Origin: Squalus acanthias
Taxonomy: Eukaryota
Direction: 5' to 3'
NCBI GenBank assembly: GCA_030390025.1
Contig: CM059434.1
Span: forward strand, 131,440,001-131,504,000
Length of the DNA stretch: 64,000 nucleotides
Made by a program: the position numbers and the translations under genes. Positions 1-64,000 of this stretch are shown here, piece by piece; positions within the stretch are counted from its first letter, which is position 1, and every line of letters begins with the position of its first letter. The notes under the pieces were generated by a model. That model ran no database searches and had not been told where the DNA came from. It was given only the letters and a program-made list of their open reading frames with translations.

Positions 1-1227
1 GGCCCGGGCCTCCGCGCTGATGCCCTCCGGATCCGAGACCAGAGATCCGTCGTCGGCCAGCAGCCCCAAGAGCTGCTTACGGACCCCCCGTCTTTTTTCC
101 AGCGAGTAGAAGAAGGGGGAGCCGCGGTCCAGGTCCCGCAGGAACTGGATCCGCGACCTCACGTACGCGCCTCGGGACCCGACCAGCTGCAGGTCCTTCA
201 GCGCGCCCTTCTTCTCTTCGTACACCTTCCGCAGGGCCGGGTCCTCGACGACTTGACCGAGACGGGACTCCAGGTCGAGCACTTCTTTCTCCAATCGCCC
301 GACCCGGGCCTCCCGCCTCTTGGTCGACCCCTTCGCGTACTCCTGACAGAAGACGCGGACGTGAGCCTTGCCCACGTCCCACCATAGCCTCAAGGAGGGG
401 AAGCCTCCCCGCTTCCTTCTCCAGTCGGCCCAGAACCGGCGAAACGAATCCCGGAACCGCGCGTCCTCCAGCAGCAGGTTGTTAAAATGCCAGTACGCGG
501 ACCCCCCCCGCGCGCGCAGCGGAGCGAGCTCCGCCCACACCAGGTGGTGGTCCGTGCACGGCACCGGCCGCATGGAAGCCGCCGGAACGCAGGAGACGTA
601 CGCCCGGGAAATGTAAAGGCGGTCGATTCTGGACCTTCCTCCTCCAGACCTCACGCTCGTGAAGGCGCTGGAGTCGGGATGGAGATTTCGCCAGACGTCC
701 ACCAAGTCGAAGGACCCGACCAGGTCCCGCAACTTCTCCATCGCCGCCGGGCTTCGCGGGGGACCCGACCGGTCCCGCGCCTCGAGGGTACAATTGAAAT
801 CCCCCCCGAGGATGACGCACTCGCCCACGTCGATGGAGCCCAGAAGAGCGGACACTTCTCCGAAGAAGCGCACTTGCTGCGCACCGGTCCGGGGGGCGTA
901 CACGTTCACTAAATGGAGCGGCACGCCTCCCAGGCGAACAGTGACCTGGAGCAAGCGGCCCGGCACGTGCTCCTTGACCCTCAAGATCTCCGGCTGAAAA
1001 TGCGGGGCCAGCAAGACAGCCACCCCGCAGGAATTGTTGGAGAGGTGACTCATGCTGACCCCTCCTTGCCACTCCAGGAGCCACGTGGCCTCGTCTCCCG
1101 GAACGGTGTGGGTTTCTTGCAGGAAGCACACCGCATATTTCCCGTCCCGAAGGACCGAGAAGTTATTGAATCTACGGCGCGCCTCCCTGCTGCCGTTGAT
1201 GTTGAGGCTGGCTATGGTTATCTTCAT
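1..1227 (-). CDS. Tx1 ORF2 N-terminus, APE endonuclease (partial, open at the window edge)
   Basis: ATG at 1227. MKITIASLNING..FLQETH..VNVYAP..LGGDFNC..SRIDRLY..TDHHLV. Confidence 0.88.
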   Translation of the reverse strand, partial: MKITIASLNINGSREARRRFNNFSVLRDGKYAVCFLQETHTVPGDEATWLLEWQGGVSMSHLSNNSCGVAVLLAPHFQPEILRVKEHVPGRLLQVTVRLGGVPLHLVNVYAPRTGAQQVRFFGEVSALLGSIDVGECVILGGDFNCTLEARDRSGPPRSPAAMEKLRDLVGSFDLVDVWRNLHPDSSAFTSVRSGGGRSRIDRLYISRAYVSCVPAASMRPVPCTDHHLVWAELAPLRARGGSAYWHFNNLLLEDARFRDSFRRFWADWRRKRGGFPSLRLWWDVGKAHVRVFCQEYAKGSTKRREARVGRLEKEVLDLESRLGQVVEDPALRKVYEEKKGALKDLQLVGSRGAYVRSRIQFLRDLDRGSPFFYSLEKRRGVRKQLLGLLADDGSLVSDPEGISAEARA

Positions 1228-1252
1228 CTCAGAAGCATAGTGCAACCTCTAC

Positions 1253-3439
1253 CTAACGGAGGGGAGGGAGGGCGGTCACTGACGACCGCCACTCCCTCAG
1301 CAGCCCAGTGTGGAACGTCTTGAGCCGACGCAGCTCGAGCCGGCCAACGTCCTTGTCCGCGCCCATGATTTTAACGGCGGCGCGGACGGACACGACGAGC
1401 AGCGTCAGCTCCGACCACTTGTCGAGGGCCAGCCGGATCTTCTTGTGACGACCCTGGCTCACGGCCATAAAATCCCGGAGTTCCCCTACGGGGATGAGGG
1501 GAGAGTCGGTGAAGGGCACGAGGGCGTCCATCGCCTCGCTGCCGATGGACTCCAAATCGTCCTCGATGCCCCACACCGAGTCCCCGTCCTCCTCCGGGAG
1601 GTCGTCACCGGCGGCCAACCCGTCCGTCGCACAGGGTGCAGCGAACGGCTCGGCCGCACCGGCCGGCCCCGCCTCCGTCACGATCCCACCCCCAGGATCG
1701 GTGGCAGAGGAGTCCACCCTGGGCTCCTTCAGGGGCGCCGGGCCGGGAGGCGGCGGCGGCGGTTCGGGGCCCCCCCCCGCCTCAGGCGCCGGGGCGACCG
1801 GAGAAACCGGGGAGAAAATAATCCCAAATTCCTCCAGTACGTCCGGCGCCAACAACAGAGACGGAGTCAGGGGGCTTTCCGTCTCCCCGCCACCAACCTC
1901 CGACCCAGCGGGCTGGGGATTGCTACACTCCTCCACCAGGTCGAGCAGTCCCTGGGAGATATCTGGGTTATAAAAGGCGGGCTCGGCTTCAGCCTCTTTG
2001 GCCTCGCCCACCCCAGTCCCCAGGACGCCCGACCCGGCGAGGAGCAACGGTTCAGGTTCTACATTTTCTTCCGCGGGTTGTTCCGCGCCCCCCCCCACGG
2101 GCAGGGTCTCTTCCCCATCCCCGGGAGGCACAGGTCGGACAGACTCGGCTGTCTCACCCTCCCGAGGGACAGACGACCCCTGCCGATCGCGCGCGACGAT
2201 GACGGTGGTGGGGTGGGGCGCAGCACCCGCGGCGGGCGACTGCCCCCCTTTTGCGGAGGGACCTTCCTCCTCGCAGTCCTCCTGCTGGGGGCGGAGCTTT
2301 CTTTTTAACGTATTGGGGCCCGGAGAGGGGGAGGCCTCCATGTCTGCTGGGGCCTCCCTCTCTGCCCCTTTCCGACGACTGGGTTTCTTGGGCCCCTCGG
2401 GCCCGAGCCCGGCCGCAGGTCTTGATTCAGCTGCCTCAGCAGTTGCGGTCACGGTCACGGGCCCGGGCACGAGGACCCCCCCAGTCTCATGCGTCCCGAC
2501 CAACTCCGCGATATACTCGGGCGTGAGTTCGGCCAATTCAGATGTTTCCTCCGCGAGGGGATCCGCCCTTATGTGTTTATTTTTCCTACGCGCCTTCCTT
2601 CCCCCCGGACGCTCTCCCTCCTCCCCGCCGGAGGCCGTGGTGGAGTTGGCCTCCGATTTCGACCGCGCATCCGTCGCCGTCGACGCGCGGACAGTATCAG
2701 GGGGAGGGGGGGCGGCGGCGCCAACCCTGGCCGCGCCAGGTGTCGTGGCGGCCTTGGAGGCGGGGCAGTTTTTGCGGACGTGCCCCACCTCCTTACAGGC
2801 GTAGCACCGCGCGCCGTCCGAGGTCCAGAAGACGCGGTGGGCGGTCCCCCCGTGGAGCACCGTGAACGCGCCGTCCGCGTCCTCCTCCCGCGCCAGCCGG
2901 ACGAAAAGCTGGCGCCGGAAGGAGAAGACGTGCCGAAGGCTGGCTTCCCGGAAGCCGAGCGGGATGGGTGTGATCCCCGACCTCACCTCCCCCAGTTGAC
3001 GTAGGTGGGGGAGGAGGAGCTCACCCGGAACAAAGGGCGGGACGTTGGAGACCACAATCCTTTGCGCGGTGGCCTCAAGGGGGTCCACCGGCAGGAAGGT
3101 CCCGCCCACGGTGAGCCCCTTCTCGATGGCCAGGGACACCGCCCGCTCCGACCCCAGGAAGAACACAGCCTTGCCGTACATTTTAGAGGCGGCGACGATG
3201 GCTGAAGGGCCGACAACCCCAGCCATGGCTTTAACGCACGCCTCTATAGTCATGTTGGGGTGAGTGTAGCTCTTGACCCCATTCTTCCTCGTAAGGAGGG
3301 TAAAAGGTGACGGGGTAACAGGAGGACTCGTGGCTGCGGCCGTGGCCGCGGCTGCCACGCTCGCGTACGTCCTCGCTGCCCCCGCCACCGACGAAGATGT
3401 GGTCGCCATAATGGAGGGTTCTTTAAGGGCTACACTCAC
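1253..3439 (-). CDS. Tx1 ORF1 (gag-like, CCHC zinc knuckle)
   Basis: 728-aa ORF with LTRKNGV, ASKMYGKAVFFL, VSNVPPF and CYACKEVGHVRKNC. Confidence 0.88.
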   Translation of the reverse strand: MSVALKEPSIMATTSSSVAGAARTYASVAAAATAAATSPPVTPSPFTLLTRKNGVKSYTHPNMTIEACVKAMAGVVGPSAIVAASKMYGKAVFFLGSERAVSLAIEKGLTVGGTFLPVDPLEATAQRIVVSNVPPFVPGELLLPHLRQLGEVRSGITPIPLGFREASLRHVFSFRRQLFVRLAREEDADGAFTVLHGGTAHRVFWTSDGARCYACKEVGHVRKNCPASKAATTPGAARVGAAAPPPPDTVRASTATDARSKSEANSTTASGGEEGERPGGRKARRKNKHIRADPLAEETSELAELTPEYIAELVGTHETGGVLVPGPVTVTATAEAAESRPAAGLGPEGPKKPSRRKGAEREAPADMEASPSPGPNTLKRKLRPQQEDCEEEGPSAKGGQSPAAGAAPHPTTVIVARDRQGSSVPREGETAESVRPVPPGDGEETLPVGGGAEQPAEENVEPEPLLLAGSGVLGTGVGEAKEAEAEPAFYNPDISQGLLDLVEECSNPQPAGSEVGGGETESPLTPSLLLAPDVLEEFGIIFSPVSPVAPAPEAGGGPEPPPPPPGPAPLKEPRVDSSATDPGGGIVTEAGPAGAAEPFAAPCATDGLAAGDDLPEEDGDSVWGIEDDLESIGSEAMDALVPFTDSPLIPVGELRDFMAVSQGRHKKIRLALDKWSELTLLVVSVRAAVKIMGADKDVGRLELRRLKTFHTGLLREWRSSVTALPPLR

Positions 3440-4401
3440 CCCAAGTCACAGGCCTGAAGGTGTTAATGGCCTCGGTTTTTTTTTTGTTCTTGTTTTCCCC
3501 TGAGCAGAGGGAGCTCTTAAATTGAAGGCACACCTCTCCCTTTAGTTGATTGAGTTGGGAGAGGGGCCTTCTCCCCTCTGCTCAATGGGTACTTAATTAA
3601 AAAGATAATGAGGTGCCTCTTAGAGAGAGAGAGGCAGAGAGAGACAAGAGACAAAGAGAGAGAGAGAGAGAGGGGGGTGGGAAGGAGGGAAGCCGCAAGG
3701 GCAGGGTCGCCACTCAGGATGGTGGGTGGGTGGGTGTTGGCAGGGGGGTGCACTCTCCGATGTAATACAAGTCTTTGGTGGTGGTCTTCTGGTGGGGGGA
3801 GAAGATGTCTTCACCTGGGATAGCTGGAGATGCCCAGGCTCAGTCCTGCACCAGGTCTTAACGATGCCCAATTGGATTAAATTAATTGGGGAACTTCACC
3901 TAGGCAGCTCCAGCTGTCCCAGGTCAGGCAATGGGAAAGGGGTGTTTAATATGGTGTGTGCGGCCTAGCTTTTACAGAAGCCACACACACTCACACACAC
4001 ACCCCTTAGATGTTCCGGCCCTCTTCTTTTCTTCTTTCCTCCCCCCACCTACAAAACAAAGTCTCTGGGAGAGTGCCCCAGAATCACACCCACCTGTAGC
4101 TGTTCTTTCCTTCCTTCTTCCTCCTTCCAAACAGATGATGGTTGTTGTGTTGTTTTCTCCCCTCTCTCCCTCTCCTAAAATGGAGGCCAATTGAGGAGGC
4201 AGTGTGGAAAGGCCTCTCCTCTGTTGTTGATGGCCTTGGCCTTCCTTTCTTCTCCCTCTCCTCTCCTGTCCTCTCTCTCCAGGCACCTCAGTTGTGGATG
4301 TGTTGGTTGTTGGTGGTGGCCTGCTGTCTGGTCTCCTTCTCCTTCTCCTCTTCCTGCTCACAGAGACCACCACTCTGCTGCTGCTGCTGCTCCTCAGTCA
4401 G

Positions 4402-4508
4402 CAGCTCCGAAAGCTTGTGATTTCAAATAAAGCTGTTGGACTATAACCTGGTGTTGTGCGACTTCTCATTTTTGTCCACCCCAGTCCAACACCGGCATCT
4501 CCGCATCA
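4402..4508 (+). mobile_element. Penelope 3'-terminal fragment
   Basis: Closely matches 22319-22425. Flanked by a cagtcag duplication (4395-4401 and 4509-4515). Confidence 0.75.
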
Positions 4509-5074
4509 CAGTCAGTTATTAGCCCATGTATTCTCAATCAGTGACAATTGGGTCCAATAAAACACTTTCCAATCTCTGCTCTCTTTGTTTCCTTTTAGTT
4601 CTATCAGTTAGTTGTATTCCCAGAGGCATTGTTTTCTCTGTGAAGGATTTACTACCTTTTTTATAATTTCCCCAGTTTAACTTGCACCCCGGTTGCATGC
4701 TTTATATGGCATGTGCAGAACAATGATCATTCATTGCTAACTGGTTTCCACGTGGAAGGTCATTGGAAACATAAATTCCCCAATCAATAGGGTACTTACG
4801 CTGTGAAATAGTAGCCCCAATTTTCTGTAGCGAGGTTAATCCGTTTTTACATTGCAAATGCAGCAATTTCTTGACACTCGATGGCGAGCTCCGTTTTTTT
4901 GCCTGCAAAGCGTCGAGCAATTTGTGGTGATTCAGAACTCACGGCAAATCTCTTCCTCGCCACAAGTTGCTGGGTATTTTGCGCACTAATAATGACGTGC
5001 GCTGTGAACTCACCGCTATTTTTGCAGCAAATTCTGAACCATTGTCTTAGGGCGTGTGATCTCAGTACCCATAT

Positions 5075-5610
5075 TCATAGAGTCATAACGGCACAGAAGG
5101 AGGCCATTCGGCCCATCGAGTCCATGCCGGCTCTCTGCAGAGCAATCCAGTCAGTCCCATTCCCCCGCTCTATCCCCGTAGCCCTGCAAGTTTATTTCCC
5201 TCAAGTGCCTATCCAGTCTCCCCTTGAAAACATTGAGTGTCTCCGCTTCCATTGGCAGCGAATTCCAGGCCCTCACCACTCGCTGCATAAAAAAGTTTTT
5301 CCTCACATCCCCCCTGTATCTCTTGCCCAATACTTTAAATCTGTGTCCCCTAGTCCTTGTACCATCAACTAGTGGAAACAGCCATTCCCCGTCTAGCCTA
5401 TCCAAACCCGTCATAATCTTGTACACCTCTATCAAATCACCCCTCAACCTCCTTTGCTCCAATGAAAACAAATCCAGCTTCTCCAACCTGTCCTTGTAGC
5501 TAAGATCCCCCAACCCCGGAACCATTCTGGTAAATCTCCTCTGCACCCTCTCAAGGGCCTTCACATCCTTCCTAAAAGTGCGGTGACCAGAACTGGACGC
5601 AATGCTCCAG
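5075..5610 (-). mobile_element. CR1 LINE 3' fragment
   Basis: LERVQRRFTRMVPG..RRLRGDLIEVYK..TRGHRFK..FFMQRVV. Confidence 0.85.
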
Positions 5611-6547
5611 TTGCGGCGTGTGTATGTGAACTTTAACCTTTTTGTGGGTTTGGTGGGAAAACGGCAAGATGAAAAGCAGAGCAGGCGGGTGTCTTTTCTG
5701 ACCATTGAGTGCTCTACTTCCTTGGTCACTGAATGGTGGTAGATGTTTGTTCAGTAAATATGTACACGTGAAGTATTTACCTGTATTGTGTGTAAGTTGT
5801 TTTCTACTAAAATTAATGTAATGTGGCTAAAATGGTGTCGCTGTAGCCATCATACCTGTGGCTATTCAGCGATTTCTATTGGACAACACTGCCCTTACAT
5901 ACTTTAGTAAAGTAGTCAGTTTTCCAACAGGGCTCCCCTGTTCTTCTTTGAATAGTTATGGGATCCTTCACGTCTACCTGAGAGGGCAGACAGGGCTTCA
6001 GTTTAAAGTCTTATCCGAAAGACGGCACCTCCGACAGTGCAGTACCTCTTCAGTACTACACTGGACTTTCGGCCTAGATTTTGTACCAAGGGAAGATAAC
6101 AAATTTAAGAGTGGGAGCGGGAATAAATAAATGAATTACACCCACTGACTAACTTACCTTGCCTTTTGTGTTTGTTTCTTTAAATCAGGATGCCATTGCA
6201 CAACTCCTGGGAAGGATCCCCAGTATATAAAATGGATGCACTGGGTAGTATAGGTGAGGTGTATGTATAGAGTTCGAGCAGTGAGATACGGTTATATAAG
6301 ACCAGAGCTGGTATTGTGTCATATTAAGGACATGTGGCACTCAACCAAATGAGTCGAAATTTCACAATGTCTCAACAGACACAAGGCAGTAGTGACATTC
6401 CTTCAAGAAACATCCTTGGGGATGGAACCATGGGCAGGACAGGCGTTCTCGGCCTTGTTTAACACTGGGAGAAAAGGTCACAAAAACACAAAATGAATCG
6501 GAGAGCCAGAGCACTGATGTGCTACAGTCACTGTTTTCTTTAGTTCA

Positions 6548-6650
6548 TGATGCAGCGATGCCGGTGTTGGACTGGGGTGGACAAATGTGAGAAGTCGCAC
6601 AACTCCAGGTTATAGTCCAACTATAACCTCGTGTTGTGCGACTTCTCACA
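6548..6650. mobile_element. Mini Penelope insertion with internal inversion
   Basis: Reversed Penelope terminus joined to a forward copy. TSD ttctttagttca at 6536-6547 and 6651-6662. Confidence 0.75.
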
Positions 6651-9266
6651 TTCTTTAGTTCAGGTTGAATTATTTCACTGAAGGTGTATGCATTCAAAAC
6701 TAAACAGGTTCTATTGTTGGAGCTAGTGCCAGATAAAATTGGAGAGATGCAGCAGTTCCCCTAAGTATGGTGATGGGGAACAAGATGTGTAGATGCACAT
6801 TGAGGGTTGTTGGGCCTGACTCCGATTGATCTAATTGTGATTTCTGACCATATACACCACTCTAGCCACCTCATCAGGATGAGGGAGGTATCTTAAAAAG
6901 GGCAATAAATAACAATTTATTTTCAGATCCAGGTGTGATAGAAAGAAGAATTAGAAATGGAGTGGTTTCTATTAAAGGAAGTGGGGTCTGTGGAATCCAA
7001 CGCCCCTGACAGTGCTGGGATGAGGTCAGATATCACATCCGCCAAGGAAAGAGAGAAGGCGTGACCGTCAGTGGTTGCAACTGCTCGAGTCTCAACATAA
7101 ATCGTCTCATCAGTGGTATTAAGGGAACTAGTAAAAGCAAAATATACCCTTAACTCTTTACTGCCAGGCCAGAACAAAGAGGATGTGTTGCATGCCCAGA
7201 GGGATCCTGGTTCCAATGATTCGAGGTTGACCTATATTGGGGACAGTGATTTAACTTTATTCAGCACAAGTAAAACTTAATACCTTACTGTATTTGAGCA
7301 GCAGTTTACAGAGAATAATTGAGACTTATATTACCCCATTATCCTCTTGGTAGGAGCGTAACCATGTGTAAGCTGCACCCTGTGTCTCTTGTCTCTCGTC
7401 TCTCTTTGTCTCCTTGATTCTTCCTGAAATCTTCTACACTTTGTGGCTGTTAAGAACCCCTTCTTGTACCCTTACTCTCATTCAAAACCTATGGAGTCCT
7501 CCTGAGCCAATCACAGGCTGACACCCAAAATCCAATCATAAAGATGCCACGTCCACAACACCTTGGCTTACGCAGCTTCTAGTCTGAGGACACCCCGTTT
7601 TTCACCATCAAGACTCATATCTGGGGTAGTTATGGCAACACAAAAGGAACATGTCTCCATAGTGTCGAGATGTGGCGTCCTTGCTGGCTTGTGAAAGGCC
7701 TATGTTTTTAATTCACTGCAACATCATAACATTGCAACACAGTGGCAGCGACATCTGACCTTGTTTCCCAGGCGAGCTGCACTCTATGTCTCAACCTTAC
7801 TGTTGGCTAATATCCAACTTTCACCCACAGCCTTCCTATTCAGCTATTGCAGTCTTCTTTCTCAACCCAGGCTGTCTGGTTACAGCTTACTCACAGACTT
7901 TTAATTGTAAGCAAAAGAGTTAACTGTCATATATAATTCAGGTTATCACTGCATGCAATTGATGATTACAGATGTCGACATTTAATTCTTGCATACGATT
8001 ATAAATCCATTACTGACGATTATAAGATATTAAAACAAGTATTCTAAAAATCAGCTAATCCATGATAATCTTACCAGGAGTCCAAACAATACACAACCAA
8101 AGGACAAGGCAGCAAAACTGGCAAGACAATTGAAGTAGTGTAGGGTGTTTTTGCGTGCCCCGTGTTTCTATGACTCTCCCTTGAGTCGGCCCGTGCCACA
8201 AAAACTCCCCGGTTTGGGTTGTTTCCCTTGGATGGCAGGAGCTTATGCCAATAGCCCCTGCCCAGCCCGTCGATTAGCGGGTAATCCCACACAGAGAGAG
8301 AGACCAAGGCCAAATAGGTCTTCTCCTATGCCCGGTGCGCAGCGTCCCCAGCGGGATTACTGTGTAACCCGGCCGTGACCGGATGCCACCCGGTTGGTCT
8401 TCCGAATTATACCGCGAACCACAAGCCCCACAACCCCCAAGTTCGGACCCAAGGAGTTACTATGGACAGATTATAAATGATTCAGACAAAATGAAACGGT
8501 TCAGGGTGGTTGGTCAAAGATCGATTCTTTTATTACACTCACAAAAACGACAATCCCTACTCCTCTCGCTTATGGCAGAACGAGTAGGTGACCGTGGACA
8601 CTAGCTTATAACTTTAGACTAAAATACCCACCCTGTTGGTTACGCCGAACCAACCCCTTCCCAGAATCTAAGCCTAGATAATGGAAAAAACCCTTCTAAC
8701 TAAACCCCTCTCCCGGTTTGGTCAGAACCCACACTTGGAAGCCTCCTCACACACACACACCCGTGTTAGCCTGCGTCTTGGACACTGGCAGTTCCTTAGC
8801 AGTGTTAGGGAGAAATTATTTCACTCCAGTCTGTTGATAGGTAAAAGCAAAAACAGTTTATTTAATATTCAGAGATCCCTGGGAGAAGCATCACAGACCT
8901 TGCACGGCCTGGTGACTGCAGCTTCTCGACCTCCCGTTGTCAATGACAACCTTTTATTGAAGAGTTGTCCAATCACATAGTTACAAAATATCACATGATT
9001 ACAATTATGTCAATTCAAACGTTCTTGGAGAGTTGGCGGACGCGTAGTTATGCGGAAAACCCCCGTTACAGATGGTAGAGAAAAGCAGGCAAGCAAAAAG
9101 CGAAGCCCTGCATCCCCAAAGTTCAGCATGGTTATACCCCGTGCAATACACAAAACTAGCTGGGCGGTTCCTGGTTACCATGGTCGCAGAGATGCCAGTT
9201 GGTTTACCTGGTGATGTCTCTTGTCCTGGATTGGTCATCTTGAAGAAAACAATGTTAGGCCATTAT

Positions 9267-9363
9267 AACAACAGAAAACGCTGGAAAGACTCAGCAGGCC
9301 AGGCAGCATCCGTGGAGAGAGAAACAGAGTTAACGTTTCAGGTCGAAGATCTTTCGTCAGAAC
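9267..9363 (-). mobile_element. Hammerhead-bearing Penelope-like short element, family 2
   Basis: TSD tgttaggccattat at 9253-9266 and 9364-9377. Minus strand reads CTGACGA..GAAACGTT. Confidence 0.75.
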
Positions 9364-10270
9364 TGTTAGGCCATTATTGTGGATGAGCTGTACTTGAATT
9401 GCTAACTGTTTGTTAAGTTCTAGACTGCTCCTTCATTGAAAGAGTCCAGAGGTGTTACTTTTGGCCTCCAAACCTCATTGTCCATCCAGACATCCCAGCT
9501 CCATGGACAAAGGGTGGTTTTCCCCAAATCTCACAAGTTCAAATATGAAAAGGCTCCTGCCTTTCATGACGTCAGCGTTGAGACTGGTCCCATGGCAACC
9601 CAACAGACAGACAGTTCCTGCTATCTTCACAGAAACCAACAGGCAGTCCCTTTTAAAATCCAAAAATCCAAACACCTTTTTTGAAACGCAGCCCACATGC
9701 GTCTCCATTTTAAAAGGGTACATATCCATTTTTAAAAGTCCAAAAATCCTTGAGGCACCAGCCAAACCCTGCAGTGGGAGGGATAGGCAACGGGAGCAAT
9801 GCTTGCAGTCAGAAATAAGGAAGTAGCCAGTGGTGCAACTTGTAGGGATTGAGAAGTTTTGTGGATCTGATCAATTGTTGAGAATCACTCGTGACTGTTG
9901 AATACATGACATGAGTTGTATAAAACCATTTTTTACATAATAGGGTGTACCCAATAAGGCTTGACCTATTGAGTACTTATGAGATGTACAAAGATTCTAA
10001 AATTATCCACCCATGGTGTTCAAAAAGCATAGGATAAGGACATCCCAATTCTGATATTGCTTTATAGAAGATAGAAGCCCCAATGCACTTGCTGAACAAT
10101 CTCTCTTACATAGGATATATAGCACAGAAACAGGCCGTTCAGCCCAACCAGTCCACTCTGGACTGAAACAAATACACAGGGAAGGAAAACTAAAAGAAAG
10201 AACTTGTATTGACATAGAGCCTTTCTTGACCTCAGGATGTCCCAACGTACTTCGCAGCCAATGAAGTATA

Positions 10271-10638
10271 CTCTTTCTCTCTCCACGGATGCTGCCTGGC
10301 CTGCTGAGTTTTTCCAGCGTTTTCTGTTGTTATTTCAGATTTCCAGCATCCGCAGTATTTTGCTATCGTATTAGTGTTTGGTTCACTGCCACACTCTCGA
10401 CGGGATTTCCGTTTGGCTCTTCAAACTTGTTCATCTTCATTGATTTCAGTTTCCCTTCTCGTGTTTGCTTTTATCCCCTCCCCCTTTTCCCAGCTTTACT
10501 CTGGCCTTAAATCTATTTGATTTCCGGCTCTTCACAGTTCTGACGAAAGGTCATCGACCCGAAACGTTAACTCTCTTTCTCTCTCCACGGATGCTGCCTG
10601 GCCTGCTGAGTTTTTCCAGCGTTTTCTGTTGTTATTTT
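10271..10638 (+). mobile_element. Non-autonomous Penelope-like (retrozyme-like) element with ~65-bp terminal direct repeats
   Basis: Direct repeats at about 10271-10335 and 10573-10637. TSD tgaagtata. Internal hammerhead motif. Confidence 0.75.
10535..10572 (+). ncRNA. Minimal type I hammerhead ribozyme
   Basis: agtt-CTGACGA-aa-ggtc-atc-gacc-c-GAAA-cg-TT-aact. Stem I agtt/aact; palindromic AACGTT at stem III. Confidence 0.7.
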
Positions 10639-11711
10639 TGAAGTATAGTCACTGTTGTAAGGTAAGGAGATGCAGCAGCCAATTTGCAACTACACAAAGA
10701 TTGAGTAAAACTATGTACGAGGCAAGCAATACTACTTTTTAAATATGTGTACATCATTCCTTATGTGACCTATTAACGTGCCTCTTTTTATGTTAGAAAA
10801 TTTATTTTGGATATTAGAAACTTTAGTTACTGAAATTAAAAATGGTATTTGAAATTTATTTTCAGTAAAATTCTGAGTAATGCTAAAGGTTCATCTGGTT
10901 TCTTTTATTGTCAGCTTTTCCTGACTGGTTTATCAACAAACCATGGTAGGCAACAGCTAACATTGGATTTCTTATCATAAGCATTCACATAGGCAATTTC
11001 AATGTTAAAGGCTGACATTAAAAAAAGTGACAACAGGAAGTAAGATTCATGGACAAGAAGTGCATGCGTTTGCAAGATTTTAAATATATATATATATATA
11101 TAGTTTTCCATTTAATACAAGTTGCAAGGCATCACCTACCTTCTACCAAGTCTAAATAATGGAAAATATTCAAATCATTAATGATTATAATGTGTAGTAT
11201 GATAGCATTAATCAGTAATCAATATAGAGACTGGCTGCAGGGATCCTCCACAACTTCAACCCACTGTTAACTCTAAATCTGCTGAGATTGGCTCAACTCT
11301 TGGTGAAGAATTGATCTGTGGGACTAAATTGGACATCTCTTTCAAAGAGTCGGCACAGGCACGACGGGACGAATATCCTCCTTCTGTGCTGTAAGATTCT
11401 ATGATTCTATAACAACCCTGCTGAATGTGGTGCCTCAAAACAGCTACTTTCATCGTTATAAAGAGGTATTAAGAGGTACTGGATTCGATTGAAGCACTGC
11501 ATAACCAATGAAATTTGGTTTACTTGAATGTGCAAAAGGTTGTGAAATTTGACCCCAAAGCCCATGGTAAAGAGATAGTTCTTCTAATAGATGTGAGGCG
11601 CACAGGCTCAGCTGGGCTTTATCTTTGATAGTTTATAGGTCTGGGGCTGCCTTGCTGGAAATGAGAAAGAACAGACCTTCCTAACCACAACCATTCCCCG
11701 TTAACTGCACA

Positions 11712-11717
11712 TTTATT
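11712..11717 (-). promoter_or_regulatory. Candidate polyadenylation signal of the Ig-NLR gene
   Basis: First minus-strand AATAAA I found after the stop, about 80 nt downstream. Other candidates lie near 10800-10910. Confidence 0.35.
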
Positions 11718-11798
11718 TAATGACATGGTGATTTCTAACAATATAATGGAAACGAAGAATTGTCTGACTATAAATGCACATATACCTCTGAATCGCCA

Positions 11799-12129
11799 TT
11801 ACGCAGTGGGAAAGCGGTCTTCCCAGCCCAGTTTGCTTTGCAGTTTCCGAATCTTCTCCTTTATTGTGTCTACCTTTGTCTTTGTGTTTTGATTGGCTAT
11901 ATAGCTCTTGCCTTCTTCAAAGTCCTTCAGTATGGTTTCCAGTAGGACTGTAAGCCACGCCCTATCATACTGTGCTGATTCGCCCATGACCTCTTCAATT
12001 TGTTTATCAACATGATCCAGGAGTTCTTCATCTTCTACAATATAAGTAGTGATCTTCAGACTAGGATGGTGCTCTTTGAGTTGCTGAATATTTCTCTGAC
12101 CACGCTCACCAAATCTGTTTCCACATAAA
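11799..12129 (-). CDS. Coding exon 8: last LRR, C-terminal helical cap and stop
   Basis: Acceptor gttttcag. LCGNRFGERGQRNIQQL...YDRAWLTVLLETILKDFEE...KLGWEDRFPTA*. In frame with ORF 11799..11987. Confidence 0.88.
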
Positions 12130-15100
12130 CTGAAAACGACAAAAGCAATTTAGTTGTGAAAAGCCTTAAACATAGACAAGTCTTTCCGTATTGGCTCTGT
12201 GTTCATTTACTGTCAACATGAAGAGGTGAAGTTACACAGTGGATTATTTAACCAAACTCAGTATATACAGTATGTATATACTGAAATGTTATTTACTTGT
12301 ATAATTCTCTGCATTACTCAGAGCCAATTCCAATTTCTTTTCAGTCTCAATTTTTTGAATTTTCTCTCCTTAGGACTCGTGTGTGTCATTCATGGACATT
12401 GTCAGTCCTGTCCAGTTGGCTCTTCTTAATGTGTGAATTGAGACAGCGAGGTAGGTTTTGTGAGCTTGCTCTCCCAGTATTGAGCCACACTCGAAGGGAG
12501 TGGGGGTCAGAGAAAGAATCACAACATTGTAGCCCTAATTATCTGACCCACGGCCCCTTTGAGTGCAGGTGTAAGCTAGGAGCACACAGCCATGCAGCTC
12601 CACGCTAGGAGCCCACAATTGCAGAATTTAACCTCGTGAGTCTTGGCAAGCTATTTAACCATGGGAGGCATTATAATTGACCCCATGCTGTCCCTGGTCA
12701 ATGTCCACATGTGTATCAAGGAACAACCCAGCATGGAGAGAGTTTGGAGCTGGTGAGCTTCACCTCAGGGAGAGACACCATATCTGGAAACATTTCCAAG
12801 TGCAGAAACCTCCCCAAGTCCTGAAGGTAACCAAACAAAAACCTCAAAGGAATTTCAAGGAAAATTGGGTGCGATGTATATAAAGGGCGGCTGATCCACT
12901 ATTGCCCCTTTTTGGGCCACCACTGCAGTTGGATTTCACCCCCAGTGTCTGCCCATTTTCCATCCCTTTGAAGGAGAGGCCAACTCAAGCTGAGGTGATC
13001 TAAATTAAGCAAAGGTTGTGTAGTCGTGAGTTAAGCTGAAATTATCAACATGAGACAATTGTGATTTCAGTTTAGTTTAATTTCCATCCCAAGTGGCATC
13101 AAGCCAATTCCCTGGGGAAGGAAATGAGCCCTGCTTCCCTTTGGAGATGCACTGGCCTCACACAACTAGCGCATAGCAAGAAAGAGGCTGGAGATAGAGC
13201 GGTAGAAAAAAGAAGACATATTGAGCTGAGGGAGGGAGGGAATATCCGGGAAACAGTACAGAATGGGATGAAAAGAAAAAGGGGACGAAAGGCCGAGGTG
13301 AAAGACAATCAAAGGCACAGAAAGATGATGAGTAAGTAACGAGTGGATTTTAATTATGCAATTCATCACAGGCATTTGTAGGGAGCAAAATCAAAAACTG
13401 GCAACCTAAGGGACAGGATGGTGCAATAGGTTGGACATTGACATTTCATCTCTAGGAGCTCGGTTTAAATCCAACATAAACAACAAACTGATTTCAGACT
13501 TACTGCAGGGTCTCAATGGTTTCATTGTGTGTCAGACACTGACTCATCTTCTCTGTGTCTTCATCAGTGATTTCATTATGGTACAGGTAAAGGGATTTTA
13601 AACTTCTGTTACTTTTGAGTGCTTCGAACAACAGCTGAGCTCCTCTGGATTTAAGGGCATTCGTTCCAATTCTAAAAAGACACAAGAGCAGAACTGTCAT
13701 GGCTTGTACTTTCCTTCAAAATCGATACAATCTTTTTGTTCTTTATTAATAGACGTTACACATTAGAAATACTTACGACAACTTTTCAACAACACAATCT
13801 TTTCCTTTGAGAATGTCACTGAAAACCTTGGCTGATTCCTCGGTCAGCTTGTTTGAGCTTACCCTGCAACAGAGGATGAAGACAATTTGAATGAGGGTTA
13901 AATTAAAATGTTGTATGCTCCAATCTAAGCTAGAGAAGTTTGAGTTTCAGACGTGTATGTTCTGAGGATCTGTAACCTCACAGTTAAGAAAGGCTGTGGT
14001 AAAGAATTCGCTTGGTAAAGAATTTCAGAACCTTGGCGAAACAATGTTTGTATCGCACAATGGACAAACTATCTGCAGAAACACGCAATGGAGGATGCAA
14101 ATCCTCTTCCATAATATTCCAAACTTTCAGGTTTGCAGGAGATGGCCAGGAATGAAAAGCCAATGCAGCACGCACAACCTCATGGTAACTGGTTCTATCC
14201 TCCATCACTCGTTTGATGTTGTTTTCTTCTCAACTACATTATGTCACTGTCCAAACTCCTTGCTGGAATTGGTCTGGCACATCAGACTACTTGGGTTCTT
14301 TTCCATTGTATTTCACCTCCTTTACTATCACCAGAAGCTTTGTTTATTATCTGGTCTTGACCACTGGAGACGCCTCTCTCACTGAAGATCTTCTTTGTGT
14401 TTCTGTACAGCACCTAACACCTTCTCAAACCTCAGCCTGCTGGTACCATCGTCATTTCCTACCAGTCTGCACATCTGACTGTCCGGATCTATGAGCCTGA
14501 TAGCTCTTAAAACATCCAAATGCCATTCTCACTTTGCCCATTTTATACTATAGAGAAACGAAAGGCAACTCCAGCTTGCCCATTGCCACATACCAGTTTG
14601 CAGTTCAGAAGCACCTGTTCACCTCCAGCCATCTCTGGGTCATCTTACTAATCTTTCCTTAAGTTTCTTGACACAACAAGCTGTTGACTTCATACACCAG
14701 GAGAACCCGCACAGTTTGGAATTAGGAAGCAACGTGTGAGCTAATAACATCTCAGAGCATTCAGATAATATGACCATGGGACTGAAACTAGTGATATAGG
14801 CTGATCATAGAATAATACAGCACAGAAGGAGGCCATTTGGCTCACTGTGCCTGTACCAGCTCTTTGAAATAGCTATCCAATTAGTCCCACAATATTCCAG
14901 CTGGGGTCTAACCAGTGATTTATAAAGGTTTGGCATAACTTCTTTCCTTTTGTACTCAATGCCTCTATTTATAAAGGCAAGGGTCCCAAATGCTGCTGCT
15001 TTTTTTTTTAAACAGCCTTCTCAACTTGTCCTGCCAACTTCAAAGATTTGTGTATGTAAACCCCTGGTTTTGGTCTCCTTATCTGAGAAAGGACATACAT

Positions 15101-18100
15101 GCCTTAGAGGCAGTGCACTAGATTGATCCCTGGGATGAGAGGGTTGTCCTATGAGGAGATATTGAGTAGATTGGGCCTATACTCTCTGGAGTTTAGAAGA
15201 ATGAGAGGCGATCTCATTGAAACATAAGATTCTGAGGGGGATTGATAGGGTAGATGCTGAGAGATTGTTTCCCCTGGCTGGAGTGTCTAGAACTAGGGGG
15301 CACAGTCTCAGGATAAGGGGTCGGCCATTTAAGACTGAGATGAGGTGGAATTTCTTCACTCAGAGGGTTGTGAATCTTTGGAATTCTCTGCGGGCTGTGG
15401 ATGCTCGATTGTTGAGTATATTCAAGGCTGAGATAGATAGATCTTTGGACTCTAGGGAAATCAAGAGATATGGGGATCGGGCAGGAAAGTGGAGTTGAGG
15501 TCGATGATCAGCCATGATCTTATTGAATAGCAGAGCAGGCTCGAGGGGCCGTAGAGCCCACTCCTGCTCCTATATATTTTCTTGTGTCTTCCAGCCCTCC
15601 AAAAGCTCTGCGTTCCTCCAACTCTGGCCTCTTGTGCACCCCCAACTTTGCCCCAACATTGACGGCCGTGCCTTCAGCCCTCTAGCCCCAAAGCTCTGCA
15701 ATTCCCTCCCTAAACCTCTCTGCCGCTTCACTTCTCTCACCTCCTTTAAGATGCTGCTTAAAACCTACCTCTTTGACCAAGCTTTTGGTCACCTGTTACA
15801 ATGTCTCCCTCTTTGGTTCTGTTCAATTTTTGTCTGATTATTTTCCAGTGAAGTGCCTTGGGATGTTTTACTACGTTAAAGGTGCTATGTAAATGCAAGT
15901 TATTACTGTAGTTGTTTTTACTCACAAGATATGCTTGCTGCTCCGTAACACCTCCTTGAGCTGTTTAATTCCTTCATCCCCCAAGGCACAGAGTCTTAAA
16001 TCCAATTCTTCCACATTGGAATGACTGAGACAGTAGCATAAAGCAGAGATGTCTAGTGGGCTCAGAGAAATGTTTAAAAGCTCTACACGTTTGATATGAG
16101 GAGATACTTCTGCTGTTACAGTTGGATCATGCAGTTCAAAAAGACAACGCATTAAATTCAGCAACTCTGACGTCTTAATGTCTCGCTCGAGACAGTTTTT
16201 GAACCAGGTCACGAGAGCTCTGGCTGTAGAATGAGTGAGAGGAGCTGTACAGTTCCACAACTTGCCGTCTCTTCCTGCTGTTAAGGAGCCCATGAGAAGC
16301 CTGGTGAAATTGTACAGTTTCTCGGTGTGTTTGGGCTGAAATGGTTGCAGATAAAATTGGCTTTTTTGATTCTGTGGCGTTTTCCCAAAACACCAAAGAT
16401 CCAGACATTTGACCAACTCTTGAGCATCATCATTCAGTGAAGTCGCACAATACAAAGCTGCAAACTGTTCCTTCAGCACAACATGGTAGAACTCAAAGAT
16501 ACTTTGGCCTTTACACTTCTTTTCCAAGATAAGATTTGAGAAATACTTTGAAAGAACTTCTGGGTCTATTTCATAGGCATCCAGATCAGCTTTCTTCATT
16601 TCAAGTGTCCCTGACAGCAGGTTGTTGAAGGACAGTTCCCCCACTTTCAGGACAGTGTCTTGAAGCACTTTGTTTTTCTGGTCAATCTCAGATTTATCAA
16701 TAGCGATCACCATCTCTTCAGATGAATGTGCAGAACAAGGCGAACTGCAGTTAAACAGGCTGTAAAGGAACAGCAAGAACACTTTGCTGTGCGTCAGTGG
16801 CATTTTTGCCAACGCCTCAGGACAGCAGTCCAAAATATTGCACAGGATGTAGCTGTTGAGGGGATTAGAAGCCAGGCAGGTGATGGTCTCATTTTCTGTA
16901 AAGTGTTTATACATTTCTGCTGCCTTTTCCTTTTCCGGATAGAACACTTCACAATATTGTTTCAACTGATCATTGGTAAACCCGGAGATAATAAGGATGC
17001 AATCAAAATACTTCTTGTTAGATTCTGCCTGCTGGCTATTCCATCGGGAGGTAACCAATACCTGTGCTGCTGGAAGGAGATCCCTGGAAATTATTTTGGA
17101 CACAAGAACATTTACTTCAGCCTCAGTGTCCATGTTAAAATCACCGACCGGTGGATCCCATCGCAACTGATGGCTGAATTCATCCAGTCCATCCAAAATG
17201 ATCAGCACATCATGAGGGTTACAGAGAAGTTCCGTTAGGACTGAAGACAGTGGCTCGCAGTGCTTCTTGAGCAGTTTCCGTAGAGTGGTCTTTCCTTCAA
17301 CCCCATTTAAGTCGGAGAATCTGAAAACAATGACACACTTAAACTGCAGCTCATTTGAATTTGATGCCCATTCTTGTTGAATCATATTCACTGCCCAGCT
17401 TTTACCCGCTGCCACATCTCCCACCAGCAAGGTTCGATTTGAGAGGCACTTTTCACTCTGGACCAAAGACAGCAGTTGTGTTGGCTGGATTTCTGTGGCT
17501 TTATCTGATTCTGTGCTTTTGCTGATAGCTTGAATTCTGTTTTCCTTTGGGTACAGAACACTTATACTTCGACTCAGGCTGCTGTAACACCTGGGAATGC
17601 TGCCATTCAATGTTCCTATTTCTTCAGCAGGAATTTTCAAGATGCCATCTTTGTAATGTTGAATGGCAGCTGAAAGCAAAATAGATTTGAAAGTTTATTT
17701 TCCCACAACAACACACTTGTATTTATATAGCGCCTTTAACGTAGTAAAACGTCCCAAGGCGCTTCACAGCACTGTTGTAAAACAACATTTGACACCGAGC
17801 CACATAAGGAGATATTAGGGCAGAAAACTTGGTCAAAGAGGTAGGTTTTAAGGAGCGTCTTAAAGGAGGAAAGAGAGGTAGAGAGGCGGAGAGGTTTAGG
17901 GAGGGAATTCCAGAGCTTAGGGCCTTGGCAGCTGAAGGCACGGCCACCAATTGTGGTGCGATTAAAATCGGGGATGCTCAAGAGGCCAGAATTAGAGGAG
18001 CACAGATATCTCGGGGGGTTGTGGGGCTGGAGGAGATTACAGAGGTAAGGAGGGGCGATGGAGGGATTTGAAAACAAGGATGATAATTTTAAAATCGAGG

Positions 18101-21100
18101 TGTTGCTTAGCCAGGAGCCAATGCAGGTCAGCGAGCACGGGTGATGGGTGAACGGGACTTGGTGCGAGTTAGGACACGGGCAGCAGAGTTTTGGATGAAT
18201 TCAAGTTTACGGAGGGTAGAATGAGGGAGTGCGTTGGAATAGTCAAGTCTAGAGATAACAAAGGCATGGATGAGGGTTTCAGCAGCGGATGAGCTGAGGC
18301 AGGGGCGGAGTCGGGCGATGTTATGGAGAGAGTTGGCTAAAGTGGACTGGGAAAATAGATTAGAAGGTAGAAAAGCAGTGGCAGTCATTTAAAGAGATAT
18401 TTCATGACTCTCAACAAAGATATATTTCAGTGAGAAAGAAAGACTCGAAGAGAAGGATGAACCATGGCTAAACAAGGAAGTTAAGGATGGTATCAAATTG
18501 AAAGAAAAGGCATACAATGTTGCAAAGATTAGTGGTAGGCCAGAAGATTGGGAACATTTTAGAAACCAGTAAAGGATGACTAAAAAAATAATAAAGAGGG
18601 AGAAAATAGCTTATGAGCGTAAACTAGCAAGAAATATAAAAACTGACAGTAAGGACTTCTACAAGTATATAAAAAGGAAGAGAGTAGCTAAAGTAAATGT
18701 TGGTCCCTTAGAGGACGAGACTGGGGAAATAATAATGGGAAACAAGGAAATGGCAGAGGCATTGAACAAATATTTTGTATCTGTCTTCACAGTAGAGGAC
18801 ACTAAAAACATCCCAGTAATAGTAGGAAATCAAGGAGCAAAAGGGAGGGAGGAACTTAAAACAATCACTATCACTGGAGAAAAAGTGCTCGGCAAACTTA
18901 TGGGTCTAAAGGCTGACAAGTCCCCTGGACCCGATGGCCTGCATTCGCGTCTCTTAAAAGAAATGGCTACAGAGATAGTGGATGCACTGGTTGTAATCTT
19001 CCAAAATTTCCTTGACTCTGGAAAAGTCCCAGCGGATTGGAAAACTGCAAATGTAACACCCTTATTCAAAAAAGGAGGGAGACAGAAAGCAGGAAACTAT
19101 AGGCCAGTTAGCCTAACATCTGTCATTGGCAAAATGCTTGAATCCATTATTAAGGAAGTAGTAGCAGGGCATTTAGAAAATCATAATACAATCAATCAGA
19201 GTCAATATGGTTTTATGAAAGGGAAATCGTGTTTGACAAATCTATTAGAGTTCTTTGAGGAGGTAACGAGCAGGGTGGATAAAGGGGAACCAGTAGATGT
19301 AGTGTATTTGGATTTCCAAAAGGCATTCGACAAGGTGCCACATAAAAGGTTACTGCACAAGATAAGAGCTCATGGTGTTGGGGGTATTTTACTAGATTGG
19401 ATAGAAGATTGGCTAACTAACAGAAAACAGAGAGTCAGGATAAATGGGTCATTTTCAGGATGGCAATCTGTAACTAGTGGGGTGCCACAGGGATCAGTGC
19501 TGGGGCCTCAACTATTTTCAATCTATATTAATGACTTGGATGAAGGGAGCGAGTGTATTGTAGCCAAATTTGCGGTCGATACAAAGATAGGTGGGAAAGC
19601 AAGTTGTGAGGAGGACATAAAGAGTCTGCAAAGGGATATAGATAGGTTAAGTGAGTGGGCAAGAATTTGGCAGATGGAGTATAATGTGGGAAAATGTGAA
19701 GTTATCCACTTTGGTAGGAAGAATAGAAAAGAAAAATATTATTTAAATGGAGAAAGACTACAGAATGTGCCGGTACAGAGGGATCTGGGTGTCCTCGTAC
19801 ATGAAACACAAAAAGTTAACATGCAGGTGCAGCAAGTAATTAGGAAGGCAAATGGAATGTTGGCCTTTATTTCAAGGGGGATAGAGTATAAAAGTAGGGA
19901 AGTCTTGCTACAACTGTACAGGGCGCTGGTGAGACCACACCTGGAGTACTGCGTACAGTTTTGGTTCCCTTATTTAAGGAGGGATATACTTGCATTGGAG
20001 GCAGTTCAGAGAAGGTTCACTAGGTTGATTCCTGGGATGGAAGGGTTGTCTTATGAGGAAAGGTTGAGCAGGTTGGGCCTATACTCATTGGAGTTTAGAA
20101 GAATGAGAGGTGATCTTATTGAAACATAAGATTCTGAGGGGGTTGGACAGGGTAGATGCAGAGAGGATGTTTCCCCTCGTGGGGGAATCTAGAACCAGGG
20201 GGCATAGTTTCAGAATAAGGGGTCGCCCATTTAAGACAGAGATGAGGAGGAATTTCTTCTCTCAGAGGGTCGTGAATCTTTGGAATTCTCTACCCCAGGG
20301 AGTTGTGGAGGCGGAGTCATTGAATATATTCAAAAATGAGAAGTCGCACAACACCAGGTTATAGTCCAACAGATTTATTTAATTTTACAAGCTTTCGAGC
20401 TGTCGCTCCTTCCTCAGGTAAGTTAGCAGTGAGAGAATCTCCCAGAATTCACAATTTAAACACAGACAAAATCTATTCAAATATTTCCCTACATCAAAGA
20501 CACACTAAGAGCACAGCCAAGACAATGAGATGTGTCCCAGGGGGTCCAACGTGTCAAACCACCTGCTGGCTGCATATCCTGTCAATTTGTGTTAGTCTTT
20601 TTAAAAAAAAAAAACCCACCTGGGAAGACCGGCCATGATGTCAAGTCACGTTCTGTATCGTGACATGAACCCATGGACCAGTTGAACCAGGAACACTCCT
20701 CGTCACGATGGACGTATCGGCACTCTACACCAATATCCCCCACAATGACGGCATCGCTGCGACAGCCTCAGTACTCAACACCAACAACAGCCAATCTCCG
20801 GACGCCATCCTACAACTCATCCGCTTCATCCTTGACCACAATGTCTTCACCTTCGACAACCATTTTTTTACCCAAACACACAGAACAGCCATGGGGACCA
20901 AATTCGCACCCCAATACGCCAACATCTTCATGCACAAGTTCGAGCAAGACTTCTTCGCTGCACAGGACCTCCAACCAACGCTGTACACCAGATACATCGA
21001 CGACATCTTCTTCCTTTGGACCCACGGCGAAGGATCACTGAAAGGACTACACGATAGCATCAACAGGTTCCATCCCACCATCAAACTCACCATGGACTAC

Positions 21101-24100
21101 TCCTCAGAATCGGTTTCATTCTTGGACACACGAATCTCCATCAAAGACGGATGCCTCAGCACTTCACTCTACCGCAAGCCCACGGACAACCTCACGATGC
21201 TCCACTTCTCCAGCTTCCACCCTAACCACGTTAAAGAAGCCATCCCCTATGGACAAGCCCTGCGAATACACAGGATCTGCTCAGACGAGGAGGAACGCGA
21301 TGGACACCTACGGACACTGAAAGACGCCCTCGTAAGAACGGGATATGACGCTCGACTCGTCGATCGACAGTTCCGACGGGCCACAGCGAAAAACCGCATA
21401 GACCTCCTCAGAAGACGAACACGGGACACAACCAACAGAGTACCCTACGTCGTCCAGTACTTCCCCGGAGCGGAAAAACTACGCCATGTTCTTCGCAGCC
21501 TTCAACATGTCATCGATGACGACGAACACCTTGCTAAGGCCATCCCCACGCCTCCACTACTCGCCTTCAAGCAGCCGCCTAACCTCAAAAGTACCATCGT
21601 TCGCAGCAGATTACCCATCTTTCAGGAGAACAGCAACCAAGACACCACACAACCCTGCCACGGCAAACTCTGCAAGACATGCCAAATCATGGACACAGAT
21701 ACCATCAGCACACGTGAGGACACTACCCACCAGGTACACGGTACATACTCATGTGACTCGGCCAACGTTGTCTACCTGATACGTTGCAGTAAAGGATGCT
21801 CCAGAGCATGGTACATCGGCGAGACCATGCAGACACTGAGACAACGTATGAACGGACACCGCGCAACAATCGCCAGGCAGGAGGGTTCCCTCCCAGTCGG
21901 GGAACACTTCAGCAGCCAGGGGCATTCAGCCTCGGATCTGCGGGTAAGCATTCTCCAGGGCGGCCTTCGGGATACACGACAGCGCAAAATCATAGAGCAG
22001 AAACTGATAGCCAAGTTCCGCACTCATGAGGATGGCCTCAATCGCGATATCGGGTTCATGTCACGATACAGAACGTGACTGGACATCATGGCCGGTCTTC
22101 CCAGGTGTTTTTTTTTTTAAAAAGACTAACACAAATTGACAGGATATGCAGCCAGCAGGTGGTTTGACACGTTGGACCCCCTGGGACACATCTCATTGTC
22201 TTAGCTGTGCTCTTAGTGTGTCTTTGATGTAGGGAAATATTTGAATAGATTTTGTCTGTGTTTAAATTGTGAATTCTGGGAGATTCTCTCACTGCTAACT
22301 TACCTGAGGAAGGAGCGACAGCTCCGAAAGCTTGTAAAATTAAATAAATCTGTTGGACTATAACCTGGTGTTGTGCGACTTCTCATTTTTGTCCACGCCA
22401 GTCCAACGCCGGCATCTCCACATCATGAATATATTCAAGGCAGAGATAGACAGATTTTTGAGCAACAGGGGAGTCGAGGGTTATGGGGAGCGGGCAGGAA
22501 AGTGGAGTTGAGGACAAAATCGGATCAGCCATGATCTCATTAAATGGCGGAGCAGGCTCGAGGGGCCGAATGGCCAACTCCTGCTCCTATTTCTTATGTT
22601 CTTATGTTTTATAAAACTTTATATAATGTACATTTTTACTAAGTTTTCTAGATGATGTTGAATGAATCTTAATTGCACTGCCCAAGCAACTCATCATTGG
22701 AGTTTATGGTGGGGACCGAGCATTGCCTGCCCGACTGGGAGCCAAGTATGTCAATCTGGGAAAAAAAGACGGCACAGTGTGTGGGGGAAACCGGACTTCC
22801 CCATGACCAAAACTTCCCCCGCTCACAAAACCTGCCCCAGTAAATATCGGGGCCATAGAGTACAAAAGCAAGGAAGTTATGCTAAACCTTTATAATTCAT
22901 TGGTTGGGCCTCAGCTGGAGTATTGTGTCCAATTCTGGGAACCACTTTTAGGAAGGATGTCAAGGAGAGGGTGCAGAGGAGATTTACTGGAATGCTACCA
23001 GGGATGAGGGACTTCAGTTATGTGGAGAGACTGGAGAAGCTGGAATTGTTCTCCTTAGAGCAGAGAAGGTATAAGGGGAGATTTAATAGAGGTGTTCAAA
23101 ATCATGAAGAGTTTTGATAGAGTAAATAAGGAGATATTGTTTCCACTGGAAGAAGGGTTGGTAACCAGCGGACACAGATTTAAGGTAATTGGCAAAAGAG
23201 CCAGAGGTAAGATGAGGAGATTTTCTTTTACGCTGTGAGTTGTTGTGATCTGGAATGCACTGCCTGAAAGGGTGGAGGAAGCAGATTCAAAAATAACTTT
23301 GAAAAGGGAATTGGAACATGAGGGGGTGAAAATTACAGGGCTATGGGGAAAGAGCAGGGGAGTGGGACTAATTGGACAGCTCTTTCAAAGAGCCGGCACA
23401 GGCACGATGGGCCGAATGGCCTCCTTCTGTGCTGTAAGATTCTATGATTCTACGATTCTATTTTTTCACATTGAACGGGATGTCCCAAAGCGCTTTGTGA
23501 CCAATTAATTACTTTTGAAGTATTGTCATATGCATCAGCCGGTTTGTGGTAGGGAAACGTAATTTGTCTGGGGTATCACTTCTGGCTCAGTTGGTAGCAC
23601 TCTCGCTTCCGAGTCAGAATCTAGGCTGACACTCCAGTGTAGCTGGATGAAAAAGATCCCATGGCAGTATTCGAAGAAGAGACCGGAGGGAAACCGGAGA
23701 TCCCCCAGTTTCCTGGGCAATATTTATCCTTCAATCAACATCATTAAAATAGATTATCTGGTCATTAACTCATTGTTGTTTGTGGGAGCTTGCTGTGCGC
23801 AAATTGACTTCCGCATTTCCTGAATTACAACAGTGACTACACTTCAGAAAGTCTCTCATTGGCTCTAAAGTGCTTTGTGACATCCCGAGGTCTTGAAAGG
23901 CGCTATATAAATGCAAGTTCTTTCTTTCTAATCTAAGCACAGACAGACTAACATTGAAACAACACTTTATCGCATTTCTCAGAAGCATCTCAAGGGTTTA
24001 CTTCAAAATACTGTGATTATTGTTATGTAGAGAAATGATTCAGCCATTTTGTGCCCAGCAAGATCCCACAAATAGCAAAGAGGTGAAAGGCCAGTAGATC

Positions 24101-27100
24101 TAATTTTTTCGAGGCTTCTCATTACAGGAGTAATGTTGTCCAGAACACTGAGCGACCCACCTGCTTTACTCTAAATAGAACCATGGGATCTTTAACATCC
24201 ATCCGAAGCATCAGAGCAGGGACCTTGTTTCTTTCTTTCACAATTTATAATATATTCTAGACAACATGGCACGGGCTCGACAGGCCGAATGGCCTTCTTC
24301 CGTGTTGTAACCATTCTACATTTCTATGATAACAGCAAAATTGAAAGACCTAGGAGTCTTAGATTCAACACTCAACGTGCCCAACCAATGCCATCAACTA
24401 ACTATGGGATCTTTAACATCCTCCTAAATCACTAGATCTCAATTTAGTGTCTCATCCAAAGGAATGCACCTTCATGGGTTCATGAACTGCATGCTTTGTT
24501 GGTACACCCACGGTGTCTGATTTTGCTCTTGGCAGTTAGTTTTCTGATAGACTTTACAAGGCTTCAAAAAGACAGCAAAGAACGAAGGGTTTGATTCTGA
24601 ACAAGATCTAATATACAAGAAATGGGGAGGAAATCACTTGACCAAAATAGTGATGCACAGGTGTGAATTTCTTAAAAGGGGCAGTCTCCTTTCGTGATTA
24701 TTTTTCTCCATGGATGATGGCAAATGTTAACCATATTTGATTGCTGAATTTCTTTCAAAGAACGAAGACCATGTGCCAGAAATGACTTGCTGATGTTAGT
24801 TGATAACACTCAACATATCCATGGGACATTCCTCTTTCTGTTTTAGTGGAGACAATAGCCCATTTAAAATAAATGTAACACCTGTATTAAAATGGTGAAA
24901 TGGGCGAATGTGTGAAGTATTGTCCACTGAAGCCACCACCAGTCCTTTTTCAGGCCCATGCCTGAGGTTGGTAATATAATGTCTACCCCACAAGCAAATT
25001 CACCTTTGGTTGGACCGCAATAAGCCTTCATAGAATCATAGAATAGTACAGCACAGAAGGAGGCCATTCGGCCCATCGAGTCTTTTGAAGAGCAATCCCG
25101 TTATTCCCACTCATCCGCTCTTTTCCATATCCCTGCAATATTTTCTCCTTCAAGTATTTATCCAATTTCCTTTTGAAGGCTGCTACTGAATCACCACCAC
25201 CACCCGATCAGGCAGTGCATTCCAAATCCTAACCATACGTTGCGCAAAAATGTTTTCCCTCATGTCGCCTCTGGTTCTTTTGCAAATCTGTGTCTTCTGG
25301 TAACCCTCCAGCCATTGGAAACAGTTTCTCTTTATTTACTCTAACTAAACCCTTCATGATTTTAAACACCTCTAGCAAATCTCCCCTTAGACTTCTCTGC
25401 TCTAAGGAGAACAAATCCAGCTACTCCAGTCTATCGACGTTACTGTAATCTCTTATCCCAGGAACCACTCCAGTAAATCTCTTCTGTAACCTCTCCAAAG
25501 CCTTCACGTCCTTTCTTACTTACACGAGCAGAAAGATTTAATTATCAGATAAAACAGTTGAACACATTACCTTGTAGGAGGGCATCAGTTGACAGGAGTG
25601 GTGTTTCTAGAGAAAAAAAAATGTAGTGACTGTTAGTTATAGGATAAATAAAGACAGTGATTGGACCTGATGTCTATTGATAGGAATTTATTTATTTGTG
25701 AATAAAACCTAACATTAGCCCAATACGGAACTTATAGCTCCTACCAAACAACAACAAACCTAAAAGCAATAGCCACTGTTTTTAAAGGTCATGAAAAACA
25801 AGCAAAGGTTATTATTATACTCTCGTATTTAGGATTGCAGCTTATTATCCTCATCTACAAGCTCCTCTATGACCTCGCTCCTCTCTGCCTTTCCAACCTC
25901 CCCAAGCCTTACGAGGGTGAAATTGGTCTCAGGCAATAGCGCAGAATGGGAGATAGCGAATTGTAAGCCTGTTTTATATCCCATTTGAATTTCTTTTCCA
26001 TTAAACCAGAGACCAATTTCATCCCAGCATCATCCACTTATCCAACTCTGGTCTACTGTGTGTTCCCCCTCTCTCTATTCCAACCATAAATGGCAGGGCC
26101 TTCAGCCATCTCACCCCAAACGCTTAAACTCCCCATAAACTCCTCTGCCTTCCTTCATCCTTTCCCACCTTCAAAAGCCTCCGGAAGATCCCAGCTCTTT
26201 CACTACCTGTTCAGTCACTTCTCCTCATTCTCCTACTCCAACTTGGATCTGACCACCAACTGTAGAGTGCCTTGGGACTCTTTCCTATGTTAAAGGTGCC
26301 ATAGAAATGTAAGCTGCTGTAATAAAAGCCTCCTGTGCAGACATTATAGACGTCTTGGGATACTGTTTGGTGACACTGAGAACTAGCTCAGCCCTGGAAC
26401 ACATGACTTGTCAAATCATTTTACAGTAAAGTTACGAGATGGAGATTAAGTCGATAAATACAGTAACACAAGATAGGTAGACTAACAGGAATAGAAGTTG
26501 TGAAAATTCAACAATCACATCACCTATTAATAAAAGATCTGATAATAAACCTATTCTAACATCAATGACAGTTTTCACACACAATGTGGACACTGGGAAT
26601 CATTATGTTCCAGATTTGCTTCTGTTGATGAAAACAAGCAGCTATTCTTAATTACTTGACTTACTTTCAGTGCTAAAGTTTTGTCCTTTTCTGTTTTTGA
26701 TTTTCCAAATTCCAATTCCAGTTGCAACAGCTCCAACGAGAACTACACAAATGATCAGCACTGAGATTCTGCTTCTTCCTTTTGCGGTTGGATCTTTTGG
26801 GCCATTTCCAATCCATGGTGTATCTGAAGTATCAGGACAAGCATAACATGACATTTGAGAAAGGTTCTTCAGGGAACGGAGCCAGCAGAGGATCACAATC
26901 GCTTTCTTGCTGTGAAGTGCTTCCATCACTAAACAATTTCCAGCTGTCCCCTGCCGACCTCGAGACACTTGACTTTTTCCAATCATTTTACACTAAACCT
27001 CTAACAGACGGAAGCTGCTGATCAATGGGATTGATTACAATTCAGACAGATTTTTTAAATTCACGATTGGATTAAAATTATTCTTCACAAATCATAAATC

Positions 27101-30100
27101 ACAAACATAATACAATAAAGGCACCGCTTTTAGTTTGTATATTTTCATCAAAATGTGACCATTTATGAAGGCATCCTATTAACTCCCACAACTCATTGCT
27201 CACACTCCTTATTTTCCTCCAAATCATCAGTCCTCTACATGAAAGGGTTTCCAAATGCTGTAGTTATTATTCAGAAGGCTTGAATATGGTTATTGTTCGG
27301 AAACAGGATTGGGAATTGACATCCTAAGCTCGAAAAGTGGAGAACGAGTCGGATTCAGGAGAGATGATTGAGCACCACTGCTGTCAATTCAGGGGGTGGA
27401 GGAAATAACACTGTCTTTAAATTACAGAGTTTTCGATGAGCACAAGTTTATTGAGAGTGCAAAGCCGGCCAGGAGAGAATTGGAATAGTCGAGACTGGAG
27501 GTAACAAAAGCATGGATGGAGGTAGCAGATGGCTGAGGCAGGGGTGGAGACAGACGATATTACGGAAGTGGAAGTAGCTGGTCTTTGTGATGTTTGAATG
27601 CTAATATCAGGCAGCAAAATTTCAATACCATTGAGTATAAGTTACTGCTATGGATTAATGGGCTGCACTCAGAATTTTATAATCAAGTCTAGTTTCTATT
27701 TATAATATATTAAATACCTGCAGAAGGAAACAGCTGCTCTAAAAACAAACAACATGGATCACGCAGAAGGTCAAAATTGTTAGGCTAATTGAAGGAACTC
27801 AATCTCGGAGTGGGAGCAAGTATATTTGTGCCAGTTGTGGGTCACAACATACAATATGATCGAACAAAAGAGAGAAAATTCTACTAAGGAATTTAGAATG
27901 AAACTGTTAACAGGATTATATGTCAGCAAGCAGAACGCTGAAAAACAAAGGGCTGGGTTTTGTCAGCCCCGAGGAGGCGGGTATGGAGGCAGGGACTGCC
28001 GGTAAAGTTGCAGAATTTGGGGGCGGGTCCCATCCCGCCTCCGTGCCCTCTTGCCAGGAGGCGGGAAGCCGTCCGGCCCCGGGTCCCGTCTCCTCAAGGT
28101 GGGAAAGGGATTAAAGCCTATTAACTGCCTGCTAACAGTTAGTTAACAGGCAGAAAATAGGATTATTCCCATTTTACCTTTCCGAGTGCAGGCTTCCTGA
28201 CCTCGGGGAACCCTGCCAGGGTGGAGGAGACGAGTAGGAGGTCTGCGGGGGTCGGAGGGGTCTGAAAGTGCGATGTAGAGGTGAGTGATGGGTGCAAGTG
28301 TGGAGTGGTAAGTATGTAAGGTGAGTGTAAAGTGTTAGAAAATGTTCACTTACCTTTGTTTCTGCCTACAGCCTTCAGCCGCTGAGTAGCCGGAGTCCCA
28401 ACATCTCCATTGTAGATTTCACAGACTGGCTGTTGGATCCTCCGAACCAGCAGCCAGGTGATTTCTGCAAAGTTGAAAGGTTTGATGAGTCCTGAACACA
28501 AGGACTCATCAAACTACACAGAATGTCAGTGTTTGACAGCTTCACAGAGCTGTCAAACGATGACATTTCTTCTTTCAAAAAATCTTGACAGATGGCACGT
28601 CATACATTGACGTGCTCTGTCAATGACTTCCCCCTAATTGGCCTGCTGAGCCCGCTGGGCGGGCTTAACAAGGTCAATCAGGGGAGAATGCCGCTGGTTG
28701 GCCAGAAGCTGATGGAGGCGGGATTGAAAGCCGACAAGCAGCAGTCCCGCCTCCAAAAGCTTCCCATTGACAAAATCCAGCCCTAAATGTTGCACTACTC
28801 CGGGAGAGCTATAATTAGGGACAGATTTATTGAATGTTCTCTCCACCAGCAGTTTCTTGTGCCACTAGTCCAATCATTTTACATTACCTCAAAATATTTC
28901 ACTCAAGAATTTTGACCAGAATGATCACTAAATACATCCAGTGAAAACTAAACCATGCGTGTGGCGATGTTTATTTCAGCAGCAACCCGACTTTTGGTGT
29001 AATTATTCATAAGTTTCCATAGTTAATTATTGTAGCATTGATATCCTACTGCATAACGTCAATTGAACCTACTGTTAAGGAGCACATCTCACTAAAATAT
29101 AATTTTCATAACCGCAGGATTGTCACTAATTTGTACAAACTAGCTACATTGATATTTATAAACCTTGCTCACCAAGCACTTTCAGTTCCACCACGTTCCT
29201 GGTGTGTCCGCTCCTGTCCTCCTGAATCACATAGCACGTGTAGCTCCCTGTATCTGATGCAGTGACTCCTTTTAGTTTAAGAGTCGCATTCCCTTTGGGG
29301 AATTCCCGGGGAAACAGTTCCGTTCGTCCCCTGAATGCTGGGTCCTGATACTCCGGACGGTCCGCCTCATTGTAGAAGCTGTGAACCACTGTGTGACTGT
29401 CTGTCTGCTGCCAGTTAACGACAAGATCCTGCAGATTCAACCTGGCTGCAGCAGGAAAGGTGGCGAGCAGCAACACGTCTTCACCTGAGACTCCGTATGC
29501 TCGAGAGAAAGCTGCTGTTCCTAAAGAATCATAGACATTGTGTGAAGCAGAGGCTTCTTTTAGACATCTTGCCTAGTTGTAATGTGAAACCGAGTGTCAC
29601 TAGTTTCAATCTGTTGACCTGACGACCCAGCCCGATACAGCAGCCGTCAAATCTCCATCAAGCATTGATGCAGTTTGAGGAAGAGAGCAGCTTTTAGCAT
29701 CTTCCAGAACGACTGCTGAGGAGGCGTAACAATCAGAGTTTGAACTACAAGCTGAAGACAGCCAGAAGAAGATTCACGGGTGCTAGGACAGACCACTACG
29801 TCCAGTACTTCACAGGAGGAAGGGAGAGGGAAACTGTCGAGGTCAGCTAAACCCTTGTCTGGCCCATCGACAGAATTATTTTTTTATTATTCATTTATGG
29901 GATGTGGGCGTCGCCGGCAAGGCCAGCATTTATTGCCCATCCCTAATTGCCCTCGAGAAGGTGGTGGTGAGCCGCCTTCTTGAACCGCTGCAGTCCGTGT
30001 GGTGAAGGTACTCCCACAGTGCTGTTAAATATACCTACATGTCATTGATGGTGAGCACAGAAAACAGTGCCACTGGATTATTAAAACTGTGCCCCCTGGA

Positions 30101-33100
30101 TTATTAAAACAGTGCCCCCTGGATTATTAAAACAGTGCCCCCTGGATTATTAAAACAGTGCCCCCTGGATTATTAAAACTGTGCCCCCCTGGATTATTAA
30201 AACTGTGCCCCCTGGATTATTAAAACTGTGCCCCCTGGATTATTAAAACAGTGCCCCTGGATTATTAAAACTGTGCCCCCTGGATTATTAAAACAGTGCC
30301 CCTGGATTATTAAAACTGTGCCCCCTGGATTATTAAAACTGTGCCCCTGGATTATTAAAACTGTGCCCCCCTGGATTATGAAAACTGTGCCCCTGGATTA
30401 TTAAAACTGTGTCCCCGGGATTATTAAAACTGTGCCACTGGATTATTAAAACTGTGCCCCCTGGATTATGAAAACTGTGCCCCTGGATTATTAAAACTGT
30501 GCCCCCCTGGATTATTAAAACGGTGCCCCCTGGATTATTAAAACTGCGCCCCCTGGATTATTAAAACTGCGCCCCCTGGATTATTAAAACTGTGCCCCCC
30601 TGGATTATTAAAACTGTGCCCCCTGGATTATTAAAACTGTGCCCCCTGGATTATTAAAACTGTGCCCCCTGGATTATTAAAACTGTGCCCCCTGGATTAT
30701 TAAAACTGTGCCCCCCTGGATTATTAAAACTGTGCCCCCTGGATTATTAAAACTGTGCCCCCCTGGATTATTAAAACTGTGCCCCCTGGATTATTAAAAC
30801 TGTGCCCCCTGGATTATTAAAACTGTGCCCCCTGGATTATTAAAACTGTGCCCCCTGGATTATTAAAACTGTGCCCCCTGGATTATTAAAACTGTGCCCC
30901 CTGGATTATTAAAACTGTGCCCCCTGGATTATTAAAACTGTGCCCCCTGGATTATTAAAACTGTGCCCCCTGGATTATTAAAACTGTGCCCCCCTGGATT
31001 ATTAAAACTGTGCCCCCTGGATTATTAAAACTGTGCCCCCTGGATTATTAAAACTGTGCCCCCCTGGATTATTAAAACTGTGCCCCCCTGGATTATTAAA
31101 ACTGTGCCCCCTGGATTATTAAAACTGTGCCCCCTGGATTATTAAAACTGTGCCCCCTGGATTATTAAAACTGTGCCCCCTGGATTATTAAAACTGTGCC
31201 CCCCTGGATTATTAAAACTGTGCCCCCTGGATTATTAAAACTGTGCCCCCTGGATTATTAAAACTGTGCCCCCTGGATTATTAAAACTGTGCCCCCCTGG
31301 ATTATTAAAACTGTGCCCCCTGGATTATTAAAACTGTGCCCCCCCTGGATTATTAAAACTGTGCCCCCTGGATTATTAAAACTGTGCCCCCTGGATTATT
31401 AAAACTGTGCCCCCTGGATTATTAAAACTGTGCCCCCTGGATTATTAAAACTGTGCCCCCTGGATTATTAAAACTGTGCCCCCTGGATTATTAAAACTGT
31501 GCCCCCTGGATTATTAAAACTGTGCCCCCTGGATTATTAAAACTGTGCCCCTGGATTATTAAAACTGTGCCCCCTGGATTATTAAAACTGTGCCCCCCTG
31601 GATTATTAAAACTGTGCCCCCTGGATTATTAAAACTGTGCCCCCTGGATTATTAAAACTGTGCCCCCTGGATTATTAAAACTGTGCCCCCTGGATTATTA
31701 AAACTGTGCCCCCTGGATTATTAAAACTGTGCCCCCTGGATTATTAAAACTGTGCCCCCCTGGATTATTAAAACTGTGCCCCCTGGATTATTAAAACTGT
31801 GCCCCCTGGATTATTAAAACTGTGCCCCCTGGATTATTAAAACTGTGCCCCCTGGATTATTAAAACTGTGCCCCCTGGATTATTAAAACTGTGCCCCCTG
31901 GATTATTAAAACTGTGCCCCCTGGATTATTAAAACTGTGCCCCCTGGATTATTAAAACTGTGCCCCCTGGATTATTAAAACTGTGCCCCCTGGATTATTA
32001 AAACTGTGCCCCCTGGATTATTAAAACTGTGCCCCCTGGATTATTAAAACTGTGCCCCCTGGATTATTAAAACTGTGCCCCCCCTGGATTATTAAAACTG
32101 TGCCCCCTGGATTATTAAAACTGTGCCCCCTGGATTATTAAAACTGTGCCCCCCTGGATTATTAAAACTGTGCCCCCTGGATTATTAAAACTGTGCCCCC
32201 TGGATTATTAAAACTGTGCCCCCTGGATTATTAAAACTGTGCCCCCTGGATTATTAAAACTGTGCCCCCTGGATTATTAAAACTGTGCCCCCCTGGATTA
32301 TTAAAACTGTGCCCCCCTGGATTATTAAAACTGTGCCCCCCTGGATTATTAAAACTGTGCCCCCCTGGATTATTAAAACTGTGCCCCCTGGATTATTAAA
32401 ACTGTGCCCCCTGGATTATTAAAACTGTGCCCCCTGGATTATTAAAACTGTGCCCCCTGGATTATTAAAACTGTGCCCCCCTGGATTATTAAAACTGTGC
32501 CCCCCTGGATTATTAAAACTGTGCCCCCTGGATTATTAAAACTGTGCCCCCTGGATTATTAAAACTGTGCCCCCTGGATTATTAAAACTGTGCCCCCTGG
32601 ATTATTAAAACTGTGCCCCCTGGATTATTAAAACTGTGCCCCCCTGGATTATTAAAACTGTGCCCCTGGATTATTAAAACTGTGCCCCCTGGATTATTAA
32701 AACTGTGCCCCCTGGATTATTAAAACTGTGCCCCCCCTGGATTATTAAAACTGTGCCCCCTGGATTATTAAAACTGTGCCCCCTGGATTATTAAAACTGT
32801 GCCCCCTGGATTATTAAAACAGTGCCCCCTGGATTATTAAAACTGTGCCCCCTGGATTATTAAAACTGTGCCCCCTGGATTATTAAAACTGTGCCCCCTG
32901 GATTATTAAAACTGTGCCCCCTGGATTATTAAAACTGTGCCCCCTGGATTATTAAAACTGTGCCCCCTGGATTATTAAAACTGTGCCCCCTGGATTATTA
33001 AAACTGTGCCCCCCTGGATTATTAAAACTGTGCCCCCCTGGATTATTAAAACTGTGCCCCCTGGATTATTAAAACTGTGCCCCTGGATTATTAAAACTGT

Positions 33101-36100
33101 GCCCCCTGGATTATTAAAACTGTGCCCCTGGATTATTAAAACTGTGCCCCCCTGGATTATTAAAACGGTGCCCCCTGGATTATTAAAACTGTGCCCCCTG
33201 GATTATTAAAACTGTGCCCCCTGGATTATTAAAACTGTGCCCCCCTGGATTATTAAAACTGTGCCCCCTGGATTATTAAAACTGTGCCCCCTGGATTATT
33301 AAAACTGTGCCCCCTGGATTATTAAAACTGTGCCCCCTGGATTATTAAAACTGTGCCCCCTGGATTATTAAAACTGTGCCCCCTGGATTATTAAAACTGT
33401 GCCCCCCTGGATTATTAAAACTGTGCCCCCTGGATTATTAAAACTGTGCCCCCTGGATTATTAAAACTGTGCCCCCTGGATTATTAAAACTGTGCCCCCT
33501 GGATTATTAAAACTGTGCCCCCTGGATTATTAAAACAGTGCCCCCTGGATTATTAAAACTGTGCCCCCTGGATTATTAAAACTGTGCCCCCTGGATTATT
33601 AAAACTGTGCCCCCTGGATTATTAAAACTGTGCCCCCTGGATTATTAAAACTGTGCCCCCTGGATTATTAAAACTGTGCCCCCTGGATTATTAAAACTGT
33701 GCCCCCCTGGATTATTAAAACTGTGCCCCCCCTGGATTATTAAAACTGTGCCCCCTGGATTATTAAAACTGTGCCCCCTGGATTATTAAAACTGTGCCCC
33801 CTGGATTATTAAAACTGTGCCCCCTGGATTATTAAAACTGTGCCCCCCTGGATTATTAAAACTGTGCCCCCTGGATTATTAAAACTGTGCCCCCTGGATT
33901 ATTAAAACTGTGCCCCCTGGATTATTAAAACTGTGCCCCCCTGGATTATTAAAACTGTGCCCCCTGGATTATTAAAACTGTGCCCCCCCCTGGATTATTA
34001 AAACTGTGCCCCCTGGATTATTAAAACTGTGCCCCCTGGATTATTAAAACTGTGCCCCCTGGATTATTAAAACTGTGCCCCCTGGATTATTAAAACTGTG
34101 CCCCCTGGATTATTAAAACTGTGCCCCCTGGATTATTAAAACTGTGCCCCCTGGATTATTAAAACTGTGCCCCCTGGATTATTAAAACTGTGCCCCCTGG
34201 ATTATTAAAACAGTGCCCCTGGATTATTAAAACTGTGCCCCCTGGATTACTAAAACAGTGCCCCCCTGGATTATTAAAACTGTGCCCCCTGGATTATTAA
34301 AACTGTGCCCCCTGGATTATTAAAACTGTGCCCCCTGGATTATTAAAACTGTGCCCCCTGGATTATTAAAACAGTGCCCCTGGATTATTAAAACTGTGCC
34401 CCCTGGATTACTAAAACAGTGCCCCCCTGGATTATTAAAACTGTGCCCACTGGATTATTAAAACGGTGCCCCCTGGATTATTAAAACTGTGCCCCCTGGA
34501 TTATTAAAACTGTGCCCCCTGGATTATTAAAACTGTGCCCCCTGGATTATTAATACAGTGCCCCCTGGATTATTAAAACTGTGCCCCCTGGATTATTAAA
34601 ACTGTGCCCCCTGGATTATTAAAACAGTGCCCCCTGGATTATTAAAACTGTGCCCCCTGGATTATTAAAACTGTGCCCCCTGGATTATTAAAACTGTGCC
34701 CCCTGGATTATTAAAACAGTGCCCCCTGGATTATTAAAACTGTGCCCCCCCGGATTATTAAAACTGTGCCCCCTGATTATTAAAACTGTGCCCCCTGGAT
34801 TATTAAAACTGTGCCCCCCGGATTATTAAAACTGTGCCCCCTGGATTATTAAAACTGTGCCCCCTGGATTATTAAAACAGTGCCCCCTGGATTATTAAAA
34901 CAGTGCCCCCTGGATTATTAAAACTGTGCCCCCTGGATTATGAAAACTGTGCCCCCTGGATTATTAAAACTGTGCCCCCCTGGATTATTAAAACTGTGCC
35001 CCCCTGGATTATTAAAACTGTGCCCCCCTGGATTATTAAAACTGTGCCCCCTGGATTATTAAAACTGTGCCCCCTGGATTATTAAAACTGTGCCCCCTGG
35101 ATTATTAAAACTGTGCCCCCTGGATTATTAAAACTGTGCCCCCCTGGATTATTAAAACAGTGCCCCCTGGATTATTAAAACTGTGCCCCCCTGGATTATT
35201 AAAACAGTGCCCCTGGATTATTAAAACTGTGCCCCCTGGATTATTAAAACTGTGCCCCCTGGATTATTAAAACTGTGCCCCCCCCTGGATTATTAAAACT
35301 GTGACCCCTGGATTATTAAAACAGTGCCCCCTGGATTATTAAAACAGTGCCCCCTGGATTATTAAAACAGTGCCCCCTGGATTATTAAAACTGTGCCCCC
35401 TGGATTATTAAAACTGTGCCCCCTGGATTATTAAAACAGTGCCCCCTGGATTATTAAAACAGTGCCCCCTGGATTATTAAAACTGTGGCCCCTGGATTAT
35501 TAAAACTGTGTCCACTGGATTATTAAAACTGTGCCCCCTGGATTATTAAAACAGTGCCCCCCTGGATTATTAAAACAGTGCCCCCCTGGATTATTAAAAC
35601 TGTGTCCACTGGATTATGAAAACTGTGCCCCCTGGATTATTAAAACTGTGCCCCTGGATTATTAAAACTGTGCCCCCTGGATTATTAAAACTGTGCCCCT
35701 GGATTATTAAAACTGTGCCCCCTGGATTATTAAAACTGTGCCCCCTGGATTATTAAAACTGTGCCCCCTGGATTATTAAAACTGTGCCCCCTGGATTATT
35801 AAAACTGTGCCCCCTGGATTATTAAAACTGTGCCCCCTGGATTATTAAAACTGTGCCCCCTGGATTATTAAAACTGTGCCCCTGGATTATTAAAACTGTG
35901 CCCCCTGGATTATTAAAACTGTGCCCCCTGGATTATTAAAACAGTGCCCCCTGGATTATTAAAACTGTGCCCCTGGATTATTAAAACTGTGCCCCCCTGG
36001 ATTATTAAAACTGTGCCCCCCTGGATTATTAAAACAGGGTCCCCTGGATTATTAAAACTGTGCCCCCCTGGATTATTAAAACTGTGCCCCCTGGATTATT

Positions 36101-39100
36101 AAAACAGTGCCCCCTGGATTATTAAAACTGTGCCCCTGGATTATTAAAACTGTGCCCCTGGATTATTAAAACTGTGCCCCCTGGATTATTAAAACTGTGC
36201 CCCCTGGATTATTAAAACGGTGCCCCCCTGGATTATTAAAACAGTGCCCCCTGGATTATTAAAACAGTGCCCCCTGGATTATTAAAACAGTGCCCCCTGG
36301 ATTATTAAAACTGTGCCCCCTGGATTATTAAAACTGTGCCCCCTGGATTATTAAAACTGTGCCCCCCTGGATTATTAAAACTGTGCCCCCCTGGATTATT
36401 AAAACTGTGCCCCCCTGGATTATTAAAACTGTGCCCCCTGGATTATTAAAACTGTGCCCCTGGATTATTAAAACTGTGCCCCCCTGGATTATTAAAACAG
36501 TGCCCCCTGGATTATTAAAACTGTGCCCCCTGGATTATTAAAACTGTGCCCCCTGGATTATTAAAACTGTGCCCCCTGGATTATTAAAACTGTGCCCCCT
36601 GGATTATTAAAACTGTGCCCCCTGTATTATTAAAACTGTGCCCCCTGGATTATTAAAATTGTGCCCCCTGGATTATTAAAACTGTGCCCCTGGATTATTA
36701 AAACAGTGCCCCCTGGATTATTAAAACAGTGCCCCCTGGATTATTAAAACTGTGCCCCCTGGATTATTAAAACGGTGCCCCCTGGATTATTAAAACTGTG
36801 CCCCCTGGATTATTAAAACAGTGCCCCCTGGATTATTAAAACAGTGCCCCCTGGATTATTAAAACAGTGCCCCCTGGATTATTAAAACTGTGCCCCCTGG
36901 ATTATTAAAACAGTGCCCCCTGGATTTTTAAAACTGTGCCCCCTGGATTATTAAAACTGTGCCCCCCTGGATTATTAAAACTGTGCCCCCTGGATTATTA
37001 AAACAGTGCCCCCTGGATTATTAAAACTGTGCCCCCCTGGATTATTAAAACTGTGCCCCCTGGATTATTAAAACTGTGCCCCCCTGGATTATTAAAACTG
37101 TGCCCCCTGGATTATTAAAACTGTGCCCCCTGGATTATTAAAACTGTGCCCCCCTGGATTATTAAAACTGTGCCCCCTGGATTATTAAAACTGTGCCCCC
37201 TGGATTATTAAAACTGTGCCCCCTGGATTATTAAAACTGTGCCCCCCCTGGATTATTAAAACTGTGCCCCCTGGATTATTAAAACTGTGCCCCCTGGATT
37301 ATTAAAACTGTGCCCCCTGGATTATTAAAACTGTGCCACCTGGATTATTAAAACTGTGCCCCCTGGATTATTAAAACTGTGCCCCCCCTGGATTATTAAA
37401 ACTGTGCCCCCTGGATTATTAAAACTGTGCCCCCTGGATTATTAAAACTGTGCCCCCTGGATTATTAAAACTGTGCCCCCTGGATTATTAAAACTGTGCC
37501 CCCTGGATTATTAAAACGGTGCCCCCCTGGATTATTAAAACTGTGCCCCCTGGATTATTAAAACTGTGCCCCCTGGATTATTAAAACTGTGCCCCCCTGG
37601 ATTATTAAAACTGTGCCCCCTGGATTATTAAAACTGTGCCCCCTGGATTATTAAAACGGTGTCCACTGGATTATTAAAACGGTGTCCACTGGATTATTAA
37701 AACTGTGCCCCCTGGATTATTAAAACACTGCCCCCTGGATTATTAAAACGGTGCCCCCCTGGATTATGAAAACTGTGCCCCCTGGATTATTAAAACAGTG
37801 CCCCCTGGATTATTAAAATACTGCCCCCTGGATTATTAAAACTGTGCCCCCTGGATTATTAAAACTGTGCCCCCTGGATTATTAAAACACTGCCCCTGGA
37901 TTATTAAAACTGTGCCCCCTGGATTATTAAAACTGTGCCCCCTGGATTATTAAAACTGTGCCCCCTGGATTATTAAAACTGTGCCCCCTGGATTATTAAA
38001 ACTGTGCCCCCTGGATTATTAAAACTGTGCCCCCTGGATTATTAAAACGGTGCCCCCTGGATTATTAAAACTGTGCCCCCTGGATTATTAAAACGGTGCC
38101 CCCTGGATTATTAAAACTGTGCCCCCTGGATTATTAAAACTGTGCCCCCTGGATTATTAAAACGGTGCCCCCTGGATTATTAAAACGGTGCCCCCTGGAT
38201 TATTAAAACGGTGCCCCCTGGATTATTAAAACGGTGCCCCCTGGATTATTAAAACTGTGCCCCCTGGATTATTAAAACTGTGCCCCCTGGATTATTAAAA
38301 CAGTGCCCGCTGGATTATTAAAACAGTGCCCCCCTGGATTATTAAAACTGTGCCCCCCTGGATTATGAAAACTGTGCCCCTGGATTATTAAAACTGTGCC
38401 CCTGGATTATTAAAACTGTGCCCCCTGGATTATTAAAACTGTGCCCCCTGGATTATTAAAACTGTGCCCCCTGGATTATTAAAACAGTGCCCCCTGGATT
38501 ATTAAAACTGTGCCCCCCTGGATTATTAAAACTGTGCCCCCTGGATTATTAAAACTGTGCCCCCTGGATTATTAAAACTGTGCCCCCTGGATTATTAAAA
38601 CTGTGCCCCCCCTGGATTATTAAAACTGTGCCCCCTGGATTATTAAAACTGTGCCCCCCTGGATTATTAAAACTGTGCCCCCCTGGATTATTAAAACTGT
38701 GCCCCCCTGGATTATTAAAACTGTGCCCCCCCCTGGATTATTAAAACTGTGCCCCCTGGATTATTAAAACTGTGCCCCCCCCCTGGATTATTAAAACTGT
38801 GCCCCCCTGGATTATTAAAACTGTGCCCCCTGGATTATTAAAACGGTGCCCCCCTGGATTATTAAAACTGTGCCCCCCCCTGGATTATTAAAACTGTGCC
38901 CCCCCCCTGGATTATTAAAACTGTGCCCCCCTGGATTATTAAAACTGTGCCCCCTGGATTATTAAAACGGTGCCCCCCTGGATTATTAAAACTGTGCCCC
39001 CCCCTGGATTATTAAAACTGTGACCCCTGGATTATTAAAACTGTGCCCCCTGGATTATTAAAACTGTGCCCCCCCCTGGATTATTAAAACTGTGCCCCCC

Positions 39101-42100
39101 CCCTGGATTATTAAAACTGTGCCCCCTGGATTATTAAAACTGTGCCCCCTGGATTATTAAAACTGTGCCCCCCTGGATTATTAAAACACTGCCCCCTGGA
39201 TTATTAAAACTGTGCCCCCTGGATTATTAAAACTGTGCCCCCTGGATTATTAAAACTGTGCCCCCTGGATTATTAAAACTGTGCCCCCTGGATTATTAAA
39301 ACTGTGCCCCCTGGATTATTAAAACTGTGCCCCCTGGATTATTAAAACTGTGCCCCCTGGATTATTAAAACTGTGCCCCCTGGATTATTAAAACTGTGCC
39401 CCCTGGATTATTAAAACGGTGCCCCCTGGATTATTAAAACTGTGCCCCCTGGATTATTAAAACTGTGCCCCCTGGATTATTAAAACTGTGCCCCCTGGAT
39501 TATTAAAACTGTGCCCCCTGGATTATTAAAACAGTGCCCCCCTGGATTATTAAAACTGTGCCCTCTGGATTATTAAAACTGTGCCCCCCTGGATTATGAA
39601 AACTGTGCCCCCTGGATTATTAAACTGTGCCCCCTGGATTATTAAAACTGTGCCCCCTGGATTATTAAAACTGTGCCCCCCTGGATTATTAAAACTGTGC
39701 CCCCCTGGATTATTAAAACTGTGCCCCCTGGATTATTAAAACTGTGCCCCCTGGATTATTAAAACTGTGCCCCCCTGGATTATTAAAACTGGGGCCCCCT
39801 GGATTATTAAAACGGTGCCCCCCTGGATTATTAAAACACTGCCCCCTGGATTATTAAAACTGTGCCCCCTGGATTATTAAAACGGTGCCCCCCTGGATTA
39901 TTAAAACACTGCCCCCTGGATTATTAAAACTGTGCCCCCTGGATTATTAAAACACTGCCCCCTGGATTATTAAAACAGTGACCCCTGGATTATTAAAACA
40001 GTGCCCCCTGGATTATTAAAACTGTGCCCCCTGGATTATTAAAACGGTGCCCCCTGGATTATTAAAACGGTGCCCCCCCCTGGATTATGTGACCCTTTCC
40101 ATTTCAAGGAGGAACCAAAGGGATGAAAGGAAATGCTAAAGACCAACGTGTTTACTTTAAACTAATTTTCCTGATGGGAGAGGCCAGCTATTTTCCCCAA
40201 ATGCCTGTACATTCTACACCTTGGCCGGGATCTTACCCGAAGAGGCGTGTTGGGGGCGGGACTGCTGGTTTCCGGGTTCTAGTCCCGCCCCCAGTGACGT
40301 CTGACGACCTGACGCTAGTTTCCCCTGATTGGCCTTGTTAAGCCCGCCCTGCGGGCATGCCGGCCAATTAAGGGAAAGCCGCTGTCAGATGACGTCAGTG
40401 CAGGACGCTTCATCTGCCGGTTTTGTTAAAGTGACAGGCACCATAATTTTTTGACAGATGAATTGTCAGTGTTTGACAGCATTGAGGTGCTGTCAAACAC
40501 TGACAATCACTGTCGAAAGGTGAGCCCTTGTACCCAGACTCTCCAATGACTCTCTCCTTAGGAGAAAACAGATGGCAGCTGCATGTGAGATTGCAGAAGC
40601 CATCTGTCAATTCTCCTGATCAGATGAGGCTTCACAGAAACATCAAATCTTGTCACCTGCAGATACATATAAACAGAATAAAAATATTTCTCACTACATT
40701 CTCTCCTGTGTCATACTTACCTGTGCATCATTGCACCCTTCACACTACCTCTGCAGCTGTCATTTGCACAGTTACACTGCGGCAGACCTACAGCTCGCCT
40801 CGCTGACCCTGGCGGGGTTTCCCACCGTCGGGAAGGCCGCATCAGCAGGCGGAAAATGGGGAAAAGCCTCTTAACCACCTGTTAACAGGCAGTTAATTGG
40901 CTCTAATCCCCTCCTGCCTCTAGGAGACGGGTCCCTGCGCGAGTCGGGGACCCACCTCCCAGGAAGATGGTTCGGAGGGTGGTTGGGAGCGGGGTTGGCA
41001 CCCGCTCCCAATTTTTCCCATTTTCCCAGCAGACCCGCCTCATCAGGGAAGGTAAAATCCAGCCCCTAGTGTCTGTTTCTTGGTTCTATGCTCATGCTAA
41101 ATTATGGGGACAGTTATATTGGTTTAGTTTTCTATTATTCAGCATGCAATACCTATACAGAGAGTGACCATAGATGAATGTGCCACCTCCAGTATGTCTC
41201 TGACAATAGCTTACAACCTCGGGCCTTGACGCCCACCCCCCCCAGCCTTGTGACCCCTGACCCACCCTCCACTTAACTACACCTCTGCTTCTGATTGAGT
41301 GCTTTCCTCCAAGTGACTGCTCTTCATGGTAGGTACCTAGGTCACCACTGAATTGTTAAGGAGCATATGAATCCTTTACAAGCAGTTAAACTTATTACTA
41401 TCTATATACAGTTCATACTGAGTTATACTCAGTTACGTGGAGAGACGAGAGAAGATCAGATTGTTCTCCTTAGAACAGAGAAGGTTAAGGGGAGATTTAA
41501 TAGAGGTATTCAAAATATGAGGGGTTTCGAGAGAGTAAATGGGGAAAAACTATTTCCACTGGCAGGAGGGTCAGTAAGCAGAGGCCACAGATTGAAGGTA
41601 ATTGGCAAAAGAACCAGAGGGGAGATCAGATGAGAAGAATTTTTTTTTTACCCAGCGAGTTGTTATGATCTGGAATGCACTGCGTGAAAGGGCGGTGGAA
41701 GCAGATTCAACAGTAACTTTCAAAAAGGAATTGGATAAATACTTGAAGGGGAAAAATTGGCAGGGCTATGGGGAAAGGGCAGGGGAGTGGGACTATTTGT
41801 AATAGCCCTTTCATAGAGCCGGCACAGGCACGATGGGCTGAACGGCCTCCTTCTGCGGTGCATCATTCTATGATTGAATTCTCAAAACTTTAATTCAGGC
41901 GAGTTTGACGTTAAGATATTAACAACTGGTCTTACTCCATTACGAACCGCTCCTTAGACTACACTTGTGATTAACACATGGGGACATCAGAGCCTGGGTT
42001 TCGTTTTTTGCTGACAGTTGCAAAGCAAAACAAAAACTGTTTATCAATAATTTATTTATTTTCTTCAGTCAGAAGGCTGAAAATTCAGTTAAAAAGTCTC

Positions 42101-45100
42101 TTCACTTTTAGGGCTTAAGATTATTGTTTTATATAAAAATTCAGATACTCCATAAATGTTGACATTTTGAGCATTTTATGAGGTAACTTGCCTTTGCTCA
42201 TGTTCATTAAAGACTGATTAAAGTCAGCAACCTCAAACGCTTTAAGACAGGAACCAGCTGATGATGAGGATATCAGTGGGGGGAGGATGCCTGATGGTGT
42301 GAAAGAGACAATGCCTTGTTGGAGAAAGAGGCAGGAACGCGATGGGGTGGGTTCCAAAAGGATCTAAGGGCAGTTTGGGTCCAATTCTCCTGGGCCCCAC
42401 TCCCACAAGGTTGTCAGATCCTTACTGCTCGATACTCCCAGATCCCAAAAACATCCAAATCTCCCTCACCTCTTCCACGGTCCTGTTGGATCCAGCCAAT
42501 CGCCCCCCCCTACACCTTGCAGGATTCCTCCTCCCAGACCTGGGACTTCCTGTCAGTGCTCGCAAACCTGCAGAATGCATTCCAGTGCTCCCTGATCCAG
42601 GACCACCTCACTGCTCCTAAACCCTGGAACCTCGTTTCCCAATACACTCACATCTCAGGACCTCTCCTCCAGTTAACCCAGATCCCAGCACCTGCCTCAG
42701 TATTCCCAGAAGCCTGGGATACCTCCCAGTGCCATGACCCTAGGACCTGACTCAAAAATCTGCTAGACTCAGAGACCCCATCCCATCCCAGTATTGCCAG
42801 ACCTCAAACTCCCTTCCTAGTCACCCATTCATATCACAGGCGACCCCAAATGCCAATAAGAACATATGAACAGGAGTAGGCCTTTCAGCCTCTCAAACCC
42901 ACAGCATCCACAGCCTTTTGGGGGAACGAGTTCCAGATTTTCACTATTCTTTATGTGCAAAAGTGTGGAAAAGGTATTTCCTGATTTCACTCCTAAATGG
43001 CCTGGCTTTAATGTTAAGATGATGCTCTCTTGTTCTGGATTTCCCCACCAGAGGAAATAGTTTCTCTGTATCTACCCTATTGAATCCCTTCATCATTTAT
43101 ATACCTCGATTGCATCGACCCTCAACTTCTAAACTCAAGGGAATAATAAAATCAGTGTCTCTGATCATGCTGCTTGGCACCACACCTCTTGTTATAAAGC
43201 AGCCCCTTATTCTAAGACTATGTCCCCTAGTTCTCGTCTCACCCATCATCGGGAACATCCTCCCCGCATCCACCCGATCCAACCCCTTCACAATCTTATA
43301 TGTTTCAATAAGATCGCCTCTCATTCTTCTGAACTCCAATGAGTAGAGTCCCAATCTACCCAACCTCTCCTCATATGACCACCCCCTCATCCCCGGGATT
43401 AACCGAGTGAACCTTTTTTGCACTGCCTCGAGAGCAAGGATGTCTTTCCTTAAGTAAGGACACCAAAACTGTATGCAGTATTCCAGGTGCGGTCTCACCA
43501 ATACCTTGTACAACTGAAGCAATACCTCCCTATTTTTATATTCTATCCCCCTAGCAATGAAAGCCAACATTCCATTTGCCTTCTTAATCACTTGCTGCAC
43601 CTGCATACTAACCTTTTGAGTTTCGTGCACCAGGACCCCCAGATCCCTTTGCACTTCAGTACTCTCCAGTTTCTTGCCATTAAGATAATAAATTGCTCTA
43701 GGATTTTTCCTGCCAAAGTGCATCACCTCACACTTTCCAGTGTTGTATTCCATCTGCCAAATCTCTGCCCACTTACTTAGCCTGTCTATGTCCCCTTGCA
43801 GGTTTTTTATGTCCTCCTCACTCACTACTTTCCCTCCCATCTTTGTATCATCTGCAAATTTTGATATGTTACACTTGGTCCCTTCCTCCAAATCGTTAAT
43901 ATAGATTGTGAAGAGTTGGGGACCCAGCACTGACCCCTGTGGAACACCACTAGTTACTGATTGCCAGTCTGAGAATGAACCATTTATCCCAACTCTTTGC
44001 TTTCTGTTAGATAGCCAATCCTCTATCCATGCCAGAATATTACCCCCAATCCTGTGATTTTTTACCTTAAGCAATAATCTTTTGTGTGGCACCTTGTCAA
44101 ATGCCTTTTGGAAGTCTAAATACACTACGTCCACTGGTTCCCCTTTATCCACTCTATATGTTACTTCCTCAAAGAACTCCAGCAAATTTGTCAAACATGA
44201 CTTCCCCTTCGTAAAACCATACTGACTTTGTCCTATTAAATTATGATTATCCAAATGTCCTGTTACTGTTTCCTTAATAATGGACTCCAAAATTTTACCT
44301 ACCACAGATGTTAGGCTAACCGGTCTATAGTTACCAGCCTTCTGTCTACTGCCCTTTTTAAATAAGGGTGTTACATTAGCAGTTTTCCAGTCTGCCGGGA
44401 CCTTAGCGGAATCCAGGGAGTTTTGAAAAATTATTACCAATGCATCTACAATCCCTACCGCCACTTCCTTCAAGACTCTAGGATGTAAGCCATCAGGTCC
44501 AGGTGATTTATCCGCCTTGAGTCCCATTATTTTACCGAGTACCACTTCCTTAGTGATTTTGATCGTGTTTAACTCCTCTCCCCCTATAGCCCCCTGTTTG
44601 TCCAGTGTTGGGATATTCTTAGTGTCCTCTACTGTAAAGACTGATACAAAATATTCATTCAGTGTTTTTGCCATCTCCATATTTCCCACCATTAATTTCC
44701 CGGTCTCATCCTCTAAGGGACCAACATTTACTTTAGCCACCCTTTTTCTTTTTATATAACTATAAAAACTCTTACTATCTGTTTTTATATTTTTTGCTAA
44801 TTTACTTTCATAATCTATCTTCCCTTTCTTAATCAATCTTTTTGTTATTTTTTGCTGCCTTTTTAAGTTTTCCCAATCCTCTGTCCTCCCACTAGATTTC
44901 GCTACCTTATATGCCCTTGTTTTTAGTCGAATACTATCCTTAATTTCTTTACTTAGCCACGGATGACTGTCCTTTCTTTTACACCCTTTTCTTTTCAGTG
45001 GAATATATATTTTTTGGAAGTTGTAAAATAACTCCTTGAATGTACACCACTGATCATGTGTCGTCTTACCCTTTAATCTATTTTCCCAATCCACTCTACT

Positions 45101-45940
45101 CAATTCCGCTCGCATACCTTCATAGTCTCCTTTATTCAAGCTTAGCACGCTTGTTTGAGATCCAACCTTCTCACCCTCTAATTGAATATGGAATTCAACC
45201 ATGTTATGGTCACTCATTCCAAGGGGATCCTTTACTAGGACATTTTTAATTAATCCTGTCTCGTTACACAGGACCAGATCTAAGGTTGCTTGCCCCCTGG
45301 TCGGTTCAGTTACATACTGCTCAAGAAACCCATCCCTAATACACTCAATGAACTCATCCTCAAGGCAGCCCTGCCCCATTTGATTTGTCCAATTAATATG
45401 ATAGTTAAAATCCCCCATAATTATAGATGTTCCCTTATTACATGCCTCAACTATTTCCTGATTGATACTCCGTCCAATAGAGTTGCAACTGTTCGGAGGC
45501 CGATAGACTACGCCCACTAATGTTTTTTTCCCCTTATTATTCCTTATCTCCACCCAAACTGTTTCATTATCATGATTTTTTGACCCAATATCATTACTCT
45601 GTATTACAGTGATTCCTTCCTTTATTAACATAGCCACCCCACCTCCCCTTCCTTCCTGCCTGTCCTTCCTGATCGTTAAATAACCTGGTATGTTTAATTT
45701 CCAACTTACCAGAAGTAACACCAGAGGAAATCTGCTGGTACAAGTTTAATTTTAAAGACACACACTCGAAGGATTTGTAAATTATTTTATAAGGAAAATC
45801 AACTGACTTGAGGACTTAAAGAAGCAGAGATCAGACTCTGCACAGACATAAAGCTCCCGAGTAAAGAGATTACACTTACCAAGCACAGGGTATTGGAATA
45901 TTAGGATAGCAAATCGGATTGAGTATTTCAGAGACTCCAT
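11799..45940 (-). CDS. Spliced gene, 8 coding exons, predicted 977-aa type I membrane protein: signal peptide-IgV-TM-NACHT-LRR-helical C-cap (Ig-NLR hybrid)
   Basis: Exons 45880-45940, 29173-29520, 26665-26823, 25571-25606, 15926-17669, 13777-13863, 13504-13671, 11799-12129. All introns are GT-AG with phases 1,1,1,1,2,2,2. Lengths sum to 2934 nt, an open frame from ATG to TAA. Confidence 0.85.
13504..13671 (-). CDS. Coding exon 7: two RI-type LRRs (168 nt)
   Basis: IGTNALKSRGAQLLFEALKSNRSLKSLYLYHNEITDEDTEKMSQCLTHNETIETL. Bounded by ctttttag and gtaagt, phase 2-2. Confidence 0.92.
13777..13863 (-). CDS. Coding exon 6: one LRR (87 nt)
   Basis: VSSNKLTEESAKVFSDILKGKDCVVEKL. Bounded by ctgttgcag and gtaagt, phase 2-2. 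Confidence 0.9.
14805..15580. mobile_element. Two CR1 3' fragments in opposite orientation (minus 14805-15065, plus 15065-15580)
   Basis: ILRGIDRVDAERLFPLAGVSRTRGHSLRIRG, plus CR1 3' tails. Confidence 0.75.
15590..15900 (+). mobile_element. L2 LINE 3' end
   Basis: GRAFSPLAPKLCNSLP..FKMLLKTYLF; tail ggtgctatgtaaatgcaagt. Confidence 0.75.
15926..17669 (-). CDS. Coding exon 5: NACHT NTPase (NBD-HD1-WHD-HD2) and first LRRs
   Basis: Walker A GDVAAGKS, Walker B LIILDGLDEF, sensor-1 VLVTSR, WHD FEFYHVVLKEQFAALY, LRR VEELDLRLCALGDEG. Phase-1 acceptor ttttgctttcag is in frame; donor gtgagt. Confidence 0.95.
17705..18327 (-). mobile_element. L2 LINE 3' fragment
   Basis: TLIHAFVISRLDYSNAL..QNSAARVLT; GGRAFSCQGPKLWNSLP. 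Confidence 0.85.
20385..20422 (-). ncRNA. Inverted copy of the Penelope hammerhead (1-nt deletion in stem II)
   Basis: Minus strand reads cttacCTGAGGAaggagcgacagctcGAAAgcttgtaa. Confidence 0.55.
20708..22078 (+). CDS. Penelope RT plus GIY-YIG endonuclease (N-truncated)
   Basis: MDVSALYTNIP, TAMGTKFAP, RYIDDIF, NVVYLIRC..WYIGET..LRQRMNGHR, GLNRD. Confidence 0.9.
   Translation: MDVSALYTNIPHNDGIAATASVLNTNNSQSPDAILQLIRFILDHNVFTFDNHFFTQTHRTAMGTKFAPQYANIFMHKFEQDFFAAQDLQPTLYTRYIDDIFFLWTHGEGSLKGLHDSINRFHPTIKLTMDYSSESVSFLDTRISIKDGCLSTSLYRKPTDNLTMLHFSSFHPNHVKEAIPYGQALRIHRICSDEEERDGHLRTLKDALVRTGYDARLVDRQFRRATAKNRIDLLRRRTRDTTNRVPYVVQYFPGAEKLRHVLRSLQHVIDDDEHLAKAIPTPPLLAFKQPPNLKSTIVRSRLPIFQENSNQDTTQPCHGKLCKTCQIMDTDTISTREDTTHQVHGTYSCDSANVVYLIRCSKGCSRAWYIGETMQTLRQRMNGHRATIARQEGSLPVGEHFSSQGHSASDLRVSILQGGLRDTRQRKIIEQKLIAKFRTHEDGLNRDIGFMSRYRT
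22298..22338 (+). ncRNA. Minimal hammerhead ribozyme in the Penelope terminal repeat
   Basis: ttac-CTGAGGA-a-ggagc-gaca-gctcc-GAAA-gc-TT-gtaa. Confidence 0.7.
22850..23460 (+). mobile_element. CR1 3' fragment
   Basis: ERVQRRFTGMLPGMRDFSYVERLEKLELFSLEQRR; ttctatga tail. Confidence 0.8.
25030..25515 (-). mobile_element. CR1 3' fragment
   Basis: FSLEQRSLRGDLLEVFKIMKG. Confidence 0.75.
25571..25606 (-). CDS. Coding exon 4: 36-nt cytoplasmic microexon (K)TPLLSTDALLQ
   Basis: Acceptor ttttttttctctag, donor CAAG|gtaatg, phase 1-1, no stop codon. Confidence 0.75.
26665..26823 (-). CDS. Coding exon 3: stalk, transmembrane helix and basic stop-transfer
   Basis: ISVLIICVVLVGAVATGIGIW followed by KIKNRK. 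159-nt phase 1-1 exon bounded by cttcag and gtaagt. Confidence 0.88.
27950..28783. mobile_element. Non-autonomous DNA transposon (MITE), probably PIF/Harbinger
   Basis: TIRs gggctgggttttgtca ... tgacaaaatccagccc; aaa/taa flanks. Confidence 0.65.
29173..29520 (-). CDS. Coding exon 2: Ig V-set domain, B7/butyrophilin-like
   Basis: GEDVLLLATF..LVVNWQ..VVHSFY..YQDPAFRGRTELF..GNATLKLKGVTASDTGSYTCYV. 348-nt phase 1-1 exon bounded by ttctttag and gtgagc. Confidence 0.92.
30061..40088. repeat. ~10-kb minisatellite, 23-bp unit TGGATTATTAAAACTGTGCCCCC (~430 copies)
   Basis: Uninterrupted tandem array. Variation is in C-run length (4-9) and ACTGT/ACAGT/ACGGT/ACACT variants. Confidence 0.98.
40220..41066. 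mobile_element. MITE of the same family as 27950-28783, opposite orientation
   Basis: Ends in aaaatccagccc. 40870-40910 is the reverse complement of about 28108-28146. The left end is degenerate. Confidence 0.6.
41440..41875 (+). mobile_element. CR1 3' fragment
   Basis: FFTQRVVMIWNAL..FKKELDKYL..GYGERAGEWD. Confidence 0.8.
43195..45702 (-). mobile_element. CR1 LINE ORF2 (partial EN plus RT), open frame, truncated at both ends
   Basis: 874-aa ORF with GGGVAM, GVVYRPP, MGDFNY, SDHN, PGPDG and KFADDTK. Confidence 0.93.
45880..45940 (-). CDS. Coding exon 1: signal peptide MESLKYSIRFAILIFQYPVL(G)
   Basis: ATG at 45940. Phase-1 donor CTTG|gtaagt. An upstream acceptor (ttgatttacag) starts the exon at 45954. 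Hydrophobic leader continues GTAA-FS in the next exon. Confidence 0.75.
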
Positions 45941-46077
45941 CTTCGACTCTCAGCCTGTAAATCAAATATAAAATGGCAATAGTTACCCCACATTGTTTTT
46001 TGTGCATCCTCTCCAACAAGGGTTCATGAAAGACAACAAGCCAGAGAGTGTTTTACAAGCGAGAGGGGAAGAAAGAA

Positions 46078-46860
46078 TCATAGAATCATAGAAAGTTACA
46101 GCACGGAAGGAGGCCATTTCGGCCCATCGTGTCTGCGCCGGCCAACAAAGAGCTATCCAGCCTAATCCCACTTTCCAGCTCTTGGTCCGTAGCTCTGCAG
46201 GTTAGAGCATCCCAAGTGCACATCCAAGTACTTTTTAAATGTGGTTAGGGTTTCTGCCTCTACCACCCTTTCAGGCAGTGAGTTCCAGACCCCCACAACC
46301 CTCTGGGTGAAGAAATTTCCCCTCAAATCCCCTCTAAACCTTCCACCAATTATTTTAAATCTGTGGCCCCTGGTTTTTGACCCCTCTGCTAAGGGAAATA
46401 GGTCCTTTCTATCCACTTTATCTAGGTCCCTCAATTTTATACACCTCAATAAGGTCTCCCCTCAGCCTCCTCTGTTCCAAGGGGAAAAAAAACAGCCTAT
46501 CCAGTCTTTCCTCATAGCTAAGATTCTCTACTCCCGGCAACATCCTTGTAAATCTCCTCTGTACCCTCTCTAGTGCAATCACATCTTTCCTGTAATGTGG
46601 TGACCAGAACTGCACGCAGTACTCTAGCTGAGGCCTAACTAGTGTTTTATACAGTTGAAGCATAACCCCCCTGCTCTTGTATTCTATGCCACAGCTAATA
46701 AAGGCAAGCATTCCGGATGCCTTCTTAACCACCTTATCTACCTGGCCCGCTACCTTCAGGGATCTGTGGACATGCACTCCAAGATCCCTTTGTTCCTCCA
46801 CACTACTCAGTATCCTACCATTTAATGTGTATTCCCTTTCCTTGTTAGCCCTCCCCAAAG
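46078..46860 (-). mobile_element. CR1 3' fragment
   Basis: LVRPQLEYCVQFWSP..LERVQRRFTRMLPG. Confidence 0.85.
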
Positions 46861-47129
46861 AAGAGCCAGAGACTGTGCTGGAGAGAAAATGGAATAAATC
46901 AATGGTTAGGGAGGGGTAAAAGTTTGGTCAAAGAGAAGTGTTTTAAGGAGGCAACTGAAAGCAGAGAGGGAGGTGGAGGGATTTAGAGAGGAAGTTCCAC
47001 AAGACAGGGATGTGCACAGTGGCTGAAGGAACCACTGCCAATGACGGGTGGAGAACCAGGACTAGCTGGTGTTGGAGTAGCGGAGGATGCATGCCAGGAT
47101 GTACGGTTGGGGTTCACAGTGATAGGATA

Positions 47130-48779
47130 TGTAGAATTCGCAATATAATCGCGATTTTATAAATAAGGAGAAAACACATAGTTTCGTTCAAACAGCTTTA
47201 TTTCAGCAGAATGCTGTCAGGTTTTCAAAGTGGACACAAGCAGCCTGTAAAATGGCCGCCATGCCTCGTGGCAGAACATTCTAGACTTTTCGATAAGCAG
47301 ACAAGATGGCGTTCCAATAAACATTTGTGCGAGATCGGACAAGACTCAGCACATTTGAGATAAATCACAAGACCTAATGGGTTTGCATTTTACACATAAA
47401 TACTGGAATCGGTCTCCCAGGTGCGAATAAGGGCTATTGTACCAAGCGATCAAGAACCCATCCAAAGACATTAATATGCAAGATCCCCACGACTCTACGA
47501 TGAGAGAGCCGTTTGCGGGTAGTTACAGAAACATTTGGAAGCCCCAAAAGCCCTCCAGGGAGAATACTGACCGGTTACACAATGGGAGAAGTATTAACGG
47601 GTACTCAGACAGTTACAAGTATCACCGAAACCCATTAAACGGAGATCACCCTATACAAGAAATTTGAGTGCCAAAACCCTGACAAAAGAAAAGACATTAA
47701 GATTGGGCGGGAAAAGAGGAATCACAGCACTATAACTGTAAAGGTACAACCGTCCATCTGTCTCTTGACGCTGTCTCTTGACTCCTTGCTGCTCGACTTG
47801 CTAGAAGACTATCGAACTTTCTGATCCGCCAGGATCAGCCTCGTGGCTTGCCGCGAAGATCTGTGTGGAACCAGGCTGTGAAGCCTTGAAACGGGCACAC
47901 CATCCCGAGAAGTCGGTAAACGGTGTTGGAACCGAAGGCCCGAGATGAGATGAGATGAGATGAGATGAGAAGAGAAGAAGACGACCATACGTATCGCCAC
48001 GGTCAGTAAGCCCCGACCGCGCCTGTAGGTCGAATAGACACTTTCCTTGCCCAGGAAGACTATCTTTTGAGTTTTACAGAACTGGCATCGGAAGACCATT
48101 CTTCGAGTTTTATCGCATCGGGGCGAGGGCACAGGAAGACTATTTTTCGAGTCGTGTCAGAACTCCGAGGACAACACAGATCTTCATGACAGCAGACGGT
48201 CCAGCCTGCTAGCCAGAGCAGAAATGAGTAAACAAGTGGGGTACAGAGACCCCTAATCAACACGTGGGTGATCAGGTGCTGCGGTAAAAACATCCGAGCA
48301 GAGTTTTCGGAATTCTCCGAGTTATCACGAGTGGTGAGCATGAGTCTCGATCCTACAAATCTAGTTTAGAGCAGGTATTGATAGGGGAGGGTTTAAGTTT
48401 TAAGGATAACTGTAATGTGTGCCCCCATTTACGATGTGTCGTTCGTTCCTCGTTTCCCTAAAATTAGTTACATAACTGCGTGTAAGATTGTACTGTCATT
48501 AATCTGTGCTTATGACATGTATTTCGTAATCTTGAATAATATGCAATAAAGATTTTCCTTTTCGTACCATTCAACCGGGTCTACCTGAGTTTTCTCTCCA
48601 TTATTGCTCTCGCATCTAAGTCCAGTGTCAGAACCGTAAGGGCGAGTGGGTCGAACCACTCACAGGTGTCTAGTGCTCCCAGACTGGCTGGAGACCAGAA
48701 CAGGCAACAAGGCCTAACCTCGCACTAGCACCCAGGCTGAGCACAGAGCCACGGGCGTTGCCACACAAAAACCCTTACA
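47130..48779 (+). mobile_element. Solo LTR (1.65 kb)
   Basis: TGTA...TACA termini, 4-bp TSD GATA, TATAA at 47731 and AATAAA at 48545. Confidence 0.75.
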
Positions 48780-48999
48780 GATATGACAAGGCCATGTAGG
48801 GATTTGAAAGCAATGATGAGCATCTTATCATTGATCCACTGGAGTATGAGAAGCTCATGGTACTAGATAAGGACGGGAGATAATGTAAGAGTGGGACTCT
48901 GTACAGGAAAGGACATGGACCATAGTATTTTGGAACTGTTGTAGTGGCCCATGAATTCAGCCACACAGTGCCTGTTGTTTGGGTGTTAAGCGGCCGACT

Positions 49000-50400
49000 A
49001 AGCCCCCAATATGGCAACATTCAAATTAAAGAAGAATTTATGTAACTTACGATCCTGCACATCTTGCAGGAACTGTATTCAATTTTCCATTGCCCCAGTG
49101 CTTCACTTGCCATGTGCTGACCTCGTACAGCACAACGAGACGCTAATCGGCATGAAGGCCACCTCACCAGTGTTATTTAAAGGGATCATTTACTTACAGA
49201 TTAGTTGCTGGTTTATCATTTCTGGCTGCTGCTCGACTTCTGGACATTTTTTGCTGTGTCATAACAAGTTGGAAAGTTTACTTTGCCGAGAGGTCTTGCT
49301 GCTCTTGCACTGTTGTTGCTCTTTGCCTCACAAATATATTGGCTGCAGACATGGGTGGTCTGGTAGACGAGGGGGAGCAGCAAGGAAGACACAACAGAGC
49401 AGGAGAAGCTGCCAGAAGAGGGAAGAGGAGGAGCAGGGCACTGAACAGGAGGCCATATCAGAGGGTCTTCAGGGAGCACCTCTCCTATCTCAACTTCACT
49501 AAGGGGCAATGAGTGAGGATTCTTAACTTTACAAAGGAGGCTGTCACCGAGCTATGTCACCTACTGCAGCCACAACGGGAGCCTCAAACCAGAGCATGGA
49601 CAGCACTGCCTGTGGCTGTCAAGGTCATCGTCATCCCCAACTTTTATGCCACTTTTATGGCTCCTTTCAGGCTGCAAGAGGTGACATCAGCAACATCTCA
49701 CAGTTTGCAGTACACCGCTGTATCAGGGAGGTCACTGAGGCTCTTTACACCACGAAAAACACCTACATCTCCTTCCCTATTGACAAGAGAAGCAGGATGC
49801 AAGAGCACTAGGTTTGACACCCATGGTAGGCTTCTCCGGGGAGCAGGGTAGTATTGACTGCACAAACATTGCCTTGCATGCTCCCTATCACCAGTCTGGC
49901 ATCTTTCTTAATCAAAAGGGATTCCACTTCCTCAATGAATAGCTCGTTTGCGACCACAGACAGCGTATCATGCAGGTCTTTGCCCGCTACACCTGAAGCA
50001 GTCATGACACATTCATACTACACCAGTCCTCTGTGTTGTCTTTATTCCAACCAGGCCACCAAGTATGGGCGACAAGGGGATAGCCTCTCTGGATCATGAC
50101 TCCTATCAGGAATCTGCGCACAGCTCCATAGGATGCCAGCAATGAGAGCCATGCTGCCACAAGCAACATTTTCGAGCAAACAATCCACGTTCTCAATCAA
50201 CCCTTCGGCTACCTAGACCGTTCCATAGGAGCTTTGCAAGCATGCAGCCAATGCGTAGTGCGGCTGCACACCTGGATGATTAAAATCAGCAGGCAGCATG
50301 AATATTATGTGCTGCCTGCATTGCCCTCGACTGGCATGGGCAGCGTGCACCGCGCCCATTATTGGGCACAATCGGATTTTTAGGCCCGTGCCTGACCAAC
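49000..50400 (+). pseudogene. Degenerate PIF/Harbinger transposase (HARBI1-like DDE)
   Basis: ELCHLLQP..ALPVAVKV; GSFQAARGDISNISQFAVHRCIREVTEAL; GSIDCTNI. Contains frameshifts and stops. Confidence 0.75.
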
Positions 50401-51234
50401 ACGTAGAAGAAGCCAAGCCGTGAGGTGATAAAAGTTGCCTCGCTCCCTTCTTTCAAGCATCTCTTCAAAACCTACCTTTGCGACTATGTCTTCAACTCCT
50501 TATCCAACTCTTGTGCTACTGCCTGGTGTCTGTTCTTGCCTCTGTGAAGTGTCTTCGGATGTTTTATGATGTTAAATGTGCTATATAAATGCAAGTTACT
50601 TTTTTTGTTTGATTAGGATCTAGACAGCAGTAGGGATGAAGCAAGGGTGGAGGCAGACAATGGCTCAGAGATGGAAGAAAGTGGTCTTGGTAACAGGAAT
50701 GGAAAAACATGGATTCCACCACCTGCAGTCGGATGGCACGCTGCTCGACAGACTAAAGTCTGAATGGCTTCCTGGTTAGGGTTGCCAACTCTGGTTGGAG
50801 GCATTCATGGAGGTCTCGCCTGCCAACTTCTCGTCCTTTTCTCTTTCCCCAGTTCCCTTCCCTTCCCTTTCTCCTTTGCTCCCTGAGACCCCAATCCCCA
50901 GTCTCCATCTCTTCCTGCTCCCAATTTCAGTGCCACCCCCCCCCCCCCCCGATTTCAAACCCTCCCCTGAATGTCGACACCCACGATTGCCAACTCTCCA
51001 GCCCCTGCCGACTGCACTCCATGCACTTGCGGCTCTCTGCGGCGATGGTCGGGAGCCGTCACGGAGCCTGGGGGGAAGGGTGGGCACACTGCGGCGGCAA
51101 ATTTAATGTGATGATCAGCACATAAATAACCTCCATAAAAAGTCCAATGATCTCTCCAGCTGCTAGAGGCAGTGCCCTGGAGGACCTTGCCCCATTTCGG
51201 GAGAGTACTGGTCATTCCGGGAGGGTTGGGGATC

Positions 51235-52425
51235 ATAGAAACATAGAAGATAGGAGCAGGAGGAGGCCATTCGGCCCATCGAGCCTGCTCCGCCATTCGA
51301 TGAGATCATGGCTGATCATCCAAACTCAGTACCCTGTACCTGCCTTCTCCCCATATCCCTTGATACCTTTAGCTTTAAGAAATATATCCAACTCATTCTT
51401 GAATATATTTAATGACTTGGCCTCAACTACCTTCTGTGGTGGAGAATTCCACAGGTTCACCACTCTCTGGGTGAAGAAATTCTTCCTCATTTCTGTCCTA
51501 AATGGCTTACCCCTTATCCTTAGATTATGACCCCTGGTTCTGGACTCTCCGACCATCGGGAACATTCTTCCTGCATCTAGTTTGTCCAGACCTGTCAGAA
51601 TTTTATATGTTTTGATGAGATCCCCTCTCATTCTTCTATACTCCAGCGAGTATAAGCCCAATCGACCCAATCTCTCCTCATATGTCATTCCTGCCATCCC
51701 AGGTATCAGCCTTGTGAATCTTCGCTGAACTCCTTCCATGGCAAGAACATCCTTCCTCAGATAAGGCGACCAAAACTGCACACAGTACTCAAGGTGTGGT
51801 CTCACCAAGGCCCTGTACAACTGCAGCAGGACATCCCTGTTCCTATACTCAAACCCTTTCGCTATGAAGGCCAACATACCATTTGCCTTCTTCACCGCCT
51901 GCTGCACCTGCATGCTTACCTTCAGCGACTGGTGCACAAGGACACCCAGGTCTTGTTGCACTTCCCCTTCTCTCAATCTATTGCCATTCAGATAATAGTC
52001 TGCCTTTCTGATTTTGACACCAAAGTGGATAACCTCGCATTTATCCACGTTCTATTGCATCTGCCACGCTTCTGCCCACTCGCCCAACCTGTCCAAATCA
52101 TCCTGGAGTTTCTCGGTATCCTCCTCGCAGCACACACGCCCACCCAGCTTTGTGTCATCTGCAAACTTGGAGATATTACATCTAGTTCCCTTATCTAGAT
52201 CATTAATGTATATTGTGAATAGCTGGGGTCCAAGGACCAATCCCTGCGGTACCCCACTAGTCACTGCCTGCCAGTCGGAAAAAGACCCATTAATTCCTAC
52301 TCTGCTTTCTGTCCGCCAACCAGTTCTCTATCCAAGTCAATACCTTGCCCCCAATCCCATGTGCCTTCACTTTACACGCTAATCTCTTATGCGGGACCTT
52401 ATCGAAAGCCTTTTGAAAGTCCAAA
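51235..52425 (-). mobile_element. CR1 RT and 3' fragment
   Basis: [21 protein letters not shown]; LVRPHLEYCVQFWSPY. Confidence 0.88.
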
Positions 52426-52737
52426 TCCTATGCCCGGTGCAGTTCCCGGCTTTTGTGGAATGGGGAGTTATTTACCCCAGCATCCATAGCCGCAGAGAAA
52501 CCGCTCTATCGCTGGGATAGAGCCGTAGAAGCAAGGAGTCCCAGAGAGAGCACGGCTTTCTGCCGCTGTGGATGCTGGGTAAAGAGATCCCCTTTCCACA
52601 ATGACTTTCTTCACCCATTGCCGCCTCGCCTGTGTTTCCTGTGTTTTAAGTTGCAATCGGACTTGGTGCATCGAAGGCTGTCCGTCGTTGGTAATTTGAG
52701 AGTGTCTGTGGTTTCAAGGCGCAGTTTGTAGCTATAA

Positions 52738-53080
52738 CAACAACAACAACGTGTATTTATATAGCACCTTTAACGTCCCAAGGCATTTCACAGGAGTGTT
52801 ACAAATCAAAATTTGACATCGAGCCACATAAGGGGAAATTAGGGCAGATGACCGAAGAGGTGGGTTTTAAGGAGCGTCATAAAGGAGGAAAGAGAGGTAG
52901 AAAGCCGGAGAGGTTTAGGGAGGGAATTCCGCAGCTTAGGGCCCAGGCAGCTGAAGGCACGGCCGCCAATGGTTGAGCGATTAAAATAAGGGATGCTCAA
53001 GATGCCAGAATTAGAGGAGCGCAGATATCTCGGGGGGCGGGGGGTGTGGTGGGGCGGTGTTTGTGGGGCTGGAGGGGATA
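52738..53080 (-). mobile_element. L2 3' fragment
   Basis: Similar to 17705-18040, with a (caa)n tail. Confidence 0.75.
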
Positions 53081-54480
53081 TTGCCTGGCACTTGTTTAGC
53101 CCGAATGTTACTTGTCACTTATCAGCCCAAGTCGAATGATGTCCAGATCTTGCTGCATGTGGGCATGGACTGCTTCATTATCTAAGGAGTTGTGAATGGC
53201 GCTGAACACTGTGCAGTCATCAGCGAACATCCCCATTTCTGACCTTATGTTGGAGGGAAGGTCATTGATGAAGCTGCTGAAGATGGCTGGGCCTAGGACA
53301 CTGCCCTGACGAACTCCTGCAGCGATGTCCTGGGGCTGTGATGATTGGCCTCCAACCACCACAACCATCTTCCTTTGTGCTAGGTATGACTCCAGCCAGT
53401 GGAGAGTTTTCCCCCTGATTCCCATTGACTTCAGTTTTACTAGGGCTCCTTGATGCCACACTCGGGTCAAATGCTGCCTTGATGTCAAGAGCAGTCACTC
53501 TCACCTCACCTCTGGAATTCAGCTCTTTTGTCCATGTTTGGACCAAGGCTGTAATGAGGTCTGGAGCCGAGTGGTCCTGGCGGAACTCAAACTGGACATT
53601 GGTGAGCAGGTTTTTGGTGAGTAAGTGCCGCTTGATAGCACTGTCGATGACACCTTCCATCACTTTGCTGATGATTGAGAGTAGACTGATGGGGTGGTAA
53701 TTGGCTGGATTGGATTTGTCCTGCTTTTTGTGGACAGGACGTACCTGGGCAGTTTTCCACATTGTCGGATAGATGCCAGTGTTGTAGCTGTTCTGGAACA
53801 GCTTGGCTAGAGGCACGGCTAGTTCAGGAGCACAAGTCTTCAGCATGATAGCCGGGATGTTGTCAGGGCCCATAGCCTTTGCTGTATCCAGTGCGCTCAG
53901 CCGTTTCTTGATATCACGTGTAGTGAATCGAATTGGCTGAAGACTGGCTTCTGTGATGGTGGGGACCTCAGGAGGAGGCCGAGATGGATCTGTCGAGCCG
54001 GTGGGACAGGACATACCCAGGGATGGTGATGGAGGAGTCTGGGACATTGGCTGAAAGGTATGATTCTGTGAGTATGACTGTCAGGCTGTTGCTTGACTAG
54101 TCTGTGGGACTGCTCTCTCAATTTTGGCACAAGTCCCCAGATGTTGGTGAGGAGGACTTTGCAGGGTCGACTGGGCTGGGTGTGCCATTGTCGTGTCCGT
54201 AGCCGGTGCCGAGGTCGATGCCGGGTGGTCCGTCCGATTTTATTCTTATTGTTTTTCGTAGCGGTTTTTTACAACTGAGTAGCTTGCTAGGCCATTTCAG
54301 AGGGCAGTTAAGAGTCAACCACATTTCTGTGGGTCTGGAGTTACAATTAGGCCAGACCAGGTAAGGACGGCAGATTTCCTTCTCTAAAGGACATTAGTGA
54401 ACCAGATGGGTTTTTACGACAATCCGATAGTTTCATGGTCACCATTACTGATACTAGTAATTATTCCAGATTTATTTAAA
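53081..54480 (-). mobile_element. Second CR1/L2-superclade LINE family: RT fragment and upstream part
   Basis: GPDNIP..KKQDKSNPANY..ALDIKAAFD..QGSVLGP..MFADDCT, frameshifted. Confidence 0.8.
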
Positions 54481-55392
54481 TGCATCTGAAAATACCACCG
54501 ATAATCTGGTATAACTGGTACTAAAATGTGCACCTTAAGTTCTATTTACTGTTGGTAGAAAGTTTTCACTGAACGTAGACTGCTGGGTAGATTTTCTGGT
54601 CTTTGGTCAGGTCCGCTCATCCTTTGCAAAGTGAAACAGTGCAGCCACATCACCACCTGTGGAGAAAAAAACAGAACAATTTGACTGCAACGAGGCTCTT
54701 TAATGTTCAGTATCTAAGCCCTTCCTGTTTTGCATTTTACATGAAAAACTGAAACTACAACACACACAAGAACGCAGGGTGGGGGACGGGAGCGGCGCCA
54801 AATGGGCCTCCCGATTCAGCTTGCCAGTCGGTACCTGATGAATTCTGTCTGGCTGCCATGACGATCCAGACCACAGGTAGGTCCTCGGGGGCGGGGGGCG
54901 GGGAGCAGCGTGGGGAGCTGCAAAGCTGAGGTGGTGGGTGAGTCCAGGCCAGCAGCAACCCGTAGTATTTTAATGGAGCCAGGAAAAGCACTCATCTCCT
55001 TCGGACGCCACAAGAACATGACTTTGTAAAAATTTTGCAGCCACTTTTTGAGCAGCCTCCAGCAGTCCCTTTAAGGACCGCTGGTTCGGCCACTCAGGAA
55101 CTGGTACAACCAGGTGGAGCTTGTGCGGTGCAAACTCCGCCCATTTTCAGCTGAATATTGCATCAGAGTCCTACAACTAGGACCCAATTTACATAATAAA
55201 GCTGACTTACGCCCGATTCAGATGGGCGGCCAGCTCGCCCATTTACAGGTCCACCTGAATATAGCATCAGGCATCAATATAGCGGCTGGGGTACCCCACC
55301 CTCACCCCACCACCAGATTTTCAATTCACCTGTTTTTCAGGCACAAAACGGACGATCTCAGTTTAGATTTATCTACTTTACTCAGAGGGTGG

Positions 55393-56083
55393 TCAACGGC
55401 ATTACCATCGCCGAATCCCCACCATCAACATCCTGGGGGGTCACCATTGACCATAAACTTAACTGGACCAGCCACATAAATACTGTGGCAACAAGAGCAG
55501 GTCAGAGGCTGGGTATTCTGCGGCGAGTGTCTCACCTCCTGACTCCCCAAAGCCTTTCCACCATCTACAAGGCACAAGTCAGGAGTGTGATGGAATACTC
55601 TCCACTTGCCTGGATGAGTGCAGCTCCAACAACACTCAAGAAGCTTGACATCATCCAGGACAAAGCAGCCCACTTGATTGGCACCCCATTCACCACCTTA
55701 AACATTCACTCCCTCCACCACCAGCGTACTGTGGCTGCAGTGTGTACCCTCTACAAGATGCACTGCAGCAACTCGCCAAGGCTTCTTCAGCAGCACCTCC
55801 CAAACGTCTTACCTCTTCCACCTAGAAGGACAAGGACAGCAGGGGCATGGGAACACCACCACCTCCAAGTTACACACCATCCTGAGCTGGATGTATATCG
55901 CCGTTCCTTTATCGTCGCTGAGTCAAAATCCTAGAACACCCTCCCTAACAGTACATTCACCACACGGACTGCAGCGGTCCAAGGCGGGGGCTCACCACCA
56001 CCTTCTCAAGGGCAACTAGGGATGGGCAATAAATGCAGGCCTTGCCAGCGAGGCCCACATCCCATGAACGAATAAAAAAAAAA
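55393..56083 (+). mobile_element. 3' end of the second LINE family (other tails at 29880-30027 minus, 57020-57412 minus, 61330-61400 plus)
   Basis: LSTIYKAQVRSVMEYSPLAW; tail gggcaataaatgc..cccatgaacgaataaaaa. Confidence 0.8.
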
Positions 56084-56292
56084 ATATGGATTGGATTGCT
56101 CAGCTGAGGTATTGGCTGCTGTTTGTTGCAGCAAATTCAAGAGAGAGTTGCCTAGGTACTTGGGACAAAAATCAGACAGCGGGCATGAGAGGTTTGGTGG
56201 AATCTGATGTTTTCTGGACACTGGTACCACACAGTATTTTCCAGTCCTGCACATTCCTACAATTGTGGATAGTGGAAAGTTAACTGTGTACA

Positions 56293-56605
56293 TGGGTAAT
56301 GGTAGCCTGGTGGTTATGGCACTGGACCTGGCAATGCAGAGGTTGTGAGTTCAAATCCCAGAATGACAAATTAATAAATTTAATTTAGTAAAAGGTGGCA
56401 ATTTGTGGGCTGGCACCAGATAAAATCACCATGAAAGTTGTCGAATTGTCAATTAATCTGCTTCAGGGAAGGGCACCTACCTCATCTGGTCTAATGTGTG
56501 ACTGCAGACCCACACTACATCGTTGGCTCTTAATGTCCTCAGGGCAACTAGAGATAGGCAATAAATGTGGCCTTGACCACACCTCCAGAACAAATATATA
56601 AAAAG
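56293..56605 (+). mobile_element. tRNA-derived SINE sharing its 3' tail with the second LINE family
   Basis: A/B-box-like tagcctggtgg..gagttcaaatccc; ends gggcaactagagataggcaataaatg. Confidence 0.55.
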
Positions 56606-57539
56606 AATTGTGGATAATTGGGAGCAGGAACAAAGTACAATACAAATAATATATGTTAAGTTGAATCTTTCTTGGGTTGTGAGGTTGATTTATGACTGGT
56701 GTTACTGGCTGTGCAACAAGGCTGTTTGTAAAATGCAGTAGATAAGCCGGAAGGCAGATAACCAGAGTTGCATTGTACCATTTTAGATTTCTTCACAGTT
56801 CCTGTAACTCTTGCAATGATAAAAATAATCAAGGACTGTATCAAGTCAGAAGGGTGAGATATAAAAGGAACTGAACTCCTTGCACTTAAACATGTGTCGC
56901 ACACCTGTTGCTGCATGTGTAAAATCATAAAACTACTTTAACTGCCTTTCAAATACAATCAGATTATTAATCTACAAAATTGTGGTACAATTGATTCTAA
57001 ACATTCCTTTATACAGCAACTTTTTTTTTTCCATTTATGGGGTGTGGGCGTCGCTGGAAAGGCCAACATTTATTGCCCATCCCTAGTTGCCCTGGAGAAG
57101 GTGGTGAGCCGCCTTCTTGAACCGCTGCAGACCGTGTGGTGAAGGTACTCCCACAGTGCTGTTAGGGAGGGAGTTCCAGGATTTTGACCCAGTGACGATG
57201 AAGGATCGGCGATATACTTCTAAGTCAGGACGGTGTGTGACTTGGAGGGGAACTTGGAGGTGGTGGTGTTCCCCTGCACCTGCTGCCCTTGTCCTTCTAG
57301 GTGGTAGAGGTCGCGGGCTTGGGAGGTGCTGCCGAAGAAGCCTTGGCGAGTTGCTGCAGTGCATCTTATAGATGGTGCACACTGCAGCCACGGTGCGCCG
57401 GTGGTGGAGGGAGCTCTTTTGCTTGGCCCAGTTTTCAACTGTATTCTGCCCCCTCCCTGATTCCACTGTAAATTGTTAGAAATTGAAATATATTTTCACA
57501 GTGATATTGTTTGCCCTATATTCAGACTGTGGACATAAA

Positions 57540-58312
57540 GGGGTAAAAATTGAGTCGCGCCCCATTTGGGGCGCTAACCTCGTCGGGGCGCGACTTTTAG
57601 CGCCCCGAAAAAATTAGCGGCCCCGCGCCGGAACTTCAGTGGTTGCGCCCCAAGAGGGAAGCGGGGCGCCACTGGAAGCAGCCCGCATCCCTCTTGGGGC
57701 GCTGCGAGTGAATATCCTGGCGCTACGTGCCGCAGCGCCATGCGCTGCGGCACGTCGCGCCGCGGTATTGCAGGCCTTCCTCCCCTTCTTAAAGGGGAGG
57801 GACCCTGCGCAGCGCGAACCGGAGCCCAGCTGGGCTCCCAGGGATCGGGAGTGCCGGCAAAAGAGCCCGGCACTCAAGAGAAGTGCCGGGCTCTTGGTGC
57901 GCAGCCGGCACTTCACGGTGGGGGGGCTTCACGGGGGCCGGGGACAGCAACGGGGGCAGGTGCTGGCAGGCGGCCAGCAACAAAAATGGCCGCCTGCCAC
58001 CTCCCCTTTAAATATCGCCGCCCCGGCCGCACGTACGCCTCCCTGAACCCGTCGGACATAGCGTCTGGCGGTAAATCAGGGGGCGCGACTGAAGATTACG
58101 GCCGGGGCGCGAGCGGGGTGCTGCGCACGATGATGACGTCATCGCCGGCGGCGCAGCGCCACAGGGCGCTACCGGCTGCCGCCGCCGCTAACCTCCCACT
58201 AAATTTTTCGGGAGGCGTGGGCGGCGCTGCGCCCAGGCGTTAGCTGCTTTACGCCCCATTAGCGCCCTCTTAAGGCGCTAACGGGAGGCGCAAGCAGCTG
58301 AATTTTTCCCCC
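57540..58312. mobile_element. GC-rich MITE, probably PIF/Harbinger
   Basis: TIRs ggggtaaaaatt ... aatttttccccc; 3-bp AAA on both sides; CpG-rich. Confidence 0.65.
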
Positions 58313-59879
58313 AAAGAGTTTGGGCATTGATAAGATAACTAAGTACAGTAAGCAACAATCAGGAGTGATTTATCAGGAAATAAAAAGTAAAATAATGTAG
58401 CTACTGGAAATTAGAATCAAAAACAGAAACAGGAAATGCTGGAAATATTCAGCATCTGTGTGGAGAGAACAGACAAGATGTTTCAGGGATGGACTCTTCA
58501 TCAGAACTGGACAATATTACAGGAAAAAGGAACAGAACAAGGCGAAGGGGGAGAAACTCCACAACCCCACACAGAGGAAAAGAAATAGAATGAGGTGTAA
58601 AGTGTGTAAGTGGAGAACAGGAGATGGTTAAATTGTAGAAGTGCTATTTGGAGACAATAGGAGATACAATGAGAGAAATATAAGACAAGAGGCACAGAGA
58701 GTGTGTGGACAACTAAAGGGTTGGGGGACAGACAGCTGGAAAGGGAAGCCGAAAGCTGAAAAACTGGTAACGTGGAGCAGGCTCCAGTGGGCCAGGAGCC
58801 TGGTAGAAGGAAAAAGCTGGTGGACTCCAAGGCAGTGTTGTCCTATAGAAATCGTTAACAAGTGAGGCTACAGGTGACTGTTTTAGCCACATGTCCTAAT
58901 TTTAGTAAAAAATACAGGAAACTGCACATCACGTGTAACAAACATCGATCACCATTCATTGACCAAGGAAATAAAGCACTGATAATGATCAAAAAACACT
59001 CTGTTTTTCACCATACCTTTTTAGCAACATATGCACAAAAAAGTTAAAGTTCACTTGCATACCCTTGCGAATGAGGATTGAGATCACATGTCCAACAATG
59101 GTGTCTAGTCTCGCTTTTTATTTACTGATCAGAAATGCAATTTGCCACATCTGGATTCCCAATGGACCACATGTGGCTAGTGGTTAATGTATTGGGCAAC
59201 ACCGCACCAAGGGTGCAGACCACTCTGTCAGCACACACAACACACCCCGGCACAAACCCTTTCCTTCACCCCGACCTATCCCAGAAACGCCGGCACACCC
59301 ATCCCACATCACCAGCACTTCCTGCCAGGGAGAAAATGGGAGCTGTGGTAAAGGTCCAAAGTTGCTAAAATCGATATGAAGGCCAGAAAGCTGCAAAGCA
59401 CCCAGTAGAAAGAGGAGGTGCTGTTCCTCGAGCTTGCTTTGAGCTTCATTGGAACAGTGGAGAAGGCCAAAGGCAGAGGTTAGAGTGGAAGTGGGCTGGA
59501 GAACTGAATTGGCAAGCAGCAGGGAGCTTGGGATCACACTTACAGACAGAACATAGGTGTTCGGCAAAGTGTTCACCTAATCAGCGTTTGCTCTCCCTTA
59601 TGTAGAGGAGACTGCACCTTGAGCAGCGATTACTGCACACCGGGTTGGAGGAAGTGCAGGCAAATAATGCACTGTCTCACCCAGAAGGAGCCCTGGACAA
59701 TAAGTGTGGGAGGAGGTGAATGGGCAGGGGTTGGAGAACAGTGGGTGACGACCCACTCTGAGGAAGGGTCCATACCTCAAGCATCTTGTCTGTTTTCTCC
59801 ACAGATGCTGCCTGACCTGCCACTGATCAGAAGGTCTGATTGTCTGACTCAGGCTGGGGGCGAGGCCATTGAAGTCAGT

Positions 59880-61264
59880 TGTAGTAAACAGGAAGTTAAA
59901 AAAAAAATTACGAAAGAAGCCAAACTCCCCAAAAAAACACAAATTCTGGACAGCTGGAACCACAGAGACCAGCTCCGAGTGTGGCGAGAAGACAGTTGGA
60001 GTTTCCGACCTGCCCCAGATCAAAGTCCCAACTGAAAGTGGGGGTCCCAAGGGTCCAGAGTTACCGAACCCAAGCCCTGCCCCAGAAACTTCACATCACA
60101 AACAGTCACAATCCGCACATCACAAACAGTCACAATCCGCATCTGCCAATCTAAAGCCCACAGGTTTATTCTATCAACATAGAACTAGCCCATCAAACCC
60201 CTTTCAGAAACACGGAGTAAATCAGCGGCCAGTCCCACCCTTGTACCTTTCGACTTTGATCACTAAATGGTGAAGGTGGACGGTATAATACACCGAGCGT
60301 TAAACAAAACCACTCGCTTCTAACTATGAACAATTTGAAATGTCCCATTACCGTTTGTACCGCTCCAAGTTCGTGACAACCGACCCCGTACCAGGAAAGT
60401 AAGTTTGTCAAACACACGTCATCAACAAAAGGATTCCGGTAAGTAGACTGAACAGGATCCTGGGCAGCCTAGTTTCATGTTTCACTTTCGTCAACGTTAG
60501 CAATGTGCCAAGTAGGAGGTGTTTGTGGAACCAGACTCTTGCTGTCGAGTGTGGGGCTCCATTTGCTCAGGGCCAGACACAGAGGTGTGCAAGAGTGCCT
60601 TACCCTTCCATTGTGGCCACCTGGTCTCCCCTTGCAAGTTAAGGATCAACCATTGCCTATTTAGTTTAACTTAAGAACTGTGTTACCTAGTCAAAAGACA
60701 ACCACATCAACTCTTGACCGAGCATGGAGTAAAGGAAGGTGAGAGGTTCCTTTACTCGATTGGTTTTTCCGACCACCTGCCTCTCTTCCGCCGCTATGTC
60801 TGTGCCCGGGTGCCCCTGGTGAGGGAGCGTGCGGTTTGCCAGTACGCTCGAGGCCTTCCGCGACCGGTGGGCACCGGAGGGACTGGAGTGCATTCTGGAC
60901 ACTGTAAATAATATGATTTAAGTTATTAGGTTTCCACTTCTATTTTGAATGTTTTGTTAATTTGATCGGTGGCACCTGGGTCATCTAAATTGGCCAATCA
61001 GAAGAGGAGAGAGAAATTGGTCACGTACACAGTTTTGGGAACCCCATTATGGAACGATAATCACAACCATGGAAAAGATGCCCAAACTATAGCCTTGGTA
61101 ATCAGACCAAAAAGCCCAACAAGTCCATTCTATTTGCACTTGCATTTACTTGTTGGTTTGTCCTGTGTTAAGTTTTGTGGGGCAAAAAATTTGGAACGGC
61201 CTGTTCATAGCAGTGCTACCTCATAGGTGAATAAATCTTAAAATCGCAAACATCAAGAATTACA
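59880..61264 (+). mobile_element. Possible LTR-like element
   Basis: TGTA...TACA ends, an internal 20-bp tandem duplication and a late AATAAA, but no matching TSD. Confidence 0.35.
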
Positions 61265-61664
61265 TAGATTCTTGATTCACAATCTTCAGTATCCCCAGCT
61301 TGGGTCATCTGCAACTTAATGGGAACATTCTCAAGGGCAATTAGGAATGGGCAATAAATGCTGGCCTTGCCAGCGACGCACTCATCCCATGAACAAAAAG
61401 AAGCTAATTTTTAATTTTATATATGTGGCCCATAAGGATTCCCGGTACACACTTAGATTGTTAGTATCCTTTTGAGGCCCACAAGGCTCCACGGTATGCA
61501 ACTAAATGTGCACAAGGAGTGGTTGAGGTGAATAGCAAGAATGCATTTTAGGGGAAGCTACATAAACACGAGGGAGAAAGGAATAGAAGGTTATGCTGAT
61601 AGGGTGAGATGAATCGAGGTGGGAGGAGGCCCCTGTAGAGCATAGATCAGTTTGGCTGAATCAT

Positions 61665-62200
61665 ATCATAGATCATAGAAATTTATGGCACAGCAGGAGG
61701 CCATTTGACCCATCGTGTCTGTGCCGGCCGAAAAAGAGCTATCCAGCCTAATCCCACTTTCCAGCTCTTGGTCCGTAGCCCTGTAGGTTACGGCACTTCA
61801 AGTGCACATCCAAGTACTTTTTAAATGCATGAGGGTTTCTGCCTCTACCACCCTTTCAGGCAGTGAGTTCCAGATCTCCACCACTCTCTGGGTGAAAAAA
61901 GTTCTCCTCAGCTCCCCCCGAATCCTTCTACCAATTAGTTTAAATCTATGCCCCCTGGTTATTGTCCTCTCTGCTAAGGGAAATAGGTCCTTCCTATCCA
62001 CTCTATCTAGGTCCCTCATAATTTTATACACCTCAATTAAATCTCCCCTCGGCCTTCTCTGTCCCAAAGAAAACAACCCCAGCCTATCCAATCTTTTCTC
62101 ATAGCTAAAATTCTCCAGTCCTGGCAAATTTTTGTAAATCTCCTCCATACCCTCTCTAGTGTAATTACATCTTTCCTGTAATAGTGCAATCACATCTTTC
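61665..62200 (-). mobile_element. CR1 3' fragment
   Basis: RGDLIEVYKIMRDLDRVDRKDLFP..FFTQRVVEIWNSLP. Confidence 0.82.
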
Positions 62201-62239
62201 CTGAATGGCCTGTTTCTGCGCTGTACTTTATATGTAAAA

Positions 62240-63582
62240 GACTTTGATGAAGTAACAGAGAGGATTGATGTTGTGTACGTATATGGACTTTCAAAAGGCA
62301 TTTGACAAAATAGCACATGATAGATTTGTTAGCAAAATGAAAGCCCATGGTATTAAAGGGACAGTAGCAGCATGGATACGAAATTGGCTAAGGGACAGAA
62401 AGGGACACTAGGAGTAGTGGTGAACAGTTGTTTGTCAGACTGGAGGGAAGTATACAGTTGTATTCCCCAGGGGTTGGTATTGGGACCACTGCTCTTTTTT
62501 GATATATATTAATGACCTGGAATTGGGTATAAGGGGCATAATTTCAAAGTTTGCAGAGGACATGAAACTCAGAAATGTAGTAAACAATGTGGAGGATAGT
62601 AACATTCAGGAGGACATTGACTGGTGAAGTGGACGGACACATGGCAGATGAAATTTAACGCAGAGAAATGTGAAGTGATACATTTTGGTAGGAAGAATGA
62701 GGAGAGGCAATATGAACTGAATTATACAATATTAAAGGGGGTGCAGGAACCGAGAGACCTGGGGGTGTATGTACACAAATCTGTGAAGGTGGCAGAACAA
62801 ATTGAGAAGGCTGTTAAAAAGCATACGGGATCCTTGACTTTATTAATAGACATGATGCGGAGATATATACTGTGTAATAGATTCCCTCAATGTACCTCTA
62901 CCTGACGAAGGGGCAGCAGCTCCGAAAGCTCGTAATTTTAAATAAAACTGTTGGACTATAACTTGGTGTTGTGCGACTTCTCATTTTTATTAATAGAGGA
63001 ATAGAGTACAAAAGCAAGGAAGTTATGCTAAACATTTACAAAACACTGGTTAGGTCTCAGCTAGAGTATTGTGTCCATTTCTGGGCACCATGCTTTAGAA
63101 AGGATATCAAGATCTTGGAGAGGGTGCAGAAGAGATTTACTAGAATGGTACCAAGGATGAGGAACTTCAGTTTTGTGGAGAAGCTGAGGTTGTTCTCTTT
63201 GGAGCAGAGAAGGTTGAGGGGAGATTTGATAGAGGTGTTCAAAATGATGAGGGGTTTTGATCGAGTAAATAAGGAGAAATTGTTTCCAGTGGCAGAAGGG
63301 TCGGTAACCAGAGGACACAGATTTAAGGTGATTGGCAAAAGAACCAGAGGCGACATGAGGAAACATTTTCTTACACAGTGATCTGGAATGCGCTGTCTGA
63401 AAGGGTGGTGGAAGCAGATTCAATAGTAAGTTTGAAAAGGGAATTGGATAACTTACTTGAATGGAAAAAAATGCAGGGCTATGGGGAAAGAGCAGGGAGT
63501 AGGACTAGTTGGATAGCTGTACCAAAGAGCTGGCACAGGCACGATGGACTGAATGGCCTCCTTCTGTGCTGTATCATTCCAT
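62240..63582 (+). mobile_element. CR1 RT/3' fragment with a mini-Penelope insert at 62851-62985
   Basis: WQMKFNAEKCEVIHFG..LEYCVHFWAP. Insert TSD tttattaataga. Confidence 0.85.
62898..62935 (+). ncRNA. Minimal hammerhead ribozyme in the mini-Penelope insert
   Basis: tac-CTGACGA-a-ggggc-agca-gctcc-GAAA-gc-TC-gta. Confidence 0.65.
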
Positions 63583-64000
63583 GACTAAGTGCCCCACAAA
63601 GACAAAAAACTTGGACACACCTGCACTAGGAGGATTGACGGGGTGAGTAGATATAGTCATGACAAGACTTAAAGCTATAGCTATATTAACTGGAATAGGG
63701 ATGGTAGTGTTGAAGGGCAATGGAATACAAGTGCACACACACATTTCTTCGTACGAGCACACAAAACTTCAGATGCAATACTCTATTTGCTTGCATTTGT
63801 TTAGATTTAGGAGTTCAGCTTAAACTTGGGCTTAGCTTTTGGCCCTGCATTCTGTCCATCACCAAGACTTCTGCTTCTGCCATACAGTCCACCTTCGCCC
63901 CTCTGAAACCCTTCTACCAGCTTAATCCATAACCATGTAATGGGCCGACGTCCTCTCTTGGCCACAAGAAACTGAGAGCAGTAAGGTGAGGCCAATAAAA

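Follow-up and report, generated by a model that had tools for sequence, protein, structure and literature searches.

The window analyzed here is a stretch of 64,000 nucleotides of the Squalus acanthias genome (contig CM059434.1, positions 131,440,001 to 131,504,000); positions are counted from its first letter, and all exons described below lie on its minus strand. The exon at 11799–12129, in which the sequence-only reading had recognized a C-terminal cap, is the 3΄ end of a real gene, which we refer to as Ig-NLR. The computed exon chain comprises eight coding exons and encodes 977 aa in the following order: signal peptide, B7-H3-like IgV domain, transmembrane (TM) helix, acidic dileucine motif, NACHT, short LRR and three-helix cap. 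The exons have AG/GT ends and compatible phases, and the reading frame is open throughout. The C-terminal residues quoted earlier were found in the last exon, but the stop codon comes 8 residues beyond the quoted end.

The putative signal-peptide exon (coding part 45880–45940, 20 residues and one base; exon start at approximately 45956) is a phase-1 candidate running from ATG to GTAAGT, and its role was assigned from hydrophobicity and homologues. It is separated from the IgV exon (29173–29520), which is bounded by splice sites and matches Pfam V-set (E = 9.6e-12), by an intron that holds a 10-kb array of approximately 432 copies of a 23-bp repeat (30061–40077, no strand assigned; 95% matches); the intron is nevertheless spliced out. 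The next exon (26665–26823) encodes a stalk, a single TM helix (residues ~157–175, hydropathy 2.63) and a stop-transfer stretch of basic residues, and it also supplies the Glu of the dileucine motif EKTPLL (residues 189–194), which is completed by a 36-nt microexon (25571–25606) supported by splice sites and transcript contigs. A single exon (15926–17669), also covered by transcript contigs, contains the NACHT, winged helix, HD2 and first LRRs. It is followed by LRR exons of 87 nt (13777–13863, seen in transcript contigs) and 168 nt (13504–13671) and by the last coding exon (11799–12129), in which the final LRR precedes the cap (residues ~900–968; 11829–12035) and which is supported by an open frame, transcript contigs and a structure model. 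According to the transcript contigs, the 3΄ untranslated region spans at least 11114–11798.

Transcript evidence was obtained as contigs from 4 of 16 listed runs, belonging to two studies; the RNA status of the runs was guessed, none being recorded as RNA, and we regard the gene as transcribed because spliced joints are seen in the contigs, not because of the run labels. All seven exon junctions were present in contigs from the two studies, five of them at the predicted positions in 4/4 runs. The joints on either side of the TM exon (26823/29173 and 25606/26665) were seen in every run, as was the splicing of the last exon onto the upstream LRR exon. The junction between the microexon and the NACHT exon was exact in two of the four runs, and lay a few bases off, with three bridging letters, in the other two. 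One contig per run (4/4) bridges the IgV, TM, microexon and NACHT, and the signal exon is joined to the IgV exon in contigs of runs X4 and X8. The secretory Ig–TM module that had been proposed on the NLR is thus truly spliced to it, and the fusion is transcribed rather than an artefact of annotation. The introns are long and repeat-rich, the Ig is absent from some database models (P0001, P0018) and another (P0055) is chimeric, as would be expected if two adjacent genes, Ig–TM and NLR, had been merged by annotation or assembly. We consider the probability of this to be practically nil, because single contigs refute it in all four runs and because the same fusion recurs from chimaera to alligator, and twice in the S. 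acanthias genome.

The genes flanking Ig-NLR, a tetraspanin gene (L137:7096-7518) and, at the opposite end, an acyl-CoA thioesterase/BAAT gene (L143:7073-7363, L145:6507-6785), are useful for synteny. Within the window, a GC-rich element at 21–3445 contains a 730-codon frame that we take to resemble a Tx1-type LINE ORF1 with a zinc knuckle, and CR1-like and Penelope-like reverse transcriptase frames occur at 18573–22078 and 43097–45745. A frame that stays open for at least 701 codons (L147:7897-9999, minus strand) had no Pfam match and gave the impression, by its translation, of a retroviral envelope. Approximately 58–63 kb past the right end of the window, a V-set exon (L049:2383-2898) and a C1-set exon (L048:8092-8517) lie on the minus strand; presumably, they belong to an NKp30- or NITR-like receptor gene. 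This V-set has a J-like end, is closest to antibody/TCR V domains and is not similar to the IgV of Ig-NLR. No donor B7 gene was found among the 101 frames scanned of the 242 non-repeat frames within approximately 160 kb on either side.

The IgV domain of Ig-NLR was closest to CD276/B7-H3 in the PDB (E = 1.6e-26), followed by B7-H4, MOG, BTN3A and PD-L1; the protein has a B7-type IgV in a type I layout. The IgV exon is spliced directly to the TM exon in the transcript contigs, with no IgC between them, and Pfam found no B30.2 domain in the window exons or in the scanned family members, so that the IgV–IgC–TM–B30.2 layout of butyrophilins is not matched. In the window copy, Ala replaces the B-strand Cys of the IgV (codon 29462–29464); this Cys is kept in 32 of 33 Ig-NLR members, the window copy being the sole member without it. 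The loss is not a sequencing slip, because the sole difference between the genome and the X4 contig over this exon is a synonymous one. Among 16 diverse members, the mean identity was 45% in the IgV, on a par with the LRR, and 37% in the nucleotide-binding domain; conservation of this kind would be expected of a domain with a constant binding partner more than of a mere anchor.

The window protein contains a single hydrophobic helix followed by basic residues. Because these features come after a signal peptide, we predict, with little doubt, a type I membrane topology in which the IgV lies outside and the NLR lies in the cytosol, approximately 110 residues from the membrane. No mitochondrial targeting sequence was seen at the N-terminus, which instead consists of a signal-peptide-like exon, the IgV and the TM helix. 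An acidic dileucine motif was found 8–19 residues past the TM helix in 25 of 36 Ig-NLR proteins, compared with 50 of 581 background windows. Three of the 11 proteins lacking it reflected helix mis-calls by the script, and the true absences included several frogs, lungfish and axolotl. Acidic dileucine motifs are established to bind AP adaptors and to direct endosomal or lysosomal sorting; judging from its sequence, the conserved [DE]xxxL[LI] motif would probably do the same and route the Ig-NLR protein to endosomes or lysosomes.

The cytosolic part carries the hallmarks of an NLR in Pfam (NACHT, E = 4.3e-21; NLRC4_HD2, 3.5e-12; NOD2_WH, 6.8e-4). In the structure model, the C-terminal LRR forms seven strand-helix units (pLDDT 95), whose fold matches were the LRRs of NLRs and of the RI type. 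Pfam detected no death-fold domain in the window exons or in the chimaera, lungfish and alligator members, and the protein differs from a soluble cytosolic NLR with a death-fold effector in having a signal peptide, IgV and TM helix spliced on. Canonical motifs were largely kept among 33 members (Walker A, 29/33; Walker B DxxD[ED], 31/33; sensor 1, 27/33). The window copy has a non-canonical Walker A, GDVAAGKS (17398–17421), compared with the canonical GxxGxGK[ST]; Lys-Ser is retained, Walker B and sensor 1 are intact, and the identical change occurs in the sawshark orthologue. The Walker A of alligator is degenerate and the Walker B of some frogs is altered, and an ATPase switch is therefore not universal in the family.

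A tandem paralogue lies downstream on the same contig (C10, ~131,394,700–131,417,000; L002, L033–L035, L070, L117), starting approximately 23 kb past the left end of the window. It is intact, with signal, IgV with both Cys, TM, NACHT with a canonical Walker A, LRR and cap exons, although no microexon was located in it. The NACHT core is 98% identical between the two copies (93–100% over NACHT nucleotides 400–1700, with 52–75% in the flanks). The last exons, in contrast, share 47% identity and retain their orthology between species, and this pattern points to gene conversion. The two copies are perhaps a working pair, in which the intact paralogue may be tuned by the window copy, from which the Ig disulphide Cys and a Walker A Gly are missing. 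A Mustelus model (P0005) is of B type in its N-terminal half and of A type in its last exon, and is either a recombinant gene or a chimeric model.

We compared the C-terminal cap with that of NLRX1, whose human C-terminal fragment is available as PDB 3UN9. The NLRX1 tail given in the sequence-only reading agrees with chain 3un9_A, and its gapless alignment was reproduced with the sawshark orthologue, which aligned to 3un9_A without a gap across the cap. When the LRRs of this orthologue were included, two stretches one repeat apart were aligned, the second of which ran through the cap (E = 2.6e-7). The window exon itself matched 3un9 at E = 1.2, last of six PDB matches. HHalign of Ig-NLR against NLRX1 gave 20% and an out-of-register alignment for the cap only, and 95% when the last LRR was added. 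For the LRR-plus-cap model (pLDDT 95), 3un9 ranked first both in Foldseek (8e-15, next entry 5e-9; rmsd 9.6) and in VIA (Z 23.1, next 21.3; rmsd 7.1 over 228 aligned residues); the rmsd values of 7–10 may mean that the cap is placed differently relative to the LRR, or that the missing repeat causes an offset. The cap-only model (pLDDT 87; helices at residues 34–49, 56–72 and 80–99 of the exon) was superposed by VIA at residues 36–100 on 3un9_A 906–970, with 65 residues aligned gapless and an rmsd of 2.0. Its Z of 8.6 ranked 3un9_A second of 48,161, tied with unrelated bundles, and does not by itself go beyond them; 3un9 had the highest identity (23%) among the 50 fold matches listed. With the register set by the shared last intron, the gapless profile score peaked at shift 0 of 51 shifts and was reached by none of 2000 heptad-block shuffles, and, with each of three reference rows, the true NLRX1 cap scored best among approximately 900 windows of NLRX1. 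The exon patterns also agree: S. acanthias NLRX1 has NACHT/87/252/last and Ig-NLR has NACHT/87/168/last, all in phase 2, the difference corresponding to one extra 84-nt repeat in NLRX1. Phase-2 LRR introns are common in NLRs; the 87-nt exon and a capped last exon are less so. The resemblance to the three-helix bundle of NLRX1 claimed by the sequence-only reading was thus upheld by the superposition, the register-fixed profile score and the LRR-plus-cap structure rank.

Several searches did not recover this relationship. The Ig-NLR family profile gave 14 PDB matches at E up to 10 and the sister-family profile (see below) gave five, with no NLRX1 in either set. Foldseek with the cap-only model returned no match at E = 0.001, 3un9 not being among the matches listed. 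NLRX1_C was not among the 25 of 37 Pfam families listed for the cap alignment, and BLASTP between the last exons of shark Ig-NLR and shark NLRX1 gave no alignment. The cap profile scored 15% and 34% against a single shark NLRX1 exon. With the NLRX1 cap HMM, the window exon was at the top of the non-NLRX1 rows among 3533, but at E = 0.27. For the chimaera tail, the ESM Atlas yielded nothing beyond generic LRR clusters below 0.9. A convergent three-helix bundle without common ancestry would agree with the low cap-only HHalign value, with a Z inside the range of unrelated bundles, with NACHT trees that leave Ig-NLR and NLRX1 unjoined, and with Pfam NLRX1_C (PF21402), whose one match in the S. acanthias genome is the true NLRX1 locus on C22, with none in the window. 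Convergence is nonetheless quite improbable in our judgement, because position, length and last intron with its phase are all equal, the alignment is gapless, the 87-nt exon matches, and the cap combines the top identity among the listed fold matches with the best score along NLRX1. The models predict an NLRX1-like fold for the tail. Homology of the cap with the NLRX1 bundle is, in our view, very likely; the cap would close the LRR arc and might also provide an assembly surface.

We constructed a NACHT-to-HD2 tree of 442 columns, with 52 rows and then with 36 rows after removing 16 near-duplicate or odd rows. The outgroups were mostly single shark exons and included no mammalian NLRP; those of NLRC4 and NLRC5 were located by Pfam, and the labels NOD1, NOD2, CIITA and NAIP-like are tentative. 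Ig-NLR formed one clade (100/100), and its sister clade (100/99) consisted of NLRs from fish and frogs in which the N-terminus is CARD-like. NLRX1 was a long branch at an open fork, and fell outside the capped group in the free tree at 85/85. An exclusive clade of Ig-NLR and NLRX1 was rejected (AU p = 0.023), and a capped clade of Ig-NLR, its sister and NLRX1, gave AU p = 0.53, and 0.48 when the C2 NLR described below was added, so that monophyly was neither shown nor rejected. The suggestion that the NLR half is related to NLRX1 therefore stands as far as cap homology and the LRR exon pattern are concerned, but not as direct paralogy; Ig-NLR is neither inside NLRX1 nor its exclusive sister. 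Moreover, because the sister clade carries a CARD-like domain together with the same cap, the Ig–TM module more likely replaced a CARD-like domain than, as had been proposed, the mitochondrial leader. The true NLRX1 of S. acanthias lies on a separate contig (C22:59,739,000-59,749,000; L053–L055) and is 89% identical to sawshark NLRX1. A duplication into NLRX1a and NLRX1b is cited in the part of PMC9680067 available to us.

The sister proteins bear the automatic names 'NLRC3-like' and 'NLRP12-like' (P0024, P0034, P0042), and an 'NLRC3-like' gnathostome gene is cited in the accessible portion of PMC4852459. Their LRR equals that of Ig-NLR in length, and their cap matched the Ig-NLR cap in HHalign at 97.7% with the last LRR and 93% for the cap only. 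Against NLRX1, with the register fixed, the sister-group cap likewise beat the shuffles and the other NLRX1 windows. Unlike Ig-NLR, they lack the signal peptide and IgV, and their N-terminus is cytosolic; one of two proteins scanned showed a weak CARD match there that stayed below the cut-off (E = 3e-4). In a stricter first look, no sister-clade orthologue was found in the S. acanthias genome, the best matches being the two Ig-NLR genes. The C-terminal bundle of NLRX1 is called unique in the portion of a review that we consulted (PMC6797603), and the present comparison speaks against this, at least two further vertebrate NLR lineages having a matching cap. A shark NLR on C2 (~214,300,000–214,316,000; L124, L128, L129) stood weakly beside the Ig-NLR family on the tree (88/72). 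In its probable last exon, an LRR is followed by a longer helical tail (E = 0.012 against the Ig-NLR profile), and from its sequence it is possibly a fourth capped lineage. A first look for NACHT candidates in the genome gave 481, of which 95 were scored. One NLR subfamily is hugely expanded on C7, C29 and many small contigs (L007–L032, L071–L097), and we infer that the NLR expansion of the whale shark more likely corresponds to this many-copy family.

Homologue searches yielded 51 proteins, 22 in the Ig-NLR family and 29 in the sister group, and 19 of the 22 family proteins carry a V-set with NACHT. The nearest named relatives of the window protein are from sharks (sawshark, 84%). Proteins with the full signal–IgV–TM–NACHT–LRR–cap order occur in sharks, rays, chimaera, gar, lungfish, amphibians and alligator, with multiple copies in some frogs and salamanders. 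The cap profile, searched against 1.84 billion representatives, gave 24 matches, all in the Ig-NLR family, adding lungfish, coelacanth, caecilian, several frogs, axolotl, alligators and turtle fragments. The coelacanth models are partial; one has a V-set and TM after the cap, which is probably the next tandem copy, and the coelacanth probably also has the Ig-NLR design. No members from teleosts, squamates, birds or mammals appeared, in searches too insensitive to prove absence: the cap-profile search also missed the sister family, so its blanks carry little weight, and a profile-based homologue search returned only 14 proteins, missed known members and cannot show absence in birds, mammals and teleosts. 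Ig-NLR is an old jawed-vertebrate family, transcribed and apparently undescribed. Its gene models in public databases carry misleading automatic names, and we found no description of a vertebrate Ig–TM–NACHT–LRR protein in the open literature, including the accessible parts of PMC8455134, PMC7583971 and PMC11258412, although supplements may list such genes.

Vertebrate NLRs have been treated as intracellular receptors; Ig-NLR departs from this view, being conserved, predicted to cross the membrane once and equipped with a B7-H3-like ectodomain. It likely links sensing within the cell to a signal across the membrane. On balance, we think that it would be a type I membrane receptor, cycling via endosomes and clustering its IgV upon NACHT oligomerization. 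The direction of signalling is argued here by analogy. In STAND proteins, oligomerization clusters the N-terminal module, and we prefer an inside-out reading for this reason: a cytosolic or membrane-damage cue would be read by the LRR and cap, the NACHT switch would open, and a NACHT ring would cluster the IgVs and present them to a conserved host counter-receptor. Butyrophilins, in which a B7-type ectodomain is joined to a cytosolic sensor, would be a parallel for this direction. Ig-NLR shares the IgV and the type I layout with them and with B7-H3 (CD276) and B7-H4, and differs in having one IgV and no IgC, and a whole NLR in the cytosol instead of a short tail or B30.2. That the N-terminal slot would be the effector in such an inside-out relay is a tentative proposal, to which we give somewhat less than even weight. 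More doubtful is the specific version in which cytosolic sensing would cluster or unmask a B7-type co-signalling domain that signals directly to lymphocytes. If true, it would be a one-molecule bridge from innate detection to adaptive cells, retained in lineages between sharks and crocodilians, with apparent losses in teleosts, birds and mammals.

The opposite direction follows the usual logic of type I receptors: the IgV would engage a ligand of microbial or host origin, either at the surface or within the phagosome lumen, clustering would let the NACHT–LRR recruit signalling or cytoskeletal partners, and the dileucine motif would internalize the complex. The endocytic motif is compatible with this, some frogs and salamanders have several copies, and AjNLRC4 of the sea cucumber Apostichopus japonicus, the one published Ig–TM–NACHT protein, is reported to work outside-in in the portion of PMC8699970 that we consulted. 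According to the accessible parts of PMC8699970 and PMC13133943, AjNLRC4 resembles Ig-NLR as a membrane protein with extracellular Ig and intracellular NACHT; it binds microbes and drives phagocytosis, and differs in having two TM segments, no LRR and an invertebrate host. We assume that the two are of independent origin. We regard an outside-in receptor as rather unlikely, since the IgV is among the best-conserved parts, unlike a diversifying pathogen binder, and since the NACHT, LRR or cap would have to give the output in a protein with no cytosolic effector domain.

A further alternative is that the Ig–TM–dileucine part merely tethers an NLRX1-like scaffold to endolysosomes, where it would dampen or organize TLR, autophagy or damage signalling. 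The degenerate Walker A of the window copy and alligator, the tolerated loss of the Ig disulphide Cys and the cap and exon pattern in common with NLRX1, itself placed by a mitochondrial leader, would agree with such an anchor. The available portions of PMC7865811 and PMC6797603 describe NLRX1 as a scaffold, and the former reports that its C-terminal fragment forms a hexamer and binds RNA. Ig-NLR has one LRR fewer than NLRX1, a separate NACHT clade and, instead of the mitochondrial leader, a signal peptide, IgV and TM. IgV surface motifs, however, have been strongly conserved over approximately 450 million years, beyond the needs of an anchor, and the sister group has a CARD-like domain at the same position; we therefore consider a simple tether improbable. 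Ig-NLR could serve to test whether NLRs are able to signal through a membrane, and which way the signal would run. The family also offers comparative material for the unexplained NLRX1 cap, and frogs, axolotl and gar are usable for study.

Membrane-bound NLRs have also been described in anthozoans and, in the part of PMC3879445 available to us, as specific to them; they resemble Ig-NLR in their N-terminal membrane segments, but have three to four TM segments and no Ig. In addition, a dragonet protein (P0217) with an N-terminal Ig_3 match is an unrelated fish-specific NLR within the NLR-C clade, and so is either a separate pairing of Ig with NACHT or a fused gene model.

What the first reader, a model, noticed from the sequence alone, without database searches (positions are those of the whole stretch)
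11799..45940. Membrane-anchored Ig-NLR hybrid receptor: signal peptide-IgV-TM-NACHT-LRR in one open 977-aa frame
Seen: eight minus-strand exons with canonical splice sites and matching phases join a leader, a B7/butyrophilin-like IgV, a TM helix with KIKNRK stop-transfer, an intact NACHT and LRRs, with no stop. Known: vertebrate NLRs (NOD1/2, NLRC, NLRP, NAIP, NLRX1) are non-transmembrane proteins with CARD, PYD, BIR or a mitochondrial leader at the N-terminus, and B7/BTN tails are short or B30.2. Inference: an exon-shuffled receptor that couples a luminal or extracellular Ig domain to a cytosolic STAND ATPase. It could signal outside-in (ligand clusters the NACHTs) or inside-out (cytosolic sensing re-clusters the IgV for lymphocytes, as BTN3A1 does through B30.2). 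I cannot check whether this architecture has already been described.
Basis: partly seen in the sequence, partly recalled or inferred. Interest (0 to 1): 0.95.

Follow-up and report, generated by a model that had tools for sequence, protein, structure and literature searches.

The report
Membrane-anchored Ig-NLR receptor gene
A cartilaginous-fish gene, confirmed here by spliced transcripts, joins an outward-facing B7-like antibody-type domain and a membrane anchor to an NLR-type intracellular immune switch, a design shared by many non-mammalian vertebrates that I could not find described for any vertebrate.

Summary
Confirmed. The eight minus-strand exons (45940 down to 11799) are real. All borders are GT-AG and the phases match. 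They sum to 2,934 nt, which is 977 codons plus a stop.

Spliced contigs in 4 of 4 transcript-like public runs join IgV, TM and the 36-nt microexon, then run on into the first 30 letters of the NACHT exon. In 3 of 4 runs a contig also runs from the IgV exon into the leader exon. A Pristiophorus japonicus protein model of 976 aa has the same parts in the same order.

The design is not a one-off. V-set + TM + NACHT + LRR proteins form one strongly supported NLR clade covering sharks, rays, chimaera, gar, lungfish and amphibians. Incomplete models of the family come from coelacanth, turtle and alligator.

The IgV is B7-H3-like and as conserved as the ATPase core. A [DE]xxxL[LI] motif follows the TM helix. 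No death-fold effector is present.

Ten literature searches found no vertebrate description; a sea-cucumber Ig-TM-NACHT receptor is in print. Topology and function remain inferred.

The parts
45880..45940 (-). Exon 1: start codon and leader (MESLKYSIRFAILIFQYPVL + first base of a split codon), 61 nt, phase 0>1
   Evidence: ATG in an AAGATGG context with a GTAAGT donor. It is 90% identical to the leader of P0020. The loose end of the IgV-exon contigs matches 45881-45910 exactly in 3 of 4 runs.
29173..29520 (-). Exon 2: single V-set Ig domain, 348 nt, phase 1>1. It keeps the W, the NAT sequon and the DxGxYxC motif. The first Ig cysteine is replaced by Ala.
   Evidence: Pfam V-set 2.4e-10. PDB best match is CD276 at 1.6e-26. 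The joint 29173>26823 is present in 4 of 4 runs.
26665..26823 (-). Exon 3: short stalk, hydrophobic helix ISVLIICVVLVGAVATGIGIW, basic KIKNRK stop-transfer, 159 nt, phase 1>1
   Evidence: Translation. Joints on both sides are present in 4 of 4 runs. An equivalent hydrophobic 19-mer (Kyte-Doolittle 1.68-3.35) is present in 15 of 15 chondrichthyan relatives.
25571..25606 (-). Exon 4: 36-nt microexon, phase 1>1. Together with the last codons of exon 3 it spells E-K-T-P-L-L, a [DE]xxxL[LI] type motif.
   Evidence: Flanked by ctctag|...|gtaatg. The joint 26665>25606 has the full 36 letters on the short side in 3 of 4 runs and 28 in the fourth. The motif is present in 14 of 15 chondrichthyan relatives.
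15926..17669 (-). Exon 5: pre-NACHT segment, NACHT (GDVAAGKS, LIILDGLDEF, VTSRWN), winged-helix His, HD2 and the first LRR. 1744 nt, phase 1>2.
   Evidence: Pfam NACHT 4.3e-21 and NLRC4_HD2 3.4e-12. It is 86% identical to P0020. The loose end at 25571 equals 17640-17669.
13777..13863 (-). Exon 6: one LRR, 87 nt, phase 2>2
   Evidence: Borders. 93% identical to P0020. No reads were laid here.
13504..13671 (-). Exon 7: two LRRs, 168 nt, phase 2>2
   Evidence: Borders. Weak LRR_6 match, E 0.00077, below the curated cutoff. 71% identical to P0020. No reads were laid here.
11799..12129 (-). Exon 8: last LRR, about 90-aa helical-looking C-terminal tail and TAA stop. 331 nt, phase 2>0.
   Evidence: Borders. 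78% identical to P0020. No significant PDB match; NLRX1 scores E 1.2.
30061..40077 (.). Intron 1 content: 10-kb satellite of a 23-bp unit, about 432 copies
43097..45721 (-). Intron 1 content: retroelement ORF of 874 aa with a reverse-transcriptase-like sequence, on the same strand as the gene
   Evidence: ORF list. The identification is from reading the translation; no family search was run.

Best explanation
**What it is.** The window holds one expressed gene for a single-pass type I membrane NLR.

**Shown:**
- The eight exons are spliced into one mRNA, giving leader, B7-H3-like IgV, TM helix, microexon, NACHT-HD-LRR and a C-terminal tail.
- The same architecture defines one old NLR clade of jawed vertebrates.
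- The ATPase motifs are intact.
- No CARD, PYD or other death-fold domain is present.

**Inferred:**
- The leader is cleaved, so the glycosylated IgV faces the outside or an endosomal lumen.
- The basic KIKNRK stretch keeps NACHT-LRR in the cytosol.
- The conserved E-x-x-x-L-L signal just after the helix recruits clathrin adaptors, so the protein cycles between the surface and endolysosomes.

**Most likely mechanism (my commitment, about 0.35-0.4 for the direction).** As in other NLRs, the LRR/NACHT part is the sensor and nucleotide-driven switch, and the N-terminal module is the output by induced proximity. Here that output lies across the membrane. Cytosolic activation would oligomerise the NACHT and so cluster the TM helices and the B7-like IgV, which a conserved partner on another cell or in the lumen would read. 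This is the logic of BTN3A1 with an NLR in place of B30.2.

**Confidence by step:** single gene and transcript about 0.95; type I topology about 0.8; direction of signalling about 0.35-0.4.
For: **Gene and transcript**
- Canonical borders and matching phases sum to 977 codons.
- Spliced contigs in 4 of 4 runs bridge IgV>TM>microexon>NACHT, and in 3 of 4 bridge leader>IgV.
- A skate-like public contig of 3,341 nt encodes a 982-aa V-set+NACHT protein (P0009). A 3,675-nt contig encodes a 1,008-aa one (P0209). Both are too short to contain introns.

**Family**
- 13 of the 15 chondrichthyan hits carry V-set plus NACHT.
- 25 of 25 aligned members have V-set, NACHT and HD2, and 23 of 25 have LRR_6.
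- A 37-row clade with SH-aLRT 100 holds 26 of the 28 IgV-bearing rows plus the window.

**Topology**
- A hydrophobic 19-mer followed by a K/R cluster is present in 15 of 15 chondrichthyan and 12 of 13 bony-vertebrate clade members examined.
- The GN[AV][ST] sequon is invariant at G99-N100.

**Sorting motif**
- [DE]xxxL[LIM] occurs within 45 residues after the helix (offsets 8-15) in 14 of 15 chondrichthyan and 7 of 13 bony-vertebrate members.
- The chance expectation is about 0.05 per 20-aa window, or roughly 0.14 over the 45 aa actually scanned by my arithmetic from the rate.

**Switch**
- Walker A G-K, Walker B D-G-D and the winged-helix His are invariant in 25 sequences.
- The profile matches NOD2 at 4.6e-73 and NLRP3 at 7.4e-61.

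**Direction**
- No cytosolic effector domain appears among the 25 families shown, of 26 found.
- The IgV belongs to the B7 group of cell-cell ligands.
- The IgV is as conserved as the ATPase between cartilaginous and bony vertebrates: 40% against 36% for NACHT and 28% for the helical domains. That fits a conserved endogenous partner better than a fast-changing microbial ligand.
Against:
- The runs are only guessed to be RNA. I infer RNA from intron-less contigs and from 11-16 of 30 bins without any depth.
- The only published Ig-TM-NACHT receptor, sea-cucumber AjNLRC4, is reported to work outside-in: its Ig binds microbes and the intracellular part engages actin (PMC8699970 abstract). That favours the rival direction.
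- An endocytic motif also suits an uptake receptor.
- This copy, its Pristiophorus orthologue and one Amblyraja protein lack the first Ig cysteine, so this paralogue's IgV may be altered or weakened.
- Database isoforms without the IgV (P0001) or without the TM exon (P0008) exist as predictions.
- The closest orthologue, P0020, has EKTPFL, which does not fit the motif.
Confidence: 0.45

Rival explanations
1. Outside-in receptor. The IgV binds a microbial or host ligand at the surface or in a phagosome or endosome. Clustering brings the cytosolic NACHT modules together, and they signal or drive uptake.
For: The published echinoderm precedent, AjNLRC4, has an extracellular Ig that binds microbes and an intracellular part that acts on actin (PMC8699970 abstract; PMC13133943 passages). 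Echinoderm NACHT+V-set clusters are the nearest look-alikes by language-model features, at 0.92 and 0.90 (a lead only). The conserved dileucine-type motif fits ligand-driven internalisation.
Against: There is no cytosolic output domain among the 25 families shown, of 26 found. In known NLRs the LRR side senses and the N-terminus is the output (established knowledge). The IgV is conserved like a housekeeping core, at 40% between classes, which is unlike most pathogen-binding Ig receptors. Homology with the echinoderm proteins was not tested.
Confidence: 0.28
2. Hard-wired membrane tether. The TM helix and sorting motif only place a regulatory, NLRC3- or NLRX1-like NLR on a particular membrane. 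The IgV serves folding, trafficking or homophilic contacts rather than signalling.
For: The NACHT-LRR has no effector domain, like the regulatory NLRs. By predicted structure, NLRX1, NLRC3-like and NOD2 clusters are all similar, with TM-scores of 0.60-0.62. Membrane attachment is a general need of NOD1/2 and NLRP3 (recalled knowledge). Predicted isoforms lack the IgV (P0001).
Against: The IgV is at least as conserved as the NACHT over the whole family and keeps the V-set hallmarks and its sequon. That is more constraint than a passive spacer would need.
Confidence: 0.17
3. This particular copy is a decaying paralogue. It is transcribed, but its IgV no longer folds or binds because the canonical disulfide is lost.
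For: The window has LLLATF where most of the 16 database proteins aligned have LLPCTF. The IgV exon is 75% identical to the orthologue against 86% for NACHT. Pristiophorus holds a second paralogue with the cysteine (P0002).
Against: The frame is open over all 977 codons. The IgV aligns to the orthologue over 115 of 115 residues without gaps. The Pristiophorus orthologue also lacks this cysteine, though with Ser where the window has Ala, so the frame appears to have stayed open since the loss. The exon is spliced into the mRNA in 4 of 4 runs. Ig domains without the disulfide are known (recalled).
Confidence: 0.08
4. Two neighbouring genes, a B7-like gene and an NLR, are joined only by read-through or assembly chimeras.
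For: A contig across two genes does not by itself prove one transcript (the tool's own caveat). The IgV exon is split over two contigs that overlap by 30 letters.
Against: One contig per run covers IgV(131 nt)-TM-microexon-NACHT(>=255 nt) in 4 of 4 runs. All four 5' junctions are phase 1. There is no stop and no alternative start in frame. The same order is found in 25 of 25 aligned relatives from chimaera to frogs and in two intron-less public contigs (P0009, P0209).
Confidence: 0.02

Closest known systems
NOD2 / NLRP3-type NLRs (NACHT-WHD-HD2-LRR STAND ATPases)
   Same: NACHT with Walker A/B, the winged-helix His, HD2 and C-terminal LRRs. The profile matches rabbit NOD2 (5irl) at 4.6e-73 and NLRP3 at 7.4e-61. 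The NLRP3 alignment starts in the segment before its NACHT.
   Different: There is no CARD or PYD. The N-terminus is a leader, an IgV and a TM helix. The LRR region is short, about five repeats. The exon alone is only distantly related to any solved NLR; the best is NLRP9 at 5.9e-16. It forms its own clade.
B7-H3 (CD276), B7-H4 (VTCN1) and butyrophilins
   Same: A V-set domain closest to CD276 (1.6e-26 for the exon, 5.5e-41 for the family profile), then VTCN1, MOG, BTN3A1 and PD-L1. By structure, VTCN1, CD276 and HHLA2 clusters are nearest. It is a type I single-pass layout with a phase 1-1 Ig exon.
   Different: There is no IgC domain and no B30.2. The tail is an 800-aa NACHT-LRR. This copy lacks the first Ig cysteine.
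BTN3A1 inside-out signalling (recalled knowledge, not from a call)
   Same: A cytosolic sensor domain joined through one TM helix to a B7-like ectodomain. This is a model for how cytosolic sensing could be shown at the surface.
   Different: The sensor here is a STAND ATPase that oligomerises, not a B30.2 pocket. No partner receptor is known and nothing has been tested.
Sea-cucumber AjNLRC4 / AjNLR-new (PMC8699970 abstract; PMC13133943 passages)
   Same: Ig + TM + NACHT in one membrane protein. Echinoderm NACHT+V-set clusters are the nearest by features (0.92 and 0.90).
   Different: The echinoderm proteins are reported with two TM segments and without LRRs. One of them is reported to have the NACHT outside. 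Common descent with the vertebrate clade was neither shown nor excluded here.
Anthozoan membrane-bound NLRs (PMC3879445 passage)
   Same: An NLR with predicted N-terminal transmembrane segments.
   Different: They have three to four TM segments of a gap-junction-like domain, no Ig domain, and occur in cnidarians only.
NLRX1
   Same: An NLR without a death-fold domain, targeted to a membrane-bounded compartment. The overall predicted fold is similar, with TM-scores of 0.61-0.62.
   Different: It has a mitochondrial leader rather than a secretory leader plus TM. NLRX1_C is not among the 25 families shown for the 25 members. The last exon scores E 1.2 against 3un9, and the profile match to 3un9 stops in the LRR.

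Membership tests
NLR (NACHT-LRR) family | NACHT NTPase with Walker A, Walker B and sensor residues | tested here: met
   Pfam NACHT 4.3e-21. GDVAAGKS, LIILDGLDEF and VTSRWN are read in the exon. G292-K293 and D363-G364-D366 are invariant in 25 sequences.
NLR (NACHT-LRR) family | Winged-helix and helical domains after the NACHT | tested here: met
   NLRC4_HD2 3.4e-12. NOD2_WH scores 0.00068, below the cut-off. HD2 is found in 25 of 25 relatives and NOD2_WH in 10 of 25. H596 is invariant.
NLR (NACHT-LRR) family | C-terminal leucine-rich repeats | tested here: met
   LRR_6 matches in exons 5 and 7 are below the cut-off singly. LRR_6 is found in 23 of 25 relatives. The profile aligns to ribonuclease inhibitor and NLRX1 LRRs at 1e-31 to 1e-35.
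NLR (NACHT-LRR) family | N-terminal death-fold or BIR effector domain (CARD, PYD, BIR) | tested here: not met
   None appears in the window exons. None appears among the 25 families shown, of 26 found, for 25 relatives. This feature is usual but not obligatory; NLRX1 also lacks one.
B7 / butyrophilin family | Membrane-distal IgV of the B7 type | tested here: met
   CD276 1.6e-26, VTCN1 7.6e-16, BTN3A1 4.2e-09, PD-L1 4.6e-09.
B7 / butyrophilin family | Canonical intradomain disulfide (two cysteines) | tested here: not met
   The first cysteine is Ala in the window. The second (YTC) is present. The first Cys is kept in at least 90% of 25 relatives.
B7 / butyrophilin family | Membrane-proximal IgC domain | tested here: not met
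   RNA contigs join the IgV exon directly to the TM exon. No C-set family appears among the 25 families shown for the 25 relatives.
B7 / butyrophilin family | Short tail or B30.2 (PRY/SPRY) tail | tested here: not met
   The tail is NACHT-LRR. No SPRY appears among the families shown.
Type I single-pass membrane protein | Cleavable signal peptide | not testable with these tools
   Only a crude reading: a basic n-region (K5, R9), the hydrophobic stretch FAILIFQYPVL, and V-L-G before the split codon. No signal-peptide predictor was available.
Type I single-pass membrane protein | One hydrophobic helix of about 20 residues followed by basic residues | tested here: met
   ISVLIICVVLVGAVATGIGIW followed by KIKNRK. 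Kyte-Doolittle 19-mers score 1.68-3.35 in 15 of 15 chondrichthyan relatives. This is a hydropathy scan only, not a topology predictor.
Echinoderm Ig-TM-NACHT receptors (AjNLRC4 type) | Shared descent of the Ig-NACHT fusion | not tested
   No echinoderm sequence was in hand. Atlas feature scores of 0.92 and 0.90 are leads only. The profile search did not reach any.
NLRX1-like C-terminal domain | NLRX1_C helical domain after the LRR | tested here: inconclusive
   The last exon against 3un9 scores E 1.2. The profile match to 3un9 ends at profile position 889, inside the LRR. NLRX1_C is not among the 25 families shown. Predicted-structure alignment to NLRX1 clusters reaches residue 964-966 of 976.
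FISNA-NACHT NLRs (NLRP3, fish NLR-C) | FISNA domain before the NACHT | tested here: inconclusive
   Pfam FISNA is not among the 25 families shown, but profile alignments to NLRP3 start at profile position 188-206, before the NACHT.

The most novel reading that the evidence does not exclude
Jawed vertebrates ancestrally possessed, and most non-mammalian lineages still possess, a transmembrane NLR that reports cytosolic danger across the membrane. NACHT oligomerisation would cluster a B7-H3-like IgV that lymphocytes or other cells read, giving a direct link from NLR sensing to B7-type cell-cell signalling. The fusion may be older still and shared with the echinoderm Ig-TM-NACHT receptors. Its apparent absence from the mammalian hits would then be a lineage loss.
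Probability: 0.25. Interest if true: 0.95.

Novelty: new variant of a known kind. Interest (0 to 1): 0.8.

Why it matters
Textbook vertebrate NLRs are soluble cytosolic sensors with CARD, PYD or BIR outputs. Here an intact NLR switch is wired by a TM helix to a B7-type ectodomain, the transcript is confirmed, and the design is conserved from chimaera to amphibians, with partial models in turtle and alligator.

It gives three things:
1. A natural test case for whether NLR oligomerisation can signal across a membrane, in either direction.
2. A possible evolutionary link between innate NLR sensing and the B7/butyrophilin cell-cell ligands. The closest solved IgV is B7-H3, whose receptor is still unknown as far as I recall.
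3. A family that automatic annotation hides under misleading names (NLRC3-like, NLRP1 homolog, NOD1-like), so NLR censuses of fishes and amphibians probably misfile it.

Tractable species carry it (axolotl, Pleurodeles, spotted gar), so the question can be tested directly.

Tried and rejected
**Second copy in the window.** Looked for a second NLR or Ig gene in the rest of the window and found only repeat and retroelement ORFs.

The last exon gives nothing significant in PDB; NLRX1 scores E 1.2. The family profile's match to 3un9 ends in the LRR. NLRX1_C is not among the 25 families shown. Left as inconclusive.

**FISNA.** Not found by Pfam. Only a profile alignment to the pre-NACHT part of NLRP3 exists.

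**Teleost members.** The Fundulus and Cololabis IgV hits lie in a different, FISNA-type clade and have no TM-like stretch. I did not count them as family members; they may be gene-model fusions.

**Reaching echinoderm or jawless relatives.** The last profile search returned only 58 proteins, none clearly echinoderm, so the common-descent question stays open.

**Tissue or expression level.** Not obtainable. Run identities are coded and contig depth is not a level.

**Literature.** None returned a vertebrate Ig-TM-NLR.
- Passages seen: PMC8455134, 10.1101/022061, PMC11258412, PMC12436146, PMC13133943, PMC3879445.
- Abstract and outline seen: PMC8699970.
- Everything else: search listings only.
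- Subscription journals are not covered. Supplementary file 12 of PMC8455134 (the 43 whale-shark NLRs) and Supplementary Figure 5 of the zebrafish NLR paper (elephant-shark NLR families) may list members of this family without describing them.

**Joined protein.** The joined 977-aa protein of the window was never built, typed or searched. Every search used single exons by reference, and the database orthologue P0020 served as the full-length proxy.

Full report
**1. Is it there?**

The minus strand between 45940 and 11799 holds eight open segments whose borders I read base by base. A script tabulated them; two of its offsets were wrong and I corrected them.

The exons are E1 45940-45880, E2 29520-29173, E3 26823-26665, E4 25606-25571, E5 17669-15926, E6 13863-13777, E7 13671-13504 and E8 12129-11799. 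Every intron starts GT and ends AG. E1 to E5 are joined in phase 1 and E5 to E8 in phase 2. The start codon is the first ATG after an in-frame stop and sits in an AAGATGG context.

Pfam finds NACHT (4.3e-21) and NLRC4_HD2 (3.4e-12) in E5 and V-set (2.4e-10) in E2. NOD2_WH and LRR_6 in E5, and LRR_6 in E7, fall below their curated cut-offs.

**2. Is it one transcript?**

The NACHT exon is held at 0.88-0.95 of its sampled words by eight small contig sets (34-161 million letters) from coded organisms A and B. The tool only guesses these to be RNA. I laid four of them, from three studies, on 25500-29600.
- In 4 of 4 runs one contig of 692-711 nt covers the last 131 nt of the IgV exon and skips 2,349 nt with CT..AC ends (GT..AG on the gene's strand).
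- It then covers the whole 159-nt TM exon, skips 1,058 nt, and covers the microexon (36 letters in three runs, 28 in one).
- It runs on for at least 255 more letters.
- The first 30 of those letters are an exact and unique match to 17640-17669, the first bases of the NACHT exon (0 of 100 shuffles gave a match). That string is the one shown for X1, X4 and X11; the X3 string overlaps it and was read by eye.
- In 3 of 4 runs a second contig runs from the IgV exon's acceptor into letters that match 45881-45910, the end of the leader exon. In the fourth run the contig stops inside the exon.

Between the exons, 11-16 of the 30 bins have no depth at all, and the covered intronic bins are repeats. These sets are therefore transcriptomes, not genomic DNA.

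Two limits remain.

**3. Relatives**

The NACHT exon finds 19 proteins. The best 15 are all chondrichthyan at 54-84% identity, and 13 of them carry V-set plus NACHT in one model. The species include Pristiophorus, Heterodontus, Mustelus, Scyliorhinus, Pristis, Chiloscyllium, Stegostoma, Narcine, Hypanus, Mobula, Hemitrygon, Callorhinchus and a skate. Of the other two, one is an IgV-less isoform, and the other has the IgV by my own phmmer check.

Isoform X1 of the closest one (P0020, Pristiophorus japonicus, 976 aa) has the same leader (SLKYSIRFAILIFQYP), IgV, TM, microexon, NACHT, LRRs and tail. Per-exon identities to the window are 90, 75, 71, 56, 86, 93, 71 and 78%.

P0009 is a public contig of 3,341 nt that encodes 982 aa, and P0209 is one of 3,675 nt that encodes 1,008 aa, both with V-set and NACHT. 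Contigs that short cannot hold introns, so they are independent transcript-level evidence in a skate-like and a newt-like organism.

**4. How far does the family reach?**

An exhaustive HMMER search collapses the chondrichthyan proteins into one representative and shows a second tier at 31-39% identity. Pfam finds V-set plus NACHT in 5 of 10 of those.

The sources name them as follows:
- spotted and alligator gar;
- Pleurodeles, Ambystoma and Lissotriton;
- frogs: Discoglossus, Hyperolius, Mantella, Pelodytes, Pelobates, Pyxicephalus, Ranitomeya, Engystomops, Ascaphus, Bombina and Dendrobates;
- the caecilian Rhinatrema, the lungfish Protopterus and Latimeria;
- Alligator and the turtle Chelydra (partial models).

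No mammal or bird, and no squamate with a V-set domain, appeared in these lists. That is an absence of hits, not proof of loss.

In a maximum-likelihood tree of 99 NACHT regions (quick search, LG+G4), a clade of 37 rows with SH-aLRT 100 on a long stem (0.66) holds 26 of the 28 IgV-bearing rows plus the window. It splits into a chondrichthyan half (18 rows, support 100) and a bony-vertebrate half (19 rows, support 94). Of the 10 rows in the clade without an IgV hit, 7 are models that begin inside or at the NACHT-exon equivalent (coordinates; P0016), so their N-termini are simply missing.

The two IgV hits outside the clade (Fundulus, Cololabis) sit among FISNA-type fish NLRs and have no TM-like stretch. 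I treat them as a separate matter. The sister group is unresolved (support 30).

**5. Anatomy and what it implies**

*IgV.* The IgV exon is closest to CD276/B7-H3 (1.6e-26), then VTCN1, MOG, BTN3A1 and PD-L1. The family profile gives CD276 at 5.5e-41. The Atlas's own model of P0020 residues 1-205 aligns best with VTCN1, CD276, HHLA2 and MOG clusters.

In a 25-sequence alignment, the Trp, the G-N of the N-glycosylation sequon, D-x-G-x-Y-x-C, the Walker A G-K, the Walker B D-G-x-D and a His in the winged-helix region are invariant.

*Membrane anchor.* A hydrophobic 19-mer followed by a K/R cluster lies between the IgV and the NACHT. It is present in 15 of 15 chondrichthyan proteins and 12 of the 13 bony-vertebrate proteins I examined with an IgV hit that I count in the family (Pelodytes is the miss).

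*Sorting motif.* Within 45 residues after the helix (offsets 8-15), 14 of 15 chondrichthyan proteins (the miss is P0020, EKTPFL) and 7 of 13 bony-vertebrate proteins have [DE]xxxL[LIM]. In the window it is E-K-T-P-L-L, created across the E3/E4 junction. The motif's background rate in these proteins is 0.0037 per position, or about 0.05 for a 20-residue window; by my own arithmetic that is roughly 0.14 over the 45 residues actually scanned. From established cell biology this is the acidic-dileucine signal read by clathrin adaptors. I infer cycling between the surface and endolysosomes; nothing here tests it.

*No effector domain.* No CARD, PYD, B30.2, TIR or FISNA appears among the 25 families shown, of 26 found, for the 25 members.

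*NLR core.* The profile matches NOD2 (4.6e-73) and NLRP3 (7.4e-61). The NLRP3 alignment starts before the NACHT, so the juxtamembrane segment may be FISNA-like. This is inconclusive.

**6. A constraint that bears on mechanism**

Mean pairwise identity between cartilaginous and bony vertebrates is 40% in the IgV, 36% in the NACHT, 28% in the helical domains, 44% in the LRRs and 17% in the stalk plus TM. The ectodomain is thus at least as constrained as the ATPase core. I read this as a conserved partner rather than a fast-changing microbial ligand.

Three points lead me to commit to inside-out coupling as the most likely mechanism, at roughly 0.35-0.4:
- the lack of any cytosolic output domain;
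- the general NLR rule that the N-terminal module is the output;
- the B7 identity of the IgV.

Outside-in sensing is at about 0.28. It is favoured by the published echinoderm precedent and by the endocytic motif. A plain membrane tether is at about 0.17.

The gene and transcript claim itself is near certain.

**7. This copy's peculiarity**

The window and its Pristiophorus orthologue replace the first Ig cysteine (A and S respectively; most relatives have LLPCTF), as does one Amblyraja protein. The frame is open, the exon aligns without gaps, and it is spliced in. I therefore give the decaying-copy reading only about 0.08, but it needs a codon-level test.

**8. Known or new?**

The protein models are public under automatic names such as NLRC3-like, NLRP1 homolog, NOD1-like and NLRC5-like. 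Ten full-text searches found no paper that describes a vertebrate NLR with an Ig ectodomain and a TM helix.

What the papers I opened say:
- The whale-shark genome paper counts 43 NLRs and mentions a novel NLRP-related family. In the passages I saw it does not link V-set or TM to NLRs.
- A zebrafish NLR paper notes 'other NLR gene families' in elephant shark only in a supplement.
- A bird inflammasome survey and a 2025 fish NLR review have nothing on it.

Supplements were not opened and subscription journals are not covered, so a prior mention cannot be excluded.

Precedents exist outside vertebrates:
- Sea-cucumber AjNLRC4 and AjNLR-new are Ig + TM + NACHT with no LRR and two TM segments (PMC8699970 abstract; PMC13133943 passages).
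- Anthozoan NLRs have three to four TM segments (PMC3879445 passage).
- Echinoderm NACHT+V-set clusters are also the nearest by language-model features (0.92 and 0.90), which is a lead to shared ancestry and not evidence for it.

I therefore rate it a new variant of a known kind: an undescribed, anciently conserved, membrane-anchored branch of the NLR family.

**9. Verdict**

Interest is 0.8.

Noticed in passing
window 30061-40077: Intron 1 holds a 10-kb satellite of a 23-bp unit (about 432 copies, 95% matches). It separates the leader exon from the IgV exon by more than 16 kb together with a LINE.
   Followed up: partly
window 43097-45721 (-), 18576-20129 (+), 20708-22078 (+): Long retroelement ORFs of 874, 517 and 456 aa with reverse-transcriptase-like sequence lie in introns 1 and 4. 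The 874-aa one is on the gene's own strand. No family search was run.
   Followed up: no
window 1253-3439 (-): A GC-rich (about 65%) 728-aa ORF with a CxxC...H...C zinc-knuckle-like stretch, probably a retroelement gag-like protein.
   Followed up: no
window exons 5-8 compared with P0002, P0004 and P0020: Mosaic kinship. The window's LRR and tail exons are closer to Mustelus P0004 (86/78/64%) than to Pristiophorus paralogue A, P0002 (50/57/52%), while its NACHT exon is closer to P0002 (78%) than to P0004 (72%). This suggests two old 3'-end types, with gene conversion or recombination between paralogues.
   Followed up: partly
P0001, P0008 (database isoforms): There are predicted isoforms without the IgV (P0001 starts in the intron before the TM exon) or without the TM exon (P0008). 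The four runs showed no depth just upstream of the TM exon's acceptor at 26870-27006.
   Followed up: partly
P0105 (Alligator mississippiensis, 480 aa): This is a partial V-set+TM+NACHT model. Its P-loop reads GNTAKIIS rather than G-x-x-x-x-G-K-S/T, which may mean a degenerate ATPase or a pseudogene in crocodilians.
   Followed up: no
P0125 (Fundulus), P0143 (Cololabis): These are teleost FISNA-type NLR models with N-terminal Ig hits but no TM-like stretch. They lie outside the Ig-TM-NLR clade and may be an independent fusion or merged gene models.
   Followed up: partly
window 27418-27554 and 28240-28787: Intronic stretches have very high summed contig depth (up to about 2,100) in all four runs. 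They are most likely dispersed repeats transcribed elsewhere.
   Followed up: no

What the first reader, a model, noticed from the sequence alone, without database searches (positions are those of the whole stretch)
25571..26670. Splicing of the 36-nt microexon creates an acidic dileucine sorting motif EKTPLL
Seen: the exon 3/4 junction gives ...NFSTE-K-TPLLSTDALLQ about 12 residues after the TM. Known: [DE]xxxL[LI] motifs, often with Pro at -1 (tyrosinase EKQPLL, LIMP-II ERAPLI), bind AP-1/2/3 and drive endo-lysosomal targeting. Inference: the receptor may be endosomal. Because the exon is symmetric (phase 1-1), skipping it keeps the frame and removes the signal, a possible surface-versus-endosome switch.
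Basis: partly seen in the sequence, partly recalled or inferred. Interest (0 to 1): 0.7.

Follow-up and report, generated by a model that had tools for sequence, protein, structure and literature searches.

The report
Conserved sorting tag on membrane NLR
A 36-base exon completes a short tag (EKTPLL) just inside the membrane of an unusual shark immune receptor; the tag is kept from sharks to gar, amphibians and alligator and likely pulls the receptor off the cell surface into endosomes, but skipping of the exon was not seen in this shark.

Summary
A 36-nt phase 1-1 exon (25571-25606, minus strand) is spliced between the transmembrane and NACHT exons of a B7-like IgV-TM-NACHT-LRR receptor. It gives EKTPLL 12 residues after the helix. 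All 8 transcript-type runs laid include it. An [DE]xxxL[LI] motif lies within 30 residues of the helix in 35 of 45 family proteins from sharks, rays, chimaera, gar, amphibians and alligator. Only the acidic and leucine positions are conserved, in a predicted disordered linker. It is likely a working AP-adaptor signal (about 0.75). Whether the receptor resides in endosomes is untested. The splice switch has no support in this shark: no skip joint was shown, the splice sites look strong, and phase 1-1 is shared by the neighbouring exons. However, gar RefSeq isoform X2 lacks exactly this segment, and several amphibian paralogs lack it altogether. The closest ortholog has degenerate EKTPFL.

The parts
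45880..45940 (-). Coding part of exon 1, signal peptide (phase 1 donor)
   Evidence: tblastn to the Pristiophorus ortholog P0018, 90% over 21 aa; ATG and GT donor. Joint to the IgV exon not tested by reads.
29173..29520 (-). Exon 2, B7-type IgV ectodomain (phase 1-1); B-strand Cys replaced by Ala
   Evidence: Pfam V-set 9.6e-12; best solved relatives CD276 and VTCN1; joint 26823-29173 in 4 of 4 runs
26665..26823 (-). Exon 3: stalk, transmembrane helix, basic stop-transfer stretch; ends in the motif Glu codon plus the first base of Lys
25632..25636 (-). Branch-point-like CTAAC 30 nt before the microexon, followed by a T10 tract; same spacing in the paralog; no TGC in the 80 nt upstream
   Evidence: role inferred from recalled consensus
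25571..25606 (-). Exon 4, 36-nt phase 1-1 microexon; supplies KTPLL of the motif and the linker to the first cytosolic helix
   Evidence: included in 8 of 8 runs laid; translation
15926..17669 (-). Exon 5: first cytosolic helix, NACHT, winged helix, HD2, first LRR
   Evidence: Pfam NACHT 4.3e-21, NLRC4_HD2 3.5e-12; joints
13777..13863 (-). LRR exon
   Evidence: joints in 4 of 4 runs; frame check
13504..13671 (-). LRR exon
   Evidence: joints in 4 of 4 runs
11799..12129 (-). Last coding exon: LRR end and C-terminal helices, stop
   Evidence: joint 12129-13504 in 4 of 4 runs; tblastn

Best explanation
The exon 3/4 junction builds EKTPLL 12 residues inside the membrane of a single-pass IgV-NACHT-LRR receptor, and this motif likely works as an acidic dileucine signal that clathrin adaptors would bind to pull the receptor from the surface into the endosomal system. 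Shown: the exon, its inclusion in every transcript assembly laid, and conservation of only the acidic and leucine positions across jawed vertebrates. Predicted: the motif lies in a flexible linker before the first cytosolic helix. Inferred: AP-2 (alpha-sigma2) at the surface and AP-1/AP-3 inside bind it, so the receptor cycles through or rests in endosomes, with the IgV in the lumen and the NACHT-LRR in the cytosol. In this shark the exon behaves as constitutive. Removal of the signal appears elsewhere in the family: an annotated skip isoform in gar and paralogs without the segment in amphibians.
For: (1) Inclusion in 8 of 8 runs. (2) Unanchored alignment of 22 chondrichthyan proteins: E 22 of 22, first L 21 of 22, second position L or I 22 of 22, while the commonest residue at the three x positions reaches only 11, 7 and 9 of 22. 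(3) Strict motif within 30 aa of the helix in 35 of 45 proteins, against 2.2 expected by shuffling; the rows are related, so this is not a p-value. (4) Parsimony changes on the tree of 39 proteins that have the segment: position -4 one change with D=E pooled (5 unpooled), first Leu 1, second 2 with L=I pooled (7 unpooled), against 12-21 at the other 21 positions. Ile occurs only at the second position (8 of 39), as the consensus allows. (5) The tandem paralog 54 kb away has a 30-nt microexon giving EKAPLL, with Glu as GAG rather than GAA. (6) In gar the -4 acid is the junction residue, one place on (EGVPLI; Atractosteus DCVPLI), so the acid follows the leucines, not the splice site (exon borders inferred from the isoform difference). 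(7) AlphaFold2 with 47 sequences: motif 192-197 of the Heterodontus protein in coil with pLDDT under 50, followed by a helix at about 86; also coil. (8) Chimaera has ERAALI, close to LIMP-II ERAPLI, which binds AP-1 and AP-3 through E, L and I (PMC2173715 passages).
Against: No binding or localisation data exist. The closest ortholog (Pristiophorus A) has EKTPFL, and lungfish and one axolotl gene also fail the strict motif. Six amphibian proteins lack the segment yet keep the rest of the receptor. The parsimony count was anchored on the motif for 35 rows and by hand for 4; MAFFT's own alignment puts the leucines in the same columns except for lungfish. Low pLDDT shows uncertainty, not exposure. 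This paralog also lacks the IgV B-strand Cys, so its constraints may differ from the family's.
Confidence: 0.7

Rival explanations
1. Regulated splice switch: skipping the microexon in some tissues or on infection makes a surface-resident receptor, while inclusion makes an endosomal one, in this shark as well.
For: The frame is kept on skipping. Gar RefSeq X2 (XP_015207741, versions .1 and .2) equals X1 minus exactly the 10-aa segment. A Callorhinchus TrEMBL model lacks its 11-aa segment. Precedents: NKCC1 exon 21 carries a dileucine sorting motif (PMC7761970 passages), and CD8beta splice forms differ in an internalisation motif (PMC3606432 abstract).
Against: 8 of 8 runs include the exon on unbroken contigs, and no 17669-26665 joint is among the rows shown (107 and 526 rows hidden). 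A clean skip occurs in 1 of 15 multi-isoform genes and 0 of 11 chondrichthyan ones. Strong-looking branch point and T tract, and no TGC element of neural microexons (element recalled). The TrEMBL model may simply have missed a short exon. The IgV and TM exons are also phase 1-1 and also skipped in some RefSeq isoforms, which fits general low-level skipping.
Confidence: 0.12
2. The motif is a working adaptor signal, but the receptor acts at the plasma membrane; the signal sets turnover, ligand-induced down-regulation or basolateral delivery in epithelia.
For: Dileucine motifs drive AP-2 uptake of surface receptors (Kremen1, PMC3522622 abstract) and basolateral sorting (NKCC1). The sea-cucumber analog AjNLRC4 is a cell-surface receptor (PMC8699970 passages). 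Ser and Thr just before the Glu could allow phospho-control as in CD3gamma (recalled).
Against: Extra acidic residues before the motif are common in the family (E or D at -5 in 20 of 39), as recalled for lysosomal and melanosomal cargo. The motif is membrane-proximal like that of LIMP-II. This rival shares the binding step with the best explanation and differs only in the steady-state place.
Confidence: 0.35
3. The conservation is structural or splice-driven: the leucines pack on the first cytosolic helix or the membrane, and the Glu codon is held by the splice donor.
For: The motif directly precedes a conserved helix. In the window the Glu codon GAA supplies donor positions -4 to -2. The nearest ortholog tolerates Phe at the first Leu.
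Against: Glu is GAG in the paralog. D and E interchange on the tree. The acid shifts by one codon in gar. The segment is absent from several complete amphibian receptors. Predicted coil.
Confidence: 0.15

Closest known systems
[DE]xxxL[LI] acidic dileucine signals (LIMP-II ERAPLI, tyrosinase ERQPLL; PMC2173715, PMC11525306, passages read)
   Same: Consensus met; Pro at -1 in this copy; cytosolic, close to the membrane, predicted unstructured.
   Different: It is not in a short tail but in a linker followed by about 780 residues of NACHT-LRR; it is split across an exon junction; binding is untested.
NKCC1 exon 21 (PMC7761970, passages) and CD8beta M-4 tail (PMC3606432, abstract)
   Same: A short or alternative exon carries a dileucine sorting motif.
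   Different: There the alternative forms are proven. Here skipping is annotated only in gar and was not seen in this shark.
Sea cucumber AjNLRC4 and AjNLR-new (PMC8699970, PMC13133943, passages)
   Same: Membrane NLR-like receptor joining Ig, TM and NACHT; AjNLRC4 has Ig outside and NACHT inside, and its cargo ends in lysosomes.
   Different: AjNLRC4 has two TM segments and no LRR, and takes up bacteria by an actin route; 'dileucine' does not occur in that paper's main text. Homology to the shark family was not tested.
B7 family (CD276/B7-H3, VTCN1/B7-H4)
   Same: IgV domain (best solved matches 1.6e-26 and 7.6e-16) and phase-1 signal/IgV/TM exon layout.
   Different: Single IgV, no IgC, and a full NACHT-LRR in place of a short tail.

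Membership tests
Acidic dileucine sorting signal | [DE]xxxL[LI] consensus | tested here: met
   EKTPLL at residues 189-194 of the spliced model
Acidic dileucine sorting signal | Cytosolic side of a membrane protein, near the helix | tested here: met
   Signal peptide, IgV, one hydrophobic helix, basic stretch, then the motif 12 residues on; topology inferred from sequence
Acidic dileucine sorting signal | Lies in an unstructured, accessible stretch | tested here: inconclusive
   Coil with pLDDT under 50 in two ortholog models; consistent, but low confidence is not proof
Acidic dileucine sorting signal | Key positions conserved, x positions free | tested here: met
   exception: the nearest ortholog has EKTPFL
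Acidic dileucine sorting signal | Binds AP-1, AP-2 or AP-3 hemicomplexes, and mutation alters traffic | not testable with these tools
   needs bench work
Regulated cassette microexon | Short, frame-preserving exon | tested here: met
   36 nt, phase 1-1; above the 30-nt cut-off, within the 51-nt one (listing)
Regulated cassette microexon | Both included and skipped transcripts in this species | tested here: inconclusive
   Included in 8 of 8 runs, no skip joint shown; contigs drop rare forms and rows were hidden. Skip annotated in gar.
Neural SRRM4-type microexon | UGC element just upstream of the acceptor (recalled) | tested here: not met
   No TGC in the 80 nt upstream of either paralog's microexon
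NLR (NACHT-LRR) | NACHT with Walker A, HD2 and LRRs | tested here: met
   Pfam; GxxxxGKS present

The most novel reading that the evidence does not exclude
Jawed vertebrates have an ancient membrane-spanning NLR that a dileucine signal sends to endosomes, where it would sample the lumen with a B7-like domain and signal through its own NACHT-LRR, an NLR counterpart of endosomal Toll-like receptors. The signal sits on its own small exon, which is toggled by splicing (gar) or dropped in duplicate genes (amphibians) to give surface and endosomal versions of the same sensor.
Probability: 0.22. Interest if true: 0.85.

Novelty: new variant of a known kind. Interest (0 to 1): 0.55.

Why it matters
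NLRs are taught as cytosolic sensors. This family is anchored in a membrane, and the conserved motif is the first sequence clue to which membrane. It gives a cheap, sharp experiment (LL to AA, and the natural gar isoform pair) for placing an unstudied receptor kept since the shark/bony-fish split. The motif class and splicing of sorting signals are well known, so the novelty lies in the carrier protein. Ten paper searches, of which some were aimed at the vertebrate receptor, listed no paper whose title or abstract start describes it or its motif; the library lacks most subscription journals, and I did not open supplements.

Tried and rejected
No run on record as RNA was listed; the runs used are guessed RNA and kept as contigs, so inclusion levels could not be measured. 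Word-index protein searches with the NACHT exon and with the alignment reached only chondrichthyan members; bony-vertebrate members came from the full HMMER search, so the early impression of a shark-only family was wrong. The first spliced model had one border off by a base and showed stops; it was corrected. Left out of the tree and counts: models without a clear helix or N-terminus (Rhincodon P0024, Lissotriton P0231, Pelodytes P0065, Nanorana P0107), extra isoforms of the same gene, and the Callorhinchus model P0042; six proteins without the segment were dropped before the parsimony count. The 33-nt form was considered as alternative splicing and rejected: the three missing bases lie inside the exon, so it reads as an allele. 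No complex prediction was run, because any ExxxLL peptide would be expected to pass by likeness to solved structures. No Ig-NLR gene lies next to other close B7-like IgV exons on its contig at E 1e-12. The whale shark paper (PMC8455134; passages and one section) did not mention an Ig-TM NLR in what I read. Searches of earlier scan notes by place and by motif words gave nothing.

Full report
The gene. The window is repeat-rich vertebrate DNA. The finding lies in a minus-strand gene with a V-set exon and a NACHT/HD2 exon. Contigs of four public runs join 29173-26823, 26665-25606, 25571-17669, 15925-13862, 13777-13671 and 13504-12129 at GT-AG borders. With a signal-peptide exon at 45880-45940, found by similarity only, this gives a 977-aa protein without internal stops: signal peptide, IgV, one helix, NACHT, LRR. 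The IgV is B7-type; its best solved relatives are CD276 and VTCN1. All close relatives are from sharks, rays and chimaera, so the window is a cartilaginous fish, nearest in my tree to the sawshark Pristiophorus. A tandem paralog lies 54 kb away.

The observation. The TM exon ends in the Glu codon plus one base, and the 36-nt exon completes Lys and adds TPLL. Skipping keeps the frame and removes the leucines. The Glu is 12 residues past the helix. The exon is in 4 of 4 runs and 4 of 4 (8 of 16 listed runs, 4 studies, 3 organism codes). Four of the eight carry a 33-nt allele that loses one Leu codon downstream of the motif and leaves the motif intact. No direct TM-to-NACHT joint is among the rows shown, but 107 and 526 joint rows were hidden and contigs drop rare forms.

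Is the motif selected? In an unanchored alignment of 22 chondrichthyan proteins the Glu is 22 of 22, the first Leu 21 of 22 and the second position Leu or Ile 22 of 22; the three residues between vary. The paralog in this genome has a 30-nt exon of the same phase giving EKAPLL, with a different Glu codon and the same CTAAC at -30. A full HMMER search reached gar, lungfish, salamanders, a caecilian, frogs and alligator; V-set plus NACHT was confirmed in the 12 proteins scanned, the alligator V-set falling just under the curated cut-off. Of 45 proteins, 35 have the strict motif within 30 residues of the helix; shuffling predicts 2.2, though the rows are related. The ten without it are Pristiophorus A (EKTPFL), lungfish, one axolotl gene (DEEALT), Mantella (DDEPLV, a variant that works in Kremen1; PMC3522622 abstract), and six amphibian proteins with no such segment. 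On the tree of the 39 with the segment, the three key positions change 1, 1 and 2 times with D=E and L=I pooled (5, 1 and 7 unpooled), against 12-21 for neighbours; the median over 692 columns is 8. That count is anchored on the motif, but MAFFT's own alignment agrees except for lungfish. Two AlphaFold2 models of orthologs put the motif in low-confidence coil between the helix and the first cytosolic helix.

How it likely works. [DE]xxxL[LI] signals bind AP-1 and AP-3 hemicomplexes through the acid and the two hydrophobic residues (PMC2173715 passages; PMC11525306 passages, which also shows AP-2). The family conserves just these positions, at a fixed short distance from the membrane, in a likely flexible linker. 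I put the odds that it is a working adaptor signal at about 0.75. Given that, residence mainly in endosomes or lysosomes and residence at the surface with fast turnover or basolateral delivery are about equally open. None of these steps is shown by experiment. Against: the nearest ortholog has lost the first Leu, and this paralog also lacks the IgV B-strand Cys.

The switch. In this shark the exon looks constitutive: strong-looking splice signals, no TGC element, unbroken contigs. Symmetry is no argument, because the IgV and TM exons are phase 1-1 too and are skipped in some RefSeq isoforms. Among 15 genes with several RefSeq-named isoforms (36 isoforms), two lack the segment: gar X2, a clean skip, and a newt isoform that starts further downstream. 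The gar pair persists over two accession versions. RefSeq isoforms usually rest on transcript alignments (recalled), but I could not see the gar reads or DNA. One Callorhinchus TrEMBL model also lacks the segment and may be a missed exon. Amphibian paralogs without the segment suggest the same contrast at gene level, unless annotation missed it. I give a regulated switch in this shark about 0.12.

What is known. The motif class is textbook, and spliced control of a dileucine signal has precedents (NKCC1 exon 21; CD8beta M-4). Membrane Ig-NACHT receptors are described in sea cucumber. My searches listed no paper on the vertebrate family or its motif; supplements were not opened. The motif and its exon are what this finding adds. 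Verdict: real feature, new variant of a known kind, interest 0.55.

Noticed in passing
window 29462-29464 (minus), IgV exon: The B-strand Cys of the IgV is replaced (Ala here, Ser in the Pristiophorus A ortholog and two Amblyraja proteins), so the canonical disulfide is missing in this paralog; one contig of run X11 reads a Cys codon there and may be an allele or the paralog.
   Followed up: partly
L009-L011 (G000:C10:131.39-131.42 Mb): Tandem paralog with the same layout, a 30-nt microexon (EKAPLL), an intact IgV Cys and a different C-terminus.
   Followed up: partly
window 25576-25578: 3-nt in-frame deletion allele inside the microexon in 4 of 8 runs, across three organism codes.
   Followed up: partly
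proteins P0009, P0201, P0227, P0072: RefSeq isoforms that skip the TM exon (Stegostoma) or the IgV exon (Pleurodeles, Ambystoma), which would give secreted-path or ectodomain-less forms.
   Followed up: no
window about 30080 to beyond 31900: Long tandem array of a unit of about 26-27 bp just upstream of the IgV exon, inside the 16-kb first intron.
   Followed up: no
window 1253-3445, 18573-20129, 20669-22078, 43097-45745: Retrotransposon frames: a zinc-knuckle ORF1-like frame, CR1-like RT frames and a Penelope-like RT frame; family labels recalled, Pfam zf-CCHC and RVT_1.
   Followed up: no
G000 contigs C7, C29 and many small ones: At least 148 further NACHT exons at about 29-38% identity: a large separate NLR expansion in this genome.
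   Followed up: no
proteins P0054, P0203 (gars): The first Gly of the Walker A motif is Ala in both gars.
   Followed up: no
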